Origin: Candidatus Nanohalobium constans
Lineage (GTDB): Archaea > Nanohalarchaeota > Nanosalinia > Nanosalinales > Nanosalinaceae
Length of the DNA stretch: 32,000 nt
Assembly: GCF_009617975.1 (NCBI RefSeq)
Contig: NZ_CP040089.1
Span: 930,001 to 962,000 of the forward strand
Reading direction: 5' to 3'
In this document: one piece after another, positions 1 through 32,000 of the stretch
Layout of the letters: the number at the start of each line of letters is the position of its first letter
How positions within the stretch are numbered: position 1 is the stretch's first letter
The notes under the pieces: generated by a model
Database searches by the model: none
Told to the model about the DNA's origin: nothing
What the model saw: the letters and a program-made list of their open reading frames with translations, nothing else
Made by a program: the position numbers and the translations under genes

Positions 1-1
1 G

Positions 2-427
2 AAATTTGATGAAGATCTTACAGAGTCCGTTTACAGCGAGATAGAGGACAAAGGCTTCCTGGACGAGGAGGCTCGTTTCTTCGTAATTAAAGAGGAAAAA
101 AGGACGATTGTAGGAGATCTGCTGCACTCAGCGCTCTACGACCTAGAGAACGGTACAGAGTTTGACGTAGATGTTTATCCTCGCGACCAGCTCTACAGAG
201 TCCTGGAGAGAGCAATTGTAGACGCCGCAGGAGGAGACGTAGAGGATGTCAGCGAAACCGAGCTAGATGTATTCATGAACGCATTGTTCGATGTCCAGGA
301 TATGGCAGGGAGTAAAGACATAGAAGTATTTGATGCAGTAGACAGCTCCACGGAAAAAATTCGCTCCATGATCATAAATGATAAAACTGAGTTAGACAAG
401 GATGACTTGAAAGGTGTCGCAAGTTGA
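2..427 (+). CDS. 3' part of a gene truncated by the window edge; acidic hypothetical protein
   Basis: Frame 2 is open from the window edge to TGA at 425-427 (ends ...DKDDLKGVAS). The stop overlaps the TTG start of the next gene (TTGA). Composition is acidic like the neighbours. Track ORF 193..399(-) is its antisense shadow. No family recognised. Confidence 0.5.
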   Translation, partial: KFDEDLTESVYSEIEDKGFLDEEARFFVIKEEKRTIVGDLLHSALYDLENGTEFDVDVYPRDQLYRVLERAIVDAAGGDVEDVSETELDVFMNALFDVQDMAGSKDIEVFDAVDSSTEKIRSMIINDKTELDKDDLKGVAS

Positions 428-1524
428 AAGCAATCATTCCATGCGCAGAAAAAGAGGAAAACCTGTTCCCCTTCTCCGAAACCAAGCCCACCGCACTCAT
501 GCCGGTAATGGGCAAACCACTAATCGAACATAATATCGAAGCACTGGAGGAGAACGGAGTAGAGGAAATCTACATAGTTGTAAACCATCTGCAGGAACAG
601 TTCTCAGACCGGTTTAAAGACAGAGACGGCGTAAAACTTGTACACCAGGAAGAACTGGACGGAACAGCGTCTGCAGTCAAAACATGCGACTTCATAGAGG
701 ACGACTTCCTTGTATTAAACGGAGATGTTATAGTTTCCGAAAGAGATATCGGAAACCTTCTGCAAAAGTTCAGAAATACTGGAGAAACAAGTATACTTGC
801 CACAGATGAGAAAGCACCTGAAAAGTTCGGAGTGCTCAGCATTCAGAACGACGAAGTAGCAGATATCCAGGAAAAACCCGAAGAACCAGAAAATCCACTG
901 GTTAATACCGGTATCTATGTCTTTAGCCCGGAAATTTTCGAAGCTATAGAAGACCTGGAAGAAGACGAAACCAGTATCACCGACGCCGTCAGAGACCTGA
1001 TAGAGTCTGAAGGTGCTCGATTCGAACTAGTACAGGATTACTGGATCGATATAGGTTCAGGAGAGAAACTCTGGAAAGCAGATCAAATCAAAAGAGAATA
1101 CGAAATAGAAGAATCGGAAATAAGCGGAAAGGCAGAAGTAAGCGAAGACGCAGCCATAGAAGGAGAAGCAGTAGTTGAAGAAGGGGCAGAGATTAAGCCT
1201 GGAACAGTCATCGAAGGAAAATGCTTCATAGGAGAAAACAGTATTGTCGGTCCGAACACAACGATCAGAGGCTCAAGCATCGCCGATAACTCCCAGTTAG
1301 ATCACTGCAGTATTGAGAACAGCCTAGTTTTCGAGAGCAACATAGTTGACTCCTTCGTCGCAGTCGAAGGTACTGTGCTGGCAGAAGAATGCGACATAAA
1401 ATCAGGCACCGTAATCAGAGAATGCTTGATAGGTGCCAGAAGCTTTATCGACATGAACAACTCCATCAGAGGTACCAAGTTCGTACCTGACGCACGGACC
1501 GACCTGGGCGAAATCAGCAAGTAG
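424..1524 (+). CDS. Sugar-phosphate nucleotidyltransferase-fold protein with C-terminal left-handed beta-helix (LbH) domain; non-canonical NTP-binding loop
   Basis: Nucleotidyltransferase motifs LVLNGDVIV, EKPEEP and NTGIYVF, plus C-terminal hexapeptide repeats (IEGEAVVEEGAEIKPGTVIEGKCFIGENSIVGPNTTI...). The N-terminal loop reads IPCAEKEENLFP...KPT instead of the IPAAGKGTR...PK seen in the canonical paralog at 30457..31185. TTG start. Confidence 0.8.
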   Translation: MKAIIPCAEKEENLFPFSETKPTALMPVMGKPLIEHNIEALEENGVEEIYIVVNHLQEQFSDRFKDRDGVKLVHQEELDGTASAVKTCDFIEDDFLVLNGDVIVSERDIGNLLQKFRNTGETSILATDEKAPEKFGVLSIQNDEVADIQEKPEEPENPLVNTGIYVFSPEIFEAIEDLEEDETSITDAVRDLIESEGARFELVQDYWIDIGSGEKLWKADQIKREYEIEESEISGKAEVSEDAAIEGEAVVEEGAEIKPGTVIEGKCFIGENSIVGPNTTIRGSSIADNSQLDHCSIENSLVFESNIVDSFVAVEGTVLAEECDIKSGTVIRECLIGARSFIDMNNSIRGTKFVPDARTDLGEISK

Positions 1525-1583
1525 GAACAGCCAGCATGAGAGCAGCCAGCAGGATATTAAATTCTTCTTGAGAAGTCATAATT

Positions 1584-2834
1584 GTGAAAGCAGTTATACT
1601 GGCAGCCGGCAAGTCAAGCCGTTTCAAGCCGCTCAGCGACAAGAGACACAAAGCACTGACAGAAGTAATGGGCAAACCACTGATCCAGCACACAATCGAC
1701 GCACTAAGAGATACAGAAGTAGAAGAAATCATAGTAGTTCAAGGACCTGAAAGAGAAATAGAGGATTCAGGCGTAGATGCTGACCGGTTTGTAGTGCAGG
1801 AAGAGCCAAAAGGTATGGGCAACGCACTCCAACAAGCTGAAAAATATCTAGAAAACAGGTTCCTGGTCCTAACACCTTACAGATCGAAGGCTTCAGAGCT
1901 CTACCAGCCAATGATTGACAAAGCAGAAGAAAATGATACTGAAACCATTTTCGTGGCATCAGAAACAGAAAACCCAGAGAAATACGGCATATTAGACATA
2001 GAAAACGGTAAAGTCAGCGACATAGTCGAGAAGCCTGACCTTGAGGAAGCACCAAGCAACATGAAGGCTGTAGGGATGTATATGCTAAGCAAAGACTTCT
2101 TCAACTACCTAAATAACACTCAAACCAAGGAATACCAGTACGAAGAAGCCCTTTCAAACCAGATGAAAGATAAAAAAGCGTCATTTGTAGAAGCAGAAGA
2201 AGATCCCAACTCGATAAAATATCCATGGGATCTCTTCGAAGTCATGAAGGAGCTTTTAGATAACTCAGAAAGAAGTATAAGTGGAGAAGCTGAGATAGCA
2301 GACTCAGCAGAAGTAAAAGGAAAAGTTATAGTAGAAGAAGGCGCCAAAATATTTGAAAACGCTGTAGTAAAAGGACCTGCCTACATCGGAGAAGATGCAG
2401 TCGTAGGAAACAACGCCTTGATCAGAAACTATTCCTGCATCGAAAGAGGAACTACAGTTGGAGCCAACTGTGAAGCAAGAAACACTTCTTTCCAGCCTGA
2501 AAGCTCCATGCACTCTCAGTTCGTAGGAGACTCAATAATAGGTAGAAACACGAGTATCGGAGCAGGAACAGTCATAGCCAACAGAAACTTCCGAGAAGAC
2601 GGTGAAAGACCGGAAATCAGTACAGATTTAATCGGGAAGGACTACAGCAAAGAGACAGGAAGAAACTCTCTAGGCTGCTTCATCGGCGAGAATGTAGATA
2701 TAGGAGTTAACTCATCCATCATGCCTGGCGTTCAAATCGGCAGCGACTCGAAAATAGGTCCTGGAACAGTAGTTAAGGAAAATGTAGAAAACGATACTAC
2801 TGTTTACAGCAGTCAAGAGGTTGAAAAGAAGTGA
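1584..2834 (+). CDS. GlmU-like bifunctional nucleotidyltransferase / LbH acetyltransferase family protein
   Basis: G-loop ILAAGKSSRF and an EKP motif. The C-terminal LbH carries GlmU-type acetyltransferase signatures (MHSQFVGDSIIG, GAGTVIANRN). GTG start. The usual GD metal motif position reads LVLTPYRSK. Confidence 0.85.
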   Translation: MKAVILAAGKSSRFKPLSDKRHKALTEVMGKPLIQHTIDALRDTEVEEIIVVQGPEREIEDSGVDADRFVVQEEPKGMGNALQQAEKYLENRFLVLTPYRSKASELYQPMIDKAEENDTETIFVASETENPEKYGILDIENGKVSDIVEKPDLEEAPSNMKAVGMYMLSKDFFNYLNNTQTKEYQYEEALSNQMKDKKASFVEAEEDPNSIKYPWDLFEVMKELLDNSERSISGEAEIADSAEVKGKVIVEEGAKIFENAVVKGPAYIGEDAVVGNNALIRNYSCIERGTTVGANCEARNTSFQPESSMHSQFVGDSIIGRNTSIGAGTVIANRNFREDGERPEISTDLIGKDYSKETGRNSLGCFIGENVDIGVNSSIMPGVQIGSDSKIGPGTVVKENVENDTTVYSSQEVEKK

Positions 2835-3322
2835 AAATCGGCGTAGACTTTGACAGAGTCCTTTTCAAGACCGATGACTTCAATAAGCACCTGAAGCAGG
2901 AGGTTGAAGGATTGGAACATGTGGATAGTTCTCCTACAAATGATCACGGAGTTTACAGCCCGGAAATTCACGCAGAGCTGTGCGGAATTGATGTAGAAGA
3001 GATATACAAGGTTATGGAAAATCTGGAGAAGTTTCTCTACGATGACTTAGATGTGCTGCAGAGTTCAGAGCACGAGATATTGATAGTCAGTCGTGGTGAG
3101 ACTGAGTTCCAGAAGAGAAAGATCGAAGGCTCAGGAGCAGACGAATACGCTGACAGGGTCGTAGTAGTGGAAAAAGGATCAAAAGAAGTAGAAGACATTG
3201 ATTTCTTGATCGATGATAGAAAGAAGGAGCTAGAAGATGCTGACTTACCTGGTTTTGAATTTGACAGAGAAATACATTCCTTGAGAGATGCTCTGGAAGA
3301 GGCTGAGAAGCATGAAGCCTGA
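2831..3322 (+). CDS. HAD-superfamily hydrolase-like protein
   Basis: Motif I DxDxV (GVDFDRVLF), ILIVSRG (motif II Ser) and FLIDDRKKE (motif IV DD). The GTG start overlaps the upstream stop (GTGA). Lies between nucleotide-sugar genes. Confidence 0.6.
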   Translation: MKIGVDFDRVLFKTDDFNKHLKQEVEGLEHVDSSPTNDHGVYSPEIHAELCGIDVEEIYKVMENLEKFLYDDLDVLQSSEHEILIVSRGETEFQKRKIEGSGADEYADRVVVVEKGSKEVEDIDFLIDDRKKELEDADLPGFEFDREIHSLRDALEEAEKHEA

Positions 3323-4625
3323 AAAAGTGTTCAAGAGATACGATGTAAGAGGAAGATATCCTGAAGAATTAGATGAAGAGTTTGTTGGGATGATGGGCGA
3401 AAGTTTGGCGGCCTTCGCCAAGGAAAACTATAATAACAAGGTTGTAGTATGTAGAGACACCAAGAAAAGCTCTATGCAGCTTAAAGAGTGTTTGATCGAA
3501 GGTTTACGATCTCAGGGCATTGATGTCTTGGATATTGGGATCGGTCCTACGGACATGGCTGCCTTTCAAGGACAGAAAAACAACTGTATCAGCGTCCAAG
3601 TAACCTCGTCCCACATGCCACTGGACTTTAACGGATTGAAGTTCATGTATCCAGAGGGAAACGGTTTCGTGAACGAAGATCTCAATAAGTTAGAAGAACT
3701 GTTCCATAAGAAAGGGAAAGGTAAGAAGGAGGAAGGAAGCTATATGGAGATTGAATCTGCGAGAGATGAATACAGTGAGGCTCTTGAAAACTTCGTTAAG
3801 GAAAAAATAGGAGTTCCTGACGACAGAAGAATAGTTGTTGAGACAATGGGCGGCGCCGGGTCTCATGTTTTACCTGAAGTCTTGGAGAATCTCGGATTCG
3901 ATGTGGAAACAGTTTCAGGTGAAAAGCTGCCTTACCGTAACCCTCCAAATCCCAAGCCAGAGAACTTGAAGGATTTAGAGCGAAAGGTCGAAGAGAATGA
4001 CGCCTACATAGGTTTGGCGCTGGATTTAGATGCGGATCGAGTTACTGCATACTTTGAAGGAGAATGGATTTCCGGCGACGACTTATTCTGTATCTTCGCA
4101 CAGCTCTTCCAAGGAGATGTGGTTGCTTCTGTAGATACAGATACTAAATTAGAGGAGTTCGCGGAGAATATATATTATACTCGTGTTGGAGATCCGTTTG
4201 TGATAGATGAAACCATTGAGAAGAACGCTGTTCTCTCTGGAGAGCCTAATGGACACTACTGTTTTCCAGAGTTCACAAACTATAATTCTGGAACTTTAGC
4301 CGGATTAATACTGGCGTGCAGCAACCTGGAGGAATTAATGGCGAATATTCCGGAAAGCCATATTGCTCAAGATAACTTCGAGTTTGGAGATAACTCTGAT
4401 GCAGAAGAAGCTATGGAGAAGTTCAAAGAATGTGTTGAAGACAAGTTTGAAGTCTTGTCGACTGTTGATGGTGTTAAGTTTGATTTGTATGGCTCTACTG
4501 TTTTAGCCCGTTTATCAGGATCTTCACCTGTTATCCGTGTGAAATGTTTTGATGAGATGGAGAAGAGGGCTGAAGATGCTTTGAGTAATGTTCGAGAAAT
4601 CTTCGGGAAAGACATAAATCATTAG
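3312..4625 (+). CDS. Alpha-D-phosphohexomutase (PMM/PGM/GlmM family)
   Basis: All four family loops are recognisable: phosphoserine loop TSSHMPLDFNGLKF, metal loop DLDADR, sugar loop GEPNGH and phosphate loop RLSGSSPVIRV. ATG at 3312 (MKPEKVFKRYDVRG) is preferred over the track start at 3288. Confidence 0.85.
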   Translation: MKPEKVFKRYDVRGRYPEELDEEFVGMMGESLAAFAKENYNNKVVVCRDTKKSSMQLKECLIEGLRSQGIDVLDIGIGPTDMAAFQGQKNNCISVQVTSSHMPLDFNGLKFMYPEGNGFVNEDLNKLEELFHKKGKGKKEEGSYMEIESARDEYSEALENFVKEKIGVPDDRRIVVETMGGAGSHVLPEVLENLGFDVETVSGEKLPYRNPPNPKPENLKDLERKVEENDAYIGLALDLDADRVTAYFEGEWISGDDLFCIFAQLFQGDVVASVDTDTKLEEFAENIYYTRVGDPFVIDETIEKNAVLSGEPNGHYCFPEFTNYNSGTLAGLILACSNLEELMANIPESHIAQDNFEFGDNSDAEEAMEKFKECVEDKFEVLSTVDGVKFDLYGSTVLARLSGSSPVIRVKCFDEMEKRAEDALSNVREIFGKDINH

Positions 4626-4636
4626 AGAGCTGTTCT

Positions 4637-4864
4637 TTGTGTATGGAAGAAGACGAACTGTTGTACGAGTTTAAGCAAGGTCCTTATGATGTGCTTGAGT
4701 TTGAGGTCAGAGAGAAAGATGAGAAAGCTGTAATTGAGATTAACGGCGGTGACTTAGGTCGATTGCCTATTGAGAACTTGAAGACGATTGATGAGCTGCG
4801 GAATGCTCTGGATGAAATTGAAAGGGTTATTGAAGAGAAGGAGCGTCGTAAAGAAGATCTTTGA
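4637..4864 (+). CDS. Small acidic hypothetical protein
   Basis: 75-codon ORF co-directional with the operon and acidic in composition. The ATG at 4643 is the more likely start. No family recognised. Confidence 0.4.
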   Translation: MCMEEDELLYEFKQGPYDVLEFEVREKDEKAVIEINGGDLGRLPIENLKTIDELRNALDEIERVIEEKERRKEDL

Positions 4865-4893
4865 AACAAAAAGAAAGAAGAATAAGACTAGTT

Positions 4894-4926
4894 AAGAGAT
4901 GTTAACTAAGTTTTTATACATCTCTT
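4894..4926. terminator. 9-bp stem hairpin between convergent genes (candidate bidirectional terminator)
   Basis: AAGAGATGT (4894-4902) and ACATCTCTT (4918-4926) are perfect reverse complements with a 15-nt T-rich loop. It lies 30 nt after the stop at 4864 and overlaps the last codons of the minus gene 4914..5081. Confidence 0.35.
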
Positions 4927-5081
4927 GCTTTTACGGTCTTTCGTCCGTTCTCTTGTGCTCTTTCTACTGCTCTCTCGACTAGTTCTTTGACTTCGTCGTC
5001 AAGTGCATCGTAGAAATCGCTTCCGACATTGACGCCATCTGCAGCGTCACGAACGCCAGACTTCTTAAGTACATCTACCAT
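4914..5081 (-). CDS. Small histone-fold-like protein (DUF1931-like), 55 aa; absent from the ORF track
   Basis: Hand translation gives MVDVLKKSGVRDAADGVNVGSDFYDALDDEVKELVERAVERAQENGRKTVKARDV. The pattern (NVSSDFYDALDEEV...A..RA..NGRKTV.PRD) matches my recollection of small archaeal DUF1931 proteins. Below the 60-aa track cut-off. Confidence 0.55.
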   Translation of the reverse strand: MVDVLKKSGVRDAADGVNVGSDFYDALDDEVKELVERAVERAQENGRKTVKARDV

Positions 5082-5348
5082 GTTAATTCACCAAGTAAAG
5101 ATTGGAACGCCCGGTTTTTATAGGTAAGGGCGGTTACTCCGTGAAAATCAACCGAACAACCACCTGTAGACCGAATAATGTGTTGAACCTGGATAACACT
5201 TTTCAGTAATCTGAAGAGTTAAGCTTTGCTTAGGCGCATTAACTGACCCAGATAAATGTTTTCAAGACCGGTATGTTGTTATATGGTTCGGTTTTTATCG
5301 AACAGTTTCCTTCTAGAATTAAAAATAATGCTTCACTAAGTTTGATTT

Positions 5349-5927
5349 ATGGAGTTAGACTTTGATACAGTTAAGGCTCTTTCCTCGCAGACCCGGATAC
5401 AGATTCTTCACGAAACAGTCTCTAAAGAGCCGACTCCTACAGATATAAGTAAGTCAATAGACCGGAGTAAATCCACCGTCTCTTCACATCTCTCCAAGCT
5501 TCAGGAAGCCGGACTTGTGGAGAAGGACGAGGTTGATGGGCGGAGAAGAGTAATTTACAGAGCTACAGATAAAACCGAGACGATTTTGAAAGGTAAAAAC
5601 CAGAAGGTTAAGTTCTCCATCCTGTCAACTGTTTCAAGCATCTGGATCGGAGTAGGATTAACATTAAGCAGTTTAAAAAACATAACAGAGACAGGATCAA
5701 GTGCTGCTAAGAGTCAGGCAGGGCAGATGGGTGCTATGGCGCTGGATAAGACAGAAAGTACTGCTTCAGAGACAGGTGGAGCGTTTTTATCTAATTTTCA
5801 GCCCGTTGATTCTCTGCTTTTCGTAGGAGTATTTTTCCTTTCGATCGCGTTAGCAAGCCTCATATACGGATTGTTTATGTCTCAGATAGGCGGTCGGGAA
5901 AAGGTTTCTCAAGCTCTTAAGTCTTGA
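5349..5927 (+). CDS. ArsR-type winged-helix transcription regulator with C-terminal transmembrane segments
   Basis: N-terminus ALSSQTRIQILHETVSKEPTPTDISKSIDRSKSTVSSHLSKLQEAGLVEKDEVDGRRRVIY is a typical ArsR HTH plus wing. Hydrophobic stretches follow (FSILSTVSSIWIGVGLTL and LLFVGVFFLSIALASLIYGLF). Confidence 0.7.
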   Translation: MELDFDTVKALSSQTRIQILHETVSKEPTPTDISKSIDRSKSTVSSHLSKLQEAGLVEKDEVDGRRRVIYRATDKTETILKGKNQKVKFSILSTVSSIWIGVGLTLSSLKNITETGSSAAKSQAGQMGAMALDKTESTASETGGAFLSNFQPVDSLLFVGVFFLSIALASLIYGLFMSQIGGREKVSQALKS

Positions 5928-6002
5928 CAATCCTTACTATATATAAGGAAAAGCTAGAATGTTTTTGAGATAAAAAATTTGGAATAGTCGTGAAACTGTA
6001 AT

Positions 6003-6461
6003 ATGCCTACATGCCAACTTTGCGGAGAAGACACAGAGTCAACTAAAAAAGCTAAAATCGAAGGTGCAGTCCTCAAAGTATGCGATTCATGCGCAGAAAT
6101 GGGCGAAACCATCAAGACAAAGTCCAAGAAATCGAAGAAGAAAAGAAAGAAGAAGAGGAAGAATAGAAGCAAGTCAGAACAAAAAGTACTGGCCAATAAT
6201 TACGGAAAGAAAATCAGAGAGGAAAGAGAAGATAGAGAGCTGACTATGGACGAACTGTCCGACCAGATTAATGAGAAGACATCAGTAATCCAGAAGGTTG
6301 AACAGGAGGAACTGAAGCCAGATCAATCATTGGCAGGTAAACTATCCAAGAAACTTGGAATAGACCTGTATGTCAACCCACAAGTCACCGACTACGATGA
6401 CACAAGTGATGGAGACAGCAGGAAAGCCACATTAGGCGATGTGGCCGACATAAAAAACTAA
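6003..6461 (+). CDS. mbf1: Archaeal multiprotein bridging factor 1 (aMBF1): Zn-ribbon plus Cro/C1-type HTH
   Basis: N-terminal CxxC...CxxC ribbon (CQLCGED...CDSCAEMG) and C-terminal HTH (IREEREDRELTMDELSDQINEKTSVIQKVEQEELKP). Contains an unusual Lys-rich linker. Confidence 0.85.
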   Translation: MPTCQLCGEDTESTKKAKIEGAVLKVCDSCAEMGETIKTKSKKSKKKRKKKRKNRSKSEQKVLANNYGKKIREEREDRELTMDELSDQINEKTSVIQKVEQEELKPDQSLAGKLSKKLGIDLYVNPQVTDYDDTSDGDSRKATLGDVADIKN

Positions 6462-6470
6462 ATTCTTTCT

Positions 6471-7325
6471 TTATTCCTTTACTTTTCCATTGCAGTTTAC
6501 TCTAAGACCATGAAGCACCGCGATCTCTCCTAGTCCGCAAAGAGTCATTTCTGGCATCTCATTTACTATCTCACTTTTCACACCGTTCTCTATAGATTCC
6601 AGTATGGTGTCAAAATGATTCAATGCTACAGCACCCCCGAAAATTATCTTGTCTGGGTTGTACAGATTGATGAGATTGGCTACACCAACACAAGTCCTGT
6701 GCTTAAACTCATCTAGAGCTTCTTCGGCATTCTCACCTTCTACCTCAAAGAGCTCCTTCGGATCATCAATTTCCAAATCGTGGAGTTCATGAGCCATGTT
6801 AGTAAGATTATTGCCCGAACAGTAGGCCTCCCAATGGCCAGTACCGCCACACCCACATTCAAGCTCTTCCCCAATCTTCATGTGACCAACCTCACCGAAG
6901 TTACCATCGCGCCCTTCCACCAAGTCACCGTTAGAGATGAAAGCCGCTCCAATACCAGAACTTATAGTGATATAAAGAAGATTTTCTGCAGTTTCACCGT
7001 AATAATATTCTCCTAATACTGCAGCCGCACAATCATTAATTATTTCCACTTCAGCAAATTCTTCAAGAGGATCCTTAAGCTGAACAAACTCCTTATCGAT
7101 GTTAGGAGGATAAAACAAGCCCTTATCCTTGTCAATCGGTCCCGCTGCAGCAACAGCAACCTTTTCCAGCTCAGGATAATCTGCTTCCTCCAGAACAGAC
7201 TTTACAGACTTGTTAATATCACTTAGGAAGTCTGCTGTCTTAATTTCCTTGACTTTTCGGAAATCATCGTCTCCTACTCCGAAAAAAGTGTTAGTGCCTC
7301 CAATATCAATACACAGGAACGCCAT
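6471..7325 (-). CDS. ROK-family sugar kinase (glucokinase-like)
   Basis: ATP-binding N-terminus MAFLCIDIGGTNT and ROK Zn motif variant CGCGGTGHWEAYCSG. The ATG at 7325 is preferred over the track start at 7412, because a TATA-like box lies 26-35 nt upstream of 7325. Confidence 0.85.
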   Translation of the reverse strand: MAFLCIDIGGTNTFFGVGDDDFRKVKEIKTADFLSDINKSVKSVLEEADYPELEKVAVAAAGPIDKDKGLFYPPNIDKEFVQLKDPLEEFAEVEIINDCAAAVLGEYYYGETAENLLYITISSGIGAAFISNGDLVEGRDGNFGEVGHMKIGEELECGCGGTGHWEAYCSGNNLTNMAHELHDLEIDDPKELFEVEGENAEEALDEFKHRTCVGVANLINLYNPDKIIFGGAVALNHFDTILESIENGVKSEIVNEMPEMTLCGLGEIAVLHGLRVNCNGKVKE

Positions 7326-7350
7326 AATACAATGTAATACGAAGAACTGG

Positions 7351-7360
7351 TTTAAATTAA
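7351..7360 (-). promoter_or_regulatory. TATA-like box for a leaderless ROK kinase transcript
   Basis: The minus strand reads TTAATTTAAA, 26-35 nt upstream of the ATG at 7325. Confidence 0.3.
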
Positions 7361-7533
7361 CACAGTGAGAGAAGTCAAAAATTTTCCAGTAGAAGTAGGG
7401 TGAATCACCCATAGAACACAGCCTTCAAACCATCAATCAGGACATCTCTGACATACTGTGTCTTCATTAGTCTCACTTAAAACAATATATTTATAATCAT
7501 GAGCTTAGGGCTAAGAGATGTACCAATACGCCA

Positions 7534-8352
7534 TTAGCCGCTTTTCCATGCAATTAACAAGGAGCCTTTCTTCACTGTAAAGGTGTCGTTCCTACTTGTA
7601 CTCTGAGACCACTGATAATTTAGAGTTCCCGAACTATTCCCGTTTTTGATTCTTCCCTTTAAAACAAATCCAACAGGTCCCTGCCCCACATTCCTGGTAG
7701 AAGAAGAATCTGCATTCCATTTATTCCCTTCTCTAGCCCAGTTGATAGTTGATCCCGAAGGCCCTGAAAAAGAGTTTTTAACATAACCATCAGAAGGACA
7801 ATCCACGAAAACCCTTATCTCAAAATTCCATAACTCTTCAGAACCTATGGATAGTTTTAGTTCATTGTCATCTTGAAGTATAGTTTGACTCGACAAACTT
7901 TCATCGCTTGTCTTTTTCACAAGTTTCGTATTACCTGCTCTCTTCATCTGTAATGTTCCATTGCCTTGTGCAGTAGGTACCTTTCCTTGGACTCCAGAAG
8001 TAGAAAGAGATTCTATGTCTGGCACTTGAGCCGGTGGAATCTGAGAATTGTCAGAATCCCAAATTGTGGTACCACTAATGGTAGAGATATCATTATCAAC
8101 CCGCAACTCAGAGTTCAGAACTTCTACCGGGCCGCCTTCGTATACTGCAAACTCCTTAGCACTGTCTTCTCCATAGAATTTAAAATCACTTGAACGAACA
8201 TTTACAGCAGATACTGATCCTAAGCTTAAGGCACCTAAGCCAAGTGCTCCTGCACCTAATTTCTTCAAGAACTCACGGCGAGAAACATTATTATCAGAGG
8301 TTTTTGAGGAGTTTTCGGACTCCAGTAGCTGATTCTTTATTATAGTTCTCAT
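7534..8352 (-). CDS. Tat-exported secreted protein of unknown function
   Basis: Twin-arginine signal NNVSRREFLKKLGAGALGLGALSLGSVSA followed by a Ser/Asn/Gly-rich mature region. No family recognised. Confidence 0.65.
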   Translation of the reverse strand: MRTIIKNQLLESENSSKTSDNNVSRREFLKKLGAGALGLGALSLGSVSAVNVRSSDFKFYGEDSAKEFAVYEGGPVEVLNSELRVDNDISTISGTTIWDSDNSQIPPAQVPDIESLSTSGVQGKVPTAQGNGTLQMKRAGNTKLVKKTSDESLSSQTILQDDNELKLSIGSEELWNFEIRVFVDCPSDGYVKNSFSGPSGSTINWAREGNKWNADSSSTRNVGQGPVGFVLKGRIKNGNSSGTLNYQWSQSTSRNDTFTVKKGSLLIAWKSG

Positions 8353-8666
8353 TTTCTCATTTTCTCTCTCTCTAAATTCCTTAACCGCTTCTCAATTTCT
8401 TCGTTATCCATCTCAAAGTGAACCTTCTCAATTACTGTTGAGGGGCTTTATTAAAAAATCCCGGCGCCCTTGAACCCGTGGAATATTACCTGCATAGCTG
8501 AGACCTCAAAAGATTCTTTAACAATCTCTCTACCAAGTTCTTAGTTTTTACGCCAACTTTATATTTATACTCCTGGCTTCCCCTAATAGGTCTTTACTAA
8601 CTCCTCAGGGGATTTTCCCCTCCATTTTCAGTTTTGTGGTTCAGCTTCAGAAAACTTGTGGAAAAG

Positions 8667-8757
8667 CGCCGGGGCCGGGATTTGAACCCGGGTGAGAGCG
8701 TTGCGCCCTCAATGGCTTAGCAAGCCACCGCGATAGACCAGACTCTGCCACCCCGAC
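8667..8757 (-). tRNA. tRNA-Ser(GCU): tRNA-Ser, anticodon GCU, class II with a long variable arm; no encoded CCA
   Basis: Hand-folded. Acceptor stem GTCGGGG/CCCCGGC. Anticodon stem GTGGC/GCCAT with loop TTGCTAA. 7-bp variable-arm stem GAGGGCG-CAA-CGCTCTC. T-arm CCGGG-TTCAAAT-CCCGG. Discriminator G, followed by a T-run. Confidence 0.85.
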
Positions 8758-8894
8758 AAAACTGGTGTCTGTGTTTGATGTTTGGGTCGGTAAGACTTAA
8801 AATCTCCATTGAGGAATGTTTCCAGATTGGTTGTTTGGAAAGGTATTTAAGTTTCTGACGGGGTTTTTTGTATGTAAGGAGTGATTAATTAGTT

Positions 8895-9182
8895 ATGCCG
8901 CAGAATATCCTTGACTTTTCGGATGTCAAAAGTAAAGATGTTTTCACAAGCAACGGTTCTTACTGTGGAAAAGTAAAAGATGTAGAACTAAACCTAGGGA
9001 AGTTCGCAGTCAGAGCAGTCGTTGTAAGTGCTGAAAAAGGAAGTTACCTGGCTCAGAAGGTTGGCGGCAGCAAAAATGTAGTAATCCCTTACAGAATGGT
9101 TCAGTCAATCGACGATATTATCATCATCAATGACTTCCAGACCAACGAAGTTGAGGAAAAACAGCAGAAGGCCGAAGCATAA
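8895..9182 (+). CDS. PRC-barrel domain protein
   Basis: The pattern DVKSKDVFTSNGSYCGKVKDVELNLGKFAVRAVVV...VVIPYRMVQSIDDIIIIN is typical of archaeal PRC-barrel proteins. An SD-like GGAGTG lies about 12 nt upstream of the ATG. Confidence 0.6.
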   Translation: MPQNILDFSDVKSKDVFTSNGSYCGKVKDVELNLGKFAVRAVVVSAEKGSYLAQKVGGSKNVVIPYRMVQSIDDIIIINDFQTNEVEEKQQKAEA

Positions 9183-9211
9183 AATAAAACTTATCTAAAC
9201 TTTCTTTACCT

Positions 9212-9511
9212 GTGGTACTTCAAACAGTTACTCCTGTAATCCGTGAAATAGTATCTCATTCATGGGTTTTTGCATCTATAATAACTAAGTATTATCTAGC
9301 AGGCGTCCTGCTCTTTCTCTACACCGAGGGCAAGTTCAGTAGAGACCAGATTAAGGGAAAAATTCTGGAAGATAGTAGAGTTGTGGTCAGCAGCTTTGTA
9401 ATAATTGGAACAGTACTTTACACTGCAGATTTGCAGCCAGAACCATTTTTGAAGCTTTTCAGCCAGGCAATCGCCCTAGGGTACCTGGGTTATCTGTTCT
9501 GGGAGTACTAG
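9212..9511 (+). CDS. Small hypothetical membrane protein
   Basis: GTG-start ORF with 2-3 hydrophobic segments. No family recognised. Confidence 0.35.
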   Translation: MVLQTVTPVIREIVSHSWVFASIITKYYLAGVLLFLYTEGKFSRDQIKGKILEDSRVVVSSFVIIGTVLYTADLQPEPFLKLFSQAIALGYLGYLFWEY

Positions 9512-9517
9512 GAAAAT

Positions 9518-9844
9518 TTAGTCCAGTTTTTCCTCTACTTGGGATGCCCAGGTCTGAACTACTTCACAGGTAAGCTCCCTGAGATCTTCTATAGGAAGAG
9601 TAGTATACACATAGTAAACTGTTTTCTCAGTTCTGCCTTCACGCATCAACAAGTCTTTATCCATCATTTCCTGTAGACTTCTCTGGACAGTAGAACGATT
9701 CCTATCGACTTCCTCTGCTAATTCCTGCACTGTCAATTTGTTGTCCTGCAGCTCCCGAAAAATACTCTTCTGAAGCCCGTTCAAATCAAAAACATCGAAA
9801 ATAATCTGCCTATCATCCTTCTCCCCAACCTCCAAAAAATCCAT
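9518..9844 (-). CDS. Winged-helix transcription regulator (TrmB/MarR-like)
   Basis: LQKSIFRELQDNKLTVQELAEEVDRNRSTVQRSLQEMMDKDLLMREGR...VYYVY is an HTH plus wing. ATG at 9844 (MDFLEVGEKDD) is preferred; the track start at 9895 would overlap the upstream gene. Confidence 0.65.
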   Translation of the reverse strand: MDFLEVGEKDDRQIIFDVFDLNGLQKSIFRELQDNKLTVQELAEEVDRNRSTVQRSLQEMMDKDLLMREGRTEKTVYYVYTTLPIEDLRELTCEVVQTWASQVEEKLD

Positions 9845-9881
9845 ACAAAAACTGACGCGGTGAAACAATAAAAATCTTCCT

Positions 9882-10094
9882 TCAGCCGCCTGCAATTACA
9901 TCAAAAACCTCAATCTCATCATCGTCCTCCAGCTCATGACTATCCGAAATAATAGTGCCGTTACGAGAAACCAGTACTTCCTGCCTCTCAATCCCTTCAG
10001 ACTCCAGAAACCCTGAAACAGTAGTACCTTCCTCAACACTCACTGTTTTCTCCTTTTTCTCCTCCAAATCATCTCGAATTAGTTTTATCTCCAC
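9882..10094 (-). CDS. Ubiquitin-like beta-grasp protein of the ThiS/MoaD/SAMP type with a C-terminal Gly-Gly
   Basis: 70 aa, ending ...DDDEIEVFDVIAGG immediately before the stop. Size and pattern are typical of small archaeal modifier or sulfur-carrier proteins. Confidence 0.75.
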   Translation of the reverse strand: MEIKLIRDDLEEKKEKTVSVEEGTTVSGFLESEGIERQEVLVSRNGTIISDSHELEDDDEIEVFDVIAGG

Positions 10095-10098
10095 CAGT

Positions 10099-10959
10099 CT
10101 ACACCTCTATTATTCCTTTACGGGCTGCGTGGAAGATATATTCTTGGGCATATCCAGAGTACTCGCCGAAGTGCTCTCTCAAATTTTGTGAAGTCTCACT
10201 GTAGTCGTCTGAGTGATGTTCTGGATAGTGTTTTTCGATAGCTTGGAGCGCCCAGGTGTCAAGAGGATATGCCTCATGAAAGTTCTTGGAGAACAAGAGG
10301 ACGCAATCCGCCACCTTATCGCCCACACCATAGAGGTTCTTCATGTGCTCTCTCGCATCTTCATAACTCATGGAGTCTAGCTCAGTATGGTCGAACCCTT
10401 CTTGAAGAATCTCCAGTGTTTCTACTATGTATTTAGCTCGGTAGCCCACACCAAGCTCCCTCAGTTCATCTTCGGAAGCCCTGGAAAGTTCTCTTTGAGT
10501 AGGAAATCTGAGCATCTCAATACCGTTAACCTCTCTAACCTCACCGAACTCCCGAGCCATATCATTATGCATCTGCTTAATCCTTGGAATCCTCATCTGA
10601 GGAGAACAGAGATAACTAACTAGACACGGGAAGAATTCGTCCTGCACAATCCTCAAACCTTTCAGCTCGGAGTATGCCTTTTCCAGTCTCTCATCCTCCG
10701 GAAAAGTAGAGAAAATTTCATCGAGATCATGATGGATTCCTAATGCTTCCTCAACCTTCTTCCTTTCCAGTTCTGTTTCAACCACTATTTTATCTCCCTG
10801 CTGCTGAACCAGTAACGGTTTTCCCTTGCGAAAAGTGTAGAATCTATCCGAGCCTTCGCCGTATAATTCTCCTTCTGTCCTGTGCCAGCAAAATGTTTGT
10901 CCACATGTCAGAGTCAGTTCAAGATCAAAATCTTCAGCAGGTATCGAAAATGTTTCCAC
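10099..10959 (-). CDS. ogg: 8-oxoguanine DNA glycosylase / AP lyase (Ogg, HhH-GPD superfamily)
   Basis: N-terminal OGG-type TLTCGQTFCWHR and the HhH-GPD region LYGVGDKVADCVLLF. GTG start. Confidence 0.85.
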   Translation of the reverse strand: METFSIPAEDFDLELTLTCGQTFCWHRTEGELYGEGSDRFYTFRKGKPLLVQQQGDKIVVETELERKKVEEALGIHHDLDEIFSTFPEDERLEKAYSELKGLRIVQDEFFPCLVSYLCSPQMRIPRIKQMHNDMAREFGEVREVNGIEMLRFPTQRELSRASEDELRELGVGYRAKYIVETLEILQEGFDHTELDSMSYEDAREHMKNLYGVGDKVADCVLLFSKNFHEAYPLDTWALQAIEKHYPEHHSDDYSETSQNLREHFGEYSGYAQEYIFHAARKGIIEV

Positions 10960-10994
10960 AGTTCTATTGTTGCTGGTAAAGTTTTTGAGTATGT

Positions 10995-11186
10995 TTAGTC
11001 GTCGTTCTTTGAGTACTTGTGGAAGCCTGCTTTTTTCTCGTCTTCCTTGTCCAAGTCATCCGTTTTTTTACTGAATTCTTTGGCATCTCTCTTCAGATAG
11101 CTGCGACCGCATTGATGGCACTGTACTCTTTTCTCCGCCTTGCTTCTCTGTTTATGTCCACAGTCCGGGCATTGGAAGTAAGTCAA
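10995..11186 (-). CDS. Small zinc-ribbon protein with an acidic/basic tail
   Basis: CPDCGH...(13 aa)...CHQCG four-Cys ribbon. It starts 2 nt after the AglH-like stop. Confidence 0.5.
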   Translation of the reverse strand: MTYFQCPDCGHKQRSKAEKRVQCHQCGRSYLKRDAKEFSKKTDDLDKEDEKKAGFHKYSKNDD

Positions 11187-11187
11187 T

Positions 11188-12318
11188 TTATATCACCAAG
11201 GTATGGAATCCAAGCATCAGCACACACCATACTAACTGTATTCCAGCTAATGTAAGCGTAATCCTCCTCTCAGTGAAACCACGGTTCATCAATGGATGCG
11301 TCAGTGAGTAGATTTTATCGTGCTGGGACTTTAGCGTGCCGTCTTCCTGCAGTATTCCCCATGAGTGTGCTTTGAACCGGGAACGGGCTTTCAGGAAGAA
11401 CTCTATCACGTACAGCAAAAACAGCGATGCTCCAAACTGCTCGATATTCCCTATCACCACCGATGCAAATAATGCTGCACCCGCCAGGTATGTGAATGAA
11501 TCACCCGGAAGCATTGAAGCCGGATAGTAATTGTACCTGAGGAAAGCTAAGGTCGTGGCACTTAGTGAAAGTGCTATAACTGCTGCTTCAAACCTGTTAT
11601 TCATTAAAGCAAATACGCCAACTGCAGCGGAAGTTACAAGAGTAAGAGTTGTTGATAATCCGTTTGTCCCTGCCAGTATGTTAACAGCGTTAGTCACAAA
11701 GAAGAAGCCTCCAGGCATCAACACCAGTGGATAGATCAAGCCCCAGTTTACAGTATAAGAAGTGAGCGGGACGGACATTGTCCATGAGCCTGCTCCTACA
11801 GCGATAAGCGGTAGAAGTGCCGGCAATACAAAGAGCATCTTTGGAACTTGGCTTAAACCCTCCCTATGCATATCTTCAGAAGTTTCAGATTGACCCGTGA
11901 CCACAGAAATTTTTTCATGTATTACCTGGTGAGGAAAGTCAATCTCAGCTACCTTCTGCCCCAGATCAAGCGTAAACTCAGTGTCAGCTGTCTCCTCTCG
12001 TATAATACCTTCTATATCTATATGTATATCATCTATTAGACCTATCAACGCAATTATATTTACTGAGGTAAGTGCTGCTAAAAGCATTGTTATATCGGAA
12101 TCTGTGCCTGTAACAGTTGTCAGCGCCATGTAGAGAGTTACAGAAAAAATAAAGCCGAAGAGGACCGGAAGACCGCCTGAAGTAGGTAGTTTTGGTCTCG
12201 TTTCTTTCTGCTGGTCTATACCGTATATCCCTGACGCCAGAAGATACTTCTTAGCGTAAGGAGTGGCGATATAGACGGATGTGAACCCTGCTATCAATGA
12301 AAGCAGTAGTGCTATCAT
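11188..12318 (-). CDS. aglH: UDP-GlcNAc:dolichyl-phosphate GlcNAc-1-phosphate transferase (GT4 / MraY-WecA-Alg7 family)
   Basis: Motifs LIGLIDDI and NAVNILAGTNGL (compare eukaryotic Alg7 NAINILAGINGL), with about 10 TM segments. The ATG at 12318 overlaps the aglB stop as ATGA. The track start at 12333 is a GTG. Confidence 0.8.
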   Translation of the reverse strand: MIALLLSLIAGFTSVYIATPYAKKYLLASGIYGIDQQKETRPKLPTSGGLPVLFGFIFSVTLYMALTTVTGTDSDITMLLAALTSVNIIALIGLIDDIHIDIEGIIREETADTEFTLDLGQKVAEIDFPHQVIHEKISVVTGQSETSEDMHREGLSQVPKMLFVLPALLPLIAVGAGSWTMSVPLTSYTVNWGLIYPLVLMPGGFFFVTNAVNILAGTNGLSTTLTLVTSAAVGVFALMNNRFEAAVIALSLSATTLAFLRYNYYPASMLPGDSFTYLAGAALFASVVIGNIEQFGASLFLLYVIEFFLKARSRFKAHSWGILQEDGTLKSQHDKIYSLTHPLMNRGFTERRITLTLAGIQLVWCVLMLGFHTLVI

Positions 12319-14984
12319 TCTGTGATTTCCCACATCTTGATGTAGCCATTTGAGGCTTCAGGAACCTTTTCAGCGTAGTCAACACCGCGCCCATCCTGCA
12401 GGTATAGCTTGACAAGTGTCGAATCTGTGATCTTCTCAGGAACTAGGATTAGCCGCGACTGCGTGCCTGCTGCACCCCTTTCCAAACTGTAGAAAGGATC
12501 TTCAACAGCACAGAATCCTAGGTCTCTTTCAACATCAAAGTCTTCTCTGCCGTCCTCTGTAAGCAGACAGCCTACTTCAGCAGTTTGACCATCTGCAAAC
12601 CGGACAGTTGGCGGACCTGAAAGCCCTGCCGAGGAATTTGTAAACTCTACCGGAGCATAGATTGACACAGGGTCTCTGCCCAGCCTTCCTCGGAACTGAG
12701 CCACAGTCTGACCGTCTTCCTCGCTCAAAGAGCTTTGTAGCGCGCCAGGAGTACTGAACTGTGCCATAGCCTGGTAGTCTTGGTTATCCTTATTTGCTAT
12801 CTGACTTACTGCTGAAAACTTGCCTATCATGCTGTGATCAAGCCAGATGTAATCAGCTGAGGTCTGCTCAAGATAGTCTGTGTCATTAGCGGTCGTCGAG
12901 TTAAGGTAGCTAGCTAACCTGTAGTTCATGTGATCTCCTTCACTTGTGTAGTATCTTAGGTTTCCTCCATCGGCTACAGATGCTCTGTTCCCTAATGTCT
13001 GGAAGTTGTAACCGTAGTCCCACCATGAAAGCACTACAGAACCATTCGGCGTCTCATCCTCCATGTAGTCTAGGCTCTGTTCCCAGAGCTGAGGTGAAGG
13101 TGTTGGAGATCCTCTTATCCCTTGAGACATGCTGAAACCTGAGAAGAAGTTCATGCCTAAAACCAGTGCCAGAACAAGCAGTAAACTTGCTGTTTTCAGA
13201 TTATCTGAGTCTATATTATCTGACCAGTCGTAATCCAATGCTCTTAGCTTTGATATTACTATGTTTAAACCATGACCTGCGCCAAGAGCTACCGCAAATG
13301 TTGATAGGAATACGAGCCGTGATCTAGTTGTACCTCCGTAAAGATTGGAGCCTATCCATACTAGAGGTATGATCATGTACCATCTACAGGTTATTTCTCT
13401 TTCAGGGAAGTGGTCTAGGTAGTTGAGTATTGCCGATCCTGCTACTGCAGCTAAGGTAGGCCATAGAGTCAGGTAGGCGAATGAAGTGAATAAACCGCCT
13501 GTAAATCTGAATGATGCTATTGACAGCCCTACTGCCGTTCCCAGAAGCATCAAAGTGGATATGCTGAACGCTGAGTCTTCATCTAGGAAATAGACTGTGG
13601 CTAGGATTGTAGCAGCCACTATTGCAGCTGCGAACGCCGAGATAAACACGAAGTTCAAGACCAGTCCAACCATGAATATTATTGTGGCTACGAAGACTGC
13701 CTGAGTATAGGCAATATGCTTTTTGCCCGGAATAACGTCACCGAAGACACCGTACTTCTTTCCAAGCATCATCATTAGGGCTGTTGATGTAGCGACGATT
13801 GAAACTATCATGAATGTCCAAGGACTTAGCAGCATGGAGAAAATTTCCAGTCCTGCCGGGACTCTACCAGCTAGCACCGATCCAAGGCTTGTTGCAAGGC
13901 TGTTTACTCCCGGTGCTGCATTTTCCTGTACTGTTTTACCTATAACGCTGTTACCTGTCTTTCCTAGTGCCAGACTGACAAGCCTTAGAATTTTGTCAGC
14001 GACCCATTGAGAGTAGATGGGTGAGAGTACTGCCATAAAGAACCCTAGGACACCCATCGAAGGCACGAAGTAAGGAAGATACTTTTCCTGGACTACTTCG
14101 AATTCTTCGACAAGGTATCTTAGCCATAGGAGTCCTAATGCTGCTGACGCTATAAGGAATAAAGAGTCTGTGAACCAGAACCTTCCTGGATTGGTGAATG
14201 CTGCGAAGAATCCTCCTATCAATACTGTTGGAGTGTATGCAGCTATAAGAGATCTTATTTCGATGTTTAGGAACAGTGTGATACCTGTTAGTATCGGATA
14301 TAGTAGCCAGAGCATTTGGCTGCCTCCCCAGCTGATTGTAAATATTCCTAGAGTTAGACCCGCCATTATGCCATTCTCCCAGCTTTCTCGTTTCCATGCT
14401 CTCGTGAAGAAAAGCAGTGAAGTAACCATCAGGAATGTTCCAAGCGGTTCTTTCTCGAAGAATCCTGCCGAAGTTCTTCTAAGTGCTCCAGAGATAACTG
14501 CTAGGAAGAATGCTGCTGCAAGCCCCGTATTCTTGTTGAAGTGTTCCTTACCTAGGAAGTACATTACCACTGTTGAAGCAGCTCCTAGAAGCGCTGGGTA
14601 GAACTGTGCCCATTCCAGGTAGTTCTCGAAGAACAGTGAGAACCCTAAATTGTACAGTACTGCAGGGACGATGAAGTCTCCTATCTGAAGCGAGTAAGTC
14701 GGTGCCGCGTATGGGAAATAACGCATGAAATCTACTTGTGGCATGGTGCCTTCGAGTGCGAGGTGTTGGCTCATGCGGAAGATGAAGTATGGATCAGCGG
14801 CTTGGAGGTACTGCATGCCTTTTTCCGGCATGTAGCGTAACATGAATGCAAGTAAAAATACGAGTGTTAGACCTCCTAAGTGCCAATTTTCCTTAAGCTT
14901 CGTTAGAATGGTTTCTCTATCTAAATTATCACTGTACTCTTTGACTTTGTTGGCTGGATCCATCCTTGCATGGGTTTTATGCAT
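12315..14984 (-). CDS. aglB: Archaeal oligosaccharyltransferase AglB (STT3 family)
   Basis: WWDYGY catalytic motif (VVLSWWDYGYNF), an STT3-type DPYF motif in the first loop (AADPYFIFR), a multi-TM N-terminal part and a soluble C-terminal domain. An alternative leaderless start is at 14963 (MDPANK). Confidence 0.95.
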   Translation of the reverse strand: MHKTHARMDPANKVKEYSDNLDRETILTKLKENWHLGGLTLVFLLAFMLRYMPEKGMQYLQAADPYFIFRMSQHLALEGTMPQVDFMRYFPYAAPTYSLQIGDFIVPAVLYNLGFSLFFENYLEWAQFYPALLGAASTVVMYFLGKEHFNKNTGLAAAFFLAVISGALRRTSAGFFEKEPLGTFLMVTSLLFFTRAWKRESWENGIMAGLTLGIFTISWGGSQMLWLLYPILTGITLFLNIEIRSLIAAYTPTVLIGGFFAAFTNPGRFWFTDSLFLIASAALGLLWLRYLVEEFEVVQEKYLPYFVPSMGVLGFFMAVLSPIYSQWVADKILRLVSLALGKTGNSVIGKTVQENAAPGVNSLATSLGSVLAGRVPAGLEIFSMLLSPWTFMIVSIVATSTALMMMLGKKYGVFGDVIPGKKHIAYTQAVFVATIIFMVGLVLNFVFISAFAAAIVAATILATVYFLDEDSAFSISTLMLLGTAVGLSIASFRFTGGLFTSFAYLTLWPTLAAVAGSAILNYLDHFPEREITCRWYMIIPLVWIGSNLYGGTTRSRLVFLSTFAVALGAGHGLNIVISKLRALDYDWSDNIDSDNLKTASLLLVLALVLGMNFFSGFSMSQGIRGSPTPSPQLWEQSLDYMEDETPNGSVVLSWWDYGYNFQTLGNRASVADGGNLRYYTSEGDHMNYRLASYLNSTTANDTDYLEQTSADYIWLDHSMIGKFSAVSQIANKDNQDYQAMAQFSTPGALQSSLSEEDGQTVAQFRGRLGRDPVSIYAPVEFTNSSAGLSGPPTVRFADGQTAEVGCLLTEDGREDFDVERDLGFCAVEDPFYSLERGAAGTQSRLILVPEKITDSTLVKLYLQDGRGVDYAEKVPEASNGYIKMWEITE

Positions 14985-15024
14985 ACATGTTTTTTATTGG
15001 CTTGCACACGCATGGAAAGGGATG

Positions 15025-15032
15025 TTTATAAA
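15025..15032 (+). promoter_or_regulatory. TATA-like box (TTTATAAA) upstream of secF
   Basis: 25-32 nt upstream of the in-frame GTG at 15057, the same spacing seen at other genes in the window. Confidence 0.3.
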
Positions 15033-15056
15033 CATTCTAAGACAGGAAGTTATGCT

Positions 15057-15974
15057 GTGAGCCTAGAACAGAGACTGGAAAAACGTTACTCCGAAATATA
15101 CAACAACCATCAAAAATATTTCCTAGTCCCTCTAGCACTGCTTATGCTGGCAGTAGCAGTACTGGGCTTCAGCTACACTCAAAACGGAGAATTCTTTCAG
15201 AAAGGAACAGACTTCACCGGAGGAACCGAAGCACAGTTTCAGATAAACGGCTCATTCCCAACAACAGAAATCGAGCAAGCGTTCTCAGATGCTGGAAAAC
15301 CTGGAGCCAACGCAATAACACAGCAGACCAGCGAAGGAAAAAACTTACTAGTCGAAATACCGCCTCCAGACATCAATCAAAGCGAAGCAGAAGATATACT
15401 AACAGACGCAGGCTACCAAGTAGAAGTACTGCAGTTTAACTCGATTTCAGCTTCTGTATCCAACCAGTTCTTCCTTCAGGCACAGATAGCATTTGTGCTA
15501 GCATTCACAGTCATGAGCCTAGTAATATTCATCGCATTCAAAGATATAACGCCCTCAATGGCCGTAATATTTGCAGCAGCAGGAGATATAATTATAGCAG
15601 GAGCTGGAATGGCTTTGTTAGGCATACCACTTACTCTAGGTTCGTTAGCAGCACTTCTAATGCTTATAGGTTACTCTGTCGACACAGATATCGTCCTATC
15701 AAGCAGAACACTGAAGAGAGAGAAAGACTCACTCCAATCTAGAATGTGGGAATCACTCAAAACAGGAGTAACAATGAGCTCAGGAGGTATAGCAGGATTT
15801 ACACTGCTCTACATAGTATCTTACGTCATAGTTGGTCCTTCAGAACTTTCCAACATTGCAGCAGTGATGGTAATCGGATTACTAGCCGACATGCCACTGA
15901 CATGGCTTGGAAACACAGCAATACTGAAATCATACATTGAAGGAGAAGACTTGATCTACAGAGGTGGAGCATAA
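15057..15974 (+). CDS. secF: Protein-export membrane protein SecF
   Basis: N-terminal TM, a small periplasmic domain and a C-terminal 5-TM bundle (LIGYSVDTDIVLSSR). It is followed directly by secD, as in haloarchaeal secFD. Start uncertain: GTG 15057 is favoured by the TATA spacing; alternatives are ATG 15012 and 14970. Confidence 0.8.
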   Translation: MSLEQRLEKRYSEIYNNHQKYFLVPLALLMLAVAVLGFSYTQNGEFFQKGTDFTGGTEAQFQINGSFPTTEIEQAFSDAGKPGANAITQQTSEGKNLLVEIPPPDINQSEAEDILTDAGYQVEVLQFNSISASVSNQFFLQAQIAFVLAFTVMSLVIFIAFKDITPSMAVIFAAAGDIIIAGAGMALLGIPLTLGSLAALLMLIGYSVDTDIVLSSRTLKREKDSLQSRMWESLKTGVTMSSGGIAGFTLLYIVSYVIVGPSELSNIAAVMVIGLLADMPLTWLGNTAILKSYIEGEDLIYRGGA

Positions 15975-15975
15975 A

Positions 15976-17652
15976 ATGGATAAGAAAGATTTATTGAAAG
16001 AATGGCGTATCTGGGTTCTTGTACTAGCATTAATAGCTTCAACAGCACTTCTAATCCCGTGGAACAGCTCTACTCTGTTCTTCGATACAAGTGGAGACGA
16101 GGTTGGGTTCCAGACCAATCTGGATAACCGTACAAGCATAGACTTCAGCGGAGGAACCCGGATGCTTCTAGAACTTCAGTCCAACGCAACTGGAGAAGAA
16201 TTACAGACTCAGGCAGATGACGTGCGACAGACACTGGAGATAAGGCTCTCTAACCTGAATATTCCTGATCCGAGTGTCCGTGTAGTAGACATAGGTGGCG
16301 GCAACTACCGAATTCAGGTCGAGGCATCCAGCAGCAACCAGACAAGGCTGAGAAATGTAATCCAGCGAGAAGGAAGCTTCGAAGCACGCATGCCAGTGCC
16401 AGTACAGAACGAGAAAAACTTCACCTTAGGCAGCAACACATACAGCTTCCAGGTCCAGAACCAGTCAGTAGAAGTAACAGGACTTGACAACAGCTACTCA
16501 AAACTAGTCGGTCCTAACGAAAGATTCCAAATAGAGGATAACGGAATAGACAACTACAACACCTCATTTATCTACCAAGTATACAACGAATCAACCGAAA
16601 CAGCAGATATAGAAGTTGTAGCTTACTCAGGAGACGACATACAATCAGTAGTAGACAGTGATTCCCGATTAGAGGGAGGTGCAGGAAACTACCAGTTCAG
16701 TTTCCCCGTAATAATTTCTACAGCATCAGCCAACAATGTGCTTCATGTAGCTGAGAATTACGGTAGCTCCGTAGGACAGGAATCAGACCTTACACTAGAG
16801 AACGGAGAGTTCGCTCGTTTAGGACTTTATGTCGACGGAGAAAGACAAACTGCATTGAGGATGGGATCAGAATTCGCCAGACAGGTAGTCACAAAGCCAC
16901 GGATTCAAGGTGGAGCAGAATCCAGAAGCCAAGCACAGGCAGAGATGGAAGAGTTACAAGTCATACTTGAATCAGGTAGCCTGGCAACACCTGTAGAAGT
17001 AGTAAGCTCCAGCACCTTGAGCGCAGCAAGAGGAAGCCAGTTCATGACCGCTGCAATACTATCGATAATCGGTTCATTAGTGGCAGTTGGGTTCGCAGTA
17101 TTCGCACGCTACAAAGACCCAAGAGTAGTAATTCCGATCGTATTCACAGGTGCATCAGAAGTCTACATCCTGCTCGGGGCATACTTCACAACACTAGGCA
17201 CATTAAGCCTTTCAGCAGTGGCAGGAATAATAGCAGCAGTTGGAACAGGAGTAGACGACCAGATAATCATTACAGATGAATCAGGAAGAGAAGAGCTTCA
17301 AGGATGGCAGCAGAAGATGAAGAACGCGTTCTTCGTAATCTTCACTTCCGCAGCATCCACAATTGGTGCAATGCTTCCAATCCTGTCACCAGGAAGCATT
17401 TCCTACCTGATCGGGGCAGCAGGAGTCGGATTGATGGGTTACACGCTGTACACCAAGGGCAGGAACAAGCACTACATCGCGATCGGAGCATTCGCCATAA
17501 TGGTCGGCGTATTCACATCAACACTAGGACCTTCCGGCGCAGCACTAAGCACAATCCACGAATTCGCCCGAACAACAATCCTAGGAATCCTAGTCGGAAT
17601 AACAATCACCAGGCCAGCATTCGCGAAGACTATCGAATTCATCAAGGAATAA
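15976..17652 (+). CDS. secD: Protein-export membrane protein SecD
   Basis: N-terminal TM, a large extracytoplasmic domain and a C-terminal TM bundle with GTGVDDQIIITDE. The ATG at 15976 lies 1 nt after the secF stop. The track start at 15964 is a GTG. Confidence 0.85.
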   Translation: MDKKDLLKEWRIWVLVLALIASTALLIPWNSSTLFFDTSGDEVGFQTNLDNRTSIDFSGGTRMLLELQSNATGEELQTQADDVRQTLEIRLSNLNIPDPSVRVVDIGGGNYRIQVEASSSNQTRLRNVIQREGSFEARMPVPVQNEKNFTLGSNTYSFQVQNQSVEVTGLDNSYSKLVGPNERFQIEDNGIDNYNTSFIYQVYNESTETADIEVVAYSGDDIQSVVDSDSRLEGGAGNYQFSFPVIISTASANNVLHVAENYGSSVGQESDLTLENGEFARLGLYVDGERQTALRMGSEFARQVVTKPRIQGGAESRSQAQAEMEELQVILESGSLATPVEVVSSSTLSAARGSQFMTAAILSIIGSLVAVGFAVFARYKDPRVVIPIVFTGASEVYILLGAYFTTLGTLSLSAVAGIIAAVGTGVDDQIIITDESGREELQGWQQKMKNAFFVIFTSAASTIGAMLPILSPGSISYLIGAAGVGLMGYTLYTKGRNKHYIAIGAFAIMVGVFTSTLGPSGAALSTIHEFARTTILGILVGITITRPAFAKTIEFIKE

Positions 17653-17677
17653 AACCACATTTTCCCCATATTTTTCT

Positions 17678-18430
17678 ATGAAAGTGCTGATAACCGGAGG
17701 CAGCAACGGCATAGGCAAAGCCACAGCCCAGAAACTGCAGCAGGAAGACCATGAAGCAATAATTTTCGACAAGGAAAGACCGGATTACAGAGTTGATTTC
17801 TATCAGGGTGATGTCAGAGACGACGAAAGAGTCAAGGAAGTCGCCGAAAAAGCCGATTTCGATGTACTGGTTAACTGCGCCGGTTTCTATGAATTAGGTA
17901 GCGTCGAAGACATGGAGAAAGAAACAGCAGAGAAAATATTCGACACAAATGTCCACGGATACCTCAACTTCATCAGACACTCAATGCCAACGCTAAGAGA
18001 AAAGAACGGGCGAATAGTAAACATCACCTCCGTAGCTGGAAGAGTTTCGATTCCCTTCTTCGGCACTTACTGCGGATCTAAGCACGCTGTCGAATCCATC
18101 AGCGACTCACTTAGAAGAGAACAAGACGAAGTAGAAGTCGCAATCGTAGAACCTGGAGTAATTGAGACAGGTTTCAACGAGAGAGCTAGAGAAGCTTTGG
18201 AAAAGTATCTGCCAGACTCATTTTATTCTGAAGAGTATGAAGAAATACTATTAGAAGATGGCCTAGATGGCGTCGATGCGGAGAAAGCGGCTGAAAAAGT
18301 TTTTAAAGCAGTTACAGATAAGAGGGCGAAGAGAAGATATCAGGTTCCATTCAGAGCAAAGTTTGCGATCCTAACAGGACTCATGCCTGCTGTTGTTCAG
18401 GATTGGATAATAGAGAAAGTAATGAGATAA
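17678..18430 (+). CDS. Short-chain dehydrogenase/reductase (classical SDR)
   Basis: TGGSNGIGKATA cofactor loop, NCAG motif and catalytic YCGSK. Confidence 0.85.
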   Translation: MKVLITGGSNGIGKATAQKLQQEDHEAIIFDKERPDYRVDFYQGDVRDDERVKEVAEKADFDVLVNCAGFYELGSVEDMEKETAEKIFDTNVHGYLNFIRHSMPTLREKNGRIVNITSVAGRVSIPFFGTYCGSKHAVESISDSLRREQDEVEVAIVEPGVIETGFNERAREALEKYLPDSFYSEEYEEILLEDGLDGVDAEKAAEKVFKAVTDKRAKRRYQVPFRAKFAILTGLMPAVVQDWIIEKVMR

Positions 18431-18438
18431 GGGAAAAA

Positions 18439-18747
18439 TTATTGTACTTCTATGACTGCTTCGGCTACATCGTCCGCATTCTTCAGTGCTTCTCTTGCTT
18501 CATCTTCGCTGCAGTCTGTTTTTTCCTGTACTAGTTCAATGTCTTCCTGTGAAGGACCTTGTTCTTCTTTAGTGTAGTCCCCCTGCAGTTGGAACATTTC
18601 CTGACCTTGCATGTCGATTTTACTGACTTGTGGGGATTTGAATACAAATTTTTGGTCTCCAACATGGATTTCGACCTTGTCTGCGTCAATTTCGTCCATG
18701 TCCATTCCCATCTGCTTCATCATCTGCTGCATGTTTCCGCCGAACAT
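18439..18747 (-). CDS. nac: Nascent polypeptide-associated complex protein (archaeal NAC, NAC plus UBA domains)
   Basis: MFGGNMQQMMKQMGMDMDEI... is a typical archaeal NAC N-terminus, and a C-terminal UBA-like region reads SEDEAREALKNADDVAEAV. ATG at 18747 is preferred to the track start at 18786. Confidence 0.85.
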   Translation of the reverse strand: MFGGNMQQMMKQMGMDMDEIDADKVEIHVGDQKFVFKSPQVSKIDMQGQEMFQLQGDYTKEEQGPSQEDIELVQEKTDCSEDEAREALKNADDVAEAVIEVQ

Positions 18748-18797
18748 AACCTCTAATGCCACGCCATTCTTTAAATGAATAAGCAAAAACCGCGTAC

Positions 18798-19961
18798 ATG
18801 CTGGAAATCCTGGCCTACAGCCTGACAGGAGTTCTCCTCGGAGTATTCACAGGGCTGATTCCCGGAATACATCCAAACACAGTGATTTTCAGCTCTATTC
18901 CGTTCTACTTAACCTCTGAAATAGAGTTTATACTCTACGCCGCTCTAATTTCAGGTCTTTCGATCAGCCACACCTTCCACGACTTCATACCTGCATTCTA
19001 TCTCCAGGCACCCGAAGGAGGAACAGCACTGTCGATGAGCGTCGGCTCAGAAATGGCTTCAAACGGCAGAGGATTCGAAGCATTCAATTCTACGCTTATA
19101 GGAGGAATTACTTCGCTCTTCGTCTTTATCCTGATGCTGCCCGTGCTTTACTTCTTTCTGAAAAATGTTTATGCTGCTGTGGAACCTTTTATGGCTCCTT
19201 TTCTTGCGTTCTTCCTTTTCTTCCTTATTTTTCGCTCAGGACGTAAAGAGGCATTTATAGTTGCTGGATTAGCCGGAACCCTAGGCCTGCTTACCTTGAA
19301 CAGCAGTATCGCCGGCAGCTTCATATTGATGCCGATTTTCTCTGGTTTATTCGCTGTTCCTGCTGTCCTGTCTTCAATCGGCTCTGGTGCAGAGATTCCT
19401 GGGCAGGAGGAAAGTTTTGAGTTCGAAGGAGTTAGAGGAGGTGCCGTTGGTTTTCTGGCTGGTACTATGGCAGGCGTTTTTCCAGGTTTAGGTGCAGCTG
19501 GTTCTACTAGTTTTCTTATGCCTCTGCTTGAGGACAAGAAGGATTTCTTGGCTGGCATGGGTGGTGTCAATACTTCTGATATTGCGATGTCGCTGGTTTC
19601 TCTCCTGGTGATTGGTAAGGCACGTTCCGGGAGTTCTGTTGCTTTAAGCAGTTTGACTCAGACTGTGGAATGGGAGATTTTCCTGCTTATCGGTGTTTCT
19701 ATTTTCTGTGCTGGTATTTCTGCTTTGACTGCTTTGCGCTCTCACAATTTGTTTTTGCAAGTCTTTGAGTTGGTGAGTTTTCGTTTTGTAGGATTTCTGG
19801 TGCTTGCTGTTTTGCTCGGCGTTAGTTTTGTGTTTTCAGGTGTGTTTGGTGTATTGGTTTTGTTGGTTGCTTCTTTGGTTGGTGGTTATAGTTTTTTGGT
19901 TGATTGTCGTAGTGTTTGTATGGCTGTTTTGTTGGTGCCTGCGATTTTCTTTTTCCTGTAG
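18798..19961 (+). CDS. Integral membrane protein, TctA/DUF112-like
   Basis: Two copies of the family-type motif G-x-x-P-G-(I/L)-(H/G): GLIPGIHPNT and GVFPGLGAAGSTSFLMP. About 10 TM segments. Confidence 0.6.
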   Translation: MLEILAYSLTGVLLGVFTGLIPGIHPNTVIFSSIPFYLTSEIEFILYAALISGLSISHTFHDFIPAFYLQAPEGGTALSMSVGSEMASNGRGFEAFNSTLIGGITSLFVFILMLPVLYFFLKNVYAAVEPFMAPFLAFFLFFLIFRSGRKEAFIVAGLAGTLGLLTLNSSIAGSFILMPIFSGLFAVPAVLSSIGSGAEIPGQEESFEFEGVRGGAVGFLAGTMAGVFPGLGAAGSTSFLMPLLEDKKDFLAGMGGVNTSDIAMSLVSLLVIGKARSGSSVALSSLTQTVEWEIFLLIGVSIFCAGISALTALRSHNLFLQVFELVSFRFVGFLVLAVLLGVSFVFSGVFGVLVLLVASLVGGYSFLVDCRSVCMAVLLVPAIFFFL

Positions 19962-20003
19962 GAGTGCAAGTATTTTTATCTGTCGTGTTTGTAATTTTGT
20001 GTT

Positions 20004-21005
20004 ATGAATTCTCAGCGGGGTTTTGTTCTGGTTTTGACCGCGGTTTTTTTGCTGATGGCAGGGCTGATGTTGAAGCCTTTTGTAGGGTATTTGTTGGGTA
20101 GTTTGGTTCTTGCTTTTGTTTTGCATCCCGCTCAGAAGTATTTGCGGAGGTTTATTGATGAGAGGATTTCAGCTTTTTTCTTGACTATTTTGAGTGTGCT
20201 GGTTTTCTTGCTGCCTTTTGCTATTATTGTGAGTACTGTTGCGGGAGATGCTTCCGGAGTAATTAATGATGTTACTCAGAATGAGGTTGTTGATATTGAT
20301 CAGTTGGAAGCGTTGATGGCAGAGTATACGGATGAAGATATAGATATTAGAACTCAGTTGAGAGATGCCGTCAACAGTTTTGTTTCCACAGCGCTTGGAG
20401 GATTTTCCCAAATTCTCGGCATTCTTACTGCAGTAAGTATAGGTGTGTCGATAATGTTGTTCGTGATTTTCTACCTGTTGAAAGATGGTGAGGAGTTTGC
20501 AGATTATTTGAAAGACTTGATGCCTCTACCTGAGGATATTGCAGATAGTCTTTACGCTAAGACCTACAGTACTACCTGGGCTGTTATTAAGGGTCATGTG
20601 TTGGTTGCTTTGGCTCAGGGAGCTATTGCCGGTATCGGTTTGTGGGTTGCTGGAGTTCCAAACTTTGTGTTCTGGACATTTGTGATGATTATGCTTTCGT
20701 TTATCCCTTTGATTGGTTCGTTCTTGGTTTGGGGTCCGGCAGGAATTTATCTTGTTGCTCTTGGAGAAGTTCATGCAGGAATATTTTTGCTTATTTACGG
20801 CGTTGTAATTGTTAATCTTACTGATAACTTTCTTAGACCATTTGTTGTAGATGAAAGTGCCGATCTTCATCCCGCTGTGATATTAATCGGCGTTATTGGC
20901 GGTGTGTATGTTTTCGGTGCTTCAGGCTTGTTTATCGGCCCGGTTGTTTTCGGTACTTTGAAGGCAGTTCTTGAGGTTTTTAACAAGCATTATCAAGAAC
21001 TTTGA
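20004..21005 (+). CDS. AI-2E family transporter (PerM/UPF0118)
   Basis: Family-typical C-terminal region NFLRPFVVDESADLHPAVILIGVIGGVYVFGASGLFIGPVVFG and 7-8 TM segments. Confidence 0.8.
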   Translation: MNSQRGFVLVLTAVFLLMAGLMLKPFVGYLLGSLVLAFVLHPAQKYLRRFIDERISAFFLTILSVLVFLLPFAIIVSTVAGDASGVINDVTQNEVVDIDQLEALMAEYTDEDIDIRTQLRDAVNSFVSTALGGFSQILGILTAVSIGVSIMLFVIFYLLKDGEEFADYLKDLMPLPEDIADSLYAKTYSTTWAVIKGHVLVALAQGAIAGIGLWVAGVPNFVFWTFVMIMLSFIPLIGSFLVWGPAGIYLVALGEVHAGIFLLIYGVVIVNLTDNFLRPFVVDESADLHPAVILIGVIGGVYVFGASGLFIGPVVFGTLKAVLEVFNKHYQEL

Positions 21006-21042
21006 ACCTGTTTTATAATATATACGTGAGACAGTTTGGATT

Positions 21043-21828
21043 ATGACTAGTCATCGTGAATCAGTTGTTTTAGCTGTTATAGCCGTTATTTTGGTTTCCA
21101 TTCCTGCGGCATCTCAGAATGTTGAAATCAGCGGAGAGGAAAATAAGCAGGGTGTGATCGATTCGAAGTTTTCTGATCGTTTTGAAGTTGATTTTGAGCC
21201 AGGTAAGGTTGTTAATGATTTGATGGATAGTGATGCGAGACTTGAGGTCAATCAAAGTTTTAGTAGAGATGTGAAGAGGCTTCAGACTTCTAAAGGTTTT
21301 GTTAAGATAGTTAGGACAAATGATTCTATTGAGAAAACTGTTCAGACTCCTTACGGTCGTTTTGAGTTTGGAGTGAAAGATGGCGATAATTACAGCGAGT
21401 TTTCTGGGAACAGCGGTTCTAGAGATGAGGCTGAAGAGGTTAGGGAGAACTTGATGGATGAGATGAGTCAAAGGTCTTCGGAGTTAAGTGAGAAGCATAG
21501 TGTCGTGGTTCAGGAAATGCTTCCGGATGTCAGTGCTTCGGTTGAGGATAATTCAGAGACAGAGCATTTGAATTTGACGAATAACGAGGAGGAGGCAGTT
21601 GATATTTCTGGTTGGAAAGCAGTTTCTATCAGTGGAGATAGTATGGAATACATGAACTTAACCGGCAAGCTGGAGCCTGGTGAGACTAAGACCTTCTTTG
21701 CAGGTGACGAAGGCAGGATGGAAAATTTCGGAGACAATACTGTTTTTAAAGACGTGAATATTTACAGTAATGCCTTAGTAAAGGTTTATAACGCTGGAGA
21801 GAAAGAAATAGTAAGTTTAGAGTATTAA
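21043..21828 (+). CDS. Secreted or membrane-anchored protein with a C-terminal lamin-tail-domain-like module
   Basis: N-terminal hydrophobic signal/anchor VVLAVIAVILVSIPAASQ. The C-terminus EHLNLTNNEEEAVDISGWKAVSISGD...LEPGETKTFF resembles the LTD pattern (E.V.L.N....VDLSGW.L......L.PG....). Confidence 0.55.
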   Translation: MTSHRESVVLAVIAVILVSIPAASQNVEISGEENKQGVIDSKFSDRFEVDFEPGKVVNDLMDSDARLEVNQSFSRDVKRLQTSKGFVKIVRTNDSIEKTVQTPYGRFEFGVKDGDNYSEFSGNSGSRDEAEEVRENLMDEMSQRSSELSEKHSVVVQEMLPDVSASVEDNSETEHLNLTNNEEEAVDISGWKAVSISGDSMEYMNLTGKLEPGETKTFFAGDEGRMENFGDNTVFKDVNIYSNALVKVYNAGEKEIVSLEY

Positions 21829-22172
21829 AGTTTCTCTACTTCCCCATTTACTTTGTATTCTTCTCCCGTAACCAGTTTCTTCAGCTTCATCTCTTCTCCT
21901 TCAGCTACAACCACTATTCTCTTCAAGAGAGGGAGCGATACTTCAGGAATTTCTGGTTTTGCAGTTATGAGAATTGCTGAGATTATGTATAGATAGAGTA
22001 GTGCTGAAAGCGTCACCGGGTTATAACCCATGAAGTTAACCGTTATATAAGCGGTAGATGCTGTGAGAACTCCGTATGTCGTTCCCTCAATAATTTGCTG
22101 CTTCATATAGACATAAAATGGGCTTAAACAAAAAAAGTGTTTTGCCATATATTTTATCTCCATAAATTTCAC
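21825..22172 (-). CDS. Hypothetical small membrane protein
   Basis: ORF with two hydrophobic segments whose 3' end overlaps the convergent gene by 4 nt. The start is uncertain (possibly MKQQIIEG at 22106). No family recognised. Confidence 0.35.
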   Translation of the reverse strand: MKFMEIKYMAKHFFCLSPFYVYMKQQIIEGTTYGVLTASTAYITVNFMGYNPVTLSALLYLYIISAILITAKPEIPEVSLPLLKRIVVVAEGEEMKLKKLVTGEEYKVNGEVEKL

Positions 22173-22230
22173 TCTTTATTCCGTCACAGTTTTACGGAGA
22201 GTTAGGAGGTATGGAGACCTCCTTATCGAA

Positions 22231-23172
22231 CTATTTTTGCTTGTAGAACTCTACTGTTTTCCTTAGTCCTTCTTCAAAGCTGTGTTCTGGACTCCATCCA
22301 AGGACTTCTTCAGTTCTTGAGATGTCGGCGTTGTGTTGCATAACATAGTTGTCACGCGGGTTTTCAATCCTCTCCGGCTCAATATCAGTTCCAAGAACTT
22401 TGTTGAGTTTTTCTACTACTTGGTTGAAGGTTTGTGGATCTCCTTTACCGACATTGAAGACTTCGCCGTCCGCTTCTTCGATTCTCTGTGCGGCGGCGAT
22501 GTTGGCCTCTGCCACATCTTCAACATAGATGAGGTCTCTCTCCTGGTCGCCCTCTCCCCATATGACAGGTCTTTCTCCATCCTGCATCTTCCAGAGGAAC
22601 TGGGTGACCACATTGGCATACTTTCCCTTCGCCTTCTCATGAGGACCGAAAACGGAGAAGAACCTGAGTCCGGTAAATTGGACATCAGTCTGAACACTGT
22701 AGGTCTTGGCATAAAGTTCTCGGGACATTTTAGAAGCTGTGTAGAGATTCATCGGATACTCTCCCGAGTCAACTTCATGAGGTGGTTCGATGCTGCCATA
22801 CATGGAAGATGTAGATGCATAGACTACTTTTTCCACTTCCTCTTCTTTAGCTGCTTCTGCAACATTGACGAAGCCTTCTATGTTAACTCTAGCTCCTTCA
22901 GCTGCGTCTTCCTTATGCATTGGAGATGAGCTTCTGGCTGCGAGATGGAAAACAGTGTCTACTCCGTTGACGGCTTCCTGTATTTTTTCTTCGTCTAGTA
23001 CAGAGCCTTCGATTAACTCTATTTTGTCTTCTATTTTTTCCAGGTTTTCAGGAGTTCCGAGGTACATGCTGTCTAGTACTGTGACTTCTACATCTTTTTC
23101 TACCAGTTTTTCTACTATGTTGGAGCCTATGAATCCTGCTCCTCCTGTGACTAAGGCCTTTTCCATCTGCAT
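22231..23172 (-). CDS. NAD-dependent nucleotide-sugar epimerase/dehydratase (extended SDR)
   Basis: VTGGAGFIGSNIVEKL Rossmann loop, ASTSSMYG and catalytic YTASK. Confidence 0.85.
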   Translation of the reverse strand: MQMEKALVTGGAGFIGSNIVEKLVEKDVEVTVLDSMYLGTPENLEKIEDKIELIEGSVLDEEKIQEAVNGVDTVFHLAARSSSPMHKEDAAEGARVNIEGFVNVAEAAKEEEVEKVVYASTSSMYGSIEPPHEVDSGEYPMNLYTASKMSRELYAKTYSVQTDVQFTGLRFFSVFGPHEKAKGKYANVVTQFLWKMQDGERPVIWGEGDQERDLIYVEDVAEANIAAAQRIEEADGEVFNVGKGDPQTFNQVVEKLNKVLGTDIEPERIENPRDNYVMQHNADISRTEEVLGWSPEHSFEEGLRKTVEFYKQK

Positions 23173-23259
23173 AATTGATTTTGTTTAGCAGTGATTTTTT
23201 TAGCTGTTGAACCGGTTTTTAGAAAGGATTTTTATGGAGTGTTTGATAGAGTCTGATGT

Positions 23260-23667
23260 GTGGGAAGAGAAAGAGATTATCTCCAGAGTTTGTTAGCAGG
23301 TGAGTCCCGTGCTTATGGTTTCACTATTGCTTTTTGGGGTTCCGGGGCTATGTTGATCGGTCAGTATGGTATGCCTGATTTTATCCAGGCTGCTGCCTAC
23401 GGGGCTGGAGCAGTGACAGGTTTCGGTCTTCTGGCTTTGATCGCTTTCAAGAATACTTTTTCCGCTATAGAAGATACTAAGAGCACTATGGTTGTCTTAT
23501 CTATGATGCACTACTTGGCTGCGTTAATCCCTCTTATGATTTCGAAAGTGATCGTAGAGAATGTTTCTGTCCCTGCTTACGGGTTTTTCATGGCAGGAAT
23601 GTCTGTCTCAGTTGTCTACAACGCCCTTTCTGTTTTAGAAGAAGATATAGCTGAGCTATTGAGTTAG
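23260..23667 (+). CDS. Hypothetical membrane protein (4 TM)
   Basis: GTG-start ORF with four clear hydrophobic segments. No family recognised. Confidence 0.45.
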   Translation: MGRERDYLQSLLAGESRAYGFTIAFWGSGAMLIGQYGMPDFIQAAAYGAGAVTGFGLLALIAFKNTFSAIEDTKSTMVVLSMMHYLAALIPLMISKVIVENVSVPAYGFFMAGMSVSVVYNALSVLEEDIAELLS

Positions 23668-23765
23668 TTAGGAAAGATCTATCCATTTACCCCTCCCTCC
23701 GATGTAGACCGATAATTTGGTTGTGACAGGATTTTACTCTACTGGCTATTAAGTTGCTGTTTTCT

Positions 23766-24440
23766 CTACCTTGTGTCATCCGGAACTATATCCAGTTCTA
23801 GGTGGTACTTCTTCCCGTTTCTCTCTATATAGGCGTTACGATGTGGAGGATAGGTCAAAGCCCTTAACTCATCTATGAAATCTTCCTTCGATGTTTCTTC
23901 ATTAAGCTTTATCCTTCTCTCATCTTCCAAGTCTTTCTTGTAGTGTGTGGTGCCTCTTCCAGGGCTTTGTTGTGTTTTCTGTATATTTCCTTGTTTGATA
24001 TCAGCCCAGTTTTCCTTGAACTGCTGGACTTGCTCCCTCATCAATCTTTCATGCAAACTTTTCCCTGTGTCGTCAGGATATACCGGCACCTCTCTTCGGT
24101 CTATTATCGGACCGTGATCTATTTCTTCTGTCATTTGGTGTATTGATACGCCGGCAGGAGTATCCTCGATTATAGGCCAGATATACGGATGTGCCCCTCT
24201 GTTATACGGCAGAAAGGATGGATGGAGATTGATTATTCCTTTTTCAGGGACTTCGATTATCTCTTTAGGTACTTTGTGTTCGAAGCCTGCTGAGATAACT
24301 ATTTCTGGCTCCAGTTTTTCTATCAGCGATAGTTGGTCTTTCTCTGTAAGTAGTGCGAGGACATCAGTGTCTTCTCTCTGGTTCAGCCAGTTGTAGATTT
24401 CTTCGCCCGCCTGATTTTGTCCCAGGAAAACTGCCTCCAT
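23766..24440 (-). CDS. Formyltransferase-family protein (catalytic domain only); candidate sugar N-formyltransferase
   Basis: Formyl-transferase catalytic signature INLHPSFLPYNRG (Asn, His) and HQMTEEIDHGPII (Asp). 224 aa. Flanked by nucleotide-sugar epimerases. Confidence 0.75.
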   Translation of the reverse strand: MEAVFLGQNQAGEEIYNWLNQREDTDVLALLTEKDQLSLIEKLEPEIVISAGFEHKVPKEIIEVPEKGIINLHPSFLPYNRGAHPYIWPIIEDTPAGVSIHQMTEEIDHGPIIDRREVPVYPDDTGKSLHERLMREQVQQFKENWADIKQGNIQKTQQSPGRGTTHYKKDLEDERRIKLNEETSKEDFIDELRALTYPPHRNAYIERNGKKYHLELDIVPDDTR

Positions 24441-24538
24441 ACAGTATTCTTTCTCCGATAAACTATAACAGGTTTTCTATTCAGAGACCAGAGTAAATCG
24501 AACAGTTATTTTACATTTGTTTAGAATAACTGTAAAGC

Positions 24539-25435
24539 ATGGAAATCGCAGTAACCGGAGGCGCCGGATTCATCGGCAGCCATCTAGCAGAAAAACTAAT
24601 CGAAAAAGGTCACGACCTAACACTAATCGACAACCTCTCCTCCGGAGAACAAAAAAACATGCCCGAAGAAGCAGATTTTGAAAAAATAGACATCAAAGAA
24701 GATGATCTAACATGTCTAAGCGGGATAGATGTAGTTTTCCATCTTGCAGCCAACCCTAAAGTCAATACTTTTCCAGAAGACAGGGACAAAGACTTTGAGG
24801 AGAATTTGAAAGGTACAAAAAATGTTTTGGAAGCCTGCGAGAAATATGAAGTTGGAGAACTTATTTTTGCTTCTTCTTCAGTTGTATATGGCGAAGATGC
24901 CGAAATTCCAACTCCTGAAGACGCTAACATGAGCCCTATATCGATGTACGGCGCCACAAAATGCGGAGGAGAGCACATGTGCCAAGTCTACCAGCAGATC
25001 TTCGACATAGATCTAACTATCGTTAGACTGGCAAATATTGTCGGCGGCAGAAACCAGAAAGGAGTAATATACGACTTCATCCACAAACTGAAAGACAATC
25101 CAGAAAAACTAGTGATACTAGGCAACGGAAAACAGAGGAAAAGTTATCTGCATGTCGAAGACACGGTAGAAGGGATACTCGCTGCCCGGAAGTCAGATAA
25201 AACCGTTTTCAACATCGGTTCAGAGGACTCCATCGATGTAGATGGAATAGCCGACATAGTAGCAGACGAACTAGACCTAAGCCCGGATTACGAATACACT
25301 GGCGGAGAGAAAGGCTGGGAGGGCGATGTACCAGAAATGAGATTGAGTATTGAAAAATTGAAGTCGGAAGGCTGGAATCCAGAGAAAAATTCCGCTGAAT
25401 CAGTGCGGAAAACTGTTCGAGAACTCCTGATTTAA
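24539..25435 (+). CDS. NAD-dependent nucleotide-sugar epimerase/dehydratase (UDP-glucose 4-epimerase-like)
   Basis: VTGGAGFIGSHLAEKL, ASSSVVYG and catalytic YGATK. Confidence 0.85.
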   Translation: MEIAVTGGAGFIGSHLAEKLIEKGHDLTLIDNLSSGEQKNMPEEADFEKIDIKEDDLTCLSGIDVVFHLAANPKVNTFPEDRDKDFEENLKGTKNVLEACEKYEVGELIFASSSVVYGEDAEIPTPEDANMSPISMYGATKCGGEHMCQVYQQIFDIDLTIVRLANIVGGRNQKGVIYDFIHKLKDNPEKLVILGNGKQRKSYLHVEDTVEGILAARKSDKTVFNIGSEDSIDVDGIADIVADELDLSPDYEYTGGEKGWEGDVPEMRLSIEKLKSEGWNPEKNSAESVRKTVRELLI

Positions 25436-25473
25436 GGCAAGTCAGTCAAAGGCACTTCAGAAGAGGAAATTAG

Positions 25474-25833
25474 CTAATCTTCAAGTTCTCTAGTCTCAGA
25501 GTATTCTCTGTAATCTTTGTCGCTGGAAACTATCTTTTCTTCTCCAGATGCTACGAGATGTAGTGCATCGAAAGGAGTGAAGTCTTCCTCCTCTACATAG
25601 CTTGCTGCGGCTTCTACCTCTTTAATCTCTCCTTTTACATCAATCAACTCTATTGCTTCAGCTACTACCCTCAACACATTCATATTTTCCCTGTATGCGA
25701 TCAACATAAGTTCAATCAGGGTGTAGCGGGAAGTCCAAAGATCATCATTTTTCTTGTAAATTTCTCTGGCATTTTCCTGCAGCCAGTCATCATCTTTCAG
25801 TAGTGCCAGTACAAAATCTGTCTCAGCATACAT
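25474..25833 (-). CDS. vapC: PIN-domain toxin (VapC-like)
   Basis: Acidic residues at PIN positions (ETDFVLA; FDALHL; SSDKDY). 119 aa. It starts 1 nt after the stop of an AbrB-type antitoxin gene. Confidence 0.75.
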   Translation of the reverse strand: MYAETDFVLALLKDDDWLQENAREIYKKNDDLWTSRYTLIELMLIAYRENMNVLRVVAEAIELIDVKGEIKEVEAAASYVEEEDFTPFDALHLVASGEEKIVSSDKDYREYSETRELED

Positions 25834-25834
25834 T

Positions 25835-26059
25835 CTATCGGCCTGCCTCTTCCATAGCAGTCTCTAAAGCACCTTTCTTAAGCTCTTCTACAGACTTATC
25901 AGTGCCTTCAAACTCTTCTCTTAGTGCCTCAAGAGGATCATCAGAGACAGGGACCAGCATTATCTTATCCCCTCTATCTATAATATGGAACTTCTCACCG
26001 AACTTCTCCCTCATCTCCTTGGGAATGTATACTCTACCATTATCTGCAGTAGTAGTCAT
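25835..26059 (-). CDS. vapB: AbrB/SpoVT-type antitoxin (VapB-like)
   Basis: GRVYIPKEMREKFGEKFHIIDRGDKIMLVPV is a swapped-hairpin AbrB motif. ATG at 26059 (MTTTADNG) is preferred over the track start at 26098. Confidence 0.7.
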   Translation of the reverse strand: MTTTADNGRVYIPKEMREKFGEKFHIIDRGDKIMLVPVSDDPLEALREEFEGTDKSVEELKKGALETAMEEAGR

Positions 26060-26080
26060 AAAACAAGAATATTTGTCAAA

Positions 26081-26150
26081 ATTTAAAAATCTTACCAATA
26101 AGGGGGGGAAACGCCTATTCTTTTAATTGGTAATGAGTAATTAGTCATTA
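26081..26150. promoter_or_regulatory. Shared divergent control region of the two VapBC operons
   Basis: TATA-like ATTTAAAAAT (26081-26090, serving the minus operon) and TTTTAATT (26121-26128, serving the plus operon). 8-bp inverted repeat TTACCAAT (26092-26099) / ATTGGTAA (26126-26133). Second inverted repeat TAATGA (26131-26136) / TCATTA (26145-26150) abutting the ATG. G7 run at 26102-26108. Confidence 0.35.
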
Positions 26151-26359
26151 TGACTACTGTTACTATCAGCGAAGATACCCATAGAAAGTTGAAGAAGTTG
26201 AAGGAGAAAGAAAAAATCAGCTCTTTTGACGAACTTCTGGATAATATTGCAGAGGAGAAACTGGACATACCTTCATCCGAAGAGATGTTCGGCTCCATGG
26301 AAATTGAAGACAAAGAAGAGATTAGAGATCACGACGACAGAGCCGATAGATATGAGTGA
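26150..26359 (+). CDS. vapB: Antitoxin of the archaeal VapB type (RHH-like N-terminus, acidic tail)
   Basis: MTTVTISEDTHRKLKKLKEKEKISSFDELLDNI matches the pattern of archaeal putative antitoxins (TISISDEVY..L..LK....SFS..I..L). Its stop overlaps the PIN gene start by 8 nt. Confidence 0.65.
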   Translation: MTTVTISEDTHRKLKKLKEKEKISSFDELLDNIAEEKLDIPSSEEMFGSMEIEDKEEIRDHDDRADRYE

Positions 26360-26747
26360 ATACTTGCTTGACACATGGGCGTGGATAGAGTTCTACATCG
26401 GAAGCGAGAAAGGGAAAGAAATTTACCAGAAAATAGAGGAAGCGAAGTGTTACACCTCAATAGTATCCTTAGCGGAAATGTCTGACAATTACCAGTCAGG
26501 AAACCTAAAATCAGACAATAAATGGAGCGAAATTAGAGGCTTTGTAGAGTCTAAAACAGAAGTAGTGACTTTAACGCCCGAAATATGCGGAAATGCAGGA
26601 AAAATAAAACAGCAAGAAAGAGAAAAATTCTCAGACTTCGGACTAATGGATGCAATAATACTGTCAACCGCCAGAAAAAACGACCTAGAATTAATTACAG
26701 GAGACAAACACCTAAAAGATAAAGAAAGAGCAAAAAAGTTAGAATAA
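26352..26747 (+). CDS. vapC: PIN-domain toxin (VapC-like)
   Basis: LLDTWAWIEFY (first Asp), SLAEM, FGLMDAIILSTA and ITGDKHL. ATG at 26352 is preferred over the track start at 26226, which runs through the antitoxin gene. Confidence 0.75.
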   Translation: MSEYLLDTWAWIEFYIGSEKGKEIYQKIEEAKCYTSIVSLAEMSDNYQSGNLKSDNKWSEIRGFVESKTEVVTLTPEICGNAGKIKQQEREKFSDFGLMDAIILSTARKNDLELITGDKHLKDKERAKKLE

Positions 26748-26761
26748 AGAGCTGGAATTCA

Positions 26762-27610
26762 TTATTGCTTTCTTCTATCCAAGACAGGATTTACATTATC
26801 GAAAAATCTGTTTGAACTTGATTTTGCTACCCATACATTATTTTGCTGTATGTTACATTCTACATTGAGATTTTGAAGTATTTGCTGCACCATTTTCTTC
26901 TCTTGTTCATCATAGGAGCAGATTCTGGGCGACCCGCAAGGATGAAGATTTCCATCTGAATCGTATTGTCCTTCGATATATTTCCAGGCCTTCCCTTCTT
27001 CAAAAAGCCAATCCACTTTATTTTCCAAATTTTGTAGCCATTCAGCAAGTACTTGTGATGATGCCCAAACAGCGTCTTTGCCTTCTTTCTGTCCTGTATT
27101 AGGATTTAGACCTAAGGCTTTCAGGTTTTCTACAAATTTTTCAGCAAATTCTGAATCTTTGACTTCAAGCCCTATTGTGCCGTTATTATCATGAAATCCA
27201 TCTCCATCAATAACTCCTAGAATATAAGATAAAGATTCAGTTTGCCCGAATTTGACATCAATTTCATTTTCTTCGGCAAGTTTTCTGCATTTCTCAGCGA
27301 CCTCTTCACTATTCCTGTATTCTTCTTGGTTTCTTGCTAAACCTAGATCCATTGCCTTGAGCTTTATGGCATTCCAACTTCTCTCTGGAAGTAATTCTGA
27401 AATCTCGGATTTATCTCCAGGATAATTTTCCCTCAATATCCGCTTTTCTTCTTCTGACCACGGGTCAGCGATATCCGACTTAATATCATATTCGCTCATC
27501 CATTTAGAGACAGAAGACTGTGTAACTCCTAATTTTTCACCAATCTGTCTTTGACTCAAATCCTCATCGTGGTATAACCTGTAAAGCTCTTCAGCGCTTA
27601 CCTTAGACAT
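26762..27610 (-). CDS. Free-standing double-motif LAGLIDADG homing-endonuclease-like protein with N-terminal HTH and Myb/SANT-like domains
   Basis: Two LAGLIDADG motifs (LGVIDGDGF and IEGQYDSDGNL). N-terminal HTH LSQRQIGEKLGVTQSSVSKWM, then PWSEEEKRILRENYPG...SWNAIKLKAMDLGL. No intein splicing blocks. Confidence 0.75.
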   Translation of the reverse strand: MSKVSAEELYRLYHDEDLSQRQIGEKLGVTQSSVSKWMSEYDIKSDIADPWSEEEKRILRENYPGDKSEISELLPERSWNAIKLKAMDLGLARNQEEYRNSEEVAEKCRKLAEENEIDVKFGQTESLSYILGVIDGDGFHDNNGTIGLEVKDSEFAEKFVENLKALGLNPNTGQKEGKDAVWASSQVLAEWLQNLENKVDWLFEEGKAWKYIEGQYDSDGNLHPCGSPRICSYDEQEKKMVQQILQNLNVECNIQQNNVWVAKSSSNRFFDNVNPVLDRRKQ

Positions 27611-27650
27611 AAATCAAATTAGAAAAAAGAGAATAAAAAAGTTTAGCTAT

Positions 27651-28619
27651 TTAGAATGTTCCCGAAGCCATCAAAGGAACTTTAGACCCTGCTGCCGCAA
27701 TAGGAACGGCCATGTACCCCAATTTTCTCAATTTATCCATAATCTCCTTGTCGTCTTTGTTTTGGGCTCTTCCTGCTCTTTCTTTGGTGTTTTCTACATC
27801 TTGTAGCCATGCAGGGATTTCATCGCTTTTGTCTGTGGATACTTCGCTTCCTAGGCTTCTGAATCCTGCCCAGTACTTTGGTGAAATCGGTACATCGTCT
27901 TTGTTGAGTCCTTCCGGCAGATCTTCTTCTGTTTCCGGGTAGCTGTTGATTTCTACTCCTGTGATGTCTGGCACCATGTGGAACCAGGATACATCCCATA
28001 CATCTCTTTCGTCTAGTTGTAGGATGGGGTGTACTCTGATGTGGTCTGGGTCGCTTCTTGGACTGTAGAAGTCTTCGTCACCTCTACTTTCGTGTTCGTC
28101 CCATCTTACTCCGTTGATCACTGCTTCAATATTGTGGTTTTCAAGCAGTTCGTGCATTGGAACTGTTTTGAGAAGGTGGTTTCCTGCTTCTGTATCCATG
28201 AGCCATGGTACTTCTTCGTAGTCTCCTACTTCTTCAGCTGCTTCCTGATTTCTGTCGTTGAGTTCTGCCACAGGTACTTTGTCTCCTGGTTGGTCTGCTT
28301 TTTCTATTAGGTCTTCGTTTTTGGCCGTCATTACTTCGAATCCCCAGTTGTCGGCTAGTCTTTCGACATAGTCTTCGAGTTCGTCGAAGTGTTGTCCGTG
28401 GTCTACGAACATGAACTTGGGTTTGTCGAAGCCGTGTTCTTCGCAGACTCTTTTGACAAGCCATGCTGTCAGTGTGGAGTCTTTCCCCCCTGTGAATCCG
28501 ATTACTACATTGTCGGTGTCGTATTCTTCTAGTGCTTGTTTGACGACTTCTTCTCCTGCTCTGATTTTAGCTTTTATCGGTGCGTTCTCAATTTCGTCTC
28601 GTGTTACAGGTGCTTCCAT
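27651..28619 (-). CDS. PP-loop ATP pyrophosphatase of the PAPS-reductase/CysD family (sulfate adenylyltransferase subunit 2-like), orphan
   Basis: PP-loop VIGFTGGKDST, then VDHGQHF, NGVRWDEHESR, IRVHPIL, FRSLGS and TKERAGR...MDKLRKLGYM. By eye this is collinear with CysD along its whole length. Only one Cys, so no Fe-S or CxxC motifs. ATG at 28619; the track start at 28631 is a TTG. Confidence 0.8.
   Translation of the reverse strand: MEAPVTRDEIENAPIKAKIRAGEEVVKQALEEYDTDNVVIGFTGGKDSTLTAWLVKRVCEEHGFDKPKFMFVDHGQHFDELEDYVERLADNWGFEVMTAKNEDLIEKADQPGDKVPVAELNDRNQEAAEEVGDYEEVPWLMDTEAGNHLLKTVPMHELLENHNIEAVINGVRWDEHESRGDEDFYSPRSDPDHIRVHPILQLDERDVWDVSWFHMVPDITGVEINSYPETEEDLPEGLNKDDVPISPKYWAGFRSLGSEVSTDKSDEIPAWLQDVENTKERAGRAQNKDDKEIMDKLRKLGYMAVPIAAAGSKVPLMASGTF
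27714..27749 (-). repeat. Copy A of a 36-nt segment shared with the RHH gene (encodes KEIMDKLRKLGY)
   Basis: Codon-by-codon comparison with 28647-28682 gives 28/36 nt and 10/12 aa identical. Confidence 0.6.
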
Positions 28620-28637
28620 AGATAGTATCAACTCTGT

Positions 28638-28829
28638 TTATTCTAGATATCCTAATTGTCTCAGTTTATCCGCGATCTCCTTTGCCTGATCATCGTCAAG
28701 CTCCTCTTGCTGGTTCTCTGAATCAGCCAGTTCTCTAAGCTTGTCTTGTACGAATCTTGATAGATTGATGTGATTCTCATCGACAAACTCTGCCAAATCC
28801 TCAGGCAAAGAAATAGTCTTCCTCGGCAT
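28638..28829 (-). CDS. Ribbon-helix-helix (CopG/Arc-type) DNA-binding protein, 63 aa
   Basis: MPRKTISLPEDLAEFVDENHINLSRFVQDKLRE is a beta-strand/helix/helix RHH pattern, followed by an acidic linker and the tail KEIADKLRQLGYLE. The long track version (to 29081) overlaps the flippase gene and is rejected. The stop lies 18 nt upstream of the CysD-like ATG. Confidence 0.7.
   Translation of the reverse strand: MPRKTISLPEDLAEFVDENHINLSRFVQDKLRELADSENQQEELDDDQAKEIADKLRQLGYLE
28647..28682 (-). repeat. Copy B of the 36-nt segment shared with the CysD-like gene (encodes KEIADKLRQLGY)
   Basis: See 27714-27749: 28/36 nt identical. Confidence 0.6.
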
Positions 28830-28830
28830 A

Positions 28831-28847
28831 ATGCATAACTTATGCAT
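28831..28847. promoter_or_regulatory. Perfect 17-bp palindrome ATGCATAA-c-TTATGCAT; candidate RHH operator
   Basis: It lies between the TATA-like TTATTAA (minus strand, 28853-28859) and the start codon of the RHH gene at 28829, within the divergent intergenic region shared with the flippase gene. Confidence 0.5.
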
Positions 28848-28871
28848 ATTGGTTAATAAGTGGTTGGTGAA

Positions 28872-28879
28872 GTTTAAAC
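28872..28879 (+). promoter_or_regulatory. TATA-like box (GTTTAAAC) for a leaderless flippase transcript
   Basis: 25-32 nt upstream of the ATG at 28904. Confidence 0.3.
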
Positions 28880-28903
28880 AGTTCTTATCTTCAAACTTCA
28901 GGT

Positions 28904-30460
28904 ATGGGAGATGCCGATCAAAAAGCATTGAACGCACTGGCAAAGGGTGCTGGCGTGACTGCGATAGGGATGGGTATTTCCAAGGTATTGACTTATCTTT
29001 ACCGGGTTTCAATTGCCCGTTTTGTTGGTCCTGAGGCGTACGGTCAGTTGTCAACTGCTTTGATGGTTGTCGGTATTGCAAGCACTGTCGCCTACCTGGC
29101 TCTGGGCTCAGGTTTGAAGAAGTTTATACCAGAATTCAGAAGTAGAGATGATTTTGCAAGTATTAAGGGCATAGTTATCAGTGCACTCCAGTTAACCGTT
29201 CCTGTATCTATAATCATTTTCCTGGCAGTGTTCTTCGGAGCAGAGTTCATCGCTGTAACTATTTTTGAAAACCCGAAACTAGTTCCTCTCATAAAGATTC
29301 TATCGTTCACTATACCTGCAGGAACCCTTTCCAGACTCTTCTTCGATACAACACTGGGATTCAACAAGATAATTTACAAGACCGGGACAGTCAGGATATT
29401 TCAAAACATTGTTCAGCTTGGGACAACCCTGATACTTCTTTTAATGGGTTTTAAAGTAGTGAGTGCTGCTTATGGCTGGTTACTGGGAACCGTAGTTGCT
29501 GCCATTCTCGGTTTCTACTTTATGGAGAAAAAAGTAGGTCCAATACTTTTCTCCAAGACTAAACCCTCCTATCACCGAAAAAAGCTGCTCAGATTTTCCA
29601 CCCCACTGCTACTCTCAGGAATAATAGGAACACTGCTCGGCTGGGCAGACACAGGACTGCTACAATACTTCATGGAAGACCTTGAAGTAGGACTGTACAA
29701 CGCAGCCCTGCCTACCGCCATACTGATACTTCTGCCTCACAAAGCAATTGGAAGCCTGGCAATCACTTCATTCTCCGAGCTAAAGGAAAGAGACAAAGAA
29801 AGCGTAGAGAGCTCCATACAAAGAGCCACATACTGGGTTTTCTCACTTGTATTCCCTACCTTCCTCATAATGCTCCTATTCTCAGACAAAATACTGCAAA
29901 TACTCTGGGGATCAGAATACACACAAGCCTCAATAGCACTCTCAATTCTAGCAACAGGATACCTAATAGACGCCCTAGTAGGCAGAGTAGGAAGCCTCCT
30001 CCAATCAGAAGGACACACAAAATACATACTATACAACAACACAGCAGCACTAACACTCAACATCATACTCAACATCATACTAATACCTCCATACGGAATA
30101 GCTGGAGCAGCAATCGCCACAGCAACCTCCACCATACTAACCAACGTATTAATGTACATCGAAGTCCGGAAAAAAGAAGGAATAAACAGCATACCCCACA
30201 AAAAAATCTCAAAAATAGTACTAACCGGACTAATACCACTATCAATCATAATAACACTAGACACAATACTCTTCACAAACACACCATACTGGTTCCTGAT
30301 CCCAGCAGGAACAACCTACATTACAACCTACATCCTCCTATTCCTCAAAACAATAGGACTTGGAGAAGAAGAAAAAGAAGTATTTCTCAGGATAGGAGAG
30401 ATCACAGGAACAAAAGATAAGGTTAAAAAAATACTGGCAACCATAGAGAGAAGAATTTAA
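28904..30460 (+). CDS. Oligosaccharide/polysaccharide flippase (MOP superfamily, Wzx/RfbX-like)
   Basis: 518 aa and about 14 TM segments. N-terminus NALAKGAGVTAIGMGISKVLTYLYRVSIARFVGPEAYGQ is typical of polysaccharide-biosynthesis (Wzx) proteins. Confidence 0.8.
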   Translation: MGDADQKALNALAKGAGVTAIGMGISKVLTYLYRVSIARFVGPEAYGQLSTALMVVGIASTVAYLALGSGLKKFIPEFRSRDDFASIKGIVISALQLTVPVSIIIFLAVFFGAEFIAVTIFENPKLVPLIKILSFTIPAGTLSRLFFDTTLGFNKIIYKTGTVRIFQNIVQLGTTLILLLMGFKVVSAAYGWLLGTVVAAILGFYFMEKKVGPILFSKTKPSYHRKKLLRFSTPLLLSGIIGTLLGWADTGLLQYFMEDLEVGLYNAALPTAILILLPHKAIGSLAITSFSELKERDKESVESSIQRATYWVFSLVFPTFLIMLLFSDKILQILWGSEYTQASIALSILATGYLIDALVGRVGSLLQSEGHTKYILYNNTAALTLNIILNIILIPPYGIAGAAIATATSTILTNVLMYIEVRKKEGINSIPHKKISKIVLTGLIPLSIIITLDTILFTNTPYWFLIPAGTTYITTYILLFLKTIGLGEEEKEVFLRIGEITGTKDKVKKILATIERRI

Positions 30461-31185
30461 TCCCTTAAATCATACTCTCTGTTGGCTTCTCTCAGTCTTT
30501 CTGGAGTTCCAACATCTATTCGTGAACCTTGGATTTCATCATATCCCACTTTGTAACCATTTTCTCTCATCAAGTCTATTGCGTCGGTTAATTGGTACTC
30601 ATCGCCTTTACCCTTCTCTATATTATCTATAGCCTCGAAGATTTGAGGTCCGAAGACATACATACCTGAGATACACAGATCAGAAGGTGCTTCATCAGCA
30701 GACGGCTTCTCAACCATTCCCTCCACCAAGTTATCATCTCCAGGTTCTAGGACGCCATAAGAAGTCACATCATCTGGCTTGAAAGCTCCGATGGTTGCGT
30801 CCATGCTGTTGTGTTTGTGGAACTTGACCAGCTCATTCATAGCCTTCTTATCATCAACATAGTTGTCTCCCAGAACCACTGCAAAATGTTCATCATTGAT
30901 TACATGTTCTCCAGCTTTTACTGCTCCAGCTAGACCATTTCTGTCATCCTGAACCACATAAGTCAACTGTACGCCGTAATCATCACCAGATCCTAAGTAG
31001 TCTAGGATTGCGTGCTGTTTCCAGCCAACCACAATTACAATTTCTTCAATACCTGCTTCCTTCATATCCTCAATACAGTGTTCGATCACTGCTTTTTCCC
31101 CTACAGGAAGAAGTTCCTTCGGATAAGCGTTCGTGAACGGCTCCATTCTAGTGCCTTTCCCAGCTGCCGGAATCAATCCTTTCAT
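30457..31185 (-). CDS. aglF: Sugar-1-phosphate nucleotidyltransferase, canonical (UTP-glucose-1-phosphate uridylyltransferase / AglF-like)
   Basis: LIPAAGKGTRMEPFTNAYPKELLPV, VVLGDNYV, EKP and ISGMYVF are all canonical. No LbH domain. Confidence 0.8.
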   Translation of the reverse strand: MKGLIPAAGKGTRMEPFTNAYPKELLPVGEKAVIEHCIEDMKEAGIEEIVIVVGWKQHAILDYLGSGDDYGVQLTYVVQDDRNGLAGAVKAGEHVINDEHFAVVLGDNYVDDKKAMNELVKFHKHNSMDATIGAFKPDDVTSYGVLEPGDDNLVEGMVEKPSADEAPSDLCISGMYVFGPQIFEAIDNIEKGKGDEYQLTDAIDLMRENGYKVGYDEIQGSRIDVGTPERLREANREYDLRD

Positions 31186-31239
31186 GATAATACCACATAT
31201 TACCGATATCTTTTATCCTTATCTCGGCAAACAAAAAGT

Positions 31240-32000
31240 ATGCACATCTCAGTCGTAGGAACAGGCTATGTCGGTTTGCCGGCAGGAACAGGATTGGCAT
31301 CCAGAGGAAACCAAGTCACATGTATAGATATAGACGAAGAAAAAGTAGAGAAGATCAACAATGGAGACTGTCCAATCTACGAAGAAGATCTTCCAGAATT
31401 ACTTGAAGAGATGGTTTCTCAAGGAAAACTTTCTGCTACTACAAACACTGCTGAAGCTGTAGCCGACTCAGATATTACTTTTCTGGCTGTCGGAACGCCG
31501 ATGAACAATGATGGAAGCATAAATCTAGAGTATATTAAACAGGCTGCTGAAGACGCAGCAGAAGGAATAAAGGAAAAAGACGGATACCACGTATTCGTCG
31601 TTAAATCTACTGTAGTTCCTACAACGACCGAAGAAGAAATAATCCCTATACTAGAAGTAGTTTCCGGCAAAAAAGCCGGTGAAGACTTCGGGGTATGCAT
31701 GAACCCGGAATTCCTGAGAGAAGGAACCGCACTAAACGACTTCCTAGAACCAGACAGAATAGTAATCGGCGAACTAGATGAGAAATCCGGAGACACACTG
31801 GAGAAAGTATACTCGGAATTTGATGCACCAATTATGAGAACTTCTCTGAAGGCGGCCGAACTGATTAAATATGCTTCCAACTCTCTGCTAGCAACTAAAA
31901 TTTCATTTATCAACGAGATCGGCAACCTGTGTAAAGAACTTGGTATAGATGTCTACGAAGTAGCAGACGGAGTTGGAATGGATCACAGAGTCAAAAGAGA
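31240..32000 (+). CDS. aglM: UDP-glucose/GDP-mannose 6-dehydrogenase family (AglM-like), 3'-truncated by the window edge
   Basis: MHISVVGTGYVGLPAGTGLA Rossmann start, FLAVGTP, VVKSTVVP, NPEFLREG and KYASNSLLATKISFINE. The frame is open to the window end. Track ORF 31419..31925(-) is its antisense shadow. Confidence 0.9.
   Translation, partial: MHISVVGTGYVGLPAGTGLASRGNQVTCIDIDEEKVEKINNGDCPIYEEDLPELLEEMVSQGKLSATTNTAEAVADSDITFLAVGTPMNNDGSINLEYIKQAAEDAAEGIKEKDGYHVFVVKSTVVPTTTEEEIIPILEVVSGKKAGEDFGVCMNPEFLREGTALNDFLEPDRIVIGELDEKSGDTLEKVYSEFDAPIMRTSLKAAELIKYASNSLLATKISFINEIGNLCKELGIDVYEVADGVGMDHRVKR

Follow-up and report, generated by a model that had tools for sequence, protein, structure and literature searches.

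The window, by which we mean the whole 32-kb stretch of DNA analysed, lies in the genome of Ca. Nanohalobium constans LC1Nh, a very small, salt-loving archaeon. It carries nucleotidyltransferase, aglB, secF, secD, transporter, epimerase and flippase genes, among others (Table 1). Neighbouring genes, and even the two halves of one gene, bear opposite and strong strand signatures. We measured these as the keto skew of coding-strand third positions, keto3 = (G3+T3-A3-C3)/N.

Table 1. Segments of the window and their third-position character
Coordinates	Strand	Genes	Character
426-2753	+	Two sugar-1-phosphate nucleotidyltransferase/acetyltransferase genes (424-1524, 1584-2834)	A/C-ending block; segment keto3 -0.43
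2756-12921		HAD-like, phosphohexomutase, HTH, MBF1, ROK kinase, Tat protein, tRNA-Ser, PRC, wHTH, OGG, aglH, last ~190 aglB codons	Essentially unbiased; keto3 +0.04 (coding strand), -0.06 (physical strand)
12924-15059	-	First ~690 codons of aglB	Moderately A/C coding strand (+ strand G/T-rich); physical segment +0.31
15062-18145	+	secF, secD, most of SDR gene	A/C-ending block; keto3 -0.45
18439-19334		NAC (- strand, 18439-18786), first ~180 codons of TctA (+ strand)	Each A/C on its own coding strand
19337-21687	+	TctA 3' part, AI-2E transporter, LTD protein	G/T-ending block; keto3 +0.49
21690-24408		115-aa ORF, epimerase 1, 135-aa membrane ORF, formyltransferase, spacers	+ strand keto-rich domain, both gene orientations
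24539-25435	+	Epimerase 2	A/C-ending; keto3 -0.30
27750-28566	-	Body of PAPS-reductase-like (CysD-like) gene	Strongly A/C-ending; keto3 -0.71; last ~30 codons not
28569-29590		PAPS-like 5' end, small RHH gene, first ~230 flippase codons	Unbiased; keto3 ~0
29593-30391	+	Flippase 3' half	Most extreme A/C stretch; keto3 -0.76 (windows -0.92)
30394-31185	-	aglF-like nucleotidyltransferase	Unbiased; keto3 +0.05
31240-32000	+	aglM-like UDP-glucose dehydrogenase (gene extends beyond window)	A/C-ending; keto3 -0.29

The third-position heterogeneity is real. Per-gene keto3 ranges from -0.51 (27651-28631) to +0.47 (20004-21005), and in 50-codon windows from -0.92 to +0.84. With amino acid conditioned on, the z-scores of the 50-codon windows have a variance of 5.9, against a mean of 1.00 and a maximum of 1.30 in 200 synonymous shuffles, and |z| exceeds 3 in 39 of 186 windows. 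The differences described in the initial annotation therefore survive amino-acid control, and its four direct G+T counts (52/60, 36/60, 18/60 and 12/60) proved exact on recounting. Its division of the DNA into exactly two regimes did not hold. The z histogram is broad, without two clear modes, and the data show three states, or else a continuum, rather than two: A/C-ending (keto3 -0.35 to -0.76), unbiased (~0) and G/T-ending (+0.49, peaking at +0.84). At two-fold sites T/(C+T) is 0.22, 0.52 and 0.74 in the A/C, unbiased and G/T classes, and G/(A+G) is 0.25, 0.46 and 0.70. Most stretches listed earlier as G/T-ending are unbiased (HAD 0.00, phosphohexomutase +0.09, aglH +0.05, LAGLIDADG -0.03, aglF +0.05, flippase first half +0.03, aglB C-terminal part ~0), and only 19337-21687 and 23260-23667 are clearly G/T. 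Likewise, the description "almost only" A/C-ending suits the flippase 3' half and the PAPS-like body (85-88%) but not the other stretches to which it had been applied.

About 10 regime switches occur within the 32 kb, several inside genes. A permutation test places intragenic change points in TctA (~19446), the flippase (~29597), the PAPS-like gene (~27755, codon 292-293) and epimerase 2 (codon 45), each at p<=0.003, and in aglB (~12905, codon 692-693) at p=0.01. Switches had been proposed at 12.95, 19.14, 27.76 and 29.54 kb, in agreement with the change points in aglB, TctA, the PAPS-like gene and the flippase, respectively. Their supposed sharpness is only partly borne out. The intragenic change points are significant, but a smooth gradient matches or outperforms a single sharp step in TctA (BIC 451 vs 462) and the flippase (BIC 546 vs 549), whereas the step is preferred in the PAPS-like and AI-2E genes. 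The frame that the bias follows also changes along the window, as had been claimed. The coding-strand model returns 12924-19334 as a single segment, and at 19.1-24.4 kb the bias follows the physical strand, in spacers as well.

Several segments have structure of their own. The nucleotidyltransferase/acetyltransferase genes at 424-1524 and 1584-2834 reach z = -5.3 and -5.4, and MBF1 (-0.24) is the sole A/C gene in the unbiased region that follows. NAC has a keto3 of -0.22, and TctA codons 1-100 give -0.28 and -0.36. The G/T block peaks at the TctA/AI-2E junction (+0.68 over 19457-20306; +0.84 in windows), where the 42-nt spacer at 19962-20003 has a keto skew of +0.52. The physical-strand segment 20309-24408 stands at +0.29, and on the + strand a positive keto skew is seen in 5/5 spacers from 19962 to 23765. 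Epimerase 2 is extreme in its first 45 codons, of which 5% are G/T-ending (p<=0.003).

What kind of process does this bias reflect? At four-fold sites the A/C regime (A.50, C.23, G.11, T.16) and the G/T regime (A.15, C.10, G.19, T.55) are reverse complements, and the + and - genes of the collinear relative L012 carry that same pair of compositions. The two regimes are one strand-asymmetric composition in two orientations, with one DNA strand pushed towards T and G and its partner towards A and C. Noncoding DNA and nonsynonymous positions are shifted in the same way as synonymous sites, except in secF and secD, where the shift is confined to third positions. Among leucine NTR codons, the C-first fraction is 0.76, 0.49 and 0.23 across the A/C, unbiased and G/T regimes. 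First positions are shifted relative to orthologues throughout the 19337-21687 block (TctA, AI-2E and LTD), in the formyltransferase on its own strand, and in the flippase 3' half (keto1 -0.19 vs -0.01 to -0.05 in orthologues); in the flippase N-half, keto1, keto2 and keto3 all resemble those of orthologues. Derived replacements in TctA number 40 towards G/T vs 17 away, and the amino-acid make-up of membrane helices is altered (V/F/L/G vs I/T/N/K). Because leucine first positions, spacers and amino acids are all shifted and the regimes are complementary, the bias is strand-asymmetric mutation pressure, not tRNA-based selection.

A replication-type strand skew had been suggested, and both the complementarity at four-fold sites and the strict sorting of the two compositions by gene orientation in a collinear relative bear this out. 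The hallmark of such skew, a sign fixed by gene orientation across the replichore, is seen in L012/L013, L009 and L028. It is absent from the window, which shows no net strand effect (physical-strand slope -0.03) and requires 12 segments in 31 kb under the physical-strand model. Nor does the asymmetry look like the transcription type, with a G+T-rich coding strand, since 10 of ~14 strong blocks in the window have an A/C-rich coding strand. Transcription or expression as the cause is also disfavoured by abutting co-directional genes of L092 that differ in bias and by a ribosomal protein gene that is nearly unbiased.

The strand pressure characterizes the Nanohalobium clade, and it is uniform and extreme in one collinear relative, reversed in another and near-absent in others. 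In collinear L012/L013, + genes have skews of +0.5 to +0.83 and - genes of -0.57 to -0.77, with uniform physical polarity, and third-position keto skew reaches +1.0. Their whole-sequence GC skew is +0.16 to +0.56 from 1 kb on and near zero in the first kilobase. Their AT skew is -0.18 to -0.62 in all 1-kb windows but that of the SDR gene (+0.08), the one deviating gene-sized patch in L012. Polarity is reversed in L009 (physical slope -0.26), and L001 and L005 are nearly neutral. The same mosaic as in the window recurs in L010, an independently assembled metagenome contig from a sister lineage whose SecD is 82% identical. Between the window and L010 about half of comparable third positions differ, and both retain opposite-polarity blocks at high amplitude. 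Patchiness is similar in L092 and L013; L092, the closest relative, has three abutting co-directional genes at +0.29, -0.50 and -0.03.

Individual blocks vary among these genomes. The secF/secD block is A/C in L010 (-0.50, -0.48), and the same genes are G/T in L012 (+0.59, +0.52). The TctA 5' part is G/T in L010 (+0.24, +0.48). In L092 the first nucleotidyltransferase gene is A/C (-0.50) and the second stands at -0.03. Epimerase 2 is A/C in 4 of the 6 genomes compared (window, L001, L003 and L005) and also in L013, and is not A/C in L007 (+0.03) and L008 (+0.21).

Protein comparisons point to exchange in this region. The affinity of the aglB protein changes from L012-like to L001-like near column 750, with informative sites divided 134:88 before that column and 10:32 after it (Fisher p=1.5e-5). 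Identity to the L002/L009 genome is 95% for the PAPS-like and aglF proteins and only 61-66% for the intervening flippase. In aglB and in this trio, adjacent segments differ significantly in phylogenetic affinity with the reading frame kept. These sequence comparisons make recombination between lineages at this locus plausible, although not proven. Another member of the DPANN archaea, Ca. Forterrea, is documented to have both homologous recombination and bacterial-type skew (PMC5905446).

The regime borders themselves are harder to place on a genealogy. In aglB the regime changes at codon ~692 and the affinity near column 750-800; saturation of synonymous sites limits finer resolution. No regime border, whether in aglB, TctA, AI-2E, the nucleotidyltransferase or the flippase, was matched to a genealogical breakpoint. 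Where regimes differ from those of close relatives (TctA 5', AI-2E 3', the second nucleotidyltransferase and the flippase 3' half), protein identity is unchanged, so donors would be about as distant as the allele replaced; protein divergence of the flippase 3' half is not unusual. No donor sequence was found among database relatives, the best being 76-82% identical in protein, and the G/T block is not specially near L012 (AI-2E 52-54% identical over the first 100 columns). The recombination tracts proposed in the initial annotation thus gain from collinear lineages of opposite or neutral polarity and from protein mosaicism, and lose from the missing match between borders and breakpoints, the missing donor and the two gradients.

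The reading we tentatively prefer, with a little less than even confidence, is that the patchwork consists of sub-genic to multi-gene tracts replaced by homologous recombination between lineages differing in skew polarity or strength, atop a smaller gene-specific A/C preference. The donors would be related lineages with opposite skew, or none, in this collinear region. Each tract would leave the reading frame intact and protein distance roughly unchanged while importing the donor's strand signature, so that borders could fall anywhere. Much of the patchwork would be older than the split from the sister lineage L010, with borders shifting later. The pattern itself is inherited and no assembly error. 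Against this weigh the gradients in TctA and the flippase, which fit at least as well as steps. The high-amplitude opposite blocks in the window and L010 could also mean local maintenance rather than relics, and several block signs are predicted by gene identity in distant genomes.

The main rival to recombination is that mutational domains are maintained locally, which we judge less likely. The domains would arise and persist in place as kilobase stretches with strand-asymmetric damage or repair of opposite polarity, with no inter-lineage exchange required. Possible causes are single-strand exposure via transcription or R-loops, or variable fork direction; the R-loop variant could be self-reinforcing, since R-loops form more readily when the non-template strand is G-rich. 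Such domains would account for gradients that culminate where TctA meets AI-2E and at the 3' end of the flippase instead of forming plateaus, and for regime differences between close relatives without a change in protein distance. They would also explain why the window and L010 have both kept the two polarities strong while diverging substantially at synonymous sites, and would fit the tracking of the coding strand by 12924-19334 through four gene-orientation changes and the conserved gene-specific component. However, the same genes in L012 are uniform in physical polarity regardless of orientation, and transcription is therefore not the determinant there. Most strong blocks are A/C-rich on the coding strand, opposite in sign to known non-template-strand deamination. 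Abutting co-directional genes in L092 differ sharply, steps fit the PAPS-like and AI-2E genes better, and we know of no mechanism for alternating domains of 0.8-5 kb.

To a smaller extent, particular genes prefer A/C-ending codons in one genus after another, a conserved effect that makes up ~30% of between-gene variance and that the initial annotation had overlooked. Keto3 of the window genes correlates with the orthologue mean in distant genomes with saturated synonymous sites (r=0.54, p=0.008), and there is a family effect on keto3 (p=0.0025). A/C bias is found in nearly every genome in MBF1 (all relatives), the PAPS-like gene (orthologues -0.18 to -0.34), the flippase, aglM (orthologues -0.33 and -0.31), SecD and NAC. 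These regularities, together with the third-position-only shift of secF and secD and the 39 tRNA genes in the genome, could be attributed to synonymous-codon selection, if in some genes A/C-ending codons suit GNN/UNN anticodons or unstructured mRNA in a high-salt cytoplasm. As the main cause of the patchwork, such selection is improbable. Leucine first positions, spacers and amino-acid composition are shifted likewise, and the G/T regime exactly complements the A/C regime. Different regimes occupy the halves of single genes and abutting genes that likely share an operon, the gene for ribosomal protein L10e is nearly unbiased (keto3 only -0.06 and -0.16), and L012 genes sort strictly by strand. 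The C fraction of two-fold pyrimidine codons is 0.78 vs 0.26. The selection implied would surpass that in fast-growing bacteria, yet this symbiont grows slowly and has single rRNA genes.

Small local inversions on top of replication skew, leaving flipped segments with their old skew, would produce complementary regimes like those seen, but this reading is very improbable here. Two stretches, aglH to epimerase 1 and the PAPS-like gene to aglM, keep their gene order and orientation in the relatives compared (L001, L002, L003, L005, L010, L012, L007 and L008), with no difference at the borders of anomalous segments, and no fewer than four borders fall within conserved genes that are intact and of full length. 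We therefore reject an inversion origin, in keeping with the earlier view that simple inversions are insufficient. A chimeric, strain-mixed assembly, also raised earlier, is rejected as extremely improbable: nothing beyond the mosaic pattern speaks for it, two DNA samples gave identical assemblies of the closed 973,463-bp LC1Nh genome, the independent contig L010 has the same block structure in a different lineage (with similar patchiness in L092 and L013), and differences at most synonymous sites are more than strains of one species would show.

Parts of this pattern resemble known systems. Work by McInerney in 1998 and by Lafay et al. in 1999 reportedly described strand-specific codon usage from replication-associated mutation bias in Borrelia burgdorferi and Treponema pallidum. 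There too, complementary G/T-ending and A/C-ending regimes reach amino-acid composition, and L012, L009 and L028 behave in this way. In those bacteria, however, the regime follows gene orientation over the whole replichore and switches only at origin and terminus, unlike the closely spaced switches, flat slope and much larger amplitude of the window. Animal mitochondrial DNA has a heavy/light-strand asymmetry with gradients set by the time spent single-stranded. Its keto/amino skew is comparably extreme, runs in gradients along genes and has reshaped proteins, but it is a single small replicon of one polarity, whereas in LC1Nh the polarity alternates along a cellular chromosome of 1 Mb.

In Streptococcus and Neisseria, mosaic pbp/penA genes arise by homologous replacement between related lineages. 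Homologous replacement of loci is also reported for haloarchaea (PMC3542582). As in those systems, the window has intact ORFs with internal borders and neighbouring segments that differ in affinity (aglB; PAPS-like/flippase/aglF), and it is a locus for cell-surface glycosylation, classically a target of such exchange. Its blocks differ in being marked by a strand-bias signature and not by divergence, with protein distance near-constant across most borders and no donor known. GC-skew anomalies serve as markers of recent inversion or transfer (for example PMC6220195); there too, local skew at odds with its surroundings is taken as history and not as present mutation. In the window, however, inversion is not applicable, given the conserved synteny and the intragenic borders. 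The R-loop-associated GC skew at promoters and terminators (PMC3787257) is likewise strong, local and transcript-linked, with gradients. That skew is eukaryotic, with a G-rich non-template strand over hundreds of bases, whereas blocks in the window mostly have an A/C-rich coding strand and extend over kilobases.

On the reading we prefer, the pattern in the window would record DNA exchange between lineages with oppositely biased strands.

Codon usage in the window is heterogeneous. The initial annotation had proposed, by eye, a mosaic of two regimes, and an amino-acid-conditioned test, change points and segmentation show that the heterogeneity is real, with corrections. Third-position keto skew on the coding strand (keto3, (G3+T3-A3-C3)/N; negative for A/C-ending codons, positive for G/T-ending codons) ranges from -0.51 to +0.47 per gene and from -0.92 to +0.84 in 50-codon windows. 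The strongest stretches reach 90-100% G/T or A/C at third positions. With each codon conditioned on its amino acid, the variance of the z-scores is still 5.9 (synonymous shuffles: mean 1.00, maximum 1.30), ruling out amino-acid composition as the cause. Four G+T counts made directly on the sequence proved exact on recount. Permutation placed intragenic change points where they had been read by eye, in TctA, the flippase, the PAPS-reductase-like (PAPS-like) gene and epimerase 2 (P ≤ 0.003) and in aglB (P = 0.01).

The A/C and G/T states both exist, but the number of regimes does not stand, as a third state is unbiased. Most stretches that had been listed as G/T-ending belong to this unbiased class. 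Optimal segmentation yields 9 segments on the coding strand or 12 on the physical strand. The penalised likelihood of a purely physical-strand model, with its 12 segments, is worse than that of the coding-strand model, and neither is sufficient alone. Steps fit the transitions in the PAPS-like and AI-2E genes, while in TctA and the flippase a logit-linear gradient equals or beats a single step.

Optimal coding-strand segmentation of third-position keto skew
Segment (window positions)	keto3
426-2753	-0.43
2756-12921	+0.04
12924-19334	-0.35
19337-21687	+0.49
21690-27747	-0.17
27750-28566	-0.71
28569-29590	0
29593-30391	-0.76
30394-31168	0

The genes carrying these segments had been called correctly, as judged by Pfam: two nucleotidyltransferases, phosphohexomutase, MBF1, ROK kinase, OGG, aglH, aglB, SecF, SecD, SDR, NAC, TctA, the AI-2E transporter, the LTD protein, two epimerases, formyltransferase, PIN/AbrB modules and a LAGLIDADG gene. 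The PAPS-like gene and the flippase were assigned through Pfam domains recorded for their homologues. The window proteins are acidic and archaeal, and the SecD relatives are named Ca. Nanohalobium. The LC1Nh genome (CP040089) is closed, with 973,463 bp, a GC content of 43.2% and 39 tRNA genes, and its assembly was identical from the enrichment and from the reconstructed co-culture (PMC7443923). The sole RNA gene found in the window is tRNA-Ser(GCU) (8666-8757, minus strand), within the 542-bp gap from the Tat-signal protein gene to the PRC-barrel gene. Between epimerase 2 and the PAPS-like gene, 25474-27610 holds two VapC-like PIN genes, an antitoxin resembling AbrB/MazE and a LAGLIDADG/HTH gene that stands free. 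This insertion is absent at that place in the related loci L001 and L005; at the same site, a PIN/MazE pair occurs in L007 and L008. Called as its longest ORF, the small RHH gene (28638-29081, TTG start at 29081) overlaps the start of the flippase (28904-30460) by 178 nt; a shorter gene, its 5' extension ending near 28900, agrees with the 63-aa orthologues in L007 and L008.

The bias behaves as a nucleotide-level strand-asymmetric pressure, not as a choice among tRNA-read codons. Four-fold sites have A.50, C.23, G.11, T.16 in A/C windows and A.15, C.10, G.19, T.55 in G/T windows. These compositions are mutual reverse complements, and the unbiased class is symmetric. Two-fold pyrimidine codons, two-fold purine codons and four-fold sites shift jointly, in the same direction for every amino acid, and the C-first fraction at the synonymous first position of Leu moves across the regimes (0.76, 0.49, 0.23). 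Non-coding DNA is also affected. The 42-nt TctA/AI-2E spacer has a plus-strand G/T excess, as do all five spacers at 19.96-23.77 kb, one of which is a divergent promoter region. The ribosomal protein L10e gene (Pfam Ribosomal_L16), some 2 kb upstream of the two nucleotidyltransferase genes in the related loci L092 (2937-3458) and L093 (6496-7038), is nearly unbiased (keto3 -0.06 and -0.16), an internal control against translational selection.

The bias also leaves a visible mark on proteins. First-position skew relative to orthologues moves with the block in TctA, AI-2E, LTD, formyltransferase and the 3' half of the flippase; in secF and secD the shift is at third positions only. Among derived replacements in TctA, 40 go towards G/T and 17 go the other way. 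Membrane helices that are built from V/F/L/G in one block are built from I/T/N/K in another.

Part of the pattern follows gene identity. A family effect persists once locus-by-strand means are removed (P = 0.0025), and gene values in the window correlate with orthologue means in distant genomes (r = 0.54, P = 0.008). The PAPS-like gene, flippase, aglM, MBF1, SecD and NAC are A/C almost everywhere, and small antitoxin genes are nearly always G/T. Weak selection for codons ending in C or A, or a bias linked to transcripts, may underlie this smaller component, which alone cannot account for the extreme or intragenic blocks.

Collinear relatives differ widely in skew. Two JGI metagenome contigs from a Nanohalobium relative, L012 (Ga0102936_1000694, 1-13533) and L013 (Ga0102942_1000666, 1-13025), keep the gene order of the window (SecD 73%, aglH 75%, TctA 74% identical) and have a uniform, extreme physical polarity. 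Their plus-strand genes have keto3 of +0.5 to +0.83 and their minus-strand genes -0.57 to -0.77. Four-fold sites are T.61, G.18 in plus-strand genes and A.68, C.21 in minus-strand genes. Third positions of plus-strand genes are 90-100% G/T, protein composition is shifted to match, first positions are shifted by about 0.2, and the first 50 codons of AI-2E are all G/T-ending. Beyond the first kilobase, GC skew of the whole sequence lies between +0.16 and +0.56. AT skew is -0.18 to -0.62 in all 1-kb windows save that of the SDR gene (+0.08; L012 7246-7995), a gene-sized patch that breaks the uniform L012 skew. This asymmetry is perhaps among the strongest for any cellular chromosome fragment; to our knowledge, strand bias of such strength is exceptional in a cellular chromosome. 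An unrelated archaeal contig, L028 (JGI Ga0209542_10004927, 1-14570; GC 0.42; SecD only 38% identical), likewise has an extreme uniform physical skew (four-fold sites A.49, C.34 in plus-strand genes and T.62, G.23 in minus-strand genes).

L001, L005, L002 and L003 (SecD 64-76% identical) are also collinear, in the order aglH-aglB-secF-secD-(SDR)-NAC-TctA-AI-2E-LTD-x-epimerase, with AI-2E missing from L003. Variation is far weaker than in the window in three of the four, and their third positions are saturated relative to it. L009, on the same scaffold as L002, has reversed polarity (slope -0.26), and L008 (Ca. Nanohalovita) is mixed. With separate strand means, heterogeneity is highest in L013 (9.2), L010 (7.3), the window (6.0) and L012 (4.4), the top four of 49 loci (median 1.5).

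The closest relative, L010 (SecD 82%, NAC 90% identical), shares the mosaic of the window. In this contig, from an independent ENA assembly, secF, secD, SDR and NAC are A/C, and TctA and the start of AI-2E are G/T, which rules out a chimeric assembly. The patchwork thus predates the split of the two lineages. The borders are displaced: TctA is G/T from its first codon, and AI-2E is neutral again after about 100 codons. L010 secD (1757-3441) is split near codon 450 into two ORFs (450 and 111 aa), either through a frameshift or because the contig is misassembled there. At the left end, the closest relative is L092, where three abutting co-directional genes have keto3 of +0.29, -0.50 and -0.03; in contrast, both nucleotidyltransferases are A/C in the window.

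Homologous replacement of tracts between collinear lineages of differing polarity is the best-supported reading, and we adopt it tentatively. With collinear lineages of both polarities and of none coexisting, such replacement would give the pattern of the window, borders inside intact genes included. Recombination does occur in the locus, as sequence comparison and the SDR patch in the otherwise uniform L012 skew indicate. Derived residues of aglB are shared mainly with L012 over the first ~750 alignment columns (134:88) and mainly with L001 over the last ~140 (10:32; P = 1.5e-5). At 27651-31185, the PAPS-like and aglF proteins share 95% identity with their counterparts in the L002/L009 genome (L002 19721-20635, L009 10001-12282; ENA KOPF15-1 scaffold_8), against 61-66% for the intervening flippase and 67% for SecD, a strong incongruence from gene to gene within the glycosylation cluster. 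In another DPANN archaeon, both homologous recombination and a bacterial-type skew have been documented (PMC5905446). Synonymous sites have diverged too far in the relatives to allow recombination to be mapped at fine scale.

We do not put the recombination reading more strongly because regimes differ between close relatives without an accompanying change in protein identity, database protein searches found no donor sequence for the tracts, the TctA and flippase transitions are gradients, and both polarities are strong in the window and in L010 despite ~50% third-position divergence. The same observations fit the main rival, that the domains are maintained in place by a local strand-asymmetric process, which we consider unlikely on balance. 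Somewhat less probable still is its fuller form, kilobase-scale domains of extreme opposite strand-asymmetric mutation, made and kept in place on a DPANN chromosome, altering both synonymous positions and amino acids inside individual genes and drifting along the chromosome from one sister lineage to another. Self-reinforcing single-strand exposure (R-loops/transcription), or fork-direction domains in origin-independent replication, could be the cause.

Other origins fared worse. That the G/T block was recently imported from a lineage like L012 is rejected: the high third-position identity is at the chance level for two G/T-rich sequences, and protein identity at the AI-2E start is only 52-54%. 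A flippase chimera with a distant donor is rejected, as each half is no further from eleven orthologues than these are from one another. Placing a replication origin between SDR and TctA fails, since flanking minus-strand genes lack the expected signs, and neither a spacer nor an orc1/cdc6 gene is present. Conserved synteny and intragenic borders rule out inversions, and a uniform replication skew cannot yield about ten polarity changes in 31 kb.

In how it works, the mosaic is akin to strand-specific codon usage in spirochaetes and to the asymmetry between the strands of mitochondrial DNA, but the single polarity per replichore that defines those systems is not seen in the window. It also resembles mosaic genes formed by recombination, but without donors found. 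The literature searched held no description of strand-specific codon usage in Nanohaloarchaeota. In a cultivated nanohaloarchaeon, such a patchwork would mislead origin prediction from skew, detection of foreign DNA from composition, the binning of metagenomes, codon-adaptation indices and phylogenies; protein identity is raised or lowered where bias is shared. Should the patches be recombination tracts, their strand signature would act as an intrinsic label by which gene flow can be mapped in DPANN archaea, a group for which we know of no genetics. Patches maintained in place would instead indicate a local mutational process that has not been described.

Follow-up and report, generated by a model that had tools for sequence, protein, structure and literature searches.

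CysD works with the GTPase CysN, which is normally needed by the CysD family. Known ribbon-helix-helix (RHH) repressors of metabolic operons sense small ligands by a separate domain, as in NikR and MetJ, or sense none. Sulfated S-layer glycans are known in archaea, and their enzymology is largely open. We analysed a stretch of 32,000 nucleotides (the window) from Candidatus Nanohalobium constans, in which a gene for a small RHH protein is followed by a gene for a CysD-like PP-loop enzyme and the two proteins share a C-terminal tail. A sequence-only reading had proposed that the two genes form a module, that the repressor acquired the tail of the enzyme by recombination or gene conversion, and that the pair may be a toxin-antitoxin (TA)-like or defence switch. 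The module, an operator-like palindrome, a tail similarity at the level of families and the affinity to CysD stood up in our analysis; a recent gain of the tail and the TA or defence role did not. For a CysD-like enzyme of halophilic archaea that is highly conserved yet uncharacterised, the results offer a first handle on regulation and function. Our literature search found nothing on the enzyme clade or its RHH link, and the text of the Agl7 papers does not give the protein family of Agl7.

The gene pair and its operators

The elements of the gene pair, in window positions, are:
28853 to 28859, minus strand: TATA-like box TTATTAA, read from the sequence, about 25-30 nt upstream of the RHH ATG
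28831 to 28847, no strand: operator-like palindrome ATGCATAA-s-TTATGCAT, its final base 1 nt before the RHH start codon
28638 to 28829, minus strand: RHH (CopG-type) regulator gene LC1Nh_1186, 63 aa, ORF 28829->28638
27651 to 28619, minus strand: CysD-like PP-loop (PAPS_reduct) enzyme gene, 322 aa, ORF 28619->27651, Pfam PF01507 at 5e-22

Both ORFs, the 18-nt gap between them and the five motifs of the enzyme translation (FTGGKDST, VDHGQHF, RWDEHESR, FRSLGS and ERAGR) are as first described, and the two ORFs share a frame. The RHH product is 100% identical to LC1Nh_1186 of Ca. Nanohalobium constans and to P0121, and the enzyme product is 100% identical to P0001. The RHH protein consists of an N-terminal ribbon-helix-helix domain, an acidic linker and a C-terminal tail helix; its AF2 model shows an extended segment (1-9), helices at 10-18 and 23-39, the linker, and a helix at 46-58. 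LC1Nh_1186 itself matches the RHH_5 and CcdA profiles only weakly. It is homologous (tblastn 1e-8) to a haloarchaeal RHH subgroup which passes Pfam RHH_1 with 21.7 bits against a cutoff of 20.5, and an N-terminal strand, two helices and an RHH profile match are thus all found. The RHH family profile also picks up many RHH-only proteins. Homologues of RHH3 were not found in haloarchaea, and at the search sensitivity used this family is apparently limited to nanohaloarchaea.

The proposed two-gene module was borne out by related loci, numbered here with the prefix L. Of about 21 nanohaloarchaeal loci with sufficient flank, 14 have an RHH gene upstream of the enzyme gene (L003, L004, L006-L010, L017, L018, L021, L023, L031, L032 and the window). 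It immediately adjoins the enzyme gene in N. constans, M3_22, N. occultus and N. haloferacivicina. A DUF2061 gene and a PF01663 phosphodiesterase-family gene often lie between the two; both are absent from the N. constans window. Among the window genes are those for AglB/STT3, GT4, NDP-sugar enzymes and a flippase; judged from its gene content, the neighbourhood of the enzyme is one of N-glycan biosynthesis. The RHH gene and the CysD-like gene are a conserved unit within the N-glycan biosynthesis cluster.

The palindrome (ATGCATAACTTATGCAT) has 8-bp arms and one central base, lies between the TATA-like box and the RHH start as the sequence-only reading had placed it, and is unique within the window when up to 3 mismatches are allowed. 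It is conserved at promoters. In orthologous loci a TTTATTAA or TTAATAA box likewise stands ahead of it, and TGCATAAsTTATGCA occurs 0-4 nt before the RHH start in 8 of 12. In L002, L005, L015, L019 and L025 the palindrome, accompanied by the same TTTATTAA box, is located 25-90 nt upstream of the enzyme start; in L015 and L025 the 4-6 kb of upstream flank contain no RHH gene. Across loci the nanohaloarchaeal palindrome gave 15 matches versus 0.045 expected, and it accompanies the enzyme gene whether or not an RHH gene intervenes. The position of the palindrome between the box and the RHH start, the enzyme gene 18 nt on, and the weak Shine-Dalgarno-like GTTGA preceding that gene suggest that the RHH-enzyme pair is probably co-transcribed, a transcription unit read from spacing only.

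High-GC haloarchaea have a related tail-bearing RHH family, small-b, with an operator different from the nanohaloarchaeal one. A small-b gene adjoins the enzyme gene in L033-L035 and L049. The sequence TAATTA-N4-TAATTA occurs about once per haloarchaeal locus (21 in 190 kb versus 0.045 expected). It precedes small-b genes (candidate small-b site TAATTAGATGTAATTA) and is also found 4-6 nt before stand-alone, unlinked enzyme genes of Haloplanus (L028) and Halorussus (L029, L030). Comparative genomics, with the operators as a phylogenetic footprint, supports a regulatory link between the RHH protein and the enzyme. A likely regulator and two candidate operator sequences can thus be named for the enzyme.

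The shared C-terminal tail

The two tails are:
28641 to 28682, minus strand: RHH tail KEIADKLRQLGYLE, an instance of [IVL]xx[KR]L[RE]xLGY[LM]
27711 to 27749, minus strand: native enzyme tail KEIMDKLRKLGYM, the true C-terminus in most orthologues

Positions 27714-27749 (KEIMDKLRKLGY) and 28647-28682 (KEIADKLRQLGY) share 10 of 12 amino acids and 28 of 36 nucleotides, as previously counted. When the RHH protein was shuffled and its best 12-mer match in the enzyme was taken, 10 identities were never reached in 20,000 trials and 9 were reached once. An hhalign comparison of the RHH and enzyme family profiles aligned only 13 tail columns (P = 2e-4). The tail motif, [IVL]xx[KR]L[RE]xLGY[LM], is invariant in 118 sampled family members, and the tail is kept in 118 enzyme, 118 RHH-a and 50 RHH3 sequences. 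All sampled RHH orthologues possess it, as do related haloarchaeal RHH proteins; in the small-b family it reads ..KLRDLGYME.

On the side of the enzyme, the sequence-only reading had named a related peptide at the end of E. coli CysD. The enzyme family profile matches Pseudomonas syringae CysD (1zun_A) at 4.8e-15, with an alignment that extends to residue 324 of the 325 in the chain. The match depended on the profile of the family; the last 59 residues of the enzyme alone found nothing relevant among PDB sequences. By this comparison, the enzyme tail is the ancestral CysD C-terminus, a legacy of the CysD family. The peptide common to both proteins is a C-terminal helix, capped by Gly-Tyr, that is old and strongly conserved.

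The common tail suggests that the repressor directly senses the enzyme or its partner. As the most likely mechanism we postulate a regulon in which a shared docking helix couples repressor and enzyme, and we rate the chances of this reading, in which the contact is conjectural, as even. The RHH protein would bind the palindrome and repress transcription, and its tail would dock at the site used by the mobile tail of the enzyme itself, which could belong to the enzyme body or to a shared partner. Repressor activity would then track the amount of unoccupied enzyme or partner, giving feedback at the protein level. If the tail mediates such a contact, the repressor would read the state of its target enzyme in a compact way without a small-molecule ligand. 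In the AF2 model of the enzyme (pLDDT 85.8), the tail helix at 291-299 has a block mean pLDDT of 66 and residues 285-289 are below 50. Such a helix, which is not confidently packed, matches the expectation for a mobile or partner-binding segment. Within genomes, the co-variation of the enzyme and RHH tails is weak (P = 0.03, uncorrected for phylogeny).

The tail is not confined to these two proteins. At least six families bear it after flexible acidic linkers, among them sulfatase-family proteins (L017, L008, L033) and an AP-like protein (L006) encoded near the enzyme gene. These loci were picked around the enzyme gene, so this proximity is partly ascertainment. The tail-bearing sulfatase-like enzymes may share the docking site. 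More tentatively, and with a chance that we put well short of even, a single tail-binding site on the enzyme or partner might be used in turn by the enzyme C-terminus, sulfatase-like transferases and the RHH repressor, with competition setting transcription. The sulfatase-like transferases would in this case take the unstable product of the enzyme. If true, such competition would amount to feedback by peptide mimicry, linking an enzyme to the repressor of its own gene, and it would be conserved in both Halobacteria and Nanohaloarchaeota.

The same distribution of tails could also arise if the RHH, enzyme and sulfatase-like tails all dock on one further protein and do not bind one another. The further protein may be a CysN/EF-1alpha-like GTPase or a membrane component of the glycosylation machinery. 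The ancestral presence of the tail in CysD, which partners a GTPase, the number of families bearing the tail after acidic linkers and the loosely packed tail of the monomer model all fit such a hub. We nevertheless think it unlikely, since neither a GTPase nor another conserved candidate gene occurs in the window or the related-locus gene tables; a search for the partner CysN/NodQ gave no GTP_EFTU-type match in the scanned window ORFs or those tables. Moreover, a role of the CysD tail in CysND is not evident from 1zun_A, in which 204 of 325 residues are modelled.

The tails may, on the other hand, have converged without any coupling, each being a generic amphipathic helix with a Gly cap that serves oligomerisation or stability in the RHH protein and an intramolecular role in the enzyme, with no regulatory meaning. 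Just 13 columns align, a helix followed by LGY is a frequent capping arrangement, amphipathic "KEIAxKLxxL" strings are common, and an LRR protein matched this portion of the profile. One haloarchaeal RHH subgroup (L051-L056) has the tail without a visible enzyme-gene link or TAATTA operator, so the tail may be a general feature of the RHH superfamily, for example an oligomerisation helix. However, the tail match of the RHH-enzyme pair is far beyond chance, and RHH-domain relatives outside the halophile family are without the tail. Two phyla retain the tail, as do two diverged RHH subfamilies, each with its own operator and each tied to the enzyme gene; sulfatase-like enzymes of the same glycan-biosynthesis clusters also end in it. 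Convergence is therefore improbable in our judgement.

Enzyme class, neighbourhood and the homing-endonuclease cassette

The sequence evidence supports the view that the enzyme is CysD-like rather than CysH-like, in agreement with the sequence-only reading. The PP-loop FTGGKDST is present and T43-S48 are invariant across 60 homologues. The top NCBIfam match is CysD, yet under the curated cutoffs: NF003587, NF009214 and TIGR02039 scored 75.4, 49.2 and 49.2 bits versus 195, 413 and 396.6. The collinearity with CysD extends up to the C-terminal ERxGR...GY(F/M) end. CysH-type models scored 23-46 bits, below their cutoffs of 154-254. CysH has a catalytic cysteine in a C-terminal ECGLH-type motif; the end of the native protein is ...KLRKLGYM, and the invariant columns of the 60-sequence alignment hold no cysteine. 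The claim that CysN, APS kinase, Sat and CysH are missing from the window was upheld by a Pfam scan of 28 window ORFs, in which CysN, CysC, Sat and CysH domains were not found.

Structure comparison leaves CysD, APS/PAPS reductase (CysH) and FMN adenylyltransferase unseparated (E 1e-8 to 1e-11, TM about 0.45-0.55). The enzyme might be an FMN adenylyltransferase-type or other nucleotidyl-transferring PP-loop enzyme which does not activate sulfate, with the glycan-sulfation context incidental. Consistent with this, Foldseek ranks human FAD synthase and Candida FMNAT highest, the N-terminal half has a match at 2e-11 to the PAPS domain of FAD synthase, and most haloarchaea have the gene on its own, away from glycosylation clusters. 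Against it, CysD is the best sequence match and the sole one collinear to the C-terminus (RxDExxSR, FRxLG, ERxGR...GY). The gene also recurs beside DUF2061, sulfatase-family and phosphodiesterase-family genes, and DUF2061 accompanies nodH/nodP/nodQ in Mesorhizobium, among the rhizobia. We consider a function outside sulfate activation decidedly unlikely. In the preferred reading, the probable role of the enzyme is to activate sulfate, or an anion like it, for the sulfation of glycans, and it offers a possible route to this process in archaea.

The suggestion of a TA-like or defence switch was not sustained. The enzyme is present in every sampled nanohaloarchaeal genome and widespread in Halobacteria (identity 52-93%), and its clade is specific to Halobacteria and Nanohaloarchaeota. 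A type II TA system has a patchy, mobile toxin downstream; the partner here is a conserved PP-loop enzyme, often alone in haloarchaea. Models of the defence-associated PAPS-reductase-fold proteins DndC, SspD and BrxP, together with their partner genes, did not place the enzyme among them. PADLOC returned only SspD, with 20.5 bits over PP-loop residues 39-102, and the neighbours are glycosylation genes.

A codon switch in the enzyme tail had been read as a sign of exchange with the RHH gene. The switch is real and sharp, at residue 291. A/C-ending codons make up 84% of the enzyme body, 36% of the last 13 native codons and 39% of a 19-codon extension (Fisher P of 6e-4 for the native tail and 4e-5 for the extension), and a share as low as that of the tail is seen in none of the 277 stretches of 13 codons slid along the body. 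In the RHH gene, 42% of the codons are A/C-ending. The switch fits the junction of a mobile element instead:
26752 to 27710, minus strand: mobile homing-endonuclease gene (HEG) cassette, 959 bp, at the enzyme stop codon; free-standing HTH + LAGLIDADG gene, ORF 27610->26762
27654 to 27710, minus strand: read-through extension AVPIAAAGSKVPLMASGTF, 19 aa, encoded by the 5' end of the HEG cassette

The bounds were obtained by aligning the filled site with the empty sites of L005, L002 and L025. The cassette starts exactly past the GYM codon and replaces the enzyme stop codon. Its product matches Pfam LAGLIDADG_3 with 27.9 bits versus a cutoff of 22.5 and has a PADLOC HEase match. The cassette is complete in the window, L011, L015, L020, L024, L027 and L033, is reduced to remnants in L007 and L023, and is absent from the three empty sites. 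The domain and this presence or absence at a fixed site in a conserved target identify a putative free-standing LAGLIDADG endonuclease. About 1 in 6 of 120 listed enzyme orthologues has the extension, and in 7 of the 8 loci with the extension that were examined, a HEG follows downstream, either complete or as a remnant. The extension (residues 304-322) is disordered, with pLDDT below 50. The cassette as an archaeal bulge-helix-bulge intron, spliced out so that the native C-terminus is regained, was rejected: the junctions are unpaired (z = 0.72), and no in-frame stop follows the 3' junction. A HEG at this stop codon in both a symbiont and a host phylum is a marker of gene flow between them.

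Because the last 19 enzyme codons are cassette sequence, the codon switch needs no exchange with the RHH gene. The 13 native codons before the extension may be a co-conversion tract with the HEG. In the nearest of the HEG-free relatives, L001, 8 of 11 tail codons are A/C-ending versus 4 of 11 in the window, but the window enzyme tail is no closer to other HEG-carrying alleles than to HEG-free ones, so that direct support for co-conversion is missing.

These data also bear on the idea that recent recombination or gene conversion copied the tail, in either direction, within a TA-like or defence pair. The window KLRQLGY is nearer the enzyme tail than the commoner KLEKLGY, the codon switch is sharp, and TA modules lie nearby along with the homing endonuclease. 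However, the KLR variant is common to a whole RHH subclade, the nucleotide identity is what the peptides and local codon usage predict (P(>=28) = 0.068), and 5 of the 10 identical residues are encoded by different codons in the two genes. With the tail ancestral across the RHH family and its haloarchaeal relatives, the extension and the switch starting at the cassette junction, the enzyme widely conserved and no real PADLOC match, a recent gain of the tail by the repressor is rejected and the combined reading is hardly credible.

Comparison with known systems

The enzyme resembles CysD and NodP in its TGGKDS PP-loop, in RxDExxSR, FRxLG and ERxGR, and in a collinear C-terminal end of ...GY plus a hydrophobic residue; like NodP, it is encoded among modified-glycan genes and beside DUF2061. 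It differs from CysD/NodP in scoring under the curated cutoffs, in having no CysN/NodQ GTPase or APS kinase nearby, in belonging to a halophile-archaeal clade, and in a putative regulator that is an RHH protein with the same tail.

The RHH protein shares with the type II antitoxins CcdA, ParD and FitA an RHH domain, a flexible linker and a short C-terminal helix. As in type II TA systems, the regulator gene comes first, the partner follows closely and a palindromic operator lies at the promoter, and there is the weak CcdA match. Unlike in those systems, a conserved enzyme is encoded downstream, many genomes have the two genes apart yet retain the operator, and the RHH tail resembles the partner's own terminus, which to our knowledge is not a feature of antitoxins. 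The likeness to the Arc, MetJ, CopG and NikR repressors lies in a small RHH protein, an operator between a TATA-like box and the start, an autoregulatory position and a metabolic gene; the sole extra element here is a 13-residue helix common to the regulated enzyme.

The cassette compares with the free-standing HEGs seg and mob of phage T4 in its presence or absence at one exact site of a highly conserved gene, its degenerate remnants and its distant hosts. It differs in being a LAGLIDADG gene with an N-terminal HTH, found in Nanohaloarchaeota and one high-GC haloarchaeon, and in its insertion at a stop codon, by which, unlike with seg and mob, the host protein gains a read-through extension.

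Layout of the locus and identity of the enzyme

The features described in the sequence-only reading were all found in place. The small ribbon-helix-helix (RHH) protein, of the RHH-a family, is LC1Nh_1186 of Candidatus Nanohalobium constans LC1Nh, and the CysD-like enzyme is 100% identical to a database protein of Candidatus Nanohalobium constans.

Features of the locus (window positions)
28904, divergent from the RHH promoter: Wzx-type flippase gene
28859-28853, minus strand: TTATTAA box
28847-28831, minus strand: palindrome ATGCATAAGTTATGCAT, one base 5' of the RHH gene
28829-28638, minus strand: RHH gene, 63 aa
18 nt: spacer from the RHH gene to the enzyme gene
28619-27651, minus strand: enzyme gene, 322 aa
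27610-26762, minus strand: HTH and LAGLIDADG gene, 282 aa, 40 nt past the enzyme gene

An alternative 69-aa annotation of the RHH protein (P0122) starts at an ATG within the palindrome (MHKLCIMPRK...; 28830-28847). The shorter form is more likely, because only the MPRK start is kept in orthologues. The remaining window is an N-glycosylation or surface-glycan region (AglB/STT3, GT4 transferase, NDP-sugar pyrophosphorylases, phosphoglucomutase, epimerases and sugar N-formyltransferase), which also holds two VapBC/MazE-PIN pairs. These toxin-antitoxin (TA) pairs (MazE-like/PIN and VapB/PIN; 25474-26747) lie between the homing-endonuclease gene (HEG) and the sugar-modification genes. Their position differs among orthologous loci; in the related locus L007, the phosphodiesterase and enzyme genes are separated by an inserted VapBC-like pair. 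In another related locus the 5' half of the enzyme gene is partly duplicated (L011:1845-2299); this duplicate, which appears to be frameshifted, lies ~350 nt upstream of the complete copy that carries the HEG.

The enzyme falls in PAPS_reduct (Pfam, 5e-22). Its best-scoring curated model is CysD, yet far under threshold, and CysH models score lower still. Overall confidence of the AF2 model is high (pLDDT 85.8); a fold search did not separate CysD, FMN adenylyltransferase and APS/PAPS reductase. Reductase identity is ruled out, since the C-terminal catalytic cysteine is absent from the enzyme. A profile of 60 homologues matches P. syringae CysD (1zun_A) at 4.8e-15, pairing ERaGRaqdke..imeklrdlGY of the enzyme with the CysD C-terminal segment. 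Because this alignment runs to the chain end, it identifies the enzyme tail, a short helical peptide with LGY, as the ancestral CysD C-terminus, in agreement with the CysD-like ending given in the sequence-only reading. Orthologues were present in all nanohaloarchaeal genomes sampled (62-93% identity) and are widespread in Halobacteria (about 52-54%). The enzyme is termed here a CysD-like adenylyltransferase, with sulfate as the leading candidate substrate.

The shared tail and the codon switch

The tails of the enzyme and the RHH protein match at 10/12 amino acids and 28/36 nucleotides, as first noticed, and the shuffle check proposed for this match favoured it: 0/20,000 shuffles of the RHH protein gave 10/12 against any enzyme 12-mer. 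When the two families were compared profile to profile, just these 13 tail columns aligned (P = 2e-4). LGYM is the exact C-terminal end of most enzyme orthologues. The RHH orthologues examined (11 from genome loci and 118 from the protein database) all end in ..AKEIAxKL[ER]xLGYL[DEN](R), so the tail, which the repressor had been supposed to have acquired, is not a recent gain in this genome. The nucleotide match is what two such peptides with local codon usage are expected to give (P(>=28) = 0.068), and 5/10 identical residues use different codons. Among 1.84 billion representatives, the RHH-a profile had 88 matches; two clusters, both nanohaloarchaeal, matched at full length including the tail, and the other 86 were RHH domains alone or repetitive proteins, the inspected ones being without tail. 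In halophilic archaea, the tail is thus best described as an old extension of an otherwise generic RHH domain. In the AF2 models, a low-confidence hinge precedes the enzyme tail helix (291-299), whose packing is not predicted with confidence, and the RHH tail is a separate helix past a linker.

Aligned on Gly-Tyr, the enzyme, RHH-a and RHH3, a second small CopG-like family of the same clusters, have in common [IVL]-x-x-[KR]-L-[RE]-x-L-G-Y-[LM]. RHH3 (about 71 aa) is found in nanohaloarchaea only, often beside the flippase gene of these glycosylation clusters, and 50/50 database members end in ..EEKVKxRL[RE]xLGY[LM]D. An acidic linker plus tail also ends a 479-aa sulfatase-family protein (L017, L008), a haloarchaeal sulfatase-family protein (L033) and a 302-aa AP-like protein (L006). 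Their genes lie within a few kb of the enzyme gene, a proximity that is partly ascertainment as loci were chosen around the enzyme. The L017 protein, read by eye, appears to be without the usual CxPxR sulfatase signature. Other sulfatase-family genes (L031, L032) are without the LGY tail.

Genes of other tail-bearing families in related loci
RHH3: L009:1390-1611, L013:1653-1871, L003:1614-1832, L001:4638-4919, L007:3582-3842
Sulfatase-family (PF00884) or AP-like: L017:1763-3202, L008:3-392, L033:1013-2464, L006:350-1258

The codon switch in the enzyme gene had been taken to suggest a recombination or gene-conversion event involving the tail. The switch is real: A/C-ending codons make up 84% of the enzyme body and 100% of the 13 codons before the tail, against 36% of the 13 tail codons and 39% of the 19 following. 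Exchange with the RHH gene is not needed to explain it. Empty-site alignment (L005, L002, L025) revealed a 959-bp cassette at 26752-27710, which replaced the stop codon and about 20 nt beyond. Insertion of the cassette therefore explains why the last 19 codons show foreign usage; in the 13 native tail codons, the shift may plausibly stem from a co-conversion tract. The 19-aa extension is disordered in the model (pLDDT below 50).

About 1/6 of 120 listed enzyme orthologues have 8-20 extra residues past GYM, hydrophobic and poorly conserved. Eight extension-bearing loci were examined for a downstream HEG. A LAGLIDADG homologue follows the enzyme gene directly in L011, L015, L020, L024 and L027, and likewise in haloarchaeal L033, with the match split in two; L023 retains a remnant, and in L014 no trace was detected. 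A downstream remnant also occurs in L007, whose stop codon is intact.

Cassette carriers
window 26752-27710, L011, L015, L020, L024, L027, L033-L035

The cassette, whose HTH and LAGLIDADG homing-endonuclease gene is free-standing, is placed precisely at the CysD-like gene's stop codon and lengthens the host protein by 8-20 aa through read-through. Several nanohaloarchaeal lineages carry it, as does a 65%-GC haloarchaeal contig, with 33% identity at the protein level. A bulge-helix-bulge intron reading of the cassette was considered and rejected. Among neighbouring window genes, the A/C-ending fraction runs from 0.27 to 0.84 irrespective of strand (about 0.3 at 20004-21828). No gene in the window is more biased than the enzyme (body, 0.84), and high expression may be the reason.

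A putative RHH regulon

Fourteen loci have RHH-a upstream of the enzyme gene. The two genes are direct neighbours in four genomes; elsewhere a DUF2061 membrane-protein gene and a ~257-aa PF01663 phosphodiesterase-family gene lie between. The palindrome singled out earlier is indeed unique within the window. At 8/12 loci, TGCATAAGTTATGCA with a TTTATTAA-type box upstream stands 0-4 nt 5' of the RHH start. The same box and palindrome stand directly 5' of the enzyme gene in L002, L005, L015, L019 and L025, and L015 and L025 have no RHH gene within the 4-6 kb upstream flank. In 308 kb of nanohaloarchaeal loci the palindrome had 15 matches, all at these promoters, vs. 0.045 expected. A conserved ~50-nt stretch (aatgcgaaatkcacagmatttctgtatta.cagaaaaacggaggttttt) was seen in two lineages (L025:5925-6000, L032:10195-10257) 5' of the enzyme start, after the operator or the RHH gene, and could be either a leader element or inserted DNA.

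A second regulator subfamily, small-b, has a 66-aa protein (MSDYTTVSFK...) at the RHH position in L001, L013 and L024, ending ..IGKKLKxLGY... On the 65%-GC haloarchaeal contig L033, small-b is 5 nt upstream of the enzyme gene. The family covers 23 metagenome loci (58-73% GC), always with the tail, and one subgroup, scoring above the Pfam RHH_1 threshold, links it to RHH-a (tblastn 1e-8). In haloarchaea, small-b is preceded by another candidate operator, TAATTA-N4-TAATTA, with 21 matches vs. 0.045 expected in 190 kb (20/27 loci, one copy each except in L044, which has two overlapping copies). This operator also lies 4-6 nt 5' of stand-alone enzyme genes, with no adjacent RHH gene, in Haloplanus halobius (L028, one mismatch) and Halorussus marinus (L029, L030). 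Since two diverged regulator subfamilies, two operators and two phyla converge on the same target gene, the comparative evidence for RHH control of the enzyme gene is strong, and the putative regulon is well supported overall. A further haloarchaeal RHH_1 subgroup with the tail (L051-L056, e.g. L054:4001-4210; MSDYTTVSIPKDLAERVEE...ITDQLRDLGYLE) lacks both the TAATTA operator and a neighbouring enzyme gene.

Candidate mechanism, pathway and known systems

Proteins of the PAPS-reductase superfamily have a mobile C-terminal segment that closes over the active site. We favour the reading in which the tail serves as a docking helix. The repressor would carry a copy of it, its activity would be set by free docking sites, and the site would lie on the enzyme or on a partner common to both. 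This peptide sharing is an attractive hypothesis. The tail might instead be a generic helix of this RHH superfamily, as one tail-bearing haloarchaeal RHH subgroup is without visible enzyme link.

The window ORFs scanned yielded no CysN, CysC, Sat or CysH domain. In glycosylation clusters, DUF2061, PF01663 and sulfatase-family genes repeatedly accompany the enzyme gene. At the Mesorhizobium nod locus, a DUF2061 gene lies beside the Nod-factor sulfation genes nodH, nodP (a CysD homologue) and nodQ, and sulfated sugars are among haloarchaeal N-glycans (PMC3892788). This context makes glycan sulfation our best guess for the pathway, with moderate confidence.

We found no published description of the RHH-enzyme unit in the literature. 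The TA-like or defence-like switch once considered was not borne out, the unit being neither a TA nor a defence module. The enzyme resembles CysD/NodP but falls under the curated thresholds and is without a visible GTPase partner. The unit has the same layout as a type II antitoxin, and would work like an RHH-autoregulated metabolic operon.
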